From: an uncultured Planctomycetaceae bacterium
GTDB taxonomy: Bacteria > Planctomycetota > Planctomycetia > Planctomycetales > Planctomycetaceae
Length of the DNA: 64,000 bases
Reading direction: 5' to 3'
Assembly: GCA_963976765.1 (NCBI GenBank)
Contig: CAXBME010000008.1
Coordinates: 62,001-126,000 of the forward strand
Part shown: one piece after another, positions 1 to 64,000 of the stretch
Layout of the letters: the number at the start of each line of letters is the position of its first letter
How positions within the stretch are numbered: the stretch's first letter is position 1
Notes under the pieces: model-generated
The model's input: only the letters and a program-made list of their open reading frames with translations
Told to the model about the DNA's origin: nothing
The model's database searches: none
Made by a program: the position numbers and the translations under genes

Positions 1-1
1 T

Positions 2-2293
2 GTCTTGCAGGCGCTGCCCAGGTTGTGGCAACTGAGTGTCGACGGACGACAATTACAGGGAGCCGGCGGGCAGAGTGTTTCGGCATTGAGCAATCTTGAG
101 AATCTCCTGGTACGGTTTCCGGGAGCGGAATTCGACGGTGTCGCTCTGAGTGATCTGAAAAAACTGACGAAATTGCACCTGCATGAACTGCCCGCGCGGC
201 TGGATGATCAGCTATGGATGGCAATTGCCGGGTTGCCCAAACTGAATGACCTGTACCTGTCGGGTGCCGGAGTTTCCAATTTCTCGATTGGGAAGATGCC
301 TGCCCTGGCCAGGTTACAAGTCCTGAGACTCCAGAGTGGCGAGGAAAAACTCAGCGGCGAAACGATTGCAGCGGCCGTCCGCCGTGCTCCAGCTTTGAAA
401 GAGCTGGTCGTTTCTCACGATGAGTTAAACGATGGTGATGCCAATTTCCTTGAATCTCTGACGCAACTGAGACGGTTGTCGCTCACTGACAACGAAATCT
501 CGGCCGAGGCCATCGACTCGCTGCACGCCGCACTGCCGGGCTGCCGAATCGAATCCGACCACGGCACGTTTGAGCCGACCGTTGCTGTCATGAGTCCAGA
601 CCGTCGCTCGGCGGAAGCTGTGTTGAAGCTCGGCGGAATGGTTTGGGTCGGGAGTAACTTTCAGCAGATTACGGATCCGGGCGATCTGCCGACGGCACCA
701 TTCTCGGTGACGAAGATTGACCTCTCACAAAAGAAGAATATCGAAGACGAGTTTCTGGCAAACTTTCGCGGGCTTGCGGGTCTGCAGAATTTGATCCTGA
801 CAGAAACTTCGATTTCGGACCGCGGCCTGGCAAATCTGACGGATGAGGGGCGACATCCACTGCCGGCTTTGCAACGGCTTTACCTGGATGGCACGAAGGT
901 TTCGCAGGATGGCCTGCTGTTTCTTAGTGGCTCGCGTGGTCTTTTTAGCCTGATGCTTGACGGGACAGCTATCACGGAAGGAGCTGTTCTGAATCAGTTT
1001 CCCAGGCTGAGAAATCTTGAACTGGGGCAGACATCACTCACAACAGCGAATCTTTTGGAGATTATCTCCAGGTGTCCCCAACTGGATCGTCTGACGATGG
1101 ATGGTCGCCATCTGACCGAAACGATGGCGAGCAGCCTCGCTGACCTTCCGGATCTGCGTGCTTTGAAACTACGGGATCTACCCTCTGATTTTGATCCAGA
1201 CCATCTCGCGAAACTTCCGCTACTGACGGAGCTCTATGTAGGCACTGCAGATTCCACCGTGTTTGACGACGACTTCTGGAAAGTCGTCGCTGGTTTGGAC
1301 CAGCTTCACATCCTGATGTGCACGGAAGGCGTCACAGACCAGACACTGGCAATAGCTCGGCCTATGCCACAGGTTCAGGTGTTTACCATCATGTCGAAGG
1401 CGGTGACTGGCGAGGCTCTTGCGAAGGCGATGTCAAAGTTCCCGAATGTTCGATTTCTTTCGGTGAATTACTCGGACTGGACTGACGACGACGTCCAGCA
1501 GCTTCACCGTCTGAAGTCGCTCGGGAAACTTGATTTGACAAAGAACTCTGCCAGCGTTGAAGCCATCAAGGCATTGTCCGCTGCTTTGCCGAAGTGTCAG
1601 ATCATCTCTGATCACGGGACTTTTGAAGCCGGGTCAGTCTCGGGAATACGATCGGCACTTAGCTTCGACGGTGTCGACGATTATGTTGAGTGCCCCGGCG
1701 TGACGATTGCGTCGAATCGTCCCTTCACGATTGAAGCGACCGTCACCAACTGGAAAGAGGGGTACGGAACGGTCTGCGGCTGGATGGGCAACGTTGGCCT
1801 CTATCTGGCGAAAGGCAATCTCATTGGTGCGGGAATCACAACAACTGAATTGCAAGATGGTCAGACGCACAAACTGGGAACAGAAATTCCAGACACTGAT
1901 GTTTTGAGACTCGCACTCACTTCGGATGGGAAGCAGATCAGGCTGTTTGTGAATGGCGTCGAAAGAACGTCACGAACGAATGATCATCCAATCAGCCCGA
2001 TGGAGCAGGTCAAAGGCAGGTTCTTTTGTATTGGAGCGTACGACTTCGTTCAGCAGTCCAGGCTGCTTGGGCCGTTCAACGGCGTGATTGATGAGGTACG
2101 CATCTCAAGCACACAGCGGTACGCGGATCAGCACGTCCCGCCGGAACGGCTGTTGGCCGACGAGCACACTGTCGCCCTCTACCACTTTGACGAAGGACAG
2201 GGAACAGTCCTGAAGGATTCATCCGGCAACGGTCACCACGGAATCATTCATGGTGCGACGTGGGTAAACAATAGTGCGTCGGTACGCAGATAG
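2..2293 (+). CDS. Leucine-rich-repeat protein with C-terminal LamG/concanavalin-A-like domain (5'-truncated by window edge)
   Basis: The frame is open from the window start. It has many LxxLxLxxTxIxD LRRs in two blocks, each ending in a similar cap (ALPGCRIESDHGTFEP / ALPKCQIISDHGTFEA). A LamG-like domain follows (ALSFDGVDDYV...FNGVIDEVRIS...ALYHFDEGQGTVLKDSSGNGHHG). In planctomycetes this tail often follows a Ser/Thr kinase, but no kinase is visible here. Confidence 0.8.
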   Translation, partial: VLQALPRLWQLSVDGRQLQGAGGQSVSALSNLENLLVRFPGAEFDGVALSDLKKLTKLHLHELPARLDDQLWMAIAGLPKLNDLYLSGAGVSNFSIGKMPALARLQVLRLQSGEEKLSGETIAAAVRRAPALKELVVSHDELNDGDANFLESLTQLRRLSLTDNEISAEAIDSLHAALPGCRIESDHGTFEPTVAVMSPDRRSAEAVLKLGGMVWVGSNFQQITDPGDLPTAPFSVTKIDLSQKKNIEDEFLANFRGLAGLQNLILTETSISDRGLANLTDEGRHPLPALQRLYLDGTKVSQDGLLFLSGSRGLFSLMLDGTAITEGAVLNQFPRLRNLELGQTSLTTANLLEIISRCPQLDRLTMDGRHLTETMASSLADLPDLRALKLRDLPSDFDPDHLAKLPLLTELYVGTADSTVFDDDFWKVVAGLDQLHILMCTEGVTDQTLAIARPMPQVQVFTIMSKAVTGEALAKAMSKFPNVRFLSVNYSDWTDDDVQQLHRLKSLGKLDLTKNSASVEAIKALSAALPKCQIISDHGTFEAGSVSGIRSALSFDGVDDYVECPGVTIASNRPFTIEATVTNWKEGYGTVCGWMGNVGLYLAKGNLIGAGITTTELQDGQTHKLGTEIPDTDVLRLALTSDGKQIRLFVNGVERTSRTNDHPISPMEQVKGRFFCIGAYDFVQQSRLLGPFNGVIDEVRISSTQRYADQHVPPERLLADEHTVALYHFDEGQGTVLKDSSGNGHHGIIHGATWVNNSASVRR

Positions 2294-2333
2294 GCCCTGA
2301 CTTCGCCATTTTCTTTAACGGCGAATTGCGTGA

Positions 2334-2708
2334 TCAGTTGCTGTCGACGGTGTTTTTCTCGGGCAGTCGCTTCAGCAGTCGTCGGCAGATTCCTTTCAGC
2401 GAGCGTTTGTAGTTGTCGACGGTTGCTCCCGAGTTCTGACGTGGGATCAGGATCAGGTCGAGCCCGACGGGCAGATCGTGCCGGGCAAGTCGGAAGGCTT
2501 CACGCATCAGGCGTTTGAGTCGGCCTCGCTTGACGGCGTTGCCATGTTTCTTCGAAACGCTCAGTCCGCAACGCGTTTCGCCGAGATCGTTCCACGAAGC
2601 GAAGACGAGTAAGTGATCGTCGCCGGCACGGACCTGACCGTCGTAGATGTGGCGAAACTCCGCGGACTTTCGGAGCTTCGCTGATTTTGGAAATGAAAAG
2701 TCAGGCAT
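2334..2708 (-). CDS. rnpA: Ribonuclease P protein component
   Basis: 124-aa basic protein with FPKSAKLRKSAEF, RCGLSVSKKHGNAVKRGRLKRLMREAFR and GLDLILIPR, which match RnpA motifs. Confidence 0.93.
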   Translation of the reverse strand: MPDFSFPKSAKLRKSAEFRHIYDGQVRAGDDHLLVFASWNDLGETRCGLSVSKKHGNAVKRGRLKRLMREAFRLARHDLPVGLDLILIPRQNSGATVDNYKRSLKGICRRLLKRLPEKNTVDSN

Positions 2709-2823
2709 GTGAGTACGCGCAGGTCAGGCTCTGCCTGACGGAGTTTCATTCGTTCGTGATTGAAATTTTCGTGGTTGGAAATTGTCGGAGTACTTCTCCA
2801 GGCGGAGCCCGGCCTGCACATGC

Positions 2824-5046
2824 TCAATTATTGATGAGCAGGTTGACGCCCTTCTTGTTGGCTAGGGCGATGTCGAGGTCGCCGTCTCCGTCGAAGTCGA
2901 TCGTCAGGAACTGAGTGCCGACGCCCGTGTCTCTGCCCGCGGCGATTTCGTGGCGAATGAATGTTGGCGCCTTACCTTTGGCTCGTTTGACTTCGTACCA
3001 GAACATCCGAGTCGTGTCTCGGGCTCCAGGGTCGCCGCCGTTGTGAGCGTAGAACCGTTTGCCGGTCACGATGTCCCGCTGACCGTCTCCGTTGATGTCG
3101 ACATATTCGACGGCGTGGGTCTGTGAGAAGGAGTCGTCAATCGTGTGAGCTTTGAATTGTGGTTTGTCGTTACCGCCGACGTTCTCGAACCACCACACGC
3201 CATGAGCATGGGCGGAACAGCCGATGAGATCGTTGTCGCCGTCCATGTCCAGGTCTTCCAGGTTGATGTCCGAAAGTCTCTCCGGATTGATTCCGTCTCT
3301 TGCAAGAGCATACGGGTGGAACGCCCACTTGCCGGAGGTCGGGTCCGCGGGCTGCTCCCACCATCCGTGAGCGATCAGGACATCGGTGCGACGATCATTA
3401 TTCAGGTCGCCGTGGCCGAGCCCGTGGTAATACTTGAAGGTTCCGTTGGAGTGTGGCTCGCCGGGGTCGCTGATTGCGTGGAATTTCCACTTCTTCGTCA
3501 CGTCGTTCGCGCCGGGGATCTCAACGAAACCCATCTCACCCTGAGCGGGCGAACCTTTCGCAACGTCCAGTTCCGAACCGAGAACGAACTCTGGTTTCCC
3601 GTCGCCGGTGATGTCGGCGAATTCCGGCGACTCGTTACAGATGCTGTGCCAGATCTCGTGCTGCTCCCATTTGTCGCTTGGCTTGCCGGGGTTGCGGTAC
3701 CAGTGGAACGGTGCTCCGGGAAAGCCGACAACAATGATGTCCTGTCGACCGTCGCCGTCGATGTCGCGGACGTAGTTGCAGAAGCTGTTGCTGTAGCCTT
3801 TTCCGGCAACGAACGATCCGACTTCACGGAAGCCGTGCATCTTCCAGCCGGTGGCTCCCGGTTTCGCAGGAGCTTCGTACCAGACGTCGCCCGCGACCAC
3901 GTCGTTTTTACCGTCACCGTTCAGGTCTCCTACAGCGACGCCTTCGGAACGGAACTCCGGATCAAGCTCAATACGCGTCCAGCTGTGGTCGGTGTCTTCG
4001 TCGAAAAACGGAATGTGGAAGCCGGGAACTTTCAGCTTGATCCGGTACAGGCTGACTCCGACCGTGATGTAGAGCGTGCTGGTTTCGCTGCCGCTGCCGA
4101 ACTCGACGTTGCTGGGCAGACCTTCCGGCGTCCCGGTGGGGTCCTGATTTTCAGGGCCGGTAGCGATGAAGGCAATTTCTTTTCCGTTTGGATTGATGAC
4201 CTGAACGCCGGGGCGTTTAAGGCTTCGTGACGTCAGATAGATGTTTCCTGCTGAGTCGACGCAGATGCCGTCGGCGCTGGCCTGGTCTCCATAGTCGACC
4301 AGCGTTTTCCGATCACCGTTGATCAGGCCGTTGGCTCCCAGCGGGAAGGCGTAAACCTTCATCGCTCCGGGAGTCGGCTTTTCATCGCTGCCGCCAATCG
4401 CGTCCGTGCCGTTGTTATGGTCGACGACGTAGAGCGTTTTCTGGTCCGGGCTCAGCGCGATGCCGTTTGGCTTTTCAACGTTGTGCGTGACTTCGACGAC
4501 GGAGCCGTCGGTGTTGATTCGGTAGACAGCCCGGTGTTCGAGTTCTCGCGGTTCGTGGCCGAGGTAGCGTGGATCAGTGAAGTAGGTTCGCCCGTCGGCG
4601 TCGAGGACGAGGTCGTTTGGTGCGTTCAGCTTCTTGCCGCCGATATTGTCGCACAGGACTTCCCGCTTGCCCGAGGCCAGGTTGTATCGCGAAATCGCCC
4701 GCCCGCCGAAGTCGGCGCCTTCCGCTGCCAGCAGCCTGCCGTAAGCGTCAAAGGCCAGACCGTTCGACTTATGGCTGTCCTCGGCGAAGACGGTTGTCTC
4801 GCCGGTTCTGGGATCGAAGCGAAGGATGCGGCCTTTATTTTCTTTCGGTGTGATGTCCGAAAAGTAGATCGACCCGTCCGGAGCGACCGCGGGGCCTTCG
4901 GTCAGTCCACCTTCGATGCCGGTTTCTCGCGTGAACAGTTTTTCGAGTTTCGTTCCGTCAGGAACGATTGGATTCTGGGCGATTGTTGAGGCTACGTCGG
5001 CTGCAAGCAGGCCGAGCATCACGCAGGCAAGAGTCAGCATTTTCAT
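2824..5046 (-). CDS. Secreted SMP-30/gluconolactonase-family beta-propeller fused to an FG-GAP/VCBS-repeat domain
   Basis: The likely start is ATG 5046, giving a signal-peptide-like MKMLTLACVMLGLLAADVASTIAQ (the ORF track starts at 5127). SMP-30 motifs: TEGPA, SNGLAFD, NAPNDL, PNGIALSPD, DGICVD. FG-GAP loops: GDLNGDGKNDVV, DIDGDGRQDII, DINGDGQRDIV, DFDGDGDLDIA. Confidence 0.85.
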   Translation of the reverse strand: MKMLTLACVMLGLLAADVASTIAQNPIVPDGTKLEKLFTRETGIEGGLTEGPAVAPDGSIYFSDITPKENKGRILRFDPRTGETTVFAEDSHKSNGLAFDAYGRLLAAEGADFGGRAISRYNLASGKREVLCDNIGGKKLNAPNDLVLDADGRTYFTDPRYLGHEPRELEHRAVYRINTDGSVVEVTHNVEKPNGIALSPDQKTLYVVDHNNGTDAIGGSDEKPTPGAMKVYAFPLGANGLINGDRKTLVDYGDQASADGICVDSAGNIYLTSRSLKRPGVQVINPNGKEIAFIATGPENQDPTGTPEGLPSNVEFGSGSETSTLYITVGVSLYRIKLKVPGFHIPFFDEDTDHSWTRIELDPEFRSEGVAVGDLNGDGKNDVVAGDVWYEAPAKPGATGWKMHGFREVGSFVAGKGYSNSFCNYVRDIDGDGRQDIIVVGFPGAPFHWYRNPGKPSDKWEQHEIWHSICNESPEFADITGDGKPEFVLGSELDVAKGSPAQGEMGFVEIPGANDVTKKWKFHAISDPGEPHSNGTFKYYHGLGHGDLNNDRRTDVLIAHGWWEQPADPTSGKWAFHPYALARDGINPERLSDINLEDLDMDGDNDLIGCSAHAHGVWWFENVGGNDKPQFKAHTIDDSFSQTHAVEYVDINGDGQRDIVTGKRFYAHNGGDPGARDTTRMFWYEVKRAKGKAPTFIRHEIAAGRDTGVGTQFLTIDFDGDGDLDIALANKKGVNLLINN

Positions 5047-5246
5047 CAGAGGGGCACTCCCGGAATGGTTTCGGCAGGACTGACGAAGCGATACTCGCCG
5101 AGGATGGGCGAGTTGCAGGAACGGCATGTTGGCATGCGTTCGTCGGCCTCGCCAGTCAACATCGAACTCTCAACTCTCAGGATTGCAACTGAGTTGTCGC
5201 ATTCGCAGAATCAGTCGTTCTTCATTCTTCGAAGCAGGATGTCGCC

Positions 5247-6113
5247 GTGAGTGTTGCCGACACATTTGAGATCGACGAACGCCGCGTTGAAAAATCGGCA
5301 TGGCTGCAGCATTGGGACTGGTTCTTTGTGCTGAGCGTGGCGTGGCTGTTGTTCGACCTGTTCATGCAGCCGGTTTTGAGCATCTGCATTGCATCGTTCA
5401 AGTTTGGGTGGAGCGACTTTTCAAATGGCTTCTGGCTGTGGCGGAAAGACTCGGATCGCCGCCGAGGTCGAACATGTCTGGTCTTTTATGTCGCGACCGG
5501 GCTGTGGCGAATCACCGTAACTACATTTGCCGTGACGTTGCTTGGCCTGCTGGTTTACGGCTTCTGGCTGGCAATGAATCCTCAGCAGCAAGCCGCCAAT
5601 CGCAACCAGGGAAACGACATCCTGACTGGCGTTTCGATGATGATTGTGATGTTCTGCTTTGTGTTCTCGTCGCTGTCGACATGGCTGGCGATTTCGATGG
5701 GGCTCCGGAATCGAGTTCGAGTCTGGATTGATTCAAGCATTCGATATTCAAGACGAAACCGAATCTGGCCGCCAGAATCGTTGGGAAACAACCAGGTCAG
5801 CCGAGTGGTCACCAGCTCACTGATTTTCCTGGTGACTGCTTTGTTTGTCGGAGTGATCTCGATTCTGGCGTCACAGGCGGGGCGAGCTGCTCAGCCAATT
5901 CCGCCACTGCTGTTTGGCGTGGTCTTCGTTTCGACTTTGATTGGCTGCGCGGTACTCCTGCTGGCCGGGCGAAGCTGGCTGCTGAGAAAGCTTGCGGCGA
6001 CCTCGCCTGCCGACTGCTGGGCGGAAAATTCGCTGCGGCGAGGGCGGGTGTCACTGTCTGAAGAGTTGTTCGAGGATCGGAATTCTGGACGAGACTTCCT
6101 TTCAGACGCGTGA
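5247..6113 (+). CDS. Hypothetical integral membrane protein (about 5-6 hydrophobic segments)
   Basis: 288-aa ORF with a GTG start and several long hydrophobic stretches separated by Arg-rich loops. No family recognised. Confidence 0.7.
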   Translation: MSVADTFEIDERRVEKSAWLQHWDWFFVLSVAWLLFDLFMQPVLSICIASFKFGWSDFSNGFWLWRKDSDRRRGRTCLVFYVATGLWRITVTTFAVTLLGLLVYGFWLAMNPQQQAANRNQGNDILTGVSMMIVMFCFVFSSLSTWLAISMGLRNRVRVWIDSSIRYSRRNRIWPPESLGNNQVSRVVTSSLIFLVTALFVGVISILASQAGRAAQPIPPLLFGVVFVSTLIGCAVLLLAGRSWLLRKLAATSPADCWAENSLRRGRVSLSEELFEDRNSGRDFLSDA

Positions 6114-6634
6114 CTCTGCTCTGACATTCGGGTATGAAATGTCCCATCAGGGAGCATGGCAGACAGAGTTCTGCCGGTGGAATCTGCGGAGAATCGCCGG
6201 TTCTGCCAGCGAGTGGCCTCATCGAACCACTCGGCTGTTCACAGCGAATCGGGCCAGAAAACGATCGACCAGGCACTCCTAAGAGCTGCCGGGGTCGCGG
6301 TTCCATGCCTTTAGGTACCCCTGATATATGCCTCAGCTCATTTCCCGTAAGCCGCCGATTGGTGCTCGAACCACGTGTGCTTTGCCACAGATTCTGTGGT
6401 TTGAAGTCCGGTGTCGGGAATCTGCCGCTGTCGTTCCGGAAAACTGGAACTGTGGCAACAGCTCGCAACGTCCCACCGGGATTTACCGGGACAATCTGCG
6501 CAGAGTGACAATCCCCTACAAGCGACCACTTCTGTCTTCAAGACGACCCAATCCTGAAACCCTGGCGAGACTTGCGTTCCTATTTGAACCTTGACGCGCA
6601 ACCGATGTACTCTGAAGCGTTTGCCGTGATAAAT

Positions 6635-6661
6635 GCGGACCGTTCCCGGTCCGCCTGTTTT
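6635..6661 (+). terminator. Terminator/attenuator-like hairpin upstream of the giant gene
   Basis: Perfect 8-bp stem GCGGACCG-ttcc-CGGTCCGC followed by CTGTTTT, about 160 nt before the ATG at 6822. Confidence 0.45.
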
Positions 6662-6680
6662 GATATGCAGATGTCGTACG

Positions 6681-6722
6681 GCGATTTTGCCGTGATTTGA
6701 TAGCGATTTTACTGAGATTTGA
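6681..6722 (+). promoter_or_regulatory. Phased direct repeats, candidate transcription-factor operator
   Basis: GCGATTTTGCCGTGATTTGA (6681-6700) and GCGATTTTACTGAGATTTGA (6703-6722) are 17/20 identical. GATTT starts at 6683, 6694, 6705 and 6716, an exact 11-bp period. Confidence 0.45.
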
Positions 6723-6809
6723 ATGTTTGCGACTCGCTGTGTGCACGCAGCGGGCTGAATTCCATTTGAAGATCCATTTCATTTCGGTCGTTGCCTGCAG
6801 GCATCATCC

Positions 6810-6815
6810 GAGGAG
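6810..6815 (+). promoter_or_regulatory. Ribosome-binding site of the giant gene
   Basis: GAGGAG lies 6 nt upstream of ATG 6822. Confidence 0.8.
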
Positions 6816-6821
6816 CACTTC

Positions 6822-6974
6822 ATGTTTCTGACGCCGTGGATTCGCACTGTACAGAACCGTCTTTCGTGGTCTCGCTGGTTGCGAAAAAATCGCCGCCATC
6901 AAAAGCTGAGCACCAGCGCCGAAAGGCGAATGAACAAGCAGGCTGAATTGCTTGAGGCTCGTACCCTGCTGACG
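6822..6974 (+). other. Planctomycete extracellular-protein N-terminal motif (Planc_extracel / LEPR-XLL-like)
   Basis: An Arg/Lys-rich leader with no hydrophobic h-region ends in ELLEARTLLT (6945-6974), matching the E-x-L-E-x-R-x-L-L motif of planctomycete extracellular proteins. Confidence 0.8.
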
Positions 6975-9900
6975 TCCCCCGAGTTTGTTTCGGTGAGCCC
7001 GAACGTCGGGACGTTTCTGCAGGACGGTGATGTTCGAGACGAGATCCCCCAGGAGCTGTTGTTTCAGTTCACGCCGGGACAAACTCTCGACGCCGCATCG
7101 CTGGACGCGATCAACATTTATGCTGCCGGAGCTGATAATCAGTTCCGGTCGGCTTCGGCGTTGACCGACTTCGGCACGAACGGGGCTGTGTTGCTTCGAG
7201 TCGGAACTCGGCGGCTGGGAGAAAGCGAGAACGGATCGACACTGACGATCTCGACCGCCGCGACTGGGCTTGGAACCATCGTCACCGGAAGCACCGAGAC
7301 GAACGAGATCCAGGAGCTGTCGCTGCCGGCAACTTTCACAGGCGGCAATTTCACGCTGACTTTCAATGGTCAGACGACAGCCGCACTGAACTTCAACGCG
7401 ACCGCTGCTCAGATTCAGACGGCTCTCGGTAACTTGCCGGCGGTCACTCCTGGCGACCTGATTGTGCGGGGCGGACCTCTTAATACGGACCCGGTTTCCA
7501 TCGAGTTCGCGGGGGCCTTTGCGCGGCAGGATGTTTCGCAGATCACGGTCAACAGTGCCAATCTTCAGAACAACGAAGTTCAGACCGTCACCGTGTCGGG
7601 CGACCCGACAGGCGGCACGTTCCGACTGAGTTTTGACGACCCCGGCCTTGGCATTACGGGGACAAGCGCGGTCATCAATTACAACGCGAATGCGGCAGCC
7701 GTGCAGGCGGCAATCGTCAGCGGAATTCCGGCACTGGCGGGACAAATCTCTGTCACCGGAGGCGATCTGCCGGGCTTGCCTGTCTCGATTCAGTTCATTG
7801 GCGCAGCGGCTGATACCGACGTTTCCGCGTTCACAGTCGCGTCGAGCAATCTGACGGGGGGGACGTCGCCGCTGGTCAGTGTTGCGACAGTGGCTGATGG
7901 AGATCTCGATGCCGCAGTCACCACACTTGCTGATGGCACAACGGGATTCCTGAACATTCAACTGGATTCTTCCACGCCGACGACGGCGCAGAGTCTGATC
8001 AATCTTGCAGCCACCAATCCCCAGGTGAAGCAGCTGCTGCGTGTGGAACTTGTTTCGGGTGACGCGTCCACAAGCATTCTTGGCGCGAATCTGACGGCCA
8101 CACTGACGGGGGCCGGCGCCGCTTCGGGCAGCTCCAGCTTTAACTCGGGCACGAATCTCCAGGTTCAGTTCACGGCAAACTCAGCCGGACTGGCTGGCAA
8201 CGATATTCGAGTTCAATTCAATCGTCTCGACCTGAGTGCTGTCAGCAGAACCCCGAGAATCAGCGTCGTTGGCGACCTGATTCGAGTGACATTGAACGAT
8301 AACCCCGCAGCGGCCACCAGAGCGATTGATCTGGTCACCGCTCTGAACGGAAATGCGGCGGCCAGCAATCTGATCACTGCTTCGGTGGCGGTCGGTCTGG
8401 ACACGACATCGCTGGCAACGGTCGCTGATGGAAGCCTGATCCGACTGTCGGGTGCTGACCAGATTGTGAATCCCGGCTACCGGGCCATTGGTGACAAGAC
8501 TAACGAAGTTCAGTACCGGTTTGGTGATCAACTCGCCGACGACCTCTACCTGATCCAGGTTGCCGGCACTGGCCTCGAACGACTCACCAACACCGCTGGC
8601 GAAGCGCTCAACAATCTGGCTGACCACTTCCAGACGTTCCGCATCGACCTGGGTGGCGAAGTTCGCTCGATCGTGCCGCAACCGGTGCTGCGAGAGAAGA
8701 CGCTTACCATTGCCACCGGCACTGGAGCGAACCCAACCAACCTGCGAGACGGTGACACGATCACTGTTGATCCTGGCGTTTCGATATTCGCCCGCGCCGT
8801 GACTGATCTTGATTCTGGCGGCGCTGTCGTGGTCTCGTTTGACAGCGCCTCTCCGGGAACGGCCGGGAACGGCGTGCGTGTCGATGTGAGCACGGCAGAC
8901 CTGGGGACCACCTCGGCGGCGCCGACCGTCAGCGTCAGCGGTCGACGAGTCACCATCGTACTGAACTCGAACCCCACCCGACCGACAACAGCCGAAGATC
9001 TGGCAGATGCCGTCGCAGCGAATGCTTCCGCGCGTTCACTGATCGCTGTTGTCCTGAGCGGCGACGCATCGACGACCATCGGCACAACGCTGGGCGCGAC
9101 TCAAAACCTGACGCTGGCAGGCGGTCTGGATCTGCTGACCTTCGAAATCAACGACACAGGTGGGGGTGTCGCTGGAGTCCGAGGCGGCAACATTGCAGTC
9201 GATGTCAACCTGACAACGGCCACTCCAACAGCCGTCGCCGGAGCGATCGCCACAGCGATTAATACGGCAATCGCCGGTGCAACGAACGCTGACGTTCCAG
9301 ACATTACGGCATCGAACGGCGGTACTTCGACGGTCCGGGTTGTGGGCGATTCGCTGGACGTTTCGCTGAATTCGTCGTCGTTTACTTCAACGGCGATCAC
9401 TCGTGGCGAAGGCGGCCTGGTACAGCGACGGGACCGCGTTGTCGTCTACTTTAACGATGTCGACCTGGACGACACGGACGCCAGCAATCCTCGCTTCTAC
9501 CAGCTCATCAACACCGCCGGCACAGCGACTGCGATTGACGATTCTATCCTCATACCGACTTCGGTGACGTACGACCGTGCCAACGGAACCGCGGTCTTGA
9601 CCTTTAACTCTGGTAATCCGCTTCCGACAGCGACCTGGCGATTGCAGGTCGGCACGTCCGACGAAAGCGGAGACGACACGGGTTCGGCGCTGAGACTGGG
9701 GACATTGTTCGTCGGGTCTGGTTTCAACACTAACGGTTTCATCGGCGACAGTGCTGCAGCCGCTGCCGATGCTGACCTGTATCGATTCCGTTTGGGCGGC
9801 GCCGGTGGGGACGTGACGGTCATTGTAAACCCGACTGGTGGTCTGGACGGCGAAATTGAAATCCTCGACTCGACCGGTGCCAGTATCCTTGGGCCCATGT

Positions 9901-12900
9901 CGTCCGGAGCCGGAGCCAATCTGCAGGATACGCTGGCAGCCGGTGGCCTGGCTGCCGGGACATACTTCGTTCGGATCACCAGTAGCGGCGGAACGACGAC
10001 CGGCTCGTACAACCTCGATATCAGTACGACGGCAGCTTCGCCGACGGCGGGCGGCGACGACAACAGCTCGTACTTAACCGCAACGGACGTCGGAACGCTG
10101 GGGGCTGCTGGCGTCTCGCTGAGTTCGCAGATTGAAGCTCAGAATATGGTGGGCATCCCTCAGTTGCCGAATGACAGCTATCCGGGCCACCGCGACATCC
10201 CGGTCGAATCGCACGGTGGTGGCAGCGGTACCGGCACACAGACTGGCGCGACACCATCAACCTACTTCTACAACTTCCGGGACGATTACGGTTCGCTGTT
10301 TGGAATTCCTCAGCAGAATCAGATCACCGAAGGACAGAAAGAACTGGCGCGAGCCATCTTCGAAATTTTCAGTCGTCACACCGGCATCCAGTTCGTCGAA
10401 ACGACCGACAAGGGTACGTACATCGCGACGGGTGACGTTCGAGTTGCTGATCCGACACTGCCTCCTTCGGTGGCCGGGATTTCGACAGTCATTATCGGTG
10501 CGGCAGGTGGTGCCGGCAACGACGAGCAGTACGGTGGCGGATGGATGGGTGTCGCGCTGCACGAAATCGCGCACACGCTGGGGCTTGGCCACTCGGGCGA
10601 TCTGCACTCGTTCCAGGATGGTGGCGGGGCGAGTCCCGTTACTACCGAAACGATTGCCAGCGATTACGACCTCGATCATCTGCGAGCGCTGTATCCACCT
10701 TTCGCTACGGATATCGATCTCTATCGGTTTGAGCTGACAGAAGCGGGAACGGTCAATGCAGAGATCATGGCCGAACGCCTGACCGGGCAGACTCGTTTGC
10801 TCGACGCGACGCTGACGCTGTTCCGTGATCCGTTTGCCCGCGCCTCTTCAAACTTCGGCGGCAGCAGCGCGACCGTAGACTTCACGGCAGTCAACGCGGG
10901 AACATTCGGCAACGACATCACCATTACGCTGCAGAAGTCAGGAAGCCTGACCAACGGTGGCGTACCGAATATCTCAGTCAGCGGACACAACATCACCGTC
11001 ACATTGGATTCGGCCAATGGAACGACTGCCGATCAACTGATCGCTGCACTCGCTGCCCATCCGTTGGCGAACAAACTCGTCAATGCCACCCTGACTTCCG
11101 GTGCGGTCAGCGGAACGACCAACATCACTCCGACGGCTTCCGCCGGAAATGTGATCGGCCTCGGTGGTGGCAATCGTGAAGTCATCGCCCGCAACGACGA
11201 TTACTACAGCGACGACCCGTTCCTCAGTCAGGAACTGGAAGCCGGTGTGTACTACATCGGAGTGTCGGCCAAGGGGAACGAAGCGTACGACCCGACCATT
11301 TCGGATTCCGGGTACGGCGGCCTGTCCAGTGGCAATTACGACCTCAATATCTCGTTCTCACCTGCCGGAGCTGGCAGCAGTCTGGCTGACGCCGACGGAA
11401 CAGCCACCGCGTTCGACGGAAACTCCGACGGAACTCCTGGCGATGCTTTCAACTTCTGGTTTGAAACCGGGGCGACGGTCTTCGTCGATAAGGCCACCAC
11501 CGTGGCTCCTGCCGCTCAGACGGGATCTGTCGACGCTCCCTACAGCACCATTGAGGCGGGCGTTCTGCGAGCAGCCAGTCGGATTGTTATCCCGGCGAAC
11601 CCGACAGATCCTGAAACTGGTCTTCGTGATGGCATCTACGATGCTGGGGATGGATCAGGATTCATTGGCGGTGACTACTTCACCATCAGTGATGGCGTCA
11701 ATCAGCCATTGGTGTTCGAGTTTGACACTGACGCGATGGTAATCGGTTCCAACTTTCGAGTTGATATCGCCGGGTTGACAGATCGAGCAGACATTGCGAA
11801 TGCGCTAAGCGACGCGATTCATACACAGTTTCTTGCCGGCAGAACTTTGATCGATGCGACGGCAGACCCTGCAGGTTTTGTTGATCTCTCGAATGCTGTT
11901 TCGGTCGACGTCTCGAACACGCCGGGGCTCCTGACGGCAGCCAGCATCCTGAGAATTGTCGGAAACGGCGGAGCGGATGGTGATGTGCTCACTCCTGCCG
12001 ACACTCGCGCCTACCTGATCGGTCTCGATAATTCCAACTTGCCATTGCCTGACGGTCGTAACTTTGACGTCCCGCAGGGCGTGACTGCGATGATCGATCA
12101 TGGTGCTGTGCTGAAGCTTCAGAGTGCCAACATCGATGTCGGGTCTACTTCTTCGGGAGTCAACCGACAGGATGCCGCCCTGCAGGTGCTGGGAACGCCT
12201 GACAGCAATGTTTACTTCACCACATTCCGCGATGACTCGCTGGGTGGTGATTCGGACGGTGCGTCGGTTGGCGCCGTGTCCGGTCAATGGGGCGGGATCG
12301 TCTTCCGCACGGACTCCGACCAGAACGACACTGCACGCGGTGACGACGATGCCAACTTCGTCTTCCTCAACAATATTAACCAGGCAGATCTTCGGTACGG
12401 TGGCGGTCAGGTTTCGGTCAACTCGGTCGTCGATGTCTACACGCCGATTCACATCGAAGACGAACGTCCGACGATTTCGAACAGCACCATCAGTCACAGT
12501 GCCGCTGGAGCCATCTCGGCCGACCCGAACAGTTTCGATGATTCCAATGGTCGAATCGGCCCGGACATACAGGGTAACACGTTGATCAATAACTCGATCA
12601 ACGGTCTGTTTGTTCGAATTGCGACAACCACCGGCACGCCGATTGACAAGCTGGAGCGTCAGGCCCGCTTCGACGACACAGATATCACCTATGTGATTTC
12701 TGAAAACCTGCAACTGGTTGGAAACGCCGGTGGCTGGCTGATCGGCAACGAAGTGCAGGAACTGACGATGCTGGGAACAGCCACCAGCGGCCAGTTCACG
12801 CTGACTCTGCCGCCAGGCACGGGTACGACTCAAGCCGGGACTGCTTTGACGCAGGACGTCACCAACCCGGCAGCGACGTCGATTTTCGTGAATGACGCTT

Positions 12901-15900
12901 CTGTGTTTCCGCCAGTTGATGGCAGTGCCTCGACGATAGATTTCACAATTCAGATCGGGACCGAAATTCTCGGTGTCCGCAACATCGTTGGGAATCAGTT
13001 GACGGTTACTCGCGGGTTGTACGGAACCGCCCCGAATACCTACCCGCAGACCGTCACGGCGGTCAACCTGGCCCGAACAACGGTCGCGCTGAGCCACACT
13101 GCTACAGCTGCGGAAATTCAAGTTGCTCTGGAAAACCTGAACGGCATTGGCGTTGGCGGCGTGAATGTTACTGGCGGTCCGATCAATCAGGACAAAATCA
13201 CGATCGAATTCGTTCGTCAGAACGGCAGTGACCAAGTGCTGGAACTCGTCGTGGACAACGCAACGCACCCCGTTGGCACGACAGGCATGACCGACGGTCG
13301 AGTCGTCGTCGACACCATTACAGACGGCCCAGGACTGGGTGGCAATGAAGTCACCGCACGGCTGGGAGCTCGCTTGAAGGTCGATCCTGGCGTGGTGGTC
13401 AAATTAAGCGGTGCTCGCATCGAAGCGGAACGTGGCTCGGCTTATATCATCGCCGAAGGCACACCGGACAGTCCGGTTATCTTCACATCGCTCAATGACG
13501 ATCGTTACGGAGCCGGCAGCGGCACGTTTGACACCAGCAACAATGGTTTCAACACGATCGCGAACAACACCGCAAGTCCTGGTGATTGGGCCGGGATCCT
13601 GCTGAACCTGGGGACTCGCGGCCACTTCGAGCAGACGATCTTTGCTTACGGTGGTGGCACGGCGGTCGTCGAAGGTGGTGAAACCGGCGGATTCAACGTG
13701 CTCGGTATTCACGAAGCCGACGTGCGTGTGGCAAATTCGCTCTTCGAATTCAACGCCAACGGTACGGGCGGCACAGACGCAGATCGTAATAACCGCGAAA
13801 CCAACGATGCCGCGACGATTTTTGTTCGCGGAGCACAGCCGATTATCGTCAACAACGATTTTTCCAATAACCGCGGTTCTGTCATCAGCATTGATGCCAA
13901 CGCGATGAAAGAGATTGGCGTTGCTGATACCGGAGCGTCGACGCAACCCGCTAATGCTTACACCCAGTTTGATGCCAACCAGGGGCCGCTTGTTCGTCTG
14001 AACCGGATGGACGTGGATGGAACTCCTGGCAACGCTCTGCTGGGGATGGAGATTCGTCAGGGCGACCTGGACACAGCCACGATCTGGGACGACACCGATA
14101 TCGTCCACATTGTCCAGAGCGGCACAATCCGCAACAACTACACGCAGCACCTGTTTGGTGGTCTGAAGCTGGTCAGCGATACCAATGCCAGCCTTGTTGT
14201 GAAGATGGGAGCGAATGCCGGCTTCGAAATCGGCAATCCAGACAGTAATGGCGATGGTACGCCGGACGAAGGTCCGCTCGATATTGATGATCGAGTCGGG
14301 CCATCAATGCAGATCATTGGCCAGCCGGGTTTCCCCGTCATCATTACAGCGTTGACCGACGATTCAGTCGGCGCGGCTCTGGACACGGAAGGGTTCCCTC
14401 AGACCGACACGTCCGCCAACGGAAATACAACTCCGGTTGCCGGTTTCTGGGATGAAATCCTTATCGACAGATACTCGAACGACACCAACATGGCGGTGAT
14501 TTTCGAAGCCGAACCGCAGCTCACTGGTGGCGTCGACGAAAATGAAACCGTCACTCCGACCACTAATACCGCCGAGTTTCTGGGTGAACTGGCTCCCACG
14601 CAGGAAGGCGGTAACGAAGATCGTCGGGCTGGTTTCCAGATTCACGGGGTGATCTCTCCAGACGCCACCGACGACGTCGATGTTTACAGTTTCAACGCGG
14701 TCGCCGGAACTGAAGTCTGGCTGGATATCGACTACACAGATCCGCAGCTCGATACAGTGCTGGAGCTGTTAAATGCGAACGGGCAGATCATTGCCCGCTC
14801 ACAGGACAATTCGACACTGACGCCGTTCACCGCGACGCCGAACCCGCTGGAGAAGTTGTCCACGCTTGGTGGCGACTTCTACGCGACAACCACTCGCGAT
14901 GCCGGCATGCGAATCACGCTGCCTGGAACTCCGGGCACGACGCAGCCGTACTTCCTGCGGATTCGAAGTAATCCAGGTGCGGGCAATATTGCGGACCTGA
15001 GCGGCGGTCTCACCAGTGGCCGTTATCGAGCACAGATTCGACTGCAACAGGTCGACCAGTTCCCAGGCGTCGCCGTCACATTTGCGGATATCCGCTACGC
15101 GACCAACGGGATCCATGTTCGAGGCTTGCCTTACAACAGTCCGCTCACGGGGCAGACGAACGAAGATGGCACAAACGATGCCGCCAACAACACGACCGCT
15201 GGGGCGATCAATCTTGGCAACCTGTTGTTCTCTGAGGGTAACAGCTTCAGTGCCGGTGGTACGTTGACGGGTACGACGGACGTCGACTTCTACCGCTTCC
15301 AGATCGACTATCAGAAGATTCAGGAAATCGCCGGGCAAAGCGACGGCGGTAAAACCTGGGCAACGATTATCGACATCGACTGGGCTGATGGTCTGCCTCG
15401 TCCCGATACGACGATTGCCGTGTATCAGCAGAACGGACAGCTGGTTTACATCGGTCGCGAATCCAACGTGATTGATGACCAGGCCGCTCTGGGGCAGGGG
15501 CAGGATCTCGACGATTTGTCACGAGGCTCAGTCGGCCCGCTCGATCCGTTCCTTGGCACTGCGATGTTCGAGGAAGCCTCAGCGGCTGACAATTTCTACT
15601 ACCTGGCTGTCTTCAACAACCAGCTCCAGCCGCAGGCGCTGAATGCCAACGTGCTCAGCAGTTCTGGCAACACAACAGTTCGTCTCGAGCCAGTCAATTC
15701 GTTGACGCGAATCGCGGAAGACCACATTGGTTTCAACGGTTACACATCCAACGGCACTGTGGTCAGTCCCACGACGCCATCGTTGATTGATATTGGTTCG
15801 GCAATTGCGCTCAGTGGAAATATCGAATCGTTCACCATGAACGATCTCGTGCTGTTCGTCTCAGGGACCAATCAATTACGAGCCGTTAATGCGCTGACTG

Positions 15901-18900
15901 GTGCTCAACTGATCAACTATGGCAATCTTTCCGGCGGCAACAATTCGACGCAGGACATCGCTATTCGGTCAGACGGGGTGCTGTACGGCTATCAGGATAT
16001 TACCGGTCCCAATAATGCCGCGACACAGAACACTGTAGGGCGATTGGTTGGTCTTAATACGGGGACTGGTGCCGTTACATTGATCGGCAATGACGGGATT
16101 TCCGGTGAGAATCCTACGCCAGCCAGCCAGAGTCCAGCGAACACTGGTGCCGGCAATGACTTCGATGATATCACGGTTTCCAATAACGTTGGGGCTTTGA
16201 CTGTTGAGCGGTTTCTGCCAGGGGGAAGCACTACCCCGAGCTACACAGGTTGGTATGCCGTTAATGAAAACGGCACCACTGTCGCGGGAGGGGCGAGTGT
16301 TAATTCGAAGTTGTACCGTTCAAATCTCGACACAGGGGCTGTCGCGAACGATACGGGCGATAGAGGTTTTGGCGACATTCAATACAGCGATGTGACATAC
16401 GCCAGTGATACCGCCTCTCTCTCTTCGGGATTAGGGGCAGGGAATACCTCTGTCATTTATGTACAGGCCAAGGCTCCGGGAGAGGCAGGCAATGGTATCG
16501 TCCTGAATATGGCTCCTAACTTCGGAAACAACGCCAACATCAACGTGAGTGCAGGAGCGGGAACTGTCACGGTCAGTTTCGGTCGAAACGCATCAATTCA
16601 AAATATTGTCAATGCGATCAATCAGAATGCGGCAGCCAGCAGACTGATTACAGTCGCACTTGCTAATGGGCAGAATGGTGGCCGGACAACCGGCGACGGT
16701 ACGCAGGCCGGTCAGGGCGCCAGTGATGCCTTGTTGACAGGTGGTTCGGATGGAGCAATTGGACCATTGACCGGTAATGTCACCGGGCTGGCATTCAACA
16801 CGAGCATTCCGAACGACAGTGCTGCCAACCTGCTCTACGGCGTGACGAGTACCGGTGAGCTGATCTCGATAGACCGATTTAATAACGCTGATCTAAAGTC
16901 GGATGCCACTCTGATCGCCAACTTCCGGACGAACATCAGCACGAATGCGATTGTCGACTTTGTGGAGTTCAATCCGGATACGATCACTCGGCCAGCCAAT
17001 AGTGGCAGCTGGATCGCTGATGGGTTCCAGGCAGGTGATACGATTACAGTCACGGACTCACTTAACAACAACGGCAATACACGGACGATTGATACGGTCA
17101 CGGCGACGACAATCACGCTTGTTCCTACAGATATGGTGGTTGACGAAGCCAATGTGGCTGTGCAGATCACATCGTCTACCGGTGGTGTTGGTACCGTGCG
17201 GGTCAATTTTACGGATACCGGTGTCGACAGAATTACCCGAACCGACGGTGGAGACTTTGTCGCGGACGGGTTCGCAGTTGGCGAAACGCTCACAATTGCT
17301 GGTTCGACGAACAATAATGGTACGAACCAGGTGACCATTGGTTCGGTCACGGCTACAACCATTCTGCTGGTTAGCGGAGACACTCTCACGACAGAAAATG
17401 GTGTGGCTGGCGTGACGATTACATCGTCGGGAGGAGGCAATGCGACGCCAGGTTCCGTCAACTTTACGGACACCGGTGTCGACAGCATTTCTCGGACCGA
17501 TGGCGGTTCCTGGACGGCGGACGGCTTCCAGGTTGGTGATACGCTCACGGTGGCTGGCTCTGGCGCCAACGACGGAACCAACTTCTTGACAATTGGATCC
17601 CTCAACGCCACGACGATCTCACTCGTCCCTGGAGATGTTCTGGCGACTGAAGTTGGCGCTGGAGTTGTTATTACTTCAAACAATGGCGGGATCAGTCGAC
17701 TGCCCGTCACGTTTACGGAAGTACCCGGTCAGTTGGATGACCAGATTGTTCGGGTCGACGGCGGAAGCTGGCTGGCAGATGGTTTCATCGTTGGCCAGGC
17801 GATCAATGTGACTGGCTCAGGAGTGCCGGGTAATAACGCTCAGTTCACTATTGCGAGCGTGGACGCGACCACAATTACAGTCGCTGAAGCTGGTGTTCTT
17901 GCGCGGGATCCGGGCGCGAACGTGACTGTGTCCAGCGTGGCTGCGGCTTCGTCATTAACCCCGTCGGACGGAAATCCAATTAATGGATTCACCGCGCTGA
18001 CGTTAGGGCCACAGAATATCTATGGCGGTCTGTTTGCCAATACACTGTTCGCGTCCACCGACGATGGTCGTGTCGTGGCCTTTGAAATTGATGCCACTGC
18101 CCCGAACGGTGTCAGGTTAATCAATGCCTTCGGCGGGGTGGGCAGCGATAATGGACAGCAGACCATCGCTTCAACAGCGACGACTGGCACATTCCAAATC
18201 ACGTACGCCGAGCCAGTCAGTGGTGAATTGCTGGTCACACCGGAGCTCAACTTCAATGCGACGACGGCGCAAGTTCAGGCTGCATTGACCAACCTCGTCA
18301 CAACCGGGGGGCTGCGACCATTCCTTGCTACCGACATCACTGTCACGGCCTCAGCTACCGACCTCTCCGACGGCACGATTACTGTCGAATTTCAGGGGAT
18401 CTACACAGATAAAGCTGTTCCTGTCCTGGGCATCAGTACGGCGACTGCGACACCAATTAACGGAACGGTCACAGTTGCTCAGACGGACGCGCTTGGTAAT
18501 TCGACCATCGGTGGCGATGGAATTCGAGACCAGAACATCCAGGGTGGATTTGGAAATATCACCGGTCTGGCGTTTTCGAATGTCGACTACAACCTGTGGC
18601 ATCCGACAACGAACAGATCAACCAATGCCGGGCACGGGATCAATGCTGCATTTGATAACTCGCGAACGCCGTCGGCTGAGCCTCATGCAATCGCTGACGG
18701 TGCCGGGAACATCAGAACGCAGTCAGAGGCCCAGGGTGGGACGAGCCTGTACTTTGGAATTGAGCAGTACGTCGCCAATGGTCAGACTGATTATCTGAAC
18801 TACAGCGCGGCGAACGGGATGGACCGCACTCAATATGGAATTGTTGACAACGACACTCAGCGGGATTTGACCGCGAATACAACGATCGGCGACAACTACA

Positions 18901-21900
18901 ACACACCAGGGGGCGCATTCGGAAGTTTTACTACTAACAGCGTCGACCTTTCGGCATACTCATTCAATGATAAGCCGACGCTGTACTTCAATTACTTCCT
19001 GGATACAGAGGATGCCCAGGCCGGTCAGGGGCAGAATACGATGCGTGACAGCGCCCGTGTGTTTGTGACGACTGATGGCGGGCGAACTTACACGCAGATC
19101 GCAACCAATAATACGGTACTGGACGCGGAACTTCCGGAGTTTATCTCCCACAATGCTACGTACAATGGGTCAGCCGTTCAGGAATTGTTTGATACCGCAC
19201 AATGGCGGCAAGCCCGCATCGATCTCTCGCAGTTTGCCGGCGCGAAGACTGTTCAGTTTCGGTTCGATTTTTCAACAGCGGGCACAACAAATGGAGAGAA
19301 CCTTCCTGGTGATGCCTTCGGGAATTTGAACGGAAATGGCTCCGCAGCTCGTGCGCAGAATAATACCAACGAAGGCTTCTACATCGACGACATCATTGTG
19401 GGGTTCGCTGAACGCGGTGAACTGGTTACGAACGCTCCCAACGATACCGACTTTGACAATCTGTACTCGGGCGACCTTGGTGGGCGAGCAAATATTAATA
19501 ACCTGACGACGCCGCCGACCATTGTGGCGACTGGCGACTATCAGGTCGAAATTCGTACCGGGACAACGTATGCCGCACCGGCTGATCCTGCCGAGTCAGA
19601 TATCATCGTCTTCACGACGTTCGACACCAACGACCGCCTGATTCAGGATCTGACGACCAAGTTGCCGCCTATCACGCAGACGTTCGATATCGCGATTGAT
19701 TTTGATCCGTTTCCATTAACTTTTGCAGAACTGGACCCGATTAACGACACAGGTGGTACTCCGGTAAGCGTCGCGCCGTGGTTTGAGACAGCCGATGCCT
19801 TTGTGTCCGATCCTCGTAGTCTTCGTTCGGGTGCAGTCGATCCAGGCGAAACTTCGCGAGCTGTGCTGACGCAGGCAACCGGTGATGGAAATGTGACGTT
19901 CTTTGTGGAACTGGATTCCGGTGACACCGGCAATGCATTCCAGTTTCTGATTGACGGCGTGCCTCAGGAAATATTTATTTCTGGAATCAGTATTGGCACG
20001 ACACTTTTGGCAATCGGTACTACCAACCCACAGTTTGCGACGCTGTCTTTTCCGATCACTGCTGGTGATCATGTTTTAGAATGGCGTTTCACACGAGCTG
20101 GAAATGCCACCAGCTTCGGTGCGGATGCGGCGTACATTGACAACCTCGTGATCCCTCAGGATGTGACGTCCACGGGGCGACTTGGTGACCGGAACATCGT
20201 GCGGCCGCAAGGCATGGTGGTGCTGCAGGGCAACTTCATTTCGAATGTCAGTGGAACCGGCATTATTGTTGAAGCGGGAGATCGAGATACCGGCGGCGGG
20301 TTATTTGATACGGACTTCCCATATCCCGGTGCCGGTCGAAATACTCCGATTCAACAGGCCAATTTGACAACTGGAGCGTCGATCAAGAACAACGTTGTTT
20401 CTTTCTTTGGCGGAGCAGGTATTCGGTACAGTGGCGACGCCAATATTGGAGCTGTTCCTGACGCTGCCGTGCCGATGGGCAAAATTATCAACAACACGTT
20501 GTACGGCGGACTGACGCCATCAGGCACGGGTATTGTCGTGTCAAATAATGCCAGCCCGACGCTGGTTAACAATGTTATCGTCAACACAAACACGTCGATC
20601 AACATTGACGCGTCGTCTGGTGGTCAGGCTTCACGACCGGTGGTGCAGCGTACCCTGACGCAGAATGCTGGTGGCTCGGTGAACAGTGGAGTGACGTTCT
20701 CGAATACCGTCACTGTTCCGTTGTCGACAACACTCTTCGTTGATCCGGCCAGTAATAACTTCTATCCGGATGGTGGTTCGGTGGCTGTACCGAACCCGAT
20801 TATTGACAGCTCATTGAATTCGGTGGTTGAACGGGATCCTGCTTACAAGTCCGTACGTCAGTCGCTGGGGTTGCCGCAGCAGGACTTCTTTGCTCCGGAT
20901 CTCGACGTCTATGGTCAGGAACGAGTTGACGACACCAGCACGACGAACGCGACAGGAATCGGGTCGAATATCTTCAAAGACATCGGGGCCATCGAGCGGG
21001 CTGACTTTGCTGGTCCGACGGTTCGCTTGAGCACGCCGCAGGACAACGGCAGTCTGGATTCCGATCCGGATCTGACCGAAATTTCCATCAACAATCCGGC
21101 ATTGCTGACTCAGTTTGTGATTTCGATCACGGATCCAGGAACACCGCCGAATCCAGGTGTTGGGGTGAACGATACGGTGTCCGGGCTGGTGGATGGTTCG
21201 GCGTTTGTGCTGACTCAGACTGATGCAAATGGTGTACGAGTTCTTCGGTCGGGCATCGACTACATTTACACGTACAATTCCAATACGAACGAAGCGATTT
21301 TCCGATCGGTGACGGTCTTCCCGAGCGAAGCGGCCTACAACATCACAGTTGCGGATCCAACACAACTGGTGGACATCGCCGGGAATCAGGTTCAGCCAAA
21401 CCGAACGGATGGCTCTGTCCAGTTCGACATTCTGGTCACTGAAGGGGCGAACGATCCGCCGACGATTGCCGTGCCAGGCCCGCAGGCAACGATCGAGAAT
21501 ACGAACGGCAACGGCTCGTCCATTACGTTCTCACAGGCCGCCGGCAACGCCATCACGATCGACGATCCAGACGCCTTCATTGCCGGAAACATTGTCCAGC
21601 TGACGCTGTCGGGCGATAACGGAACCATCACGCTGCCTGCCGGCTTCGGCAGTCTGGCCACGTTGAACATCGGAACGGGGACCAACGACGTTCAGGTGAG
21701 TCTGACAGGAACGATCGACAACCTGAATCAGATTCTTGACGGCCTGGTCTTCACACCGACGGCTGATGTCAATACGGAAGAGGGTGGGCCGCCGCCGACG
21801 GTGACGCTCAACGTTTCCGTCAACGATCTGGGTAACTTCAGCGCACAGAATCCGCTGGTTCCGCAGATCACCAACGACAGCGTTGACATTACGGTGACGG

Positions 21901-24900
21901 CGGTGAACACGGCTCCGTCAGTTACGGCTCCGGCAACTGTGACCACGGCGGAGAATTCCGACTTCAATTTCACGGCTGGGAATGCCGTGTCGGTTGCTGA
22001 CCCTGACGTCGGCGACATGCTGATCAACCTGACCGTCACGAATGGAACGCTCAGCCTGGCTCCTGGTGCGATTGGAGCTTTGAGCTTCAACACTGGCGAC
22101 GGCACGGATGACTCGTCGATGGTCTTTACCGGCACAGTGGCCGATATCAACGCCGCTCTCGCTGGCCTGGTTTTCTCGCCGAATATGTCGTTCACCGGTC
22201 CCGCAGTCATGACGCTGGTGATCAATGATCAGAACAATTCGGGAACCGGCACGACACCGAACGCGACGGCTCAGACGACGATCACGGTGACCGAAGTCAA
22301 CGATCCACCGATCCTGCGTTTCAACGGAAACGGTCCATCGTTTGACACGGACGCCAACACGGGTAACGGCATTCAGGATCCGTCAGTTGACGTCGTCAGT
22401 GGAGGAATCTTTGAGTTCAAACCATCCACATCGTCGCTGATCAGCATTTCGGATATCGATGCGGGAGCTGGCCAGATTCAGGTCAGATTGTTTGCTGATG
22501 ACGGAACCCTGACGCTGGCGACAACAACAGGCCTGGACTTTGGATTTAATGATGCCAATGGAGCAGGCGCTGGCGATGGGGTTGATGATCAATTGATGAT
22601 ATTCCGCGGAACGCTGGCCGCGATCAACAATGCTCTGTTCAACGCGACTGACGGCGGCTTGCGCTTCAATGCGCCAATGGGGCCGGAGACGCTATTGATC
22701 ACTGTTGAAGTCAATGACCTGGGCAACACGGGCGGCGGAGCTGAGATCGACACAGGATTTATCGACGTCAATGTCGAAGCGCCGGACAACGATCCTCGAA
22801 ACCTGTTCGAAGGAGGGCTGACCTTCCCGATGGGTATTCCGGTTCAGGAAGGTGCTCCGAACGCGACGCTGGTATTTGACGCAGCCAACAACAGGTTGAT
22901 CTCAGTGTCCGATGCAGACAGCACCAATCTTACGGTCACATTGACTGTGGATGGCGGTGCCACGCTGGACCTGCCGAACCTGGTGGCGTCCGGAGTGAAT
23001 ATCACCGATGGTGACGGTGACGGAAGCGTCCAATTTGACGGCACAATCGCCGATCTGAATACCGCACTGTCGGTCATTAACTTCACCTCGAACGGAACGA
23101 ATCCTTCGACATTCACAATCGTCAGCAGCGACGGTGTCGGCACTGATGACACAGACATGATCGCAATTACGGTCAATGACGCTCCGGACTTCATCAACGA
23201 GACCGTCATGGACGTCTCGTACGACTTCATGGTCAACGAGAATGCGGGTCCAGGGATCATCGTCGGCACGATTACGGCTCAGGATGCGGACGTTACAGCG
23301 ATGATTGATTCGTTGACGTTTGCCATTACGAATGGCAACGCACTGGGTGGATTTGCCATCGTTAAGACGGGCGACGCCACGGCCAACATCGTCGTGGCTG
23401 ATCCAACCGTACTGGACTTCGAAACGAATCCGGCCTTCGCCCTGACCGTCACCGTGACGGACTCGACCGGCGTTCTGGATACGACAACGGTCAACATCAC
23501 ACTCAACGATCTGCCAGAGCAGATCGTCATTGACCCAACTCTCTGGACGAACAACGGGCTGACTCTGCTGCGGGTTGGCAACAACATCCGCATCTTTGAC
23601 ACGGTGACGGGTATTGATGTTGTTCCGGTCAACGATATCGACAACGTGACGGACATTATTTTCCAGGCTCGTGACAACGTCAGTGACACACTGACGATTG
23701 ATTTCTCGGGTGGGAATCCAATTCCGGATGGAACGCCGGCACCGGGCGGCATCAACTTTGATGGTGGCACGGGAATCGGCGTCGATTCACTGAATCTGGT
23801 TGGCGGCGTGACTGACGTGACGCACGACTTTGCTGGTGGCGGAGCAGGAACAGTCACGATCGACGGTACGGTGATCACCTACTCGCGACTTGAGCCGATC
23901 AGCGATCAGCTTGTCGTTGGCGGAAACCGAACCTTTAACTTCTCGGGAGCAGCCGACGCGGTCACGTTGCAGGACGACGCGACTGCGGCTGATGGTGTTT
24001 CGCAACTGGTCAGCCCGACCAACTTCTCCGGTTTCACGTTCAGTGCTCCGGCTGGTTCGCTGACGATCAATCTGGGGGCCGGAGCGGACGCACTGACGGT
24101 CGCCAGCCTGGACAGTAATGCGACGCAGGCGGTGACGGCGGTCGGCGGTGCGGACACTGACACGCTGATCGGCACGGACGGAATCGACGTCATTACGGTG
24201 AATGCCACCGATGCGGGGACGATGGTGACCGGCGGTCTGACGACGACTTTCTCTGAGTTCGAAAGTCTCGATGGTCTCGGCGGCAACGATACCTTTACCG
24301 TCAACGACGGAATCACCTTGAGCGGTGACATCGCTGGCGGACAGGGCGACGACTCGTTCACGATCCTCGGAACGGTTGGCGGAAATCTTAACGGCGGAGC
24401 GGGCACCGACACACTGACGTTTACCGGTCCGGGCACCGGTCCTGGCGACGTGGTCGGAGTGATCTCCAACATCGAACGTGCGATCGTTAACGGCACGAAT
24501 GATCCTGTGAATCCGGATCAGATTGTCGTGCGGCTGAACGCCGCCACGCAGGACATGGAAGTGTTGATTACGACGAACAATGTCACATCAACGCAGACGT
24601 TCTTCCAGCCGCCAGTGACTCCGGTACTGACGGTCTTTGTTAACGGGCTGGCCGGTGACGACACACTGGTGATTGACCATCGCAATGGTTTTGTGGATGC
24701 CAACGTTGTTCTGGACGGTGGTGCGGGTGCGGACTCGATTCAGGTGATCGACGAGGGAAGTGCCACGTCGACGATGACCGCGCTGTACACGCCTGGCAAC
24801 TCGACTGACAACGGCACGATCGTCGTGCAGGAGAACGGTCTGGTTCAGACAGTCACGTTCTCAGGACTGACCCCTGTCGAATTTACCGGCATTGCTCAGG

Positions 24901-27900
24901 CGACGCTCCGGACTCCACGGAGCGCGGACATCGTTACTCTGGCTGCGGCAGTCGGACCGACGAGCGGTTTGAACGCTCTGGAAGTCCGAGGCACCAGTGC
25001 GGGGACTGGGTTTGAAACCTTTTATGCCAGCGACGTCGCTCGTGTCACGGTTGATCTGGCGACGGCAGATAATGCTGGAATGCCGGTCGATACAGTCGTC
25101 ATTGAAGATGGCGCACTCGCCGCGAACGAAGGGCTCGCTCTGAATGGTTTGACGATTCAGACTGGAATTGGTCGCGACGTCATTAACCTTCAGGAAGACA
25201 GCTACCTGACCTTCGGCGGTGAGGACGCACTGGTAATTGACGCCGGTGGGAACACTGACCGGCTGAATGTGAATGTCAGCGCGGCAACGGCACAGATCGA
25301 TCAGATCACGCTAACCAATGACAACCTTGGACTGACGGTTGCAGGAGTATCGGCAGGGGTTGTCAGTTTCCTCTCTCCGGTCAGTGGATTATCGACTCTG
25401 GGCGGCGAAGAAGTTTCGTTGACCGGTCAATCCGGGGCAGGTCTGGACAACATCTTTGATCTCAGCGGCTGGACAGCAGGTACGGCCACTGTCGATGGCG
25501 GGACCAGTACCGACGATACGATCATCGGGCCGGATGTTGATTCACTCTGGGATGTGACCGGTTCGAATTCGGGAGCACTCAATGGCAGCAGCATCAGTTG
25601 GATCGATGTTGAAAATCTGACCGGCGGCTCGGGAGATGATTTGTTCGTGTTGTCGACCGGTGTGACGGTCGCAGGATCTATCGACGGTGCTCGGGCAGGC
25701 GTACTGGGCGGCGTAGACTCCATAGACTTGTCGAATCAGGCAGGTGCTCAGTCGATCGTGTTGACCTCTGTGGTCGACGTGAACGGTTATGGTGGGACCG
25801 TCGCCGCAGTCGCGGGTGGGTTTGCTGATCTCAACGGCATCACCGGAACGATTGCCAGCGACTCGCTGACCAACGCGATTCTCGACGGCGGCAGCAATCC
25901 GGTCGCGGGAACGTTCACCCTCAATTCGAACGCTGGCGTCTTCCAGACTGGTACTGTTGCGGTCAACAATGTGAATGTCACCTTTACGAATCAGGTGGCA
26001 GCGGCGGACACAATTCTGCGTGCCAGTGGCAGTTGGCTCGCCGATGGATTTGCCAGCGGCAATGTCATCACCGTGACAGGATCGGCCAGCAACGATGGCA
26101 ACTTCACCATCGCCAGCGTCACAGCAACAACGCTCACGCTGGTCGCAACCGATACGCTGGTCAATGAAACTGGAGTGGTTGTGGATGTCGCGAGAGTCCA
26201 GACGCCATTCTCTTACAGCGATATCGAAGCGTTTACAGCCGGAAATGCGGGTGACACGTTTAATATTAACGCCGATCAGATTCCAACAACGCTGACCGGG
26301 GGCACTGGAAACGACACGTTTAATCTCAGTGCTGGTGTCGTTGTTAATGGTCCGATCAACGCCGGTGATGGCGACGACACAGTTGTGTTGAACGATGGCG
26401 CACGACTCCAGGCGGGTCAGAACATTGACTTTGGCGCCGGAAGTGACACTCTCAGCTTTGGTGGCGGCGGCAGCGTGATTTCGACCGGAAGTTACTCAAC
26501 CGCTCGCAACGTCGTGTTCAGTACATTGAATTCAGTCGATGGCGGCTACGACGGCAGTGAAACACAGCTGGGCTTCTCATTCAGCAGTGCCGATGCAGTG
26601 AATGGTGGCTCGTCCGGTAACGACACACTGCAAGGTGCCGCAAACCTGGACGCCAACTGGACAATCAACGGTGTCGATCCTCCACCACCGCCGACATTCA
26701 GCTTTGTATTCGTCGTTGACGCTTCCGGGAGTACCAGCCTTGGGTTTGCCGGAACGCCGGTGGGTGATATCAACAATGACGGTTTCGTCGATTCGATCCT
26801 CGATGCGGAACTGGCATCTCTGCTGTCGTTGCGGGATCAACTGGCCGCCAACGGTGAAGTTGCCACGCTCTCACTGGTCGCTTTTGGCACCAACTCGTCG
26901 ATCATCGATATGGATCCGTCGACCCCGGGTGTGCTGGACTTTTCAACATCTGTGACGGCGGACAATGACGGCAATGGTATTCCGGATTTTGAAGACGCTG
27001 TCCGTTCGATCGCGTTCCTTGGAAACACATTCTTCGAGTTTCCATTGCAGGATGCGATCTCCATCTTCAATGCGGTACCAGCCGACAATCAGACGCTGGT
27101 GTTCATGTCGGACGGAGCTCCACAGGATGCGCCACCATTCGTACCGACAGCGTTGTACACGGATGAAGTTGCAACGTTAAACGCACAGGGTGTGACATCA
27201 CGGGCGTTTGGTGTTGGAGCGGGAGCGACTCTGGCTTCGCTTCAGATCATCGATCCGACAGCGGTTATCGTTACCACCGCAGATGAACTGGCAGCTCAAC
27301 TGTCTGGGTTCGGTGGCGGTGTTCCTGCAACGCCCAGTGTGAGTATCTACCGCGATTCAGCCGCGACTCAGATTCTGACCTGGAGTGATTTCGAATATCT
27401 GCAAGGGGCGAATCAGTCGGACGTCTTCCAGTTCGGAGACTTCGTCCCGGACGGCGTGCCGACAGTCACTATTGCTGGCGGCGCGGGTGTCGATCAGCTC
27501 ATCGGTAATGATCAGCAGACCGACTTCCTCGTCAATCTGACCAATGGTGGCAGTATCACGTTGCGTGATCCGAACGGTGGCGACGCCACCGCGTCGCAGT
27601 TTCTGAACATCGAAAACCTGACAGGTGGGGCGGTCGGTGACACGTTCACCTTTACTAATACAGGCAGTCTGACCGGCGAGATTGACGGCGCTGGTGGCGT
27701 GGACACACTGACTGGCGACAATGACGGAAACGTCTTCAACGTCGTTCCTCTGGCTGTGAATCCGGTTGCTTCCAATCAGGGAACCTTTGGAAATACAGGG
27801 TCTGTGGTTTCCACAGGTGTGAACGTCACGTTCGCTGATGCCAACCCCGATACCATCACACGCGCAGCCGGTAACTGGACGACCGATGGCTTTAATGTCG

Positions 27901-30900
27901 GGCAGACGATTGCGGTTTCCGGTTCGACCAGTAACGACGGTGTTTACAGGATCGGTGCGATTTCTGGCGATGGTTTGACCATCACTCTGCTGGCCGGAGA
28001 CACGCTGGTCGCCGAAGCTGGAGCAACCGTAACTGTTGTCAGCAATCCGAAAGCCGTTGAAGGCTTCCGTAATATCGAAAACCTGGTCGGTGGTGATGCA
28101 CAGGATATCTTCAATGTAACCGGTGGTAATCTGACTGGGTCTATTGTCGGGGGAGGGGAAGTAGACACCATCACGATCGGAGCTGGTCGCACGGTGGGAG
28201 ATTCTGTTTCGGGTGGAGCTGGGGCTGACAGTGTCATTCTTCAGAATGGGGCACGAGTCACTAACGGCATCTTTGGGGATGCCGGAAACGATCGGTTTGA
28301 AATCGCGAATGGTGCTACGGTCACCAGTAGCCTGACTGGTGGCACGGAAGACGACCTGTTCATCTTCGGAACGGGAGCAATCCTGATTGGTACGATCGCC
28401 GGTGGCGGGGATGCTGGTGATACTATTGACGGCGGCAACACCGGAACGCTCTACCGCATCACTGCACCGAATGCCGGTGTTCTTAATGGTCGCATGAGCG
28501 GTTTCAATGGCATCCGAAACCTGGTGGGTGGTACCAGTGCCGACACATTCCGCTTTGAATCGACTGGAAGTCTCAACGGATCGATTACCGGCGGGGCCGG
28601 GGATGACAGTCTGCAAACCAGTGATGCTGCCGATCAGTTGACTTTGACAGGAGTCAATCTGGGCAATTCTCTGGTCAATACCGTCACAACGACCTTCGAT
28701 TCACTTGAGAACATCGATCTGCGAGGTAGCGACGACACGATCAACGTTAACGATGGAGCCGGTCTCAGTGGTACCTTGAGTGGTGGCACGGGCAATGACG
28801 TTCTGAATGGGCCAGCCAGCGGCGCGATCTTTAACGTGACGTCTGACAATTCCGGCGAGCTGCGGAACGCTTCCGGGACAGCCGAATTGCTGGGAATTGG
28901 TACGGCAACTCCAGGTTTCTCCAGTACTCCAGGTTTCTCCAGTATTGAAAATCTCAACGGTGGAGCAGGCAACGACATCTTCAACGTTGGAGACTTTGCA
29001 CTGGGTAATCCCGTCACGCTCGCCGGCAACATTGATGGCGGTGGCGGAAGCAACGTGCTGAACCTCGCGCCAAGAGCATCGATCGGCGGAACCGTTCAGA
29101 ATGTCAATGTTACGATCGTGGTTGGTACGAGTTCGGGGATCGTCGCCGGCAACGCCAACGATGACATTCTTGTGCAGATCGCAGGTGGCGAACTCGAAGT
29201 GGTCGTCAATGGTTCGTCTAACCGGTTCTTTGTCCCGACGACGACTGGTCTGAATGTGGTGATGAACATCCTGTCGCAGGGTGGCGCTGACAGTTTGACA
29301 GTCGATTACAGCACTGAATCCGGCAGCGCCGTCCTACCGGGAGAAATTAACTTCAACACGACGGATGGAAATGATCGCGTTCGACTGATCGGAAACGTCG
29401 GGCGGACCGCGACGTATGAACCGGTTCTCGTGAATGGACAGCGGGAAATTCGAATCAGCAATGGCGTCACCGATCGACTGGTACACCTTCAGCAGGCTGC
29501 GGTTCGGCCTCAGATTGAATTCGACACATTCGACTCATTCAACTTCACCAGCCCTGGTGCGGTGGATATCGTCAATCTGTCAGCTGCGGTGGCGCCTTTG
29601 GGAGGTATTCAGGCGTTGCAGGTCGCAGGAAGCAGCGATGCTGTCGATTTTGCGACGCTGTTGCTAAGCCGTGTGGCTGACGTGACTCTTGATCTTGGTA
29701 TTAACGACACGGCTTTTACAGGTTCGGCTGATACGGTGACGTTGAATGCAGGTGCGTTGCGCAGCTATGCGGGTCTGACTGGCGTGAGTGTTTCGACGGG
29801 TGATGGTGTTGACACGCTGACTTTGAATGAGACGAGTTACCAGAACCTTGCGAACGCTGACGTGCTGACTGTTGATCTGGGTGACGGTGCGGACTCTGTG
29901 ATTGCCGCAGCGTCAGGTGACTTCACCCTGGTGAACGGTGCGACGAACGGGAGCCTGACTCTCAACAACGGGGTGAACACCGGCACGGTGGTGTTGAACA
30001 ACTTTGTGACGGACGGTCGTGGTGAAGCGGCTTCGCTGACCGGAGCGGCTGGTAATGACTCGTTCAATCTGAGTGGTCATAACGGCGCCGTCACTGTGAA
30101 CGGCGGCGGGGGCACTGACTCTCTGACGGGACAGTCTGCGTCGGATGTGACGTGGAACTTCACGAACGCGACGACGGGAACAGCGGTTGATGATGCGAAC
30201 CCGGCCGGCACGGTGACGTTCAACCTGATCGAAGAATTCATCGGGAGCACCGGTAACGACACGTTCGTGCTGGGTGCCGGGGTGGCAGCGGCCATCGCTT
30301 CGATCGACGGCGGCACGGGTAATAACACGCTGGACCTGACGGCAGCGGGAGCCAATCAGACGGTGACGCTGACGGCTGTCGGCACGAGCGGAGTAGGTTT
30401 TGCAGGCAACGCGACCGGAGCCGGCGCGTTTGCGATTACAGCTTTCGACAATGTCACCAATGTGCTGGCCAACGGTGCGAATCTTAACACACTGACGGGT
30501 GCGAATCTGAATTCGGCCTGGACGATCGACGGCACGGTCGGCACGGTGGCGACGACAGCCGGGCCGGTACGGAATCTGTCGTTCAGCAACTTCGTGATGC
30601 TCAACGGCGGGACGGAAAACGATTCGTTCGTGGTGATTGACGACTCGACGGCAGCCATTAACACCGACACGGCGATCGGCGGTTCGGGCAGTGACAGCGT
30701 AACAGTCAACGCCGGCCAGACCCTGACCATCCTCATCCCTCTCGCCTTCGGCGAAGGCGATGACGTACTGACCCTCGCGAACGGAGCAACGCTGACCGGT
30801 GCTGGTGTCAACCTGGGCGACGGCAACAACGTCGTCAATCTTGGAACCGGTGCTGTCGTCAACGGAGCAATTACTGGCGGGATTGGTACGGACAGCGTGA

Positions 30901-33900
30901 CACTGGGCACCAATGCCAACGTCACGGGCAACATCACTGGCGGTGCGGGTGCAGACAGTGTGGTGCTGGGTGATGGTGCGACTGTCGGCGGACAGGTTCA
31001 GGGCGGCACCGGTGCTGATACTCTGAGCTTCGCCGGTTACACGACGGCTCGTACTGTCACGACGACGGCGGCGGTGGTCGGCAACGGCTTCACGGGAACG
31101 GAAGCTGCCGTCACCGGTGGCTTCACTGGTATTGATGCTGTGGTCGGTTCGCTGGCCACGACGGACGTTCTGACGAGCACGATCGCTGGCAACGCGTTGT
31201 GGCTGCTGGACACGAATAACGTACTTCAGGAACTCACGACGAATCAGCAGTTGACATTCAGTGCGGTGGAACGGCTTAACGGCGTTGCAGGCAACGACAC
31301 GTTCCGCTTCGGTGCGGGCGTGACCGAATCGTTCACACTGACGGGCAACGGCGGGACCAACGTCGTCGACGGCAGCCTCGGCGATGATACGTTTGCAATT
31401 AACGCGTTGAATGCCGGTACGGTCACCGTCAACGGTCGCACGAGTTCGTTTACAAGCGTGACGGCTCTGAATGGCGGGGATGGTGCGGACAGCTTCAGTT
31501 TCGGTACCAGCGGTACGTTGAACGGAGCGATTGACGGCGGTCTGGGAGCGGACACGCTGACTGGTCCATCGACCGGTGCTGTGTTCACGGTGACGGCATC
31601 CAATGCGGGGACGCTGACTGATCGAGCCGCGAATCCGCTGCTGAGTACTGGCGGCGGCAATGGATTCACCAATGTTGAAAACCTGGCAGGCGGTGCCGGG
31701 CAGGACATCTTCACGGTGACGGCTGTCGGCGCTGCTCTGACGGGAGGCATCTCGGCCGGTGGAGAAGCGGACACGATCACGATTTCCCGTAGTGTCGCTG
31801 GTCTGGTAGACGGTGGTACGGGGAACGACGTGATCGCTCTGCAGGGTGGGGCAACTCTGACGGGGGGCGTTGCTGGTGGAGCCGGCAATGATGCGATCAG
31901 TGTCTCGGGAACTGTGGCTGGTAACCTGGACGGTGGTGCCGACAACGACACCTTCACGCTGGCAGCAGCAGCGATTTTGAACGGTGTGATCACCGGCGGC
32001 ACGGGCAATGACCTGATCGACGGCGGTAACACGTCGACGGTCTTCCGGATTACCGGTGTGAACAGTGGCCTGCTCGATGGTCGAGTCGACGGGTTCAACG
32101 GCGTAGAAAGTCTCGCCGGCGGAAACGCAGCAGACACGTTCCGCTTCGAAGGGACCGGTACTCTTGCCGGTACGATCAACGGCGGCACGGGGGCGGGCGA
32201 TGTGATCGAAGGTCTGGACGGCGGCGTCGACAGTGTGACTCTGACCGGTGCTGATTCCGGGACGGCGTCGTTCGCGGCGACCGGTTTCTCGGATGTGGAA
32301 TCTCTTGATCTGCGGGCGGGTGCGGACAGCGTAACTCTGACCGATGGTTCGAGCCTTTCGGGTACTCTGGGCGGTGGTTCAGGAGCGGACAGGCTGATCG
32401 GACCGGACACTCCGGCCACGTTCACAGTCACTGGTCCAGATGCTGGTAATGTGACTGGCGGGGCAGCCATTCCGAACTTTACCTCGTTCGAAAACCTGAC
32501 CGGTGGTTCCGACGACGACACCTTCAATGTAAACGCCAACCTGACGGGTGCACTGGACGGTGGTCCGGGTAACGACACGCTGAACCTGGCGGCTGGAACG
32601 TCCATCGGCAGTGTCAGCAATGTCGAAAACGTGAACCTGATCGCCAACGGCACCGACGCGAATGACCAGATCGTCATCCGTAACAACGGCGGCATTCTGG
32701 AAGCGGTGATCAACGGAGCGGTCAGCCAGTTCTTCACACCGGCAGGTGCGTTGAACATCTCGCTGACGGTCAACGGATTCAACGGGACGGACACGCTGAC
32801 GCTGGATTACTCAAGCGGTGCTCTGCCTGATGAAATCACCTTCGCCGACCGCCTGACGACCGGCGGCGGTGCCGAAGGAAATGCCGAGCGGGTTCGCATC
32901 ATCGGTGGCGGTACCGAAGACGTGGACATCTCCGACACACTCGACGCCAATGGTCGCCGCGTGGTGACCGTCACTGATGGTGGTGTGAGCCAGACCGCGC
33001 TGATCGAAATCGGTGCGTTGTACGAACTGGAATCACTGAGCAGCGTAACGCTGACCAGTCCCGGCCAGGCGGATGCCGTGACAGTGAGCGCTCTGACGAC
33101 GAGCACAATCAGCTCGCAGACGGCCATGCTGATCACGGAAGCCGCCAACAACTTCGAGCGTCTGGAACTGATTGGCGTGGCGACGATTGATCTTGATCTT
33201 GGTATTAACGACACGGCTTTTACAGGTTCGGCTGATACGGTGACGTTGAATGCAGGTGCGTTGCGCAGCTATGCGGGTCTGACTGGCGTGAGTGTTTCGA
33301 CGGGTGATGGTGTTGACACGCTGACTTTGAATGAGACGAGTTACCAGAACCTTGCGAACGCTGACGTGCTGACTGTTGATCTGGGTGACGGTGCGGACTC
33401 TGTGATTGCCGCAGCGTCAGGTGACTTCACCCTGGTGAACGGTGCGACGAACGGGAGCCTGACTCTCAACAACGGGGTGAACACCGGCACGGTGGTGTTG
33501 AACAACTTTGTGACGGACGGTCGTGGTGAAGCGGCTTCGCTGACCGGAGCGGCTGGTAATGACTCGTTCAATCTGAGTGGTCATAACGGCGCCGTCACTG
33601 TGAACGGCGGCGGGGGCACTGACTCTCTGACGGGACAGTCTGCGTCGGATGTGACGTGGAACTTCACGAACGCGACGACGGGAACAGCGGTTGATGATGC
33701 GAACCCGGCCGGCACGGTGACGTTCAACCTGATCGAAGAATTCATCGGGAGCACCGGTAACGACACGTTCGTGCTGGGTGCCGGGGTGGCAGCGGCCATC
33801 GCTTCGATCGACGGCGGCACGGGTAATAACACGCTGGACCTGACGGCAGCGGGAGCCAATCAGACGGTGACGCTGACGGCTGTCGGCACGAGCGGAGTAG

Positions 33901-36900
33901 GTTTTGCAGGCAACGCGACCGGAGCCGGCGCGTTTGCGATTACAGCTTTCGACAATGTCACCAATGTGCTGGCCAACGGTGCGAATCTTAACACACTGAC
34001 GGGTGCGAATCTGAATTCGGCCTGGACGATCGACGGCACGGTCGGCACGGTGGCGACGACAGCCGGGCCGGTACGGAATCTGTCGTTCAGCAACTTCGTG
34101 ATGCTCAACGGCGGGACGGAAAACGATTCGTTCGTGGTGATTGACGACTCGACGGCAGCCATTAACACCGACACGGCGATCGGCGGTTCGGGCAGCGACA
34201 GCGTAACAGTCAACGCCGGCCAGACCCTGACCATCCTCATCCCCCTCGCCTTCGGCGAAGGCGATGACGTACTGACCCTGGGTGACGATGCCTTCCTGAT
34301 CGGTGGTAATGTGACTCTGGGGGCTGGTGCTGATCAGGTGACTCTTGGAACAGGGGCGATGATTGCTGGAAACGTCGTCGGTGGAGCTGGCAATGACCGA
34401 CTGACACTGGGGCGGTTCGCGTCAGTGGGTGGAACTTTCGATGGCGGTGCTGATGTCGACACTGTTGATTACTCGGCGATTTCGAGCAATCTGACACTCA
34501 CCCTGACTGGTCTTTCAGGAACTCCAACCGATGGTTTCACCGCAACGGACGGTGGAGTGACCGGTGGACTTCTGGGTATTGATGCTCTGATTGGCGGAGC
34601 TGCCACGGATACTCTGGTCGGACAAAGCACCAGCAACGCTCGATGGACAGTCGGCGCGACTGGTCTCTATCGAGAATTGAGTGCAAACCTTGAAACGGTC
34701 GACTTCTCTGGTTTCGAACGTCTGCAGGGGGGAGCAACTGGTGATGACTTCCGTCTGAGTTCGACCGCCGCTGGTGTTACCAGTATCAACGGTGGAACCG
34801 GAGTCGACAGTATCGAAGGCAGCACGCTGGCTGATACGTTCAACATTACAAGTCTGGATGCCGGGAACGTAACTCTTGATTCGGCAACACCGGGAGCAAC
34901 GATCACCTTCCAGTCAGTTGAAGCTCTCAGCGGCAACGCGGGTAATGACCGATTCGTACTCGGGCTGAATGGTCGCGTTTCGAATGCGATTGACGGTGGT
35001 GCTGATATTGACACCGTGGCAGCGCCAAATCTGGCCAACGCTTTCGTCGTCAACGGGAACAACGCTGGAACTCTGACCAACACGACGGGTGTCGTCGGAT
35101 TCAACAATGTTGAAAGCCTTGAAGGCAACAGCAACGTCGACACGTTCACGATCAATGCGGGGTTCACGCTGGGTGGCAATATTTCAGCCGGAGCAGCCTC
35201 TGACGTTGTCACGCTGCAGGCAGGCGCTGTCGTGACCGGCAACATTTCGCTGGGCGACAACGATGACACCATGACCTTGAATGCGGGGTCGCAGGTTGGC
35301 GGAGCCGTTACCGGCGGTGCAGGTAACGACACCTTCACGCTGACTGGTGCTGGAACCGTTGCCGTGTCGTCGATTGACGGCGAAGCAGGTACTGACCGGT
35401 TCAATCTGGTGAACGCGGTGAATGTTACCGGCACGCTCACTGGTGGAGCGGGCGTTGACACTCTGACGACTGACGGCACGCTGGCGACGACGTTTGTGAT
35501 CGATCAGCTGAACAGTGGGACTCTCAGTAACCGTGGTGGTGCTCGTTTCTCAACGATTGAAGACATCCGGGCGGGCAACGGTGTTGCCGATACCTTCCAG
35601 TTTGAAACAGGCGGATCGCTGGACCAGGCCACACTCAATGGCGGCACGGGAGCAGGCGACTCGCTGATTGGAACGAATTCCGCCGATCAGTTCCTGATCA
35701 ACGGAGTGGACTCCGGTTCGGCCACCATTGGGGCAACGACAACGAACTTCGTTGACATTGAATCGCTCGGTGGTCGTCGTGGAAATGATACCTTCGCGTT
35801 TACGTCGACTGGTTTCCTGACTGGAGTTCTCGACGGCGGCAATGACAGTGACGTGCTGATTGGTTCTGACAACGGCGATGTGTTTGTGGTTTCGAATCCG
35901 AATGCCGGCAATCTGTTTGACGGACCAGGTCAGACGAATCGTCGAACCGGAACAGGACTGGGCGTCGCAGCTGACGGGTTTACGAGCATCGAGAATCTGA
36001 CTGGCGGCAACGGTGATGACAGCTTCATCGTCAACGCCGATCTCGATGGAAACGTTGACGGCGGCGCCGGCAATAACACGTTGATGCTGAATCTTGGTAA
36101 CGCTTCAATTGGCGGCACCGTTTCCAACGTCAATGTCACGGCGTCTGTCACGGGAGCCGCCGGCGATGACACGATCATCGTTCGACGTAATGCTCAGAAC
36201 CAGATCGAGGTTGTTCACACCAACGCAACCAGCGTTATCAATACGACCAGTACACTGTTTGTGCCGGCTGCTCAGCTTGGCGTCAGTCTGATTGTAGATG
36301 TGTCTGGTTCCAACGGTAACGACCTGCTGGTTGTTGACTATTCGGCAGGGACGCTGCCGATCGATATTACCTACACCGGCGACGGTACGAATGATCGTCT
36401 CCAGGTGATCGGTTCGAATGCCGAAGTTGTTACCTACACGCCGAATTCCGCTGTCGCCGGAAGCGGCATCGTTGACGTCGATGGCAATGTGCTGACTGTT
36501 GCCGGGCTCGAGGCACTTGCTCCGAGCGTTGCGTCCATTGAATTGAGCGATCTGGCCAGCGTTGCACTGGTGACACCAAACAGTGCCGACAACGTCACGC
36601 TTGATACCGTGCCGGCAGCCGTTACCGGTCAGCAGTCGTTGCAGATTTCAGGGACGAGTGGTGCAGTCACGTTCAATGCCGTATCGCTGGTCAACGTGCC
36701 GACGGTAACGATCGACATGGCGACGGAAGACGAAGCAGGCAGCTCGGCTGACACCTTCACGCTGGCTGCTGGCGCATCGCTGTCGGCGTACGCTTCTCTG
36801 GCGAACGTGCTTGTTCAGACAGGTGCCGGTGCCGACACCGTAACGCTGCTGGGCAATAGCTTCGAAACCATCGCGGGCAACAGTGTTCTCAACATTGATG

Positions 36901-39900
36901 CCGGTGCCGATGACGATCTGCTTCAGGTGACAACGGATCGATCTCTTTTGGATCTCACGTCGACGGGGGTTTCGCTGGGTACGACTGTTTCTGCGGACCT
37001 CGGTACTGTCAGCTTTGTGAATGGCAGTCTGAGCGGTGAACGAGCCAGCCTGACGGGTGGAGCTGGCAACGGTGACACGACGTTCAATCTGAGTGGCTGG
37101 CAGAACGGTACCAACGCGACGGCAACTGTTTCCGGCAATGGAGGAGATGACACACTTGTTGGACCAACAGCCGCGAACGTTACCTGGAACATTACGAGCA
37201 ACAACGCGGGCACGGTTGACACGTTTACGTTTGCAGGGATCAATAATCTGCAAGGGGCAGACGGGACAAACGATGCGTTCGTCTTCTCGGACGGTGTGGC
37301 GATTTCCGGCTCGATTATCGGCGGGACGGGCATCGACAGTCTGGACTTCAGCAGTGTCACGACGGCTCGGAATGTTGCTCTGACATCTGCCAGTGGTGAC
37401 GGTACTGAATCATCTGTTGGTGGCGGATTCAGCTCGATCGAGCGATTCGTTGGCGGTTCGGCAGTTGACACTTTTGCCGGTGCCAATACGGCCGCAGCAT
37501 GGGTGCTTAACTCGGCTGGCAGCACCTATCAGACACTTCAGTTTACGAGTTTTGAAACTCTGATCGGTGGATTGAGCGTCGACACGTTTGCCGTCACCAA
37601 CGACGTTACTGCCAGTATTCAGTCAGGTGCCGGTGCAGACAGCGTGACGTTGAACCCTGGAGCGACTCTGACGGGGTCGGTCAATACGGCTGATGGCAAC
37701 GACACGGTGACAGTGAATGTTGGCGGGCAGATCACTGGTGGGGTTTCAACAGGAAATGACAACGACTCTTTGATTCTGAGAGACGGTGCCAGCATTGGTG
37801 GCGTTTTCGCCGGTGGAGCCGGTTCGGACACGCTGAGTTTCTCTGGCTATCAATCGGCTCGAAACGTGACACTGACGGCAGCCAATGCGGGCGGTGGATT
37901 CGACGGAACTGAAGCCGCAGTTGTCGGCGGGTTCACGAGTGTGAACGTTCTGACTGGCGGCGGTACTGCCGCGACGGACGTTCTTCAGGGACTCGCCACC
38001 AGTGCAGCTACCTGGACCATCGACACGACCAGCACTTACCAGGATTCGGCCAGCAGTAACACGCTGAACTTCTCGCAGTTCGACGACCTTCGAGGTAGCT
38101 CGGCAGCGGATACATTCCAGCTTGGAGCAGCACCGCCGCAGGTTTCGATTACGGGTGGAGCAGGGGCCGACCAACTCATCGCCAGTTCGGCGGGTAGCGA
38201 TTTCACGATTTCTCTGATTGATCGAGGTTCTGTTGGTACCGGTGGGGTCGTCAGCACGTTCAGCGGAATCGGAACGTTGATCGGTAACGCTGGAAACGAC
38301 TCGTTTACATTCCTCAATTCTGGGTCTCTCAGCGGCCTGATTAATGGAGCAGGCGGCAACGACACAATTACTGGCGACAATGACGGAAACACCTTCAACG
38401 TCACCGCTTCGAATGCTGGTACGCTGACAGGAAAAATTGCCGGTGGATTCCAGAATGTCGAGAATCTGAACGGCGGTGATCTGGATGATGTCTTCGATAT
38501 TGATGCTGGCCTGACAGGCAACATCAACGCTGGCGGCGGTTCCGATTCAATTGACGTTGCTAACAATGTTTCGATCGATGGCAGCATCACGACAGGCTCG
38601 CAGTCCGACGTTGTGACGTTCGGAGACCTTGTGACAGTTCTTGGTTTGACTGACACCGGAGCCGGGAACGACGTCGTCAATATCAACGGCCGGCTGACGG
38701 GGAACGTTGCTACCGGAAGTGAGAACGATCAGATCAATCTCGCCGCCACAGGAGTGGTTACGGGGACGCTTTCCGGTGGAAGTGGTGCCGATACTCTCAG
38801 TGGCGGAAACGTTGCGACTACCTACATCGTGAATGCGGTAGACGGTGGCTCCGTTGCAGGGCGAGTTACATCCTTCGACGGCATTGAGAATCTGGTTGGC
38901 GGAACTCAGGCTGATAACTTCCAGTTCCAGAATGGCGGAACGTTGACCAACGGGTCGATCGATGGTGGTGCCGGGGCCGGTGACCGGTTGCAGGGTGACC
39001 TGACCGCAAACGACTTTGTCATCAGTGGAACCAACTCAGGCACTTATGACGACGTGAGTCCGACCAGCGGTCTGGTCTCATTCACCGGGATCGAGTCACT
39101 CGATGGACGCAGTGGAGCTGACCGGTTCACCTTTACCACGGCGGGAGTTCTTGACGGCCAGCTTCAGGGCGGTGCAGGTCTCGATGAGCTGATCGGATCA
39201 GCGAACGGCGACTTCTTCCACGTGACCGCTCCGAATGCCGGAATTCTGTATGACGGTCCGGGAACGACGGATGCCCGAACGATTGGTGGCTTTGTCAGTA
39301 TCGAAAGCCTGACAGGCGGCATTGGGAATGACACATTCGACGTCGATGCAAATCTGACTGGCAATCTGCTGGGCGGGGGAGGAGACGACACCTTCCTGGT
39401 CGATGGAAATGTCGGTGGCAATCTGGACGGTGGAGCCGGTAGCAACTCACTCACCCTCGGGGCTGGAGCATCCATTGCTGGTAACGTTTCCAACGTGACC
39501 GTGACGCTGGATATCAATGCTCCGGCTGCCGATGCTGTTCCGGACGAAATTGAGCTTCGGCTGAACAGCTCAACGGGCGCATTGGAAGCGATCATTAATG
39601 GCACTCTCAGTTCGTTCTTTGTGCCGAACGGCCTTGACCTGACCATCAACGTGACGCCGTCGACAGACGATCTGTTCCTGACGATTAATAATGAAAACGG
39701 TGGTCTGATCAACGGGACCATCAACTACGACGGCGGCACGGGCGATGATGATTTGCGAGTCATCGGTAGCGGCTCGCCATCTGAAATTGCTCAATACAAC
39801 GCGAATCTGGCTGTGAATGCTGCGGGTTCGATCCTGATTACCGATGCGACTTTTGGTCGGTCGCAGACCGTGACATTTGACGATGCTGGCCCGGTCGATA

Positions 39901-42900
39901 TCTGGAATCTGACGGCACTGACCTTCGTCACGCCAGAGTCGAACGATGTTGTGACGCTCTCTGCGGGGACGGACGCGCATCAGGGAGTCCAATCCGCACT
40001 TGTGATCTCCGGCAGCAGCGGTGGGACGATGTTCCAGCCAGTTCACCTGCGGGACATCACGAGTCTTGAACTCGATCTGGCGGCCAATGATGGTGTCAAT
40101 GCTGACGACCAGGTGACAGTCAATGATGGTTCGCTGGTCGCCAACCAGGCACTGGCAGAACTGACAATCAGCACCGGCGAAGGTGTCGATACCTTTGACA
40201 TTCAGGAAGACGACTACACACTGCCTGGCCAGCCTCCTGTGCCGCCTGTTTCGACATTGCCGATTATTACCATCGACGACGTCTCTGTGGCAGAGGGTGA
40301 TGGCGGTCTGTTTGACTCAGCTCAAAGCACGTTTGTGTTTGGTGGATTTGGCTTCAGTAGCACCCAGGAGTTCGTAACAGGGAATTTCAACCCAGTCACG
40401 GACCAATTTACAGACATGGTTGCGGTCGCGAATTTTGGGACCGTTGCTCCAAGCGTACTACTCAGTAATGGACCAGCGAGAACATTCACTGCTGGGCCCG
40501 CAATACCGTTTTCTCCGCCGCAGAATGGGTTCTTTGAAGTCGCGGTAGGGGATATCGATGGTGATGGCGACGATGACATCATCGTGCTTGATACTGGTGC
40601 TGACCAGATTACTGTGTTGACGAATACGGATGGTCAGGCCAACTTCGCGGTAGTAGGCACGATCAGTGGTGGTGCCGGAGTGAGCGACATTCAATTGGCA
40701 GATGTTGATGGCGTGAACGGATTGGACATCGTCGTCAGTAATAGCCTTACGGGCGCCATTCAGGTCTATAGAAATGTGGGCGGTGGAGGCTTCAATGGTA
40801 CGCCAGTTACGACTGCCGGGCTTGTTAATGCAAACAATACCGAATTCAAGTTTGCTGATTTGAATGGAGACTTCGCTCCAGATTTGATTTTTCTTGATGG
40901 TGGAAGTGGGAACAGTATTCTGACCGTAATGCTGAACCGCGGTGACGGTTCAGGTAGCTTTGACCCGTTTCGTCAGATCAGCGTCGGCACCTTCGTGCAG
41001 GATGTCGAGGTAGCAGATGTTGATAACGATGGTGACCAGGACATTCTCGTTATCGATAGCGGTGCCGCGAATGATCCAGTTGTGATAATCGAGAACGATC
41101 TCGCCGGTACGGCAATGGATCTTGTTCTACGAGGGCCTGTTGACACAAACGGCCTGTTTTCCAACACATTGGCTGTCGGCGATCTTAATGGAGATGGGAA
41201 TGTCGACATTGTCACGGGCGATTTCGCGACTTCGGCGGAGGTTCGTGTTCTATTGGGGAATGGTGATCTTACGTTCCAGAACGTTCTGGTGTTCGGGACA
41301 GCAGGAAATCTTGACGGTGATCTTCTGCAGATCGCTGACTTCGATGGTGACTCGCGACTTGATCTCGCTGTCGTGGATGCGAATGGAAGTGGTACTGTCT
41401 TCTTCAACTCCGGTGTACCGGATGCCGTTGTAACTCTCACACTGTCTGCGCCGGATCTGACGAACCCGGTCACGGTCGACGTGGCGTTGACGGATGGCCT
41501 GGCCGCGGGTGGAGTCGATTACGAAAACGTTCTGACGACTCCCGTCGTGTTTGCTCCAGGGCAGACGACGGTCCAGATTTCGATTCCGATGATTGGCGAC
41601 ACACTGGTCGAAGGTAATGAGAACTTCTTCGTCAATCTCTCCAACGCGGTGAATGCGGTTATCGGTGATGCCCAGGGGCAAGTCACGATTCTTGAAGATG
41701 ATGGTGGCCTTGCTGGCCCGACCGTCGAGATTGACGATGTGACGTTCAACGGTGAGGGAGACGCTGGAACCGCCACCGCCACTGTCACGGTTCGGCTGGT
41801 TGGTGGACCGGCTGCGACGGACATTACTGTTGACTACAGCTTCCAGGATCAGACGGCTCGAGCAGGATTCGACTATGTGGCTGCACCGGGCAGTGTGCAG
41901 ATTCCAGCGGGTGCGACATCGGCCACGTTTACTGTTGATATCATTGGCGACCTGATTAACGAACAGAACGAGACGTTCCTGATTAACATCGCTCAGTCGA
42001 CTCCAGGCGAATTTGGCGTCATTTCAAGAAGTCAGGCGACGGTCACCATTTCGGCGAATGACAGCGCTATTCCAATTCTTGGTGGTGGCCTGACGTTTGA
42101 CGGCGGAGCGGGGCAGGATGTGCTTCGAGTTACCAGCGATGCGGGGCTGATTGAACTCGATGCAACTCCCGGTGCATCTGAAGTCCGACTCGGGACGGTT
42201 GGCTCATCCGGTGCTCAGGGAACCTTGAACCTCGAAAATCTTGCCGGTGAAGTGCTGTTTGTGACCGGTGGAGCGAGTAACAACACGATCGATCTGAGCC
42301 TCTGGACGAGCAACGCCACCGGGACGATCGATGGTCTTGGTGGTGTTGACACGCTGGTTGGTCCAACAGCGACACAGGTCACCTGGGATATTGCCGGGGC
42401 CGCCGCAGGAACCGTCGAGAACTTCGGCTACTCAAACGTCGAGAACCTGCAAGGGACGGCTGGCTCGAACGATCGATTCATCTTTGATCCAGCGGTCACC
42501 GTAGCGGGATCGATCAGTGGCGGTCTGGGTGGAAACGATCAGATCAACTACAGCTCATTTGGTGCCCCGGTCAATGTGATTCTCACGGGTGCAAACGGCA
42601 CCGGCACAGAAGCTGGGTCGATCGCCAATGGGTTCACCGGGATTGAAAACTTCATCGGGACTGGCGGAGGCGACTCGTTTACTGGTCGTAACGTTGCCTC
42701 GACATGGACGATCAGTGCCTCGACCAGTACGTACTCTGCGGGTGGAGCCGTCACGTTCCGCGACTTTGCGTCCGTCAACGGTGGGTCCGCTGCGGATGAC
42801 TTCAGTATTCAGACTGACGTGACTCTTAATGTTTCAACGGGCGACGGTACAAACACTGTCACGGTGGCTAACGATCGAACGCTGACGGGTGACATTACTG

Positions 42901-45900
42901 GTGGTGCGGATTCCGACACGGTGACGTTGAATTCTGGTGCTTCCGTAGCCGGCTCGATCTCGACAGCTGCCGGCAACGACAGGTTGCAGCTTGGCAATGG
43001 TGCTGACATTACTGGTAGTTTTGCCGCCGGTGCCGGAATCGACGCTTTGAGCTTTTCCGGTTACACAACCGCTCGTGATGTTGCGATAACGGCTGTTAAC
43101 GCGACTGACGGATTCGACGGAACTGAAGTTTCTATTGGCGGTGGGTTTACGTCGGTGAACAGCCTTACGGGAAGTGCCAGCGGCAGCGATGCACTGCAGG
43201 GGCTGGCGACGACCGCTGCCGTCTGGACCATCGCTTCGAATGGTAGCTACAACGCTGGCGGTGAAGTTCTGGCGATCAGCTCGTTCGAGGACTTGACTGG
43301 CAGCAGTGCCGACGACCGTTTCCAGTTTGGAAGCTTCGGTATTGGAGCGGTTCCTCAAGTTACCGTTTCAGCCGGTGCGGGTAATGACCAGCTTGTTGCA
43401 AACGTTAGTGGCTCAGACTTCCTCGTTACCGCAGCCGATGCTGGAACCGTGACCGTACGCAACTCAGCGGCGATTCCGGCGACAGCGGTCAGCCAGTTCT
43501 TCAGTGTCGAATCACTGGTGGGGAACTCGGGCAACGATCGATTTGAATTCCTGAATTCGGGGTCGTTGACAGGTTCGATCGACGGAAACGTCGGCAACGA
43601 CACACTGGTTGGCGACTCCGACGGGAATATCTTCACCGTCACGTCAGAAGACGCCGGAACGCTGGCAGGAAAAGTTGCCGGTGGTTTTGTTGAAATTGAG
43701 AATCTGGCGGGCGGGCTGGCCTCTGACACGTTCAACGTCAATGCCGACCTGAATGGTGGCATCAGTGGATTTGCCGGCGAGGACGTTGTTGTGGTTGCGG
43801 ACGGCGTCACGATCGCGGGGGCAATTGATACAGGGTCGGCAGCCGACCAGTTGACCTTCGGAAATAATACTGTCATTGGCGGAGCGGTCACCGGAGGTGC
43901 TGGTGCTGATACTCTGACGATTCAGGGAGCAATTACAGCGACTATCGGCGGTGGAACTGGCAACGATCTTTTCGTTCTTGGAACAGCTGCAAGTGTTACA
44001 GGAACTCTCGACGGTGGGGCTGGTGTTGACGAAATCCTGGCGTCCAGTAACGCGACGACTTTTGTCATCAACGCTGTTGATTCCGGTGCTGTGACGGGGC
44101 AGGTTGACGCCTTTATCAATGTCGAGAATCTGACTGGCGGTGCCGGTAACGACGTCTTCCAGTTCGAAACGGGCGGTCGCCTGACGGCTGGAGTCGTCAA
44201 TGGTGGTGCCGGTACTGACACGCTGGACGGTGACCTGAACTCCAATAACTTTGTTATCTCCGGTACCGATTCGGGAACCTATGACTCCGACCAGGCAACG
44301 GGTGGTGAGGTTGTTTTCCTCAATGTCGAATCCCTCGACGGACGTAGCGGAAACGATCGGTTCCGATTCACAAGCCTTGGAGTTCTGACTGACGTGCTTC
44401 TGGGTGGTGCCGGTCTGGATGAACTGGTTGCGTCGAACAACGGGGACGTGTTCCACGTTACTGCGACGAATGCTGGTACGCTTTACGATGGACCAGGTCT
44501 TACGAATCCACGAACCGTCAATGGGTTCCTGAGCGTCGAAAATCTGACTGGCGGCGATGGCGAAGACACATTCGATATTGATGCCGACGTCTTTGGCAAT
44601 CTGATCGGCGGCGGCGGAAACGACACGTTTACAGTCGATGGGAATGTTGGGGGAGATTTGGACGGCGGAGCCGGCACTAACACGCTGACTCTTGGGGCCG
44701 GTGCATCGATCGCCGGAAACGTTTCGAATGTCAACGTCACTCAGACTGTAAACGCTCCGGAAGATGGCTCACCGGACGTCATTGAACTTCGTCTGAACGG
44801 CAGTACCGGAGCTTTGGAAGCCGTCGTTAACGGAGTTGTCAGCTCGTTCTTCGTTCCGACGAATCTTGACTTGACGATTCAGGTGCCTGCTACGACTGAC
44901 GACGTATTCCTGACAATTAACAACGCCAACGGTGGCCTGATCGATGCGGATATCGTGTTCTCAGGTGGGGCGGGTGATGACGATCTGAGTGTTATCGGCA
45001 GCGGCTCTCCTGCCGAGAATGCTGTTTACACCCCAAGCAGTTCTCTGAATGCAGCTGGGTTGGTCGAGATTGAGAACTTCTCGACCGGTATCACACAAAC
45101 GATCACATTTGAAGATGCTGGTCCGGTTGATTTTGCCAATGTGGCACGGCTGACGTTCGTGACACCGGCTTCAAATGACGTGGTCGATCTTTCCGCCGGG
45201 CTGGATGCTCACTTCAACACTCAGAACGCATTGGTCATTTCCGGGCTCAGCGGTGGGACCGCTTTCGCAGCGGCTCACATCCGCAGCACGATCAGCGTGG
45301 CAGTTGACCTGGCGACCAATGATGGGGTTTCGCCAAATGATGTCGTGAACATTAACGATGGCGCGCTGCAGGCCAACTCTGATCTGGCTGAACTGAGCGT
45401 CAGCACGGGGAACGGAACGGACACCTTTAACGTGTCTGAAGATGATTACCTTCTGCCGGGCGCTGCTGCAGCGACCGTGTCGACCTCGACTCTTCCAGAG
45501 TTGACAATCACAGATGTCACCACACGTGAAGGTGATCCGATCACCTTTGAAACCGGGACGAACATCACTGGTGTCGGCGGATTCTTTCCTCAGGATATGG
45601 TTGAATTCGACTTCGATGGCGACAATGACATTGACCTGGCAACCATCGATCTGGCCAACGGATTCGTGACGATTCTTGTTAATACTGGGAATGGCAACTT
45701 TGTCGCATCGACCTCGGGCGGGATCAGTACGACCAGACCGACAAACCTTGCAGCGGGCGATTTCGACAACGACGGACGCGATGATCTGGCGATTTTCGAT
45801 GACGTCTTCGACACGGTTGAGATCCTGAGAAGTTTCGCTTTCACTCGGGATAATCCGTTCTTCATCCAGACCAGTTTCCAGACGATCACCTACCCCACGA

Positions 45901-48900
45901 CCGGATTCGCTCCTGCGTTCTCGGGAGTGCAGGCCGTCGACATTGATAACGACAACGATATTGATCTTGTGTTGTCGAACGACGCTGGATCCGGGTTTGG
46001 CGGTGGTCACATCACTGTGATTCGAAACAGTCTTGAGCTCGGGATTGGATTTGGGGGGGCGGTCTTCCAGACCAACGGTGAAGCCTTCAGTACTCTCTCG
46101 ACCAGAGCCCAGGACCTGGTGCTAGATGATTTTGATGGGGATGGCTCTCCGGATGTTGTTGTGATTTCCGATGTGAACCGGACCGGCTTCACATTCATGG
46201 CGAATTCTGGAGTCGGGACTTTCGGGTCCAGCTTGTTCACGCCTTCGGTAGCTGGCTTGAATGCTGTGACATCTGGTGACGTCAATGGTGATGGTCGGCC
46301 AGATGTGATTCTGCTGAGCGACAGTTCAATCCTTGTTTTCGAAAATCTTGGGGGAACCGTTCCAGCGTTCGCGGCCGGGGCTGTGATTGCAACGGGTGGT
46401 TTTGCCGGCGTGGATGTCGTGACCGGAGACTTCAATGACGACGGAAACCTCGATATTGCAGCCACTGACTCGAATAACAGCGAAGACGTCATTGTGTCGT
46501 TCGGAAATGGCGCTGGCGCATTCGGATCAGCTCAGTTGTTTGCGACAGGGCTGGTCACCAGTTTCCAGGGAGCGGCTCTGGTCACTGCTGACTTCAATAA
46601 CGATGGGCTGGTTGATCTCGCTCAATACAGCGACTCTACCGGAAATGGGGCTGTGAGTATTTTGACAAATACTTCTGCGGCTACGGCACTGCTTACCGTT
46701 TCGCTGTCGTCTGTTGCGACTCAACCCGTGTCGTTCAACTACTCGCTGTCAGATGGACTTGCGACGGGGTTAAACGACTTTAATAGCAGTGTCTCCAATC
46801 CAGTGACGATTCCAGTCGGGCAGTCGTCCGTCACCATCGCCATACCAATCTCAGGTGACCTGAATGTGGAGTCGGACGAGAACTTCTTTGTGAATCTATC
46901 GAGTCCGGTGAATGCCGTGATCGCCGATGGTCAAGGGCAGGTCACCATTCAGGACGACGATGGTTTTGCTGGTGCCGGGCCTCGAATCAATATCGGGGCA
47001 GCGTTCACATTCACAGAAGGAGACTCGGGAGTCACGACAGTGTCTGTGCCTCTGACGCTGAGCGCCGCTCAGGCTACAGATGTGACGGTGGATTTTGTGA
47101 CTCGTGCTGTCACGGCTCAAGCCGGTGTTGACTACATTGATACGGCAGGAACCGTGACGTTTACTGCGGGGAGCACCACCGCCAACATCCTGATTGACAT
47201 CGTCGGTGACCTGGTGAACGAAGGTGCTGAAACGTTCCTGATCAACCTGCTCAATTCAACGGATGTGGTTCTCGCAAACACTCAGTCGTTGGTCACGATT
47301 GACGTCAGTGATTCTAACGTCCCGGTCTTTAATAACGGTTTGCGCCTCGACGGCGGTATCGGCACCGACCGAATCATTGTGACAGCTGATGTTGGGCTGA
47401 TTGAGCTTGATGCGACGACAGGTGCAGAGCAGATCAGACTGGGGACTGTTGGCGTTCCAGGTTCACTTGGTCGTGCTAACCTGCTCAATCTTGCCGGAGA
47501 GGACGTGACTGTCCTTGGGGGAGCGGCTGACAACATTATTGATCTGAGTCTGTGGAGTAACGGTGCCCGAGCGACTGTGGACGGTCGTGGTGGCGACGAC
47601 ACATTTGTCGGATTGGATGTCAGCAGCGATTGGACAATCACCGGAACAAATGCGGGGCAGGTCGGCGACTTCACATTCCTTGACGTCGAAAATCTGGTCG
47701 GCGGTGCTGCCGACGATGACTTCATCTTTAATGGCGGATTTGTCACCGGGTCCGTCAATGGAGGCGCGGGAGGGATTAACACGCTGACGGTGGGTAATAC
47801 CGAAAACGCCTGGACATTCGAGCGGATTGCCGGCGGTAGCGTTCGGTTGGGCCCGATTGTGACCGATCCATTGCTGAACTTTGACAATTTGCAACTGGTC
47901 AATGGCGGCACAAACGTCGATACGTTCACCTTTGCCGGTGGCTCAATTGCCAGCCTCGCAGGTGGAACGGGTGAAGATGTGGTAACCGGCGACAACCTCG
48001 CGAATACATGGCGTGTTCGAGACGTCAACGGTGACTCACTGACGGTTGATGAAGGTACCTTGACGTCTGCGTTGGGAATTACAGTGTTCTCCGGCATCGA
48101 GAATCTGGTCGGGGGTAATTTGGTTGACACATTTGTGTACGACCGCGACTCACGAATTTCCAGAACGATTGACGGGGGTGCCGGTGCGGCGAACATTCTG
48201 GACTTGAGTGGTTACGTCACCTCTCTCACGACGACTTTGACCAGCATTGGAAGCACCACCGGTTTTGCGGGTACTACACAGGGAATGTTCAAGCCGGTTG
48301 GTGACACGTTCGACAATATAACAGCCATCAACTTCAGTACGCAGAACGCAACGATTGGTGACAACCTGATCGGTTTGAACTCGACGGCTCAGTGGAACTT
48401 TGGGGCATCCACTTACACGACTGCCGGGCGAACTCTGAACTTCACTCTGGGAGCTACTGATGATGTGACCGGCGGAAGTTCGACTGATACTTTCAGTTTT
48501 GTGGGTGCAGCAGCCTCAGCAATCCGAAATGTCAACGGAGCCGGCGGTGCGGATACGATTACTGGTAATAATGTTGCGACGAGCTGGGCAATCAGTGGAA
48601 GTAATTCAGGTAGCTTCCAGCCGGGAATTTCTGCGATCGGCGGTTTCAGTAACATTGAGAATGTTGTCGGTGGCAGCGCAGTCGATACATTCACCTTTAC
48701 AAACAGCGGGCGACTCGATGGCACCATTGATGGTGGAGCCGGGATGGACTTTATCGTCGGTGATGCCGACGGTGTTCAGATTACTGTTACGGCTGGGCTG
48801 AATGATTCCGGTGTGATCCTCGAACAGGATGGCGCGACGGTTAAAGTGGTCAATGGGTTCTCAAGTGTCGAGAATCTTACAGGTGCCGGAGCGAGCGACG

Positions 48901-51900
48901 TCTTTGTGATTAATGGGACACTGGGTGGCAACGTGGATGCTGGTGGTGGAAACGACACCATTTCATTCAGCAATAGCGGAAGCGTGGCAGGAGTCATCAA
49001 TGGTGGTTTCGGGTTCGACATCCTTATTGGTGACGATAATGCGAACGCGTTTGTAATCAGCGGTGCGAATTCTGGAACGTTGACCGGGAAGTTCAGCTCG
49101 TTCCTGAACGTTGAAACGCTTTCCGGAGCGGGCGGAGACGACTCGTTCACCTTCACCGATTCCGGAAATTTGAATGGTCTGGTCATCGGTGGCGATGGCA
49201 ACGATACGATCGTCGGCGATGAAGACGGCAACATCTTTGCAGTCAGTGGGGTGAACGCTGGCGTTCTGTTCGGAAAGACCAGTTCATTCAGCGAGATCGA
49301 GAATCTGTTTGGTGGGGCCGCCGCAGACTCGTTCTCTGTGACGGGCAGCTTGTCCGGAAATATTGATGGGCGAGCCGACAGCGATATCTTCAGCATACTG
49401 AGTGGGACAACTGTCGGTGGAACTGTGTCTGGGGGTACTGGCGACGATCTGTTTACGATCACTGGTACAGTCGTGGGGCGAGTGCTCGGAGGACTGGGTA
49501 ACGACACCTTTAACCTCAACGCTGGAGCGAGCATTTTTGCGGGAGCATCCAGCAGTTCTGCTGGCCCGAACGGTGTTGATGGCGGAGCAGGCAACGACAC
49601 CTTCAACGTCAACGGTGCATTGACCGCAACCCTCGATGGTGGCGCGGATATCGACACCATTCTTGGCCCGAACGGCGCAACGATTACGATTACCGGCGTC
49701 GGTCAGGGGACAATTATTCCTGGCTCTTCGGGCGGGTTCTTCAACATGGATTCGATCCAGGGGTCGGCAGGATCCGAGACGTTTATTATTGCTGGTGATT
49801 TTGGCGGGGATCTGAACACTGGCGATGGCGATGACAATGTCACCATTCAGTCTGGTGGGTCAGTCAACAGCATTAACACCGGCAATGGCAATGACACGGT
49901 CGTTCTGGAAGACGGTTCAACCGTCAATGGAAACATCGACCTGGGCGCTGGAAATGACAGTCTCTCGATTGCGGATCAGGCAACGTTTGACGGAATCATC
50001 AACGGCGGAACAGGTGACGACATTGTCACGATCGACTTCTCGACGACGACTCCTGGCCAGCCTAGAGCCATTACCTTCAACGGCGGTGCAGGTAATGACG
50101 ATCTTGTGCTGACTGGTGGCGGAGCAGCTTCAACGGTCGACTACACCGTTGGTCCAAATGCTGACGAAGGAACGATCGTCACCGACCTTGATGGTAATGC
50201 CGGAACGATGACCGATCGTCAGACGATTACTTTCACCGGACTCGAACCAGTTGAAGATACTCAACTAGCGGCCACGTTTACGATTAACGGTTCAGCCGGC
50301 AACAACACGATCAACGTAATCGATGGTCCTGGCGGTCTGAACGAAGTTAACTTTAACGGAGCCTTCGAGCTTGTCCGGTTCAGCAACAAGACAACGGTCG
50401 AAGTCAATGGACTCGGCGGAGCTGACACGATTAACCTGAATTACACGTCCGGATCGGCCACGTTCAACGCGTTGAATGTGAACGCGGGAGCGGGCAATGA
50501 CACGGTCAATGTCCAGGCAAGCCATCTCGGCAGCATCGACGGTGGTGATGACACCGACCAGATTATTCTGAGCAATGGCGTCACGGTCAGCGGTACTGTG
50601 AGCGGCGGAAGCGGCACCGACACGCTGAACTACGCCGCGTTCACTTCGGATATTGCTGTTAACCTGGCAATGCAGTCGGCAACCTCGATCAATGGTGGAG
50701 CTGCTGCTGGTATTTCCGGGATTGAGAGTCTGCGAGGGGGTTCAGGCAGCGACTCACTGACCGCTGAAAACAATGCCAATGCCATCAACATTACGGGGGC
50801 AAACGCTGGCAACATCGATTCGACGTTCTCGTTCTCCTCTGTTGAAAACCTGACAGGTGGCTCGAACGCCGACTCCTTCAATTTCAGCAATGGAGCGAGC
50901 GTTGCCGGAACGGTCAACGGTGGATCGGGCGGAACGGACACGTTGAACTTTGGAGCCTATACAACGGCAGTCTCGGTCAACCTTCAGACTTCCGCGGCGA
51001 CGGGAATCAACGGTGGAATGATGGCCGGATTCTCGAACATCGATTCGATTACTGGCGGCTTTGCTGCTGACTCCATCACCGGACCGGATGCGAACCAGAC
51101 ATGGACAATCAACGGCAGCGAGTCAGGTAACGTGGCTTCAGTTGACTTCAGTGAGTTTGAATCGCTGAATGGCGGCTCGGGTGACGACACCTTTGCCTTC
51201 AATGACGGTGTTGCTCTGGACTTCTCGATTAACGGTGGTGCTCAGTCGACTGCTGATACGGTGACGTTTGCGGCTTCGACGTCGGGGGTTTCTGTCGACG
51301 TGAGTCGGCTGACGGGTATTGAAGCGCTGGTTGGTTCCGGTAACAGCGACACGCTGGTTGGGACGTCGGGCGACGACATCTTCGACGTGACCGCTGCAAA
51401 CTCGGGAACGATCAACACAAGTACTGCGTTTGCCAGCTTCGAAAATCTCACCGGCGCTGGCGGTAACGACCAGTTCCTCTTTGAGGAAGCCAGCAGTCGC
51501 ATTGATGGCAATGTTGACGGGCAGGCCGGGACGGACACGCTCAGCTACGCAGATAATCCTGGGGGCTTTGCAAACATCACTCTGAACGGAATCGGCACCA
51601 GCGGTTACGGCGGGATCGAAGCGGGTCTTTCCAGCCTGATGGCTTTCTCCAATGTTGACTCGCTGGTGGCAACATCGTCAGGAAACGACTTTATTGGTGG
51701 ACTGAATCTTGCTTCGACCTGGGTCGTGACTGACACGACTGGCTCGTACGCAGCGACGGGCGGATCGACTCTGAACCTGTCGGCCTTCGAGTTGTATTCA
51801 GGCGGATCGGCGGCGGACACGTTTAATGTCAGCGGTACGCCGACGGCAAACTTGAGCGGCCAGGAAGGCGACGACGCCTTTATCTTTGCCACCGGCGCGA

Positions 51901-54900
51901 GTGTGACCGGAACTATCTTCGGCGGCACCGACAATGACACGCTGAGCTTTGCGGCCAGCACGACGGATGTCACCGTCTCTCTGACGGCAGTCAACGCTGG
52001 CGACGGCGGGTTTAACGGAACGACAGGACTGGCGAGCGGCGGATTCCAGAGCATCGACACAGTTGCCGGCGGTACCGGAGACGACACTCTGAACGGTCTG
52101 GCGTCAACAGCCGGTGTCTGGACGGTCGACGCCACAAACACCTACGTTTCAACAAACACGCTTCAGTTCTCCGGCATGGAAAACCTGACCGGCAGCTCAG
52201 CCGCTGATACGTTTAACGTGAATGTTTCGGCGACCGTCGACATCGACGCAGGTGACGACGCTGACCAGTTCAATGTAGCCAGCGGAGCGGTCATCACAGG
52301 GTTGCTTGCTGGTGGAGCGGGAGCGGACAACTTCGACTTTAACGGAGTCATCGCGTTGCCGACGCTCGATGGCGGCTCGGGCGGTGACACGCTTGACCTG
52401 GCTGGCGGAACCAACGCCATCAACCTGTCGCTTAACGATGCGACGAACATTGAAACTCTGATTGGAACCGGACAGAGCGACACTCTGACGGGAACATCTG
52501 GGGATGACTCGTTCAACGTGACGGACAATAACGGCGTCGACAACGGAACGGTAAACAGTGCCGTCTTCACCTCGTTCGAGAATCTGGCAGGAGCGGACGG
52601 AAACGACAGCTTCCAGTTCCAGAATGGTCTGGGCCTGAGTGGCGGAATCGACGGCGGAGCTGGTTCAGACGTGATCGACTACTCGCAGTATTCAACTGGC
52701 GTCACCATTAACCTGTCGGCCGGGATTTCGACCAACATCGCTGGTGGTATTGCGAATATCGAAAATGCGATCGGTGGCCAGACCGGCGACACACTGACGG
52801 GATCAGCAGCTGATAACTCACTGACTGGTGGCCTTGGCGATGACGTCTTCTTTATCACCGACGGCGGGGCAGACATCGTCGACGATGGAGCGGGCAGCGA
52901 CACAATCAACTTCTCGCTGGCAACCGGACCGATCACGATCGATCTGGATTCTTCGAGTGTTCAAACTGTACGAACGGGACAGACCGTGACACTCGACGCT
53001 GACGGCATTGAAAACTTTGTCGGCAGCAGTGCAGACGACGTGGTACGGGCAGCAATCCTTGGTGCTGGGCCACGCTCGATTGACGGCGGTGGTGGTTCTG
53101 ACCGTTACGAAACAACGTCAAATTCTTCCAACAGCTGGACGATCAACGGCTCAAACGCCGGGCAACTTGGGACTGTTAATCCGGTTTCCATTACGTCGGT
53201 CGAAAACCTGGCCGGTGGCACAAGCGATGACACGTTCAACTTCGTCGATGGTGGCGACATCACCGGAATCATCAACGGGAACGACGGTGGTGACGTTGTT
53301 TCGTTCGCTGCTCCACGGACTCAGGCGGCGAACGTCAATATCGGTCGGCTGGTGAGCATTGAAACGCTGGTCGGTAGCGTTGCGGACGACACGTTGACGG
53401 CGGCAGCTGGCGGAACCGACTTTGTGGTGAACGCCGCGAATGCCGGTACCGCCGACGCGATCGTGTTCAGCAGCTTCGAAAATCTCGCTGGTGCTGCTGG
53501 CAACGACTCGTTCACCTTTAACGCGGGCGGATCGCTCGCCAGTGCCGTTGATGGTGGTGCGGGATCAAACTCGCTGGTGCTTACCGACGGTGACGATGTC
53601 ATCGACCTGTCGGGGGTTTCAGCATCCGTTGGCTACTCAGGGACTGCAGCCGGCACGACCGACTTTGCGAACATTACGTCGATCGATGCTCGCCTTGGCG
53701 GCAACGTTCTGACCGGTCTGGATCTGACGGCCAGCTGGACAATTGCCGCTGCCGGTACCTACACAACAGGAACGTCACCGAACGAGCGGACGTTAAACTT
53801 CACGAACCTCGATACGGTTCGTGGCGGTTCAGGAGCGGACAGCTTCACACTGGACGAAGACCTGTTGATCGTTGTGGATGGTCGCGGGGGACTTGATTCA
53901 CTGCATGTTACAAACGATACGGTTGAGATTACGGGACCGATTACGGCTGACGGTTTCAGCGGCACAGTGAATCGGAGTGTCGGGTCGAATCGAGTGGACT
54001 TTGACGGGATTAACTCAGTCGTCGGCGAGTCGGGCACCAACACTCTGCAACGAAGCACTGGTGGCAAAAATGCGGTGTGGACGCTCAATCCAACGACAGG
54101 AAACTCGTACGCGGAAGCAGAAACGGCGACCACCACGGTAAGGACTCTGGCCTTTAGCGGAATGCTGAATCTGATCGGTGGCGACGCCAACGACACTTTC
54201 AACATCAACGGTTCAAACGCTGTTAATATCACTGCCGATGGTGGCGACGACGTCTTCAACTTCCTGGATAACGCTGCCGAAATCACCGGGACCATCGACG
54301 CCGGTGCCGGGAACGATACGCTTAGCTTTAGCGGGGTAACCAACTCGGTCACTGTCGATCTGGGGACATTAACTGCGTTCGAAACGGTCATCGGCGGAAG
54401 TGGTAACGACACTCTGATTGGTACTAGTGTCGCCAATCAGTTCAACATTACCTCAGCCAATGCAGGGGCGGTGGCGGACCTCGGCGTCAACTTCCAGAGC
54501 TTCGAAACGCTGCAGGGAGCTGCCGGCAACGACACGTTCACTCTTTCGAACGGTGCTACGGTTGGTCGAATCGATGGTCAGTCGGGTAGCGATGTGATCA
54601 ACCTGACTGCTTACACAACGGCGCGCAATGTCGCTCTGACCGGTTCGGCAACGAACGGATTTAATGGAACAGAAGCCGCCGTTGGCACGTTTGCCGGAAT
54701 TGCGACCATCAATCTGAACAGTGGTGTCAGCGGCAACACTCTGGCAGGGCTCAATAACGACTCGGTCTGGGATCTGGACGCCACGCCAACTTACACCAGC
54801 TCTTCCCGCGTGTTGAACTTCAGCGGTGCCGGAGCAATCACCGGTGGAAGTGGTAAGGACATCTTCAACGTCGGAGCTGGTGGAGCCACACTGAATGTCA

Positions 54901-57900
54901 ACGGTGGTGCCGGAGCTGACCGACTCGTGCTGGCTGATCAGCAAATCTTGACGGGTAGTTACGACGGTGGAGAAGGATTCGACACGATTGACCTGTCGGC
55001 TTACACAACATCCACGACGTTTACGGCGACAGACCACGGCACCAACAACGGCTTTATGCTGACTTCGACGGGAATCACCGGAACTGCCGACAACGTTGAC
55101 ACTGTTATCGGTGGGTCGGCTGTGGATCAGATTGTCGGTTTGAATCAGCAGTCTTCCTGGTCGCTCAGCACGATTGACGACACTCTGGACCAGTACTTCA
55201 CGCAGTTCACTGATCCAGGGACGGGGCAGGAGTTTGGCCGAACGCTGTTTGCTACCGGCATTGAGACACGAAACGGCGGCAGTGATGTAGACACCTTCAC
55301 ATTGCAGATGGACCGTCTGGTGGCGGGCGTGACTCACACGGTTAATGGGAACGGCGGAAACGATGTTTACCTGCTTGAGTTCAATGCGGGGACTTCGTTC
55401 AGTGGTACATCCAACCTTGTGATTAACGGTGGTGATCCAGGGGCCGACATCGACAATCTGGATACCTTGCAAATCTTCGTTGACAAGCTTGGCGAGATCG
55501 CTCGGTCGATTGGCGTGACTTACGATTCAGCAGCCAGTGGCGACGTCAGTGTTACCGGCCTCGGCGGTGCGTCGGCTCTGGATATCAACACGATTGAGAC
55601 GCTTGAGATCATCGGTGACTCAGCGAACGACGATGACGTCACTGTCACCACGACGGCAGGGGCCGATATGGTGACGGTGGTGCCGGCTGCCAACGGTGCT
55701 CAGGTCTTCCTTGGCGGGACCAGTGCTTTGCCGGGAGTTGCTGGCGGTTCGACCGGACCGGATATCACCATCAGCGGTGTGACCAACGTGGCTGGTGTCT
55801 CGGTGAACGGCGCTGCTGGCAGCGACACGTTGATTTACGACGGGTCACCAACGGTGACTCCAAGCGGCCCAGGGGCCGGCACGCTGACTTCAGCCGGACT
55901 GGCCGATGTCGTTTACAGCGGGTTCGAGACAGTCGACGCTACAGGGGTTCTGAGCTTCACGATCGGTGCGACAGTCGCCGCTAACGATGGAACGGCTGAT
56001 TCGTATAACGTTTCGATCGAGTCGGGACTGCTCGAAGTCAACGTCAACGGAAGCGTTGTGCTGCAACAGGATGTTGCGACGATTGACCAGCTTGTGATTC
56101 AAGGATCGAACGACGACGACACGCTGACGGTGGATTACTCAAACGGTAGCCCGGTTCCAGTTGGCGGGTTGACCTTTAACGGTGGCGGCCAGACTACGGC
56201 AGCCGGCGACGCTCTGGTTGTCATTGGAGCTGGGATCGGATCAGGCAGCAGCGGTACCTACACTCCAAGTGCCACAACAAATGGCGACGGTGTTGTGTCG
56301 ATCGATGGCTCAACGATCACGTTCACGGGACTTGAGCCGGTAACCGTTTCTCAGATTACGACGTTCGCCTTCGTAACTCCGAATGCGGTTGACGCAATCG
56401 TCATTGACAGTCCAGCTGCTGGCCAGAACCGAGTCAGCGGGACCAGCGGTGGTGTGACCTTCGAATCGTTGATCTTCAGCAATATCGCCAACTTTACGCT
56501 GGACGCTGCAACCAACGATGTCGATTCGGCGTCGGGCGACAGCATCACCTTTACGTCAGACCTGCTTGCTGCTGGTCTGGCGTCGATGTCGGTCAACGGC
56601 GGGCTCGGCAGTGACACTATTGATGCTTCGGCAGTCACTTCGCTCGGCGTTTCGCTCAACGGCGGAAGCGGTGACGACACTCTGGTGACAGGTGGCGGCA
56701 ACGATTCAATCGACGGCGGTGCCGGGACTGACACTGTTCGTCAAACCGCTAATGGCACCCAGACGTTGACCGCCGATACGCTGCTGACTGGTAACGGGAC
56801 AGACACGCTGTCCGGGATCGAACGAGCCGATTTGATCGGTGGTACGGGGGCCGACCTGATCTCTGTCGCCGGATTTACGGGGCAGGCAACACTCAGCGGT
56901 CTGGGGGGCGATGACACACTGACGGGCGGTGCCGGCAATGATTCGCTCGACGGCGGATCAGGCAGCGACACGGTCCTGGATGTGGGGGCTGCAGGGTACG
57001 TTCTAACGACTTCGCAGTTGACCGGTTCCGGGACCGACAGTCTGACCAGCATCGAAAACGCCAATCTGACGGGCGATGCTTCGGCTAACACGATTAATGC
57101 ATCAGGCTTTGCAGGAACGGCCACGACTCTCAGTGGTGGAGCGGGTAACGACACGATTACCGGCTCGTCCGGTCAGGACAGCATCGAAGGCGGCGACGAC
57201 GACGATTTGCTTTCGGGAGCCGCTGGAAATGACACCATCGGCGGAGGGGCGGGTAACGATCTGCTGCTCGGTGGAAGCGGCAACGACATGCTGACTGGCG
57301 ATGCTGGTGATGACACTGTCGACGGTGGGTCAGGTAGCGACCAGATGAACGGCGAAGGCGGCACAGATGTGGTTCAGGCATCGGGTAGTCTGAACTACAC
57401 CGCAACGGACTCACAGATTTCCAATGGAACCGACATCGACACTTACTTTGAGTTTGAATTCCTGTCGATCGTCGGTGACTCAGCTGCAAACAACATCGAC
57501 GCCAGTGCGGTCACGATTCCGACGATGCTGGATGGCGGATTTGGAAACGACACCATCACCGGCGGGGCAGGTAACGACACGATCTTTGGTAATCAGGGCA
57601 TGGATTCAATTAACGGTGGAGCCGGAGACGACAACATCGACGGCGGTGCCGACAACGATACCCTGGTGGGTGGAGCAGGAACGGACACGCTGAGTGTCAC
57701 TGCAAATACCACGCTGACGATCGGAGCGAATCAGACGACCGGCAACGGCACCGACACCTTCAGCGAATTCGAGCAGGCGATTCTGACGGGCGGCGTTGGC
57801 AATAACCGGCTCGACGCTTCCGGAGCCACATTCAACGTGACGTTGCAGGGACTTAGTGGCGACGACACGTTGCTCGGTGGAGCCGGCGACGATTCGCTCG

Positions 57901-58691: not shown

Positions 58692-58699
58692 AATCCATG

Positions 58700-58737
58700 C
58701 TCTCATTGAGGCTTGATTCAGCGAGTCTCAATGAGAG
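58700..58737 (+). terminator. Long stem-loop directly after the giant gene stop codon
   Basis: CTCTCATTGAGGCTTG-attcag-CGAGTCTCAATGAGAG forms a 16-bp stem with two G-U pairs. There is no U-tract, so it may be a 3' stabiliser or an atypical terminator. Confidence 0.55.
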
Positions 58738-58868
58738 TCCCTTGCACGCAGGAGTCGCTGGCCATAATCGAAGCCAGCGGAGCGAAGATCAGGTTGAGAG
58801 AGCAGCTGCGATTCTGGCTGCTGTGCAGGAGCCAGAATCGCAGAGAAACGGACAGGACGCGACAGACG

Positions 58869-58903
58869 AAAAGAGGCCGGGCAATTGCTTGCCCGACCTC
58901 TTT
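58869..58903 (-). terminator. Intrinsic terminator of the histone-like gene (possibly bidirectional)
   Basis: The minus strand reads AAAGAGGTCGGGCAA-GCAA-TTGCCCGGCCTC-TTTT, a GNRA-loop hairpin plus U-tract about 40 nt after the stop at 58944. Confidence 0.75.
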
Positions 58904-58943
58904 GGTCGTTTACAGATTGAACCGCCGATCGGCAGGTGCAAAC

Positions 58944-59471
58944 TTACTTCTTTGCAGTGCTCTTGGCAGCGCGGGCCTTTGTCGCTTTGGCTGGCTTGGC
59001 GACGCCGGTTTTAGCTTTGGTTGACTTGCTGACCGTTGCTTTGGCAGTGCTTTTTGCAGCACGGGCCTTTGTCGCTTTGGCTGGCTTGGCAGCGCTGGTT
59101 TTCGCTTTGGTCGACTTGCTGACCGTTGCCTTGGCGGTGCTCTTTGCAGCACTGGCCTTCGTTGCTTTGGCTGGCTTGGCAGCGCTGGTTTTCGCTTTGG
59201 TCGACTTGCTGACCGTAGCCTTGGCGGTGCTCTTTGCAGCACTGGCCTTCGTTGCTTTGGCTGGCTTTGCAGCGCTGGTTTTCGCTTTGGTCGACTTGCT
59301 GACCGTTGCCTTTGCAGTGCTTTTTGCAACGCTGGCTTTTGTCGCTTTAGCTGGCTTGGCAGCTCCGGCTTTGGCTTTGGTCGACTTGCTGGCGGCTGGT
59401 TTTGCCGTTGCAGGTTTCGCTGTGCTTTTGGCCTTGGGTGTCGCTTTCCGTGCAGTTGTTTTGGTTGCCAT
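58944..59471 (-). CDS. Histone H1-like Lys/Ala-rich repeat protein (175 aa), putative DNA-binding/nucleoid protein
   Basis: ATG at 59471 with AAGGAG 10 nt upstream. The protein begins MATKTTARKATPKAK, has AAKP motifs and no acidic residues, and has its own terminator. Confidence 0.8.
   Translation of the reverse strand: MATKTTARKATPKAKSTAKPATAKPAASKSTKAKAGAAKPAKATKASVAKSTAKATVSKSTKAKTSAAKPAKATKASAAKSTAKATVSKSTKAKTSAAKPAKATKASAAKSTAKATVSKSTKAKTSAAKPAKATKARAAKSTAKATVSKSTKAKTGVAKPAKATKARAAKSTAKK
58947..59390 (-). repeat. Five tandem 90-bp coding repeats (30 aa: SKSTKAKTSAAKPAKATKASAAKSTAKATV)
   Basis: Four complete units and one 28-aa unit, differing mostly at synonymous positions. Confidence 0.92.
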
Positions 59472-60098
59472 AATCCGTTGGCTCCTTCGAGATCGTTCCG
59501 GGCACCTCGTTAAGTGAACGACCAGCTGCTTCGCCTGGGTACCCGACTTGGAGCGAAACAACCATTAGTTTCTGTTTGCCGGGGAAGAGTTGAACATCAA
59601 AGTTCGCCCCGGCAAATTCAGCTTCGTATTACGGCGGCTGCGTCCTCTGGTCTCAACAGCCGCGATCAATTTACAGGTTCAAGTTATCTTTCAGGGATTG
59701 AGGTACTCGTTCTGGACTTACGTCCGCTTCGAGTGTGCGGCTTTTATCCCTCTCCGGAAAGTCGGTCAACTGCAAAATCTTCTGCTGTAATGATTTGCTT
59801 GATTCCTGGAAGTTGTAAGTTGCATTGAAGAGTCGTCAGCTCGTCGACATAACTTGAAAAGATTCCGCGTCAGGACACAAAGATTCTCACAGCTCGAAGG
59901 TGGCGTCCTCTTGCTTGACGACTTCGAGCTGTGCCAGAACAATCGCCGGTCGTTTATGTCAGCCTCTCTGATTGCCGGTTCTGCAGACGTTCAGCAGCTG
60001 AATCTGGCCCTCTGGCGATCACAGCGAATCGGCTGTCTGAGTTCTGAAGATCACTCGAGCAACAATCTCCTCACCGGCTTTCTGATACGGAATTTCCC

Positions 60099-61298
60099 AT
60101 GTTTGATGCGATTCAGGCGGCGCCTCCAGACGCCATTCTTGGTCTTACCGAGGCATTCAAGAGCGACAGCAATCCGAACAAAGTCAATCTGACGGTTGGG
60201 GTTTACAAGGACGAGTCCGGAGCGACTCCGGTTTTGAAGTCGGTGAAAGCGGCGGAAGCCCGGCTGCTTGCTGGTGAAGCCAGCAAGGGGTATCTGCCGA
60301 TCGGCGGACTTGGCGAATACTGTGATCTGACTCAGCGGCTGTACTTCGGGGATGACCACGAGGTGACGACTGCGAATCGGGCAGCGACGTTCCAGACTCC
60401 GGGCGGGACGGGAGCGCTGCGAGTTGCCGCTGACTTCATCCATCAGAATTTTCCGTCTGCATCGATCTGGTGCAGCACGCCGACCTGGCCGAACCATCCA
60501 AAGGTTTTCAAAGCCGCTGGCGTTAACGTTGAAAACTATCCTTACTTCGACGCGAGCTCGCACGGCGTGAACATCGATGGGATGCTGGCGGCGATCAAGG
60601 GAGCACGATCTGGTGACGTTGTCTGTCTGCACGCCTGCTGTCACAACCCGACCGGTGCTGATCCGTCGGTTGAGCAGTGGAAACAGATCGCGGACGCAGT
60701 TTACGAGCAAGGTCTGTTGCCGTTTCTCGATTTTGCGTATCTCGGGTTTGGAGAAGGGATCGAGTCTGACCGGGCGGCGTTGATGGAATTTGCTCGGCCC
60801 GGCGCCGAACTGCTGGTTGCGTCGTCTTACTCCAAAAATTTCGGTCTCTATAGTGAGCGAGTCGGTGCGTTGTCCGTCGTGACGAATAACGCGGACTCGG
60901 CAAAGACGGTTGCCAGCCAGGTCAAGGCGACCATTCGCACCAATTATTCGAATCCGCCGGCGCACGGTGGGTCGATTGTTCAAGTGGTCCTTGGCGACGC
61001 CGAACTGCGTCAGCAATGGGACGGTGAGCTTGCCGAGATGCGGGAACGGATCAACGGAATGCGTAAGTTGTTCACGCAAACGATGGCGGCGCGGCTTCCG
61101 GATCGCGATTTCTCGTTTATCGAGCGGCAACGAGGCATGTTCTCGTATTCCGGTCTGACGGCGGAACAGGTTGACACGCTGCGCGACAGGTTTTCGATTT
61201 ACATCGTCCGTGACGGTCGGATCAACGTCGCAGGAATCAATCAAGGGAATGTCGAGCCACTGTGTGAAGCGATTTCGTCGGTTCTCGACGCAGGGTAG
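60099..61298 (+). CDS. aspC: Aspartate/aromatic-amino-acid aminotransferase (class I, AspC/TyrB type)
   Basis: APPDAILGL, KVNLTVGVY, QTPGGTGALRV, LHACCHNPTG, DFAYLGF, SYSKNFGLYSERVGA (PLP lysine) and GRINVAG. Confidence 0.93.
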   Translation: MFDAIQAAPPDAILGLTEAFKSDSNPNKVNLTVGVYKDESGATPVLKSVKAAEARLLAGEASKGYLPIGGLGEYCDLTQRLYFGDDHEVTTANRAATFQTPGGTGALRVAADFIHQNFPSASIWCSTPTWPNHPKVFKAAGVNVENYPYFDASSHGVNIDGMLAAIKGARSGDVVCLHACCHNPTGADPSVEQWKQIADAVYEQGLLPFLDFAYLGFGEGIESDRAALMEFARPGAELLVASSYSKNFGLYSERVGALSVVTNNADSAKTVASQVKATIRTNYSNPPAHGGSIVQVVLGDAELRQQWDGELAEMRERINGMRKLFTQTMAARLPDRDFSFIERQRGMFSYSGLTAEQVDTLRDRFSIYIVRDGRINVAGINQGNVEPLCEAISSVLDAG

Positions 61299-61648
61299 GC
61301 AATCAAGGCTTGCAGGGGCGTCTGTTCTGACAGCGGATGTAAAGTGGCAGTGTCGGTCAGTGCGGTGGCAAGTCGGCGTGAGAGCACGGTTTCTGGTGGA
61401 TTTGAACTGGTTGCCAAACGGAAACCGGTTACCCACAATACATAGCGGTCAATCAGGCGGGCGTGATGCGGTGAAGAGTCTGCACTCGGATTTCTTCACA
61501 GAGCAACGCCCTGGCAGATCTGACACGGCATTGATTGATATGGCCGGAGTCAGCTCAGGAGCGGCCCCGCTTTGCACGACGTCGGGACTCTGTCCGGGTG
61601 TCCAATGTTTTTCGGTTGTCCGATACACCACAGAAGGATGCGAACAAG

Positions 61649-62926
61649 ATGGATAAGACGGCCAAAGTTGTGCTGGACGGACAGGAATTCGAGCTGCCGG
61701 TTATTGTTGGAACTGAAAATGAAGTCGGGATCGACGTGTCGAAGTTTCGGGCCGCGTCGGGAGCGGTCACGCTCGATTCCGGCTATGCCAACACTGGTTC
61801 CTGTGAGAGCAAAATTTGCTTCATCGACGGTGAAAAGGGAATTCTGCGATACCGTGGCTATCCGATTGAGCAGCTTGCTGAGCATGCCAGGTTCCCGGAA
61901 GTTGCTTACCTGTTGATCAACGGTGAATTGCCGACCGAGTCGCAGTACCAGTCTTTCCGTGAGGATCTGACCTACCACAGCATGATCCACGAAGACATGA
62001 AGAAGTTCTTCGAGGGGTTTCGCCACACCGCGCATCCCATGGCGATTCTGTCGGCGATGGTCACGTCCATGTCGAGCTACTATCCGGAATCGGACGACGA
62101 CGAACAGGATGACAACATCATCCGATTGCTGGCGAAGGTCAAAACAATTGCTGCCTATGCCTACAAGAAATCAATCGGTCAACCTTTTGTGCAGCCGCAA
62201 AACAGACTTCGGTACTGCGCCAACTTCCTGCACATGATGTTTTCCGTGCCGACCGAACCGTATGAGGTCGACCCGGTACTGGAAGACGCTCTGAATGTAC
62301 TCCTGATTCTGCACGCCGATCACGAACAGAACTGCTCGACGTCGACTGTCCGTATGGTTGGCAGTAGCCAGGCTAATCTCTACGCATCGGTGTCGGCTGG
62401 GATCTGTGCCCTCTGGGGGCCACTGCACGGCGGAGCCAACCAGAAGGTCATCGAGATGCTCAGCATGATTCAGCAGGATGGCAGCGGCATCGGCAAGTAC
62501 GTTGAAAAAGCGAAAGACAAATCCGATCCGTTTCGGCTGTTCGGGTTCGGACATCGCGTCTACAAGAATTTCGACCCTCGAGCCACCATTCTGCGGAAGT
62601 CGGCTGAAGTCGTTCTCGACCGTCTGGGGGTCTCGGATCCGATGCTCGACATCGCTCGGCAGCTTGAAGAAGTCGCGTTGAAGGACGACTACTTTATCGA
62701 GCGAAACCTCTACCCGAACGTCGATTTCTACAGCGGCATCATCTATCGCGCGATGGGCATCCCGACGGACATGTTCACGGTGATGTTCGCGCTTGGTCGA
62801 CTGCCGGGCTGGATCGCTCACTGGAAAGAACTCCGCAACGATCCATCCAGCCGAATCAACCGGCCTCGCCAGATCTACACCGGTGAGAATCAGCGAGACT
62901 ACGTGCCGATCAGCGACCGAGGGTAA
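61649..62926 (+). CDS. gltA: Citrate synthase (type II-like)
   Basis: The likely start is ATG 61649 (GAAGGA upstream); the ORF track starts at 61535. Motifs: FIDGEKGILRYRGYPIEQLA, LHADHEQNCST, WGPLHGGAN, GFGHRVYKNFDPRA, YPNVDFYSG, RPRQIY. Confidence 0.96.
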   Translation: MDKTAKVVLDGQEFELPVIVGTENEVGIDVSKFRAASGAVTLDSGYANTGSCESKICFIDGEKGILRYRGYPIEQLAEHARFPEVAYLLINGELPTESQYQSFREDLTYHSMIHEDMKKFFEGFRHTAHPMAILSAMVTSMSSYYPESDDDEQDDNIIRLLAKVKTIAAYAYKKSIGQPFVQPQNRLRYCANFLHMMFSVPTEPYEVDPVLEDALNVLLILHADHEQNCSTSTVRMVGSSQANLYASVSAGICALWGPLHGGANQKVIEMLSMIQQDGSGIGKYVEKAKDKSDPFRLFGFGHRVYKNFDPRATILRKSAEVVLDRLGVSDPMLDIARQLEEVALKDDYFIERNLYPNVDFYSGIIYRAMGIPTDMFTVMFALGRLPGWIAHWKELRNDPSSRINRPRQIYTGENQRDYVPISDRG

Positions 62927-62989
62927 CCGAAGTTGCTGACGCTGGCTGATTATCCTGTTTGGTCAAAACAACGATTGAGGAACGAGTCG

Positions 62990-63580
62990 ATGGTTAAGAC
63001 TGCTTCAACAATGCTCCAGCTTGGGACCAAAGCTCCCGAGTTCTCACTGCCGAACATTGACGGTTCGATCGTTTCGCTTGCCGACTTTGCTGATAAGAAA
63101 GGGCTGCTGGTTGTTTTCATGTGCAACCACTGTCCGTTCATTAAGCATCTGCGAAAAGAACTGGCCGAGTTCGGCAACGAGTATCAGGAAAAAGGGCTGG
63201 GGGTCGTCGGAATCAGTTCGAACGACGTGGCTAACTACCCGGACGACAGCCCGGAAAAGATGGTCGAAGAGGCCGCTGAGGCCGGCTACAGGTTTCCGTA
63301 TCTGTACGATGAAAGTCAGGCTGTGGCGAAGGGCTACAAAGCTGCCTGTACTCCGGACTTCTTTCTGTTCGATGCCGATATGACTTTGGTCTATCGAGGC
63401 CAGTTTGACGACAGCCGGCCAGGCAACGGCATCCCGGTGACTGGTGGCGATCTTCGAGCCGCGTGTGATCAGGTTCTGGCTGGCGAGCCTGTTCCTGCCG
63501 AACAGAAGCCGAGCATTGGCTGCAACATTAAGTGGATCGAAGCCCCGGAATACTTCACGGGCGAGCCGGCAGTCGTCTAA
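62990..63580 (+). CDS. Thioredoxin-fold redoxin (AhpC/TSA, PRX-like1 family)
   Basis: The likely start is ATG 62990 (GAGGA upstream). Motifs: FMCNHCPF, ISSND, YPDDSPEKM, FPYLYDESQ, ACTPDFFLFD, YRGQFDDSRP, SIGCNIKW. Confidence 0.9.
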   Translation: MVKTASTMLQLGTKAPEFSLPNIDGSIVSLADFADKKGLLVVFMCNHCPFIKHLRKELAEFGNEYQEKGLGVVGISSNDVANYPDDSPEKMVEEAAEAGYRFPYLYDESQAVAKGYKAACTPDFFLFDADMTLVYRGQFDDSRPGNGIPVTGGDLRAACDQVLAGEPVPAEQKPSIGCNIKWIEAPEYFTGEPAVV

Positions 63581-63630
63581 GGACAAGGACACGGTTAAGT
63601 CGCAGGAAACAGACGGCCAGGTAGATTCTT

Positions 63631-64000
63631 ATGGCACTGACGATTCGGCTTCGCGAAAAGACTTCCATTCCGGTCGAGGTTGATTCGATCCGGATGGACG
63701 AGGTCCGGACTCAGTCGGTCGACGAGGTTAAAGCCACTCTGGTTCAATATGGGAACAGGCAGGTTCCGCTGAGTCAGTTTTTCGACGTTGAAGGCTCAGC
63801 GGCGGACGATTCGGAAATTGTCTGGGAAGGCGATTGCTCACACGTCAAGTTGATCGGAGCGAACCTCGCTGGCGGCAGGATCCGAGTCGATGGTAATGCC
63901 GGAATGCATCTTGGTGCTGAGATGACGGGTGGTGAGGTTATCGTCAACGGCAACTCGGGTGACTGGGTTGGTGCTGAGATGCACGGCGGACGGATTCACG
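63631..64000 (+). CDS. fhcC: Formylmethanofuran dehydrogenase subunit C / formyltransferase-hydrolase complex subunit C (3'-truncated)
   Basis: Absent from the ORF track because it runs off the window. My translation: MALTIRLREKTSIPVEVDSI...YGNRQVPLSQFFDVEG...IVWEGDCSHVKLIGANLAGGRIRVDGNAGMHLGAEMTGGEVIVNGNSGDWVGAEMHGGRIH, which shows the FwdC-type GxxMxGG beta-helix. Confidence 0.88.
   Translation, partial: MALTIRLREKTSIPVEVDSIRMDEVRTQSVDEVKATLVQYGNRQVPLSQFFDVEGSAADDSEIVWEGDCSHVKLIGANLAGGRIRVDGNAGMHLGAEMTGGEVIVNGNSGDWVGAEMHGGRIH

Follow-up and report, generated by a model that had tools for sequence, protein, structure and literature searches.

A 17,289-aa planctomycete protein with a conserved head, a predicted RTX-like beta-roll stalk and a candidate ABC-less export route

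Introduction

A 64,000-nt stretch of planctomycete DNA (hereafter the window) contains one reading frame of 51.9 kb, which raises the question of whether a frame of this length is a genuine gene and, if so, how its product would leave the cell and what it might do outside. In the accessible parts of earlier reports, Planctomycetota are described as enriched in predicted surface proteins of very large size that carry domains such as cadherin and HemolysinCabind, and genes for at least 10,000 aa are called frequent (PMC5177795, PMC11573180, bioRxiv 10.1101/2023.11.21.568195, PMC12673574). The maximum given in the accessible text of Kohn 2016 (PMC5177795) is 36,239 bp, compared with 51.9 kb here; size alone is no record, because an Omnitrophota survey, going by its available text, covers proteins of more than 30,000 aa. 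Neither a conserved head family, nor a beta-roll stalk with exchangeable inserts, nor an export route is defined in the same portions of the planctomycetal reports. Giant genes of planctomycetes have long been tallied, and the present case supplies testable handles: a head family whose 4-8k-aa members occur in complete genomes, one candidate for the exporter and two for sorting motifs, and a set of natural metzincin variants that runs from intact to dead and includes a Met-to-Gln change at the turn. A beta-roll that tolerates whole-domain insertions would also be of interest as a display scaffold.

Results

The 51.9-kb frame is conserved in a second species

The giant ORF occupies 6822-58691 on the forward strand and translates, with one stop, into 17,289 aa (1,730,286 Da, or 1.73 MDa), which bears out the first-pass annotation of a single intact 51.9-kb ORF for a protein of about 1.7 MDa. 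The protein contains no Cys, is rich in Gly, Thr, Ala and Asp (61% G/T/D/N/S/A) and has its hydropathy peak, 1.73 over a 19-aa span, at an internal position. Taking up 0.6% of the genome, the frame is the longest ORF of the source genome (G000), an 8.57-Mb assembly of 95 contigs that is scored as 100% complete and is free of any N; DNA of the ORF is also present in two marine metagenome runs. The ATG is preceded by an RBS (GAGGAG, 6810-6815), from which it is separated by 6 nt. The RBS lies within a proximal upstream region, a putative promoter/5' leader (6597-6821, forward strand), that is 86-94% identical to the corresponding DNA of a second genome of the same genus (G003), compared with about 70% for five other intergenic pieces. 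This region is single copy in the genome and shows nothing unusual in its folding (z -1.4), and an Rfam scan returned zero families anywhere in the window, the region included. A hairpin near 6210-6233 is likewise conserved.

G003 encodes a colinear orthologue of 18,968 aa with the same flanking genes, the first 10 and last 10 residues of the two proteins being identical. In 300-aa tiles, identity is mostly 51-86% over aa 1-7,800 and 63-86% from aa 13,500 to the end, and the middle of the protein is rearranged. Across ten colinear blocks dN is 0.10-0.23, and dN/dS is 0.025-0.125 in eight of them, dS being saturated in the other two. This comparison indicates that the ORF is under purifying selection along its whole length and, since the syntenic orthologue keeps the frame with dN/dS far below 1, that it is neither a chance frame nor an assembly artefact. 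The misassembly or frameshifts that the first-pass annotation had considered are therefore not borne out, given an independent orthologue, synteny and low dN/dS.

The sole assembly risk in the ORF is a near-identical 1.1-kb internal repeat that the earlier annotation had overlooked, with copies at 29673-30776 and 33177-34280 on the forward strand (99.5% identity over 1,105 nt, and 2 nt apart in the core). The copies are spaced by 3,504 nt, in frame, and a collapsed or mis-resolved repeat would therefore still give an open frame, of about 16,100 aa. Contigs of the two marine runs, which possibly derive from the source sample itself, cover the unique DNA that separates the copies, with no joints listed, and none of them bridges the entire repeat stretch. 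In run X1, one contig near-exact to the repeat unit has a depth of 7.0, compared with about 4.5 elsewhere, and part of copy 2 lacks a contig, a pattern expected of a collapsed repeat. The knuckle units of the stalk (see below) that adjoin the two copies are 51% identical, as against 99.5% for the repeat, and the identity of the latter thus points to recent intragenic conversion.

A conserved head, a predicted beta-roll stalk with inserts, and an RTX tail

All features of the protein described below lie on the forward strand. Among the modules that the first-pass annotation had listed, PPC, Cadherin, FG-GAP_3, Calx-beta, HemolysinCabind and one Beta_helix score over the Pfam cut-offs; M10 (E 1e-4), VWA (E 1e-3) and a MAM-like jelly-roll (E 6e-5) were recovered below cut-off only, and a second jelly-roll (aa ~4290-4450) gave no meaningful match. 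Missing from that list was most of the protein, aa 5566-16590, which consists of a Pfam-silent RTX-like repeat and for the most part stays unannotated in Pfam and NCBIfam scans. The AF2 models described below cover 546 of the 17,289 residues.

The conserved head (aa 52-4870; 6975-21431) has a landmark order that is kept across homologues, namely n-domains, M10, beta-helix 1, beta-helix 2, MAM-like unit and Ig-like end, and lineage-specific accessory units are inserted into it. Two accessory units at 7299-7871 are like phage tail-protein add-on domains (PHROGs major tail protein, E 1.8e-14; tail sheath, E 5e-11). A PPC domain follows at 9714-10031 (PF04151, 31.1 bits, over cut-off), and aa ~1292-1500 and 2590-2945 also look PPC-like (E 2e-4); the metzincin domain lies at 10224-10697. 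Two beta-helix-like regions (aa ~1600-1960 and 2170-2560; 11619-14501) are highly conserved, with 44-77% identity in 44 relatives; they give weak Beta_helix matches only, and sequence and profile searches found neither a PDB relative nor an enzyme relative for them. Four tandem small beta-barrel-like units, placed by motif positions, occupy 16944-17936 (PHROGs head protein, E 1.5e-11), and two more of this kind, located in the same way, sit within the stalk. Beyond them are the MAM-like jelly-roll (18579-19421; PF20773, E 6e-5, below cut-off) and a right-handed beta-helix 3 (20199-21011; PF13229, 26.0 bits against a cut-off of 25.9), which is matched in 29 of 35 family members. In the ESM Atlas, aa 2961-3360 had no match of 0.9 or more. 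The accessory units at 7299-7871 and 16944-17936 both resemble phage tail/head protein families. A T9SS sorting domain (TIGR04183, 23.9 bits against 23) was rejected, as the match sits within the PPC domain at aa ~1000.

The head is joined to the stalk by a neck of about five Ig/cadherin-like units (aa 4871-5565; 21432-23516; PF00028, 40.6 bits; Cadherin_4, E 2e-4) whose boundaries were set by eye. The stalk (aa 5566-16590; 23517-56591) is built of a repeat of about 70 aa together with a knuckle unit of about 250 aa, and contains 72 GGxGxD motifs. An HMM of the ~70-aa repeat made from both orthologues matches 93 times in this protein and 96 times in G003; five shuffles of the stalk gave zero matches. 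The knuckle occurs in seven copies here and eight in G003; six of those in the giant protein fall within the stalk span, the last being at aa ~16390-16600. An AF2 model of aa 13900-14209, for which the input comprised 48 paralogous segments, one of them overlapping the target, is all-beta with a pLDDT of 86.8. In fold comparison it comes closest to RTX beta-roll blocks (Z 10.7-11.2, with a high rmsd of 5.4-8.8 A), followed by the RTX region of MpIBP (Z 7.8), and the S-layer protein RsaA ranks in the middle (Z 6.7). The model thus suggests that the stalk is an RTX-like beta-roll of Ca2+-binding type. ESM Atlas neighbours of the stalk, which are unnamed or HemolysinCabind clusters, have low recognition value. 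The repeat is widespread, being found in 1,625 cluster representatives; among the best 150 of these, regex rules class 27 as leader-bearing and 31 as TPS-like, and Pfam scans of eight representatives gave TPS on one and CHAT on two. Since TPS-like features and leaders both occur among stalk-repeat proteins, the repeat is not tied to one export route.

Several modules interrupt the stalk. A VWA domain at 26694-27311 (PF00092, E 1e-3) retains the MIDAS residues (DASGS..T..D) by sequence, has no PDB sequence relative in its region and is also present in G003; in both proteins it appears by eye to break a stalk repeat between 'WTI' and the next strand. Two further inserts, at 40344-42071 and 45549-47321, each consist of FG-GAP repeats and two Calx-beta units over the Pfam cut-offs, the FG-GAP repeats of the first presumably forming a propeller. 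G003 keeps the VWA domain; it further holds what looks by eye like an additional VWA-like unit, a single FG-GAP cluster and, at aa ~11,700-12,700, Sortilin/BNR repeats that enclose a second zinc-peptidase motif with a Met after it. Calx-beta was not found in the G003 orthologue over the 27 tiles searched (aa 4,401-16,440 and 18,321 to the end). Judged from these sequences, stalk modules are exchanged between species, and because the inserts differ between the two proteins, the stalk acts like a scaffold whose passengers vary.

The chain continues with a classical RTX nonapeptide tail (56592-58631), HemolysinCabind matches being confined to the C-terminal ~700 aa. With PF00353 scores of 201 and 164 bits, the giant protein has the repeats by which RTX proteins are defined in the available part of PMC3034196, a group exported by ABC-type T1SS, mostly from the same locus. 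NCBIfam RTX-toxin and serralysin matches span the nonapeptide repeats only and are far under cut-off; for this reason we do not file the protein as a toxin.

The metzincin domain appears to have lost its zinc motif repeatedly

Is the head catalytic, as the first-pass annotation had proposed from a Zn-peptidase motif? The HEXXHXXGXXH motif lies at aa 1247-1257 (HEIAHTLGLGH, 10560-10592). A profile search against the PDB matched MMP-12 and serralysin (E 5e-6 to 2e-5), Pfam M10 scores 22.6 bits on the giant protein, under its cut-off of 24, and an AF2 model of the region (pLDDT 75.8) returned in Foldseek only MMPs or karilysin among the matches listed. Profile, model and fold search agree, and the predicted fold is that of an MMP/serralysin-type metzincin. 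All three His and the Glu of the zinc motif, which an active enzyme would require, are intact in G000 and G003. However, the position of the Met-turn residue (third His +8 by alignment), which is Met in MMP-12, is Gln1265 in the giant protein; according to the accessible part of PMC11674741, this Met is conserved and forms the hydrophobic base of the zinc site.

We aligned the window with 85 of 89 other loci, leaving out two loci as duplicates, a third because of a stop and a fourth, anchorless, whose motif is intact. In the resulting 86 rows (alignment A1), whose relatives were gathered by similarity and are not an unbiased sample, HEXXHXXGXXH is kept in 30, the window included, and lost in 56. 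Read by eye, the Met-turn residue of the 30 motif-intact rows is Met in 15, Gln in 13 and Ser and Leu in one each. A FastTree tree implies at least 8 parsimony changes in the zinc motif, best read as repeated losses, a count that is approximate because the underlying alignment holds the motif columns and some supports are low. The metzincin fold and the zinc ligands of the proposed catalytic head thus stand, but its catalytic part is doubtful because the Met-turn residue is Gln and the zinc motif is gone in 56 of 85 relatives. Catalysis by this domain is possible, and the comparison of relatives argues that it is not the domain's conserved role. The giant protein therefore resembles the M10 metzincins (MMPs, serralysins, karilysin) in fold and HEXXHXXGXXH, and is unlike them in its Met-turn Gln and its setting within a giant chain, two-thirds of the sampled relatives being without zinc ligands. 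A PGHR..E.H stretch before the metzincin (aa ~1120-1135, about 10180-10225) is conserved across relatives and modelled with low confidence, and may represent a pro-segment.

The head defines a family with a patchy distribution

A profile of the peptidase region matched 20 of 401 Planctomycetota genomes, each at least 90% complete. Carriers fall into three families of one class, with 11 of 40 genomes in the family of the source genome, 7/8 in a second and 1/2 in a third. The source genome aside, 23 of 24 open frames of the head family measure 4,200-8,396 aa, and one 1,291 aa. Named relatives of the peptidase region, taken from the best 80 of 121, are all Planctomycetota, mostly Pirellulaceae and Planctomycetaceae, and the two closest share 81% and 73% identity. 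In 23 homologous ORFs, several of them truncated where a contig or the fetched sequence ended, the landmarks found keep one order, and these comparisons suggest that the head defines a protein family of its own. The tails of the homologues vary by eye, being Calx-beta/cadherin-like, FN3-like, dockerin-like or short RTX, and among the 23 only G003 shares the long stalk repeat with the source genome. Two homologues end, again by eye, in a hydrophobic stretch and an Arg run, which would fit a C-terminus that lies close to the cell. Six of seven same-genus genomes gave no match to the head, a result that does not amount to absence because these assemblies are in 460-920 contigs. NCBI names on head fragments are generic, and some database homologues are shorter, many of those being labelled partial. 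In the literature searched, outside which most subscription papers lie, we found no publication on the head family. In two genomes (G394, contig C32, and G370, C273), head-family genes stand in tandem pairs, one gene having two zinc motifs and the other lacking them.

Leader, C-terminal motif and candidate export route

The N-terminal 51 residues (6822-6974) form a basic leader with 23.5% K+R that ends in LEARTLL (aa 44-50) and lacks a hydrophobic core, its maximal 12-aa hydropathy being 0.83. In its LE.R.LL after a basic N-terminal stretch the giant protein is like the LEPR-XLL/Planc_extracel proteins (NF012209, PF07595), but its leader scores in neither model: aa 1-80 gave no match at E<=1, and the protein is absent from the genome-wide matches. 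One head homologue bears PF07595. By a regex rule, 46 proteins of the source genome carry an LE.R.LL-type leader. The C-terminal end (58632-58691) contains an acidic motif, ID..F, and then a Leu-rich end, and is common to other leader-bearing proteins: a C-terminal [IVL]D..F occurs in 16 of 41 complete leader proteins of the source genome compared with 41 of 2,560 other ORFs, and in other genomes, on which the motif, defined after inspecting G000, was likewise counted, in 9/32 leader proteins versus 10/759 others. The source genome also has 41 ORFs with at least 4 RTX motifs, which mostly bear the LE.R.LL leader, and five further leader-type or partial ORFs of more than 6,000 aa (11,824; 7,721; 7,692; 6,448; 6,280).

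The giant gene stands alone among housekeeping genes, with no transporter within the window. We searched for T1SS with HlyB and HlyD models (TIGR01846, TIGR01843), and these stayed under cut-off in the 100%-complete source genome. LapG (PF06035) had no match there, and a control search finds Caulobacter LapG. An operon for an ABC transporter, HlyD_3 and OEP on another contig (C14:189124-194805), below the HlyB cut-off, is a rival exporter.

The genome further encodes an ABC-less module of two short SecA_DEAD proteins, M50-HlyD, HlyD and GAF-HlyD, and in two places one of its genes, once SecA_DEAD and once M50-HlyD, lies directly upstream of a leader-bearing RTX gene. In five genomes (G026, G449, G036, G422, G426), which represent 2 genera of family f3 and were picked after seeing coordinates, a head-family gene lies ~10 kb upstream of a complete export operon on the same strand; this stretch also holds other leader genes and, in G026, a BBP7 beta-barrel gene. 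The linkage is thus found in 5/9 examined genomes of f3, the 4 others showing none; it is lacking in the source genome, and in four genomes of the latter's family no leader gene lies beside the export operon. Leader genes were found near SecA_DEAD in 4/20 windows, near M50-HlyD in 1/20 and in 2/40 arbitrary control windows, so that M50-HlyD windows show no excess. The module is present in 80/81 genomes of the class, and its co-occurrence with the head family therefore says nothing. The gene neighbourhoods lend modest support to this module as the best export candidate for the giant protein. In its available text, Kamneva et al. 2015 (PMC4452313) describe a secondary SecA_DEAD/T1SS-related locus that is ABC-less and name no cargo; our source genome is alike in encoding SecA_DEAD, M50-HlyD, HlyD and GAF-HlyD proteins, and leader-bearing giants as cargo are what we infer from the neighbourhoods here.

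Discussion

A secreted fibrillar adhesin is the favoured reading

On balance, and with real reservations, we think it likely that the giant protein is a secreted, probably cell-surface-displayed fibrillar adhesin or tether. It would be synthesised as a single unfolded polypeptide and leave the cell without the help of a Sec-type signal, probably through the SecA_DEAD/M50-HlyD/GAF-HlyD module, which would recognise the basic LE.R.LL leader. Outside the cell, seawater Ca2+ would make the GGxGxD repeats fold up as an extended beta-roll rod, and a straight stalk would measure about 0.25-0.3 micrometre (estimated from 4.8 A per coil of ~20 residues), keeping the conserved ~4,800-aa head at a distance from the cell. 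The VWA, FG-GAP and Calx-beta modules that interrupt this rod, and that are exchanged between species, may serve as extra binding sites. The head would mainly bind, its metzincin domain being at most a weak or specialised protease, and the task of the whole would be attachment to particles, matrix or other cells. Composition, absence of Cys and low hydropathy are extracellular-type traits and all counted for a surface fibre. Of the very long surface fibre that the first-pass annotation had envisaged, there remain a long acidic Gly/Asp-rich protein, an N-terminal head and ligand-binding-type modules on a stalk of predicted Ca2+-binding type, whereas the catalytic nature of the head is weakened. 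Because no anchor is identifiable in its sequence, the protein may also be released.

A more specific proposal, which we offer tentatively and would not yet back, is that the protein is cargo of an ABC-less system reading the LE.R.LL leader, perhaps together with ID..F as a sorting signal, and that the chain is exported head first. The product would then be an RTX fibre of reverse polarity with a beta-roll display scaffold, swapped passengers and a metzincin that is either a Gln-turn enzyme or becoming a pseudoenzyme receptor, and chains of 1.7-1.9 MDa would leave the cell through an ABC-less secretion system.

How far does the analogy with LapA and SiiE drawn at first pass extend? In LapA/MpIBP-type RTX adhesins the extender consists of tandem Ig-like domains, and a LapG-type periplasmic protease acts on an N-terminal retention module. 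With the RTX adhesins LapA, MpIBP and SiiE the giant protein shares C-terminal nonapeptide repeats, an expected Ca2+-dependent folding, megadalton size and VWA/Calx-beta/cadherin-type modules. It differs in that its extender is, as far as the modelled block indicates, an RTX-like beta-roll, with an Ig/cadherin-like neck of only about 700 aa; in its basic N-terminal leader and the N-terminal position of the conserved head; and in having no LapG, no HlyB/HlyD over cut-off and no transporter in the locus. The analogy thus holds for the RTX tail, the Ca2+-type stalk and the modules, and fails for the Ig array and the export machinery. By analogy, the giant protein may work like an RTX adhesin, yet we do not file it as LapA-type because both LapA-type tests, LapG and an Ig extender, fail. 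A different complex, involving cohesin-dockerin and a peptidase, is proposed in the accessible part of PMC6461901.

Other explanations

An active head could instead be held out like a foraging arm, its metzincin and beta-helical glycan-acting domains digesting particle protein or polysaccharide while PPC, MAM and VWA bind the substrate. We consider this unlikely, although the intact HEXXHXXGXXH within an MMP fold, the flanking PPC domains, the strong conservation of the beta-helix regions, and the second zinc motif gained in the G003 stalk and present in some homologues with two motifs would all suit it. The Met-turn Gln and the repeated loss of the motif while the domain persists weigh against an active protease, and beta-helices for which neither sequence nor profile yields an enzyme relative weigh against a glycan-acting role. 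Prey capture, another suggestion of the first pass, is rejected since lytic and toxin domains were not found in Pfam and NCBIfam scans, which matched no lytic or toxin family beyond the RTX repeats.

The adhesin reading must also be set against one in which the protein is a structural protomer that builds up the stalk, holdfast or crateriform fibres of planctomycetes, structures for none of which we know of an established composition. Size and a rod-like stalk are compatible with such a component, and giant genes are proposed as structural in the available text of PMC5177795. The head, however, is patchy (11/40 in its own family, 20/401 in the phylum), the long stalk was seen in no homologue read other than those of G000 and G003, 45 giant genes are present in a species that lacks stalks according to the accessible part of its report, and a monomer of an estimated 0.3-0.4 micrometre must polymerise to attain stalk length. 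The stalk or holdfast component suggested at first pass is thus unsupported, and we regard it as improbable.

We rate as quite improbable that the chain is processed as a polyprotein or set free as a matrix protein, with its own metzincin or the M50 protease separating head and stalk pieces, which then act apart or form a surface layer. The want of a recognisable anchor, the mid-ranking match to the S-layer protein RsaA (Z 6.7) and the shorter database homologues are in keeping with it, but many of these short homologues are labelled partial, and two species keep frames of 17-19k codons despite saturated silent sites, which favours covalent linkage. That the ORF is an assembly artefact or unexpressed relic, to which the 1.1-kb near-identical repeat and the stretch spanned by no read or contig would point, is scarcely credible in view of the independent orthologue, synteny, dN/dS far below 1 and the conserved upstream region.

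Neighbouring genes

Three other genes of the window, all outside the giant ORF, contain repeats or domain combinations of their own. At 2-2293 on the forward strand lies the C-terminal part of an LRR and Laminin_G_3 protein that measures 2,005 aa in G003, and at 2824-5127 on the reverse strand, upstream of rnpA, a 767-aa fusion of SMP-30/gluconolactonase and FG-GAP repeats. Downstream of the giant ORF, 58944-59561 (reverse strand) encodes a 205-aa Lys/Ala-rich protein of 30-aa tandem repeats, without a Pfam match, which we take to be histone-H1-like by composition; similar repeats are present in G003.

Follow-up and report, generated by a model that had tools for sequence, protein, structure and literature searches.

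A giant planctomycete protein with a stalk of tandem, predicted RTX units that carry inserted domains

INTRODUCTION

Can the stalk of a giant bacterial protein be a repeated scaffold that holds different domains along its length, and what might such a stalk be for? The question is raised by an open reading frame of 17,289 aa (6822..58691, + strand) in the stretch of DNA analysed here, termed the window: 64,000 nucleotides from an uncultured Planctomycetaceae bacterium. A preliminary description had divided part of this frame into six units with variable inserts, and had proposed that it acts as a natural modular display system. According to the accessible part of a bioRxiv report, giant genes are frequent in Planctomycetota (10.1101/2023.11.21.568195). 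In RTX adhesins, the available text of two reports describes split β-rolls projecting vWFA domains, and also a vWFA domain that binds diatoms (PMC12077191, 10.1101/2025.09.30.679566). In Bordetella CyaA, the linkers, with the signature (I/V)EN, are where the structure deviates from a flat roll; in the sections available, the RTX domain is proposed to have grown via duplication of block plus linker, and linker arrays are proposed as engineerable (PMC8486122).

RESULTS

Layout of the giant reading frame

The protein comprises an N-terminal multi-domain region, cadherin-like domains, the six-unit stalk, a further RTX/linker region and a C-terminal RTX region; outside the stalk it is 67–81% identical to its orthologue in genome G003. 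Near its start lies LEARTLLT (6951..6974, +), an instance of the LExRxLL motif that we take to be of the planctomycete-extracellular type. Scanning the genome with PF07595 (Planc_extracel) gave 11 matches, all sub-threshold, and the giant protein was not among them despite this motif. The N-terminal part contains a zinc-metallopeptidase motif, HEIAHTLGLGH (10554..10592, +; weak Peptidase_M10 match, E 0.0077), β-helix regions, and four tandem copies of a barrel module of ~80 aa, module X (16944..17945, +). The latter are 44–61% identical to both copies present in the stalk and, on sequence, are possibly their source. Cadherin-like domains precede the stalk (21474..23516, +; PF00028, E 1e-9; PF17803). 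Downstream lie a degenerate head, more RTX/linker modules and a final head domain (49998..56624, +), followed by a canonical block of RTX nonapeptides with a C-terminal IDxxF tail (56625..58691, +), recognised by Pfam as a β-roll (PF00353, E 1.4e-76, 15 stretches). Tandem Ig-like extenders were not found as the stalk: the cadherin-like run is short and the stalk is itself a predicted RTX solenoid. No pore-forming or effector toxin domain was detected when the pieces of the giant frame and eight flanking ORFs were scanned with Pfam and NCBIfam models; RTX-toxin models matched the giant frame at the nonapeptide block only, far under cut-off.

Six units, five of them collinear throughout

The spacings given in the preliminary description proved correct. 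Homologous unit starts lie in the one frame at 24513, 29157, 32661, 36165, 39540 and 44772, that is, 1548, 1168, 1168, 1125 and 1744 aa apart (4,644, 3,504, 3,504, 3,375 and 5,232 bp), and the last unit, of 1748 aa, ends at 50015. These repeats were found by chunked BLAST; whole-protein self-BLAST gave no match. Unit 1 (24513..29156, +; 1548 aa) is a 1160-aa scaffold with three inserts. Units 2 (29157..32660, +; 1168 aa), 3 (32661..36164, +; 1168 aa) and 4 (36165..39539, +; 1125 aa) are free of cargo, and unit 4, a head plus ten RTX block/linker modules, served as the reference scaffold. Unit 5 (39540..44771, +; 1744 aa) is followed by a terminal variant, unit 6 (44772..50015, +), with a collinear front and a re-ordered rear.

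In the six-unit alignment the inserts appeared as clean internal gaps of 246, 666 and 252 bp in unit 1, 1,851 bp in unit 5 and 1,860 bp in unit 6. Subtracting them, as had been done before to obtain ~3.4–3.5 kb, leaves 3,480, 3,504, 3,504, 3,375, 3,381 and 3,384 bp for units 1 to 6, the figure for unit 6 being partly coincidental since its modules are re-ordered and its middle third scores at control level. These scores were obtained with a scaffold profile built solely from eight insert-free units of other genomes. Units 1–5 scored 2150–2554, against 940–1112 for their block-shuffled versions (mean of five shuffles each) and 713–996 for three control stretches of the same protein with the same composition. 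Unit 6 reached 1436 and is collinear over its first third; its middle third, at 405, does not exceed two of the control scores (447 and 409). Collinearity after removal of the inserts, which the preliminary description had set as a test, thus extends end to end in units 1–5 and over the first third of unit 6.

Insert-free units average 1160 ± 20 aa (n = 11), while pairwise identity among the six units is 33–61%. Unit 4 of G003 lacks 279 profile columns (about 280 aa), so that scaffold length is not strictly constant. Judged from these alignments, the scaffold earlier called constant is so in length and module order, not in sequence, and with a rearranged terminal unit and the shortened G003 unit as departures. 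The inserts lie inside the units, as had been predicted, and mostly in linker hairpins. Unit boundaries were rejected as the cause of the inserts: there are three separate sites in unit 1 alone, and cargo placed after the head takes over from a loop of ~10 aa between consecutive GxGxD turns.

The probability that an assembly artefact accounts for the periodicity, or for a near-identical tract shared by units 2 and 3, is negligible, this having already been largely refuted. An exact DNA repeat of 1,005 bp does exceed short-read length, and none of the listed contigs extends across the entire stalk. Against an artefact stand the low overall identity of the units, the presence of orthologous units in the same order in separately assembled genomes and, in run X3 from another study, a single contig at ~95% identity over 24501–29699 with all three unit-1 inserts, and a depth over the repeated tract of ~2 times that of its flanks. 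The unit-5 propeller had no coverage in runs X3 and X5, an observation given no weight here. The shared tract covers ~1.05 kb (29687..30739, +, in unit 2; 33191–34243 in unit 3) and its near-identical DNA is likely the product of gene conversion.

Predicted fold of the scaffold

Each unit consists of a head of ~230 aa and ten blocks of GGxGxD repeats, every block ending in an F-x-x-(I/V/F)-E-type motif. Eight of the ten linker motifs in the scaffold consensus contain the Glu, matching the (I/V)EN signature of CyaA linkers, and these motifs are predicted to close inter-block linkers of the CyaA type. In the model of unit 1, the scaffold flanked each insert on both sides with a pLDDT of ~80–95, and the best structural matches were to the CyaA RTX domain (6sus, blocks IV–V plus linker; Z 14.2, rmsd 4.2, 223 residues); RsaA, an RTX S-layer protein, was among the fold matches but weakly (E 0.011). 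The model predicts that the unit folds as a kinked, calcium-bound RTX β-solenoid rod, with the Ca2+ dependence suggested by the GGxGxD repeats. From β-roll geometry (4.8 Å per coil of 18–25 residues), each unit would add ~22–31 nm. The preliminary description contained neither this block-plus-linker solenoid nor the point that split-domain display is already known in RTX adhesins.

The inserted domains

Unit 1 was said to hold a VWA domain of ~0.65 kb and two modules of ~0.25 kb. The two modules are there: X1 (25956..26201, +), an ~80-aa β-barrel in a linker hairpin with weak PHROG matches, for which the model range 213–293 resembles the N-terminal barrel of V/A-ATPase (Z 8.4, rmsd 2.3, 74 residues), and X2 (27798..28049, +), a second barrel in a linker hairpin (phrog_1236, E 6e-8). 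The 666-bp insert between them (26670..27335, +) sits in a linker loop on Pro-rich tethers and is better called VWA-like: its assignment comes from a PF00092 match below the Pfam cut-off (E 0.0012, 19.6 bits; cut-off 23.8), from the motifs DASGS and SDG, in keeping with the DxSxS...T...D (MIDAS) pattern of VWA domains, and from an α/β model of low confidence (pLDDT mostly 32–60). The X inserts were also modelled with low confidence. Modules X and Z resemble structural modules of phage virions.

The Calx-β/FG-GAP cassettes of ~1.85 kb described in units 5 and 6 were recovered as such. That of unit 5 (40218..42068, +; Pfam; model pLDDT 85) is a Calx-β domain split by an FG-GAP propeller (40305–41423) and followed by a second Calx-β. 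The propeller matched PF13517 above cut-off, and its model resembles complete seven-blade integrin-α propellers (Z 33, rmsd 2.7, ~342 residues). Unit 6 carries a second Calx[FG-GAP]Calx cassette (45453..47312, +; Pfam), its propeller sharing only 31% identity with the one in unit 5. None of the five stalk inserts of the window has a catalytic look.

Four of nine distinct insertion sites lie 5–8 residues before an (I/V)EN-type motif (P ~8e-4, for a window chosen post hoc). At least two of the nine are outside linkers, which counts against linkers as the sockets, and a BNR-propeller site is borderline at 34 residues before the linker motif. In a small-indel control 57.5% of columns passed, giving no discrimination. 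In the models, cargo is predicted to bud from linker hairpins or roll turns, leaving the rod unbroken. RTX proteins of 1,400–1,700 aa encoded by the same genome contain homologues of the cargo (BNR propeller 60%, VWA2 41%, VWA1 32%) and also the same nested Calx[FG-GAP] arrangement.

Orthologues and distribution

Both cargo identity and unit number vary among orthologues, as had been supposed. There are six units in the window, seven in G003 and at least nine in G023, where the frame is open at the contig start. Cargo-free units are common (3/6, 3/7 and 6/9, respectively), which counts against an adhesin. At the site that follows the head, units 5 and 6 of the window and units 8 and 9 of G023 carry Calx[FG-GAP]Calx, G003 unit 7 a bare FG-GAP propeller and G049 barrel X. 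The site at column ~621 holds two VWA-like domains that cannot be aligned with each other; the second gave no match in a PDB sequence search and is possibly integrin-β-like. In G023 the metal site of the VWA looks degenerate (DTSTP), counting against a binding role, and the propeller cargo of G003 has a zincin, with the motif HEVGHALSLLH, nested within it. Two genera have kept both the unit-1 VWA and the Calx[FG-GAP]Calx cassette intact, with the reading frame preserved. In orthologous comparisons, identity of cargo versus flanking scaffold was 62 versus 66–74% and 36 versus 52–56% for the VWA, 48–60 versus 66–74% for module X and 35–40 versus 42–69% for the propeller, so that cargo is, at this level, the less conserved.

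In the tree, unit 6 groups with the terminal units of G003, G023 and G049, and the unit lineages are older than the split of the three genomes. Programmed cassette switching was rejected, given the age of these lineages and the lack of a recombinase among the flanking ORFs scanned. The start of unit 4 matched 33 of 398 family genomes (E ≤ 1e-8), mostly once each; G020, G195 and G196 matched but showed no clear full unit. A profile of the head retrieved 949 proteins (E ≤ 0.001); among the 150 of these that were listed, one (P0005) aligns without a break to at least 600 columns of the scaffold, and another, P0001, appears to be the G014 protein. Pattern scans with the unit-5 head gave 209 and 116 matches in metagenome and genome collections, none of them confirmed as a relative, and for the whole unit the alignment offered no conserved stretch usable as a pattern. 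By these searches the head is widespread, but the same queries did not recover the full unit in many places.

Export and gene neighbourhood

No match to the LapA-type retention module (NF033682) was found in the genome or in the N-terminal 1500 aa, which counts against an adhesin, although a divergent anchor may be present. Likewise, no HlyB, HlyD or TolC exceeded family cut-offs in the genome or adjoined the gene, which counts against type I export; contig C14 encodes the closest candidate, an ABC/HlyD pair that is LssB-like but divergent. The neighbouring genes are housekeeping or unrelated, and no toxin-activation gene was present among the neighbouring ORFs scanned.

DISCUSSION

The stalk is best explained as tandem units of ~1,150 aa predicted to form a kinked, Ca2+-bound RTX solenoid. 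This rod is likely the shaft of an adhesin that is secreted, and its linker loops would project putative binding domains sideways. Export would probably start with the C-terminus and follow a type I-like route, Ca2+ then driving folding outside the cell. The ligands of the VWA and propeller domains may be proteins or glycans carried by surfaces or cells. Whole units could be gained or lost through unequal recombination and locally homogenised by gene conversion, and cargo could be loaded from the genome's pool through ordinary domain shuffling. Of the display system originally proposed, scaffold plus cargo and recurring sites hold up; the display itself fits slow evolutionary domain shuffling, with nothing pointing to programmed switching. 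A more far-reaching version is doubtful when all its parts are taken jointly: CyaA-type linkers would be the sockets of a modular display rod supplied with domains by a pool of small RTX cargo proteins across the genome, Calx-β a second-level socket for VWA domains or propellers, and the rod a building block of planctomycete surface fibres, with putative binding domains regularly spaced every ~25 nm and with the LExRxLL start and IDxxF tail as signals for an export route not yet described.

The rod itself might be what matters, through its reach or as a Ca2+ folding ratchet exporting the N-terminal enzyme region, the inserts being tolerated in permissive loops and conferring little. This is unlikely, even if many units are empty (six of nine in G023), barrel X is found again at many sites and is similar to the tandem N-terminal copies in the same gene, the G023 VWA motif looks degenerate, and lower cargo identity is compatible with relaxed selection too; the preservation of two cargoes in frame in two genera, the complete seven-blade fold modelled for the propeller and the use of one site by two non-alignable VWA-like domains argue otherwise. 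A role as a fibre, sheath or matrix component like RsaA, with units that stack or bundle and cargo that cross-links copies or matrix polymers, is quite unlikely: the long-period repeat of a length kept across genera, the weak RsaA match, the virion-like modules X and Z and the lack of a retention module agree with it, but a lattice is hard to reconcile with unit numbers that vary, with the loss of 280 aa from one unit and with inserts ranging from 70 to 1,000 aa. Very unlikely is a secreted tether for attack or foraging, the rod bringing catalytic domains (the N-terminal zinc peptidase, the G003 zincin) to prey cells or polymers. The HExxHxxGxxH motif and β-helix regions of the N-terminal part, the G003 motif and the link between giant proteins and predation in PVC bacteria drawn in the available part of 10.1101/2023.11.21.568195 speak for it; the non-catalytic look of the five window inserts, the unrelated neighbours and the want of an activation gene among those scanned speak against it. 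This last explanation is partly compatible with an adhesin.

If an adhesin, the protein shares with LapA, MpIBP, FrhA and AhLap, so far as the accessible text of PMC10865825, PMC12077191 and 10.1101/2025.09.30.679566 describes them, a C-terminal RTX block, mix-and-match cargo, variable repeat number and ligand-type domains (vWFA, nested) budding from split domains including split β-rolls, the likeness here being one of architecture only. In those adhesins, however, the stalk is a spacer of short Ig-like extenders and cargo clusters in a distal ligand-binding region near the tip, whereas here the stalk is a predicted RTX super-repeat of ~1,150 aa with cargo all along, and there is an N-terminal LExRxLL motif, with no retention-module match and no adjacent T1SS. 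With the CyaA RTX domain (6sus, 7usl; PMC8486122) it has the predicted fold and the linker signature in common. As the available text presents it, the CyaA domain consists of five blocks, and binding is done directly by the surfaces of its linkers; in the giant protein, ~60 linkers belong to a higher-order repeat that includes a head domain, entire domains are inserted in linkers, and neither a cyclase nor a pore-forming region was seen. Giant proteins of the PVC superphylum likewise exceed 10,000 aa, with periodic β structure and proposed adhesion; those described in the accessible part of 10.1101/2023.11.21.568195 form antiparallel helical tubes with SecA/peptidase domains, and no RTX super-repeat with cargo is described there. 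A literature search that reached few subscription journals returned no account of a stalk built from an RTX super-repeat of ~1,150 aa that carries cargo from end to end. Domains budding from split β-rolls are known already, and the super-repeat stalk with cargo throughout is apparently new.

Such a stalk, accepting domains of 70–1,000 aa at mapped positions, would be a natural counterpart of the linker-array scaffold whose engineering is suggested in the available sections of PMC8486122, and offers protein designers naturally used insertion sites in a predicted Ca2+-switchable rod. For planctomycete biology it is a concrete candidate for surface attachment. It also points to a candidate export signal, common to half of the LExRxLL proteins of the genome.

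Stalk units and their periodicity

A single + strand ORF (window 6822-58691; 17,289 aa) encloses the whole stalk (24513-50015), and at each of the six unit markers a homologous head domain of ~230 aa begins. The markers lie 1548, 1168, 1168, 1125 and 1744 aa apart, and removal of the inserts (246, 666 and 252 bp in unit 1, 1,851 bp in unit 5 and 1,860 bp in unit 6) leaves 3,375-3,504 bp per unit, so the spacings and corrected lengths of the preliminary description were right. When the six units (33-61% identical in pairs) were aligned they were collinear, with the inserts seen as clean internal gaps, i.e. inside the units as had been described. Collinearity was tested with a profile built from eight insert-free units, all from other genomes; the units after block shuffling and three stretches of this protein served for comparison. 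Units 1-5 scored 2150-2554, compared with 940-1112 for the shuffled versions and 713-996 for the control stretches. Unit 6 scored only 1436, its middle third being no better than two controls, and the profile matches placed its rear modules in a changed order; it is a terminal variant. The proposal that the units align collinearly once stripped of inserts therefore holds for units 1-5, and for unit 6 only over its first third.

Scaffold fold and position of the inserts

After the head, each unit consists of ten blocks of GGxGxD-type turns, each closed by an F-x-x-(I/V/F)-E-type motif; nine of these linker motifs were counted by regular expression and the tenth was seen in adjoining flank sequence, and Glu is present in eight of the ten. 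Unit 1 was modelled over most of its length with AlphaFold2 from a 20-row alignment (mean pLDDT 76; 80-95 for most of the scaffold). The model had the CyaA RTX domain as its best match (Foldseek E 2e-10 to 7usl), and matched CyaA blocks IV-V plus linker (6sus) with Z 14.2 and rmsd 4.2 over 223 residues. In the CyaA study (PMC8486122) the defining features of such linkers are an aromatic residue at the N-terminal end, one additional antiparallel strand and an (I/V)EN motif with a Ca2+-binding Glu; partners are engaged by the linkers there, not by the flat roll. The unit is predicted from the model to be a higher-order repeat, made of a head and ten block/linker modules. The head matched no Pfam family but occurs widely, a profile search giving 949 proteins at E ≤ 0.001, and its nearest Atlas clusters are mostly from Planctomycetota.

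The model places every unit 1 insert between two scaffold strands. Four of nine distinct insertion sites (one taken from a non-canonical segment of a relative, G049) fell 5-8 residues ahead of a linker motif (P about 8e-4, windows picked post hoc). Six were clearly within linkers and a seventh was borderline (P 0.001 computed for seven of nine, about 0.008 by hand for six, again with windows picked post hoc).

Cargo in the window and in orthologues

Unit 1 has three inserts: one VWA-like domain and two copies of module X, of ~80 aa. The earlier assignment to VWA draws on a Pfam match scoring below the cut-off (E 0.0012) and on an alpha/beta model of low confidence. Module X, modelled as a separate beta-barrel, resembled the V/A-ATPase N-terminal barrel (Z 8.4, rmsd 2.3, 74 residues) and gave weak matches to phage virion proteins. 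Units 5 and 6 carry a nested cassette, in which a Calx-beta domain is interrupted after its first strands by a complete FG-GAP propeller, then finished and followed by a second Calx. The propeller aligned to those of integrin-alpha with Z 33 and rmsd 2.7 over ~342 residues.

The start of cargo-free unit 4 was matched in 7 of 41 genomes in a search of relatives and in 33 of 398 in a family search, the window's own genome being counted in both. The orthologue in G003, of the same genus, has 18,968 aa from the start codon and 7 units, and is 67-81% identical to the window protein outside the stalk; that in G023, of another genus, has 16,341 aa and at least 9 units in an ORF open at the contig start. 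Insert-free units averaged 1160 ± 20 aa (n = 11, leaving out G003 u4, of 847 aa with 279 columns missing, and u1 of another relative, G014, of 1080 aa). With 28 segments placed on the profile, and boundaries adjusted by eye, cargo was found in three of six units in the window, 4/7 in G003 and 3/9 in G023. The site after the head holds Calx[FG-GAP]Calx in window units 5 and 6 and G023 u8 and u9, a bare propeller in G003 u7, and X in G049. At column ~621 the unit 1 VWA is present in all three proteins, and G003 u3 has a 364-aa VWA-like domain not alignable with it. Further cargo in G003 comprises a module of 71 aa, a phage-tail-like one present three times (lowest PHROG E 2e-12) and, in unit 5 (L013:3767-6745), a ~1,000-aa BNR/Vps10 propeller with a ~210-aa zincin-motif domain nested within. 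In the orthologous comparisons made, cargo was conserved less than the adjoining scaffold. Shared sites hold different cargo among relatives, and the variation in cargo and unit number envisaged beforehand was thus borne out.

History of the array

In a quick tree built from 27 units without their inserts (G049 c646_a left out), units clustered by position rather than by genome, with orthologues for units 1, 2, 4, 5 and the terminal unit. This indicates that the array is older than the window, G003 and G023 genomes, and that whole units have been added or dropped in each lineage. Unit 2 (29687-30739) and unit 3 (33191-34243) share a ~1.05-kb tract of nearly identical DNA, while the flanks differ. 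It collapsed to one contig in sequencing run X1; in run X3, which comes from a different study and represents a diverged relative, contigs stop at the tract, whose depth is about twice that of its flanks. This pattern favours a genuine repeat whose copies are probably kept similar by gene conversion, which may be ongoing. The six-unit RTX stalk with internal cargo is real, the chance of an artefact being negligible.

Export, function and related proteins

The protein is probably a secreted adhesin: an RTX rod would fold in Ca2+, and putative ligand-binding domains would project sideways from its permissive loops, the whole being presumably exported and anchored and the cargo able to bind. No match to the LapA retention module was found, and no T1SS parts scored above cut-off in the genome search; the best export candidate is a divergent LssB-like ABC and HlyD-like pair (L029:3124-6818, contig C14). 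An [IVLT]DxxF motif occurs in the last 45 residues of 16 of 32 ORFs with an N-terminal LExRxLL (≥400 aa) vs 71 of 2728 other frames genome-wide. The motif, also found in the C-terminal tail of the window protein (58614-58691), is a candidate export or processing signal. That the inserts are passengers on a purely structural rod seems unlikely, a self-assembling fibre or matrix protein slightly more so, and a tether for enzyme delivery is improbable.

In three accounts of RTX adhesins (PMC10865825, PMC12077191, 10.1101/2025.09.30.679566), domains bud from split Ig-like domains, beta-rolls and vWFA domains, and cargo is mixed and matched. The window protein is alike in both respects; unlike those adhesins it shows neither retention module nor Ig-extender stalk, and it differs in having a ~1,150-aa RTX super-repeat as stalk, with cargo all along its length. 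No account of such a stalk was found in the literature searched, mostly outside subscription journals. On these sources, budding from split domains is already known, and the novelty is the super-repeat stalk bearing cargo lengthwise.

The window's genome also encodes a family of 1,400-1,700-aa LExRxLL/RTX proteins (C2:24.5-28.9 kb, C2:~361.6-366.8 kb, C3:~60.3-64.7 kb, C22:~142.5-146.8 kb and C29:~71.5-76.4 kb) with variable central cargo (Calx-beta, VWA, FG-GAP, BNR propeller, metallopeptidase-like). They include a BNR propeller 60% identical to the G003 cargo (zincin domain absent), homologues of the second VWA (41%) and of the first (32%, there lying within a split Calx), as well as the Calx[FG-GAP]Calx cassette. 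By sequence, these proteins and the stalk likely draw on a shared cargo pool. Their Calx-beta is split at one same point, by VWA or by propeller. Five further frames of 6,289-11,832 aa (C9, C14, C3, C1, C46), four with the LExRxLL motif, all lack the IEN-linker array, and a 7,730-aa LExRxLL/RTX gene lies ~17 kb from the C14 ABC/HlyD pair.

The N-terminal region of the window protein holds four tandem copies of module X (16944-17945) and one phage-tail-like module (12849-13085), both also stalk cargo in relatives and both with PHROG virion/tail matches, as well as a zinc-metallopeptidase motif, HEIAHTLGLGH (10554-10592), with PPC-like domains on either side. Two genes lie upstream (2-5127), one for an LRR/LamG protein that continues beyond the window start and one for an SGL plus FG-GAP protein; the G003 orthologue is preceded by similar genes.

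Follow-up and report, generated by a model that had tools for sequence, protein, structure and literature searches.

The locus examined here raises the question of whether an integrin-type propeller in a planctomycete giant protein stands in line with its neighbouring domains or is nested inside them, and what such an arrangement may serve. The window analysed is the whole 64,000-nucleotide stretch of a contig from an uncultured Planctomycetaceae bacterium, whose genome (G000) comprises 8.57 Mb in 95 contigs. A neighbouring aminotransferase falls in a 90% cluster with entries labelled Planctomycetota or Planctomycetaceae. An earlier note on this DNA had proposed three-level nesting, with an FG-GAP propeller inside a Calx-beta domain inside a scaffold (stalk) repeat. 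All of the sequence strings that it quoted were found where it had placed them, in frame with the ORF 6822-58691. The features considered here are as follows.

6822-58691, +: giant ORF of 17,289 aa, a single uninterrupted frame, with a basic N-terminus, a long predicted beta-roll stalk and C-terminal RTX repeats
25149-25260, +: uninterrupted stalk motif from the earlier note
36399-37331, +: reference uninterrupted stalk unit; the insertion site corresponds to the loop at ~36852-36887, between two rungs of one predicted beta-solenoid
40161-40217, +: stalk rung ahead of the cassette, made up of two strands with a Gly/Asp turn (stalk HMM; model strands E123-127 and E133-137)
40218-40253, +: Pro-rich entry linker, 12 aa (pLDDT <50 at model residues 142-154)
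40254-40301, +: first strand (A/A') of Calx-beta 1, orphaned from its domain, in which the Asp at 40278 and the Glu at 40293 are invariant
40302-41414, +: seven-bladed FG-GAP/VCBS propeller, its Asp-rich loops canonical in six blades and degenerate in one
41415-41702, +: remainder of Calx-beta 1, strands B-G, with acidic calcium-site residues (Pfam 54 bits, cut-off 27)
41703-41717, +: Gly-rich five-residue linker joining Calx-beta 1 to Calx-beta 2
41718-42062, +: Calx-beta 2, intact (Pfam 62.4 bits; custom profile positions 1-110)
42063-42131, +: 9-aa return linker and next stalk rung (stalk HMM)
45393-47375, +: second copy of the complete nested cassette, overall 40% identical to copy 1 (propeller 27%)
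45489-45536, 45537-46676, 46677-46961 and onward to 47312, +: first strand, propeller, rest of the Calx-beta and second Calx-beta of copy 2

Setting of the giant ORF

Pfam annotation of the whole giant protein was sparse, consisting of one cadherin match, two FG-GAP blocks, four Calx-beta domains and the C-terminal RTX repeats (PF00353; 225 bits, 15 stretches within the last 2,089 aa). The N-terminus carries what we take to be a planctomycete-type export-like motif; the first 80 aa gave no match to the planctomycete motif PF07595, which matched a paralogue in the same genome (C2) weakly (E 0.0015). For type I secretion, no matches above the family cut-offs were recorded in G000 for TIGR01843 (0/18) or TIGR03375 (0/79), and weaker ABC/adaptor pairs exist. 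The N-terminal 1,000-2,000 aa gave no Pfam or NCBIfam match of the retention-module kind. A different genus of the same family (G016) has a counterpart of 16,341 aa that contains both cassettes and, within the 20 kb covered, five uninterrupted units. Because both cassettes recur there, the nested layout is not an assembly artefact.

Other characteristics of the protein and its surroundings were also noted. The genome contains 10 open frames >3,000 aa, the largest being 17,310 and 11,832 aa. The segments 29673-30775 and 33177-34279 are internal duplicates over 1,105 bp with 99.5% identity, either of recent origin or a repeat sensitive to assembly. In its N-terminal part, the giant protein holds a metzincin-type HExxHxxGxxH motif at 10560-10592 (Peptidase_M10 E 0.00015, below cut-off). 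A domain of ~85 aa, belonging to no Pfam family, forms a tandem of four near the N-terminus (~16920-17950) and recurs as two single copies in the stalk (~25950-26200 and ~27790-28050). A VWA-like domain at ~26680-27330, with a MIDAS-like motif at 26718, is inserted in another stalk motif by way of a poly-Pro linker, and its Pfam VWA match reached only E 0.0014. The neighbouring genes encode an LRR and Laminin-G-like protein (5-2293, +) and a protein with an SGL propeller and an FG-GAP propeller (2824-5127, -).

Splitting of the first Calx-beta domain

The claim that a first Calx-beta strand is set apart from its domain by ~370 aa of FG-GAP sequence was confirmed, with seven blades lying between 40254-40301 and 41415-41702, and the next Calx-beta (41718-42062) was found to be uninterrupted, as had also been proposed. 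Pfam reported six FG-GAP_3 stretches within 40302-41420 and a Calx-beta match at 41421-41711 that begins at profile position 24 of 119. This late start was considered as proof of splitting and dropped because many intact domains among 55 genome matches also begin near position 20. Domain scanners misread the layout as a tandem of FG-GAP and then Calx-beta.

Excision tests were performed with two custom Calx-beta HMMs rather than Pfam's model, one built from 17 intact domains of the same genome and the other from 427 domains of other proteins; one false training row was taken out during this work. With both, a full-length match was obtained only after removal of 40302-41420, the outcome that the earlier note had taken as support for nesting. 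With this exact cut, the score rose from 83.8 (positions 15-111) to 96.7 bits (3-111) for the 17-domain HMM and from 90.1 (14-110) to 105.3 bits (1-110) for the 427-domain HMM. The best cut, from 40299/40302 to ~41405/41408, reached 108.4-108.6 bits (positions 3-111, 17-domain HMM), and when random 16-mers of the giant protein were put in place of the orphan strand, 0/3000 equalled this score. Copy 2 reached 97.5 bits after excision, again with 0/3000 random 16-mers as high. A first-strand matrix run over ~17,260 positions of the giant protein placed the two orphan strands at the top (30.2 and 22.1), followed by two intact Calx-beta domains (15.1 and 9.1) and then by a position scoring 5.2. 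In intact Calx-beta domains of this genome, the first strand normally lies a few residues ahead of strand B, and the segment at 40254-40301 shares its sequence pattern.

We modelled a 910-aa segment with AlphaFold2, using a 19-row alignment of naturally split homologues (mean pLDDT 75, pTM 0.53). In this model, strands 158-161 and 164-167 arise within the orphan segment and mirror 644-647 and 650-653 of the intact Calx-beta. Folding of the first strand in trans with the remainder of Calx-beta 1 gave a score of 0.55, compared with 0.01 for the best of three controls, a result rated weak by the tool; at least 86% of contacts agreed in these runs, and the partner pLDDT was 61-62. The pass mark of this assay was reached in calibration by 116/157 solved pairs and 2/215 mismatched pairs, although the range at or below 0.60 held only 18 of the 157 solved pairs but both mismatches. 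The pass may also reflect memory of solved folds, because the pair represents halves of the solved Calx-beta fold.

Such a score for direct pairing would also suit plain tandem domains, with the upstream strand a leftover and Calx-beta 1 folding without it. This arrangement is nevertheless highly improbable, as the Asp and Glu of the orphan strand are invariant in 19/19 rows (kin included, not independent rows) at 30-40% overall identity, native residues immediately 5' of the C-terminal Calx part bring nearly no gain in HMM score, and identical junctions hold unrelated guests elsewhere. We infer instead that the orphan first strand completes the Calx-beta 1 sandwich.

The downstream acidic residues of the Calx-beta 1 calcium site were invariant or nearly so in the 19 rows, and acidic residues of this domain can be aligned to the calcium ligands of NCX1 CBD1, given in PMC3386913 as E385, D446/447, E451 and D498-500. 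The Glu at 40293 would be the equivalent of E385, in an alignment that needs a one-residue gap. Conservation of the orphan Asp and Glu and of the downstream acids, together with their alignment to NCX1, points to one calcium site that would likely draw its ligands from both sides of the insert, joining the orphan-strand Glu to acidic residues 370-470 aa downstream. Sharing a site in this manner, calcium would latch Calx-beta 1 shut round its guest.

Interruption of the stalk repeat

The earlier note had further held that the Calx pair splits a scaffold motif that is contiguous elsewhere and is entered through a Pro-rich linker, and both statements stood, the linker being the 12 aa at 40218-40253. 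An HMM built from three uninterrupted stalk units matched over positions 4-125 in the stretch preceding each cassette and over 132-239 in the stretch following it; its halves joined upon excision into one match over 4-239 (141 bits for copy 1 and 134 bits for copy 2). The strand that follows the cassette had been equated with 'LTFGG'; this assignment was corrected, as it equals, in the intact unit, the rung 'LVIDAGG'. Of the nine uninterrupted units that were aligned, four lie in the window and five in G016, and at the insertion site they have a variable loop of 8-16 aa. Both levels of nesting are present as far as the sequence can tell, and we hold the nested architecture to be very likely.

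An uninterrupted unit was predicted as a single solenoid (pLDDT 84, pTM 0.85), with the insertion site in a 12-residue loop between rungs. Its best fold match was the CyaA RTX block, at a modest score (Z 9.0, rmsd 3.9 A, 167 residues). The stalk is predicted to be an RTX-like beta-roll that receives the cassette in an inter-rung loop. In the nested model, the stalk past the cassette (residues 783-893) had a pLDDT mostly near or <50, and closure of the stalk round the cassette was not modelled confidently for this reason.

This poorly modelled stretch would accord with an outer level that is a mere linker between two stalk domains, leaving the cassette in line with the fibre while the inner nesting is real. 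Two Calx-beta domains in line are, given the size of Ig-like domains, too long for loop closure unless they are bent. We consider an in-line cassette quite unlikely, however, since the uninterrupted unit forms one solenoid with its site in an inter-rung loop, the two stalk HMM halves adjoin at 125/132, and the linker between the Calx-beta domains is long and Gly-rich. This linker to the next Calx-beta had a median of 5 aa and 40% Gly (n=18, a count that includes kin) versus 2 aa and 9% Gly among 2,467 array linkers, and lengths of at least 5 aa were recorded in 12/18 versus 4.8%. The three linkers of one protein (P0013) are 2 aa long, and its split units lie in a linear Calx-beta array. As the entry and exit linkers (12 and 9 aa) are too short for two in-line sandwiches and the inter-Calx linker is long, a U-shaped arm fits, with the linker at 41703-41717 as its likely U-turn.

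Characteristics of the propeller guest

Residues 172-541 of the model (40305-41414) form a self-contained closed propeller of 28 strands, running from D7 and then from A1 to C7. It matches integrin alpha propellers (Z 33-34, rmsd ~2.5 A over ~340 residues at 10-16% identity; 3FCU, Z 34.1, rmsd 2.5 A, 339 residues), which also led a fold search over 48,161 chains, with other seven-bladed propellers next at Z 27-31. All of the top 50 matches listed cover the propeller and none the split sandwich. The propeller sequence gave no matches in the PDB at E 0.001. Asp-rich motifs of the DxDxDG type occupy loop AB at seven sites per copy, that of blade 1 in copy 1 being degenerate. The insert opens on strand D of blade 7 and closes on strand C of the same blade, and the predicted propeller is therefore tethered at its C-D loop, on the calcium-loop face; faces were assigned from general propeller topology and PMC8023676.

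Likening the assembly to integrins was justified for its parts, through the fold match, and failed for its layout, to which the split domains of RTX adhesins are a closer precedent. Like the integrin alpha head (alphaIIb, 3FCU/7LA4), the segment combines a predicted seven-bladed fold with Asp-rich calcium loops and with Ig-like sandwiches downstream. The integrin propeller is described in PMC3192720 as N-terminal and as the host of an inserted I domain, whereas here the propeller is itself a guest, housed by a Calx-beta domain in a giant protein of a bacterium and located at residue 11,161 of 17,289 rather than N-terminally with legs and an anchor. A true integrin-like receptor would be suggested by integrin alpha heads as the top fold matches and by the VWA-like insert with its MIDAS-like motif on the same chain (~26680-27330), with which the propeller would putatively pair as the integrin alpha propeller does with the beta-I domain. 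The structural alignments have only 10-16% identity, the propeller is internal and inserted, no need for a VWA partner was apparent in most cassette-bearing relatives, and bacterial VCBS propellers are treated in PMC8023676 as a large family of their own, which together make such a receptor extremely improbable.

The outward loops of the propeller were found to be variable (26% vs 58% column identity). In copy 1 they contain 10 aromatics in 83 residues and are rich in Phe, which makes up 4.5% of residues protein-wide; Phe-rich outward loops were noted in the giant-protein copies, and over the 19 rows the outward face had a slight excess of aromatics (8.6% vs 7.2%). The lower GC content of the propeller (50.5-52.5% vs ~56%) may be due to amino-acid composition. 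A mobile-element or DNA-repeat origin of the insert was considered and rejected, as only short, degenerate repeats were seen.

With the nesting taken as real, the propeller might be a structural or calcium-loading knob, acting as a spacer or in self-association or matrix cross-linking, rather than a specific ligand-binding tip. The propellers are strongly acidic (net -31 to -56), Trp is absent from 18/19 of them, and their conservation is centred on the calcium loops; PMC3192720 records bacterial integrin-type propellers and calls their function unknown. Propellers diverge faster than their hosts, however, the two copies being 27% identical in the propeller, 51% in the Calx part and 54-58% in the stalk, and the same socket elsewhere holds outward-acting modules, a GH5 hydrolase in one case and a VWA-like domain in another. 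We judge a purely structural role unlikely and the display of a binding domain probable.

Distribution and diversity of split Calx-beta domains

To characterize the spread of this arrangement, a two-part detector was applied to 3,506 C-terminal parts of Calx-beta domains from 150 representative proteins, 36 loci and G000, which represent top matches and not a census. A local first strand was lacking in 486 parts, and 27 rows had an orphan strand upstream, 26 of these at 348-384 aa. The final count, also 26, was reached by removing the duplicates L001 and L029 and the weak P0135 (50-aa gap) and by adding P0224 and a VWA case from G000; L007, L024, L036 and P0141, which look split but have no upstream part, were left out. 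Excision gave a full-length Calx-beta match in 26/26 candidates, and the random-16-mer null for these is lenient because the strands were first chosen as the best upstream match. The 26 splits lie mostly in the host's family, where the 19 propeller cassettes represent nine genomes with seven genus labels.

One propeller was the guest in 23 cases, four of them in P0013. The remaining guests were a stretch of 14 FG-GAP repeats (P0224, in a cluster labelled Planctomycetota), a GH5 hydrolase (L013 in G115; PF00150 E 5.8e-53) and a VWA-like domain in G000 (C22). The VWA-like case was the weakest of the 26, with a strand score of only 5.0; it failed with the first HMM and cut, 495/3000 nulls being as high. 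In shorter proteins, the cassette was mostly found between RTX runs. A propeller followed by an intact Calx-beta, un-nested, is the usual arrangement outside the split group (six proteins; L049 and L065), and nesting is therefore not required for the two to work jointly.

Additional variation was noted among the relatives. The proteins with GH5 guests (L013 in G115 and L036 in G021) also carry CBM2, and L036 GH18 as well. The 7,043-aa P0013 has four split Calx-beta and propeller units at ~2860-5380 inside its linear array, and in P0255 (~920-1290) an FG-GAP propeller appears by eye to lie at another Calx-beta site, just ahead of the last strand. In the G000 paralogues C2, C3, C7 and C22 (1,206-1,471 aa), RTX runs flank Calx-beta domains and a variable guest, which is nested in some and between or after the Calx domains in others.

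Among 29 non-own loci from a phylum-wide scan (118/301 genomes matched, three candidates scored each), three had Calx-beta and none was split. A named-genome scan (79 loci) and 118 further proteins gave 32 Calx-beta sequences with one further first-strand split, that of P0224. In the ESM Atlas, Calx-beta/FG-GAP clusters were present, one of them mostly Planctomycetota. A quick tree built from 19 nested propellers and 28 free ones required six label changes, which fits one origin or several, and the four giant-protein propellers grouped together (97).

Comparison with known systems

Split Ig-like domains that project ligand-binding domains, often after strand one, have been described in RTX adhesins, in which beta-rolls and vWFA domains are also hosts (PMC12077191; bioRxiv 10.1101/2025.09.30.679566). 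The latter source surveyed 35 RTX adhesins, and AhLap of Aeromonas hydrophila corresponds to PDB 9CSE. The resemblance lies in a guest that emerges from an Ig-like host past its first strand and in multi-level nesting, which in those adhesins is described as a beta-roll holding a vWFA domain that holds an insert. In contrast, the host here is a Calx-beta domain, its guest is a 370-aa propeller >3 times the host's size, a two-domain arm leaves a repeated beta-roll stalk in mid-protein, one enzyme is found among the guests, and profile searches brought up neither a retention module nor an array of Ig extenders. Although a C-terminal RTX beta-roll (PF00353) is shared with canonical RTX adhesins, only one cadherin match was found and the stalk unit is a predicted beta-roll; the giant protein is not classed as a canonical RTX adhesin. 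Neither 'Calx-beta' nor 'propeller' occurs in the main text of PMC12077191 or bioRxiv 10.1101/2025.09.30.679566. The literature search, exclusive of Graham et al. 2024 (Proteins 92:933) and the bioRxiv supplements, either of which could list a Calx-beta host, returned no split Calx-beta and no propeller guest. Nested insertion as such is reported as common in PMC13114784, where a mention of Calx or FG-GAP was looked for and not found, and PMC7616799 mentions Calx-beta in LapA only.

The Calx-beta pair itself resembles the CBD1-CBD2 tandem of NCX1 (3US9), which the intact domain matches at E 2e-11 and whose acidic calcium ligands are retained. Unlike NCX1, the first domain is split, the context is presumably extracellular, and the longer, Gly-rich linker suggests a U-turn. 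According to PMC3386913, calcium rigidifies the NCX1 tandem. Propellers are also borne by the secreted, calcium-linked adhesins BapP of Pseudoalteromonas tunicata, in which a propeller is combined with Calx-beta-like repeats (PMC12153261), and Bap1 of Vibrio cholerae, whose propeller is described as binding polysaccharide through a Trp cradle (bioRxiv 10.64898/2026.08.03.742583). Their propellers differ in having five and eight blades, respectively, and are not described as Calx-beta guests, and the Trp cradle has no counterpart in the nearly Trp-free propellers examined here.

Proposed arm and its significance

Taking these results together, we consider it probable that a propeller placed in a Calx-beta domain, itself part of a cassette placed in a stalk repeat, is displayed on a giant, likely secreted adhesin by a calcium-stiffened U-shaped arm. 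At sequence level, the propeller interrupts Calx-beta 1 directly after strand one, and the cassette interrupts the stalk repeat. The chain would leave the stalk via Calx-beta 1 and return via Calx-beta 2, with the predicted closed propeller, joined through its calcium-loop face, near the apex and its variable face held off the stalk. The propeller may then bind an extracellular target, whether a glycan, a protein or a hydrophobic surface. The earlier note's reading of a propeller presented on a sideways Ig-like arm is supported, the geometry and function of that arm being the inferred part.

A broader and more tentative possibility, which we would not yet favour, is that the split Calx-beta is the family's dedicated calcium-latched socket, combining a two-sided calcium site and a hairpin arm with interchangeable tips on giant beta-roll fibres. 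The tips would include one or two integrin-type propellers, a VWA domain and a glycoside hydrolase. If this is true, an orphan Calx-beta first strand would be a simple marker of the working domains in planctomycete giant proteins, which PMC11573180 describes as common and poorly understood. The layout points to the 2-4% of a 17,000-residue chain that likely touches the outside world. It also carries the rule for split domains beyond the adhesins of gammaproteobacteria, to a new host fold, a far larger guest and enzymes. The arm of ~600 aa, which is also found in proteins of ~1,400-1,700 aa, offers a tractable system for asking what bacterial integrin-type propellers bind, and the split Calx-beta may offer protein display a site where insertions are naturally tolerated.
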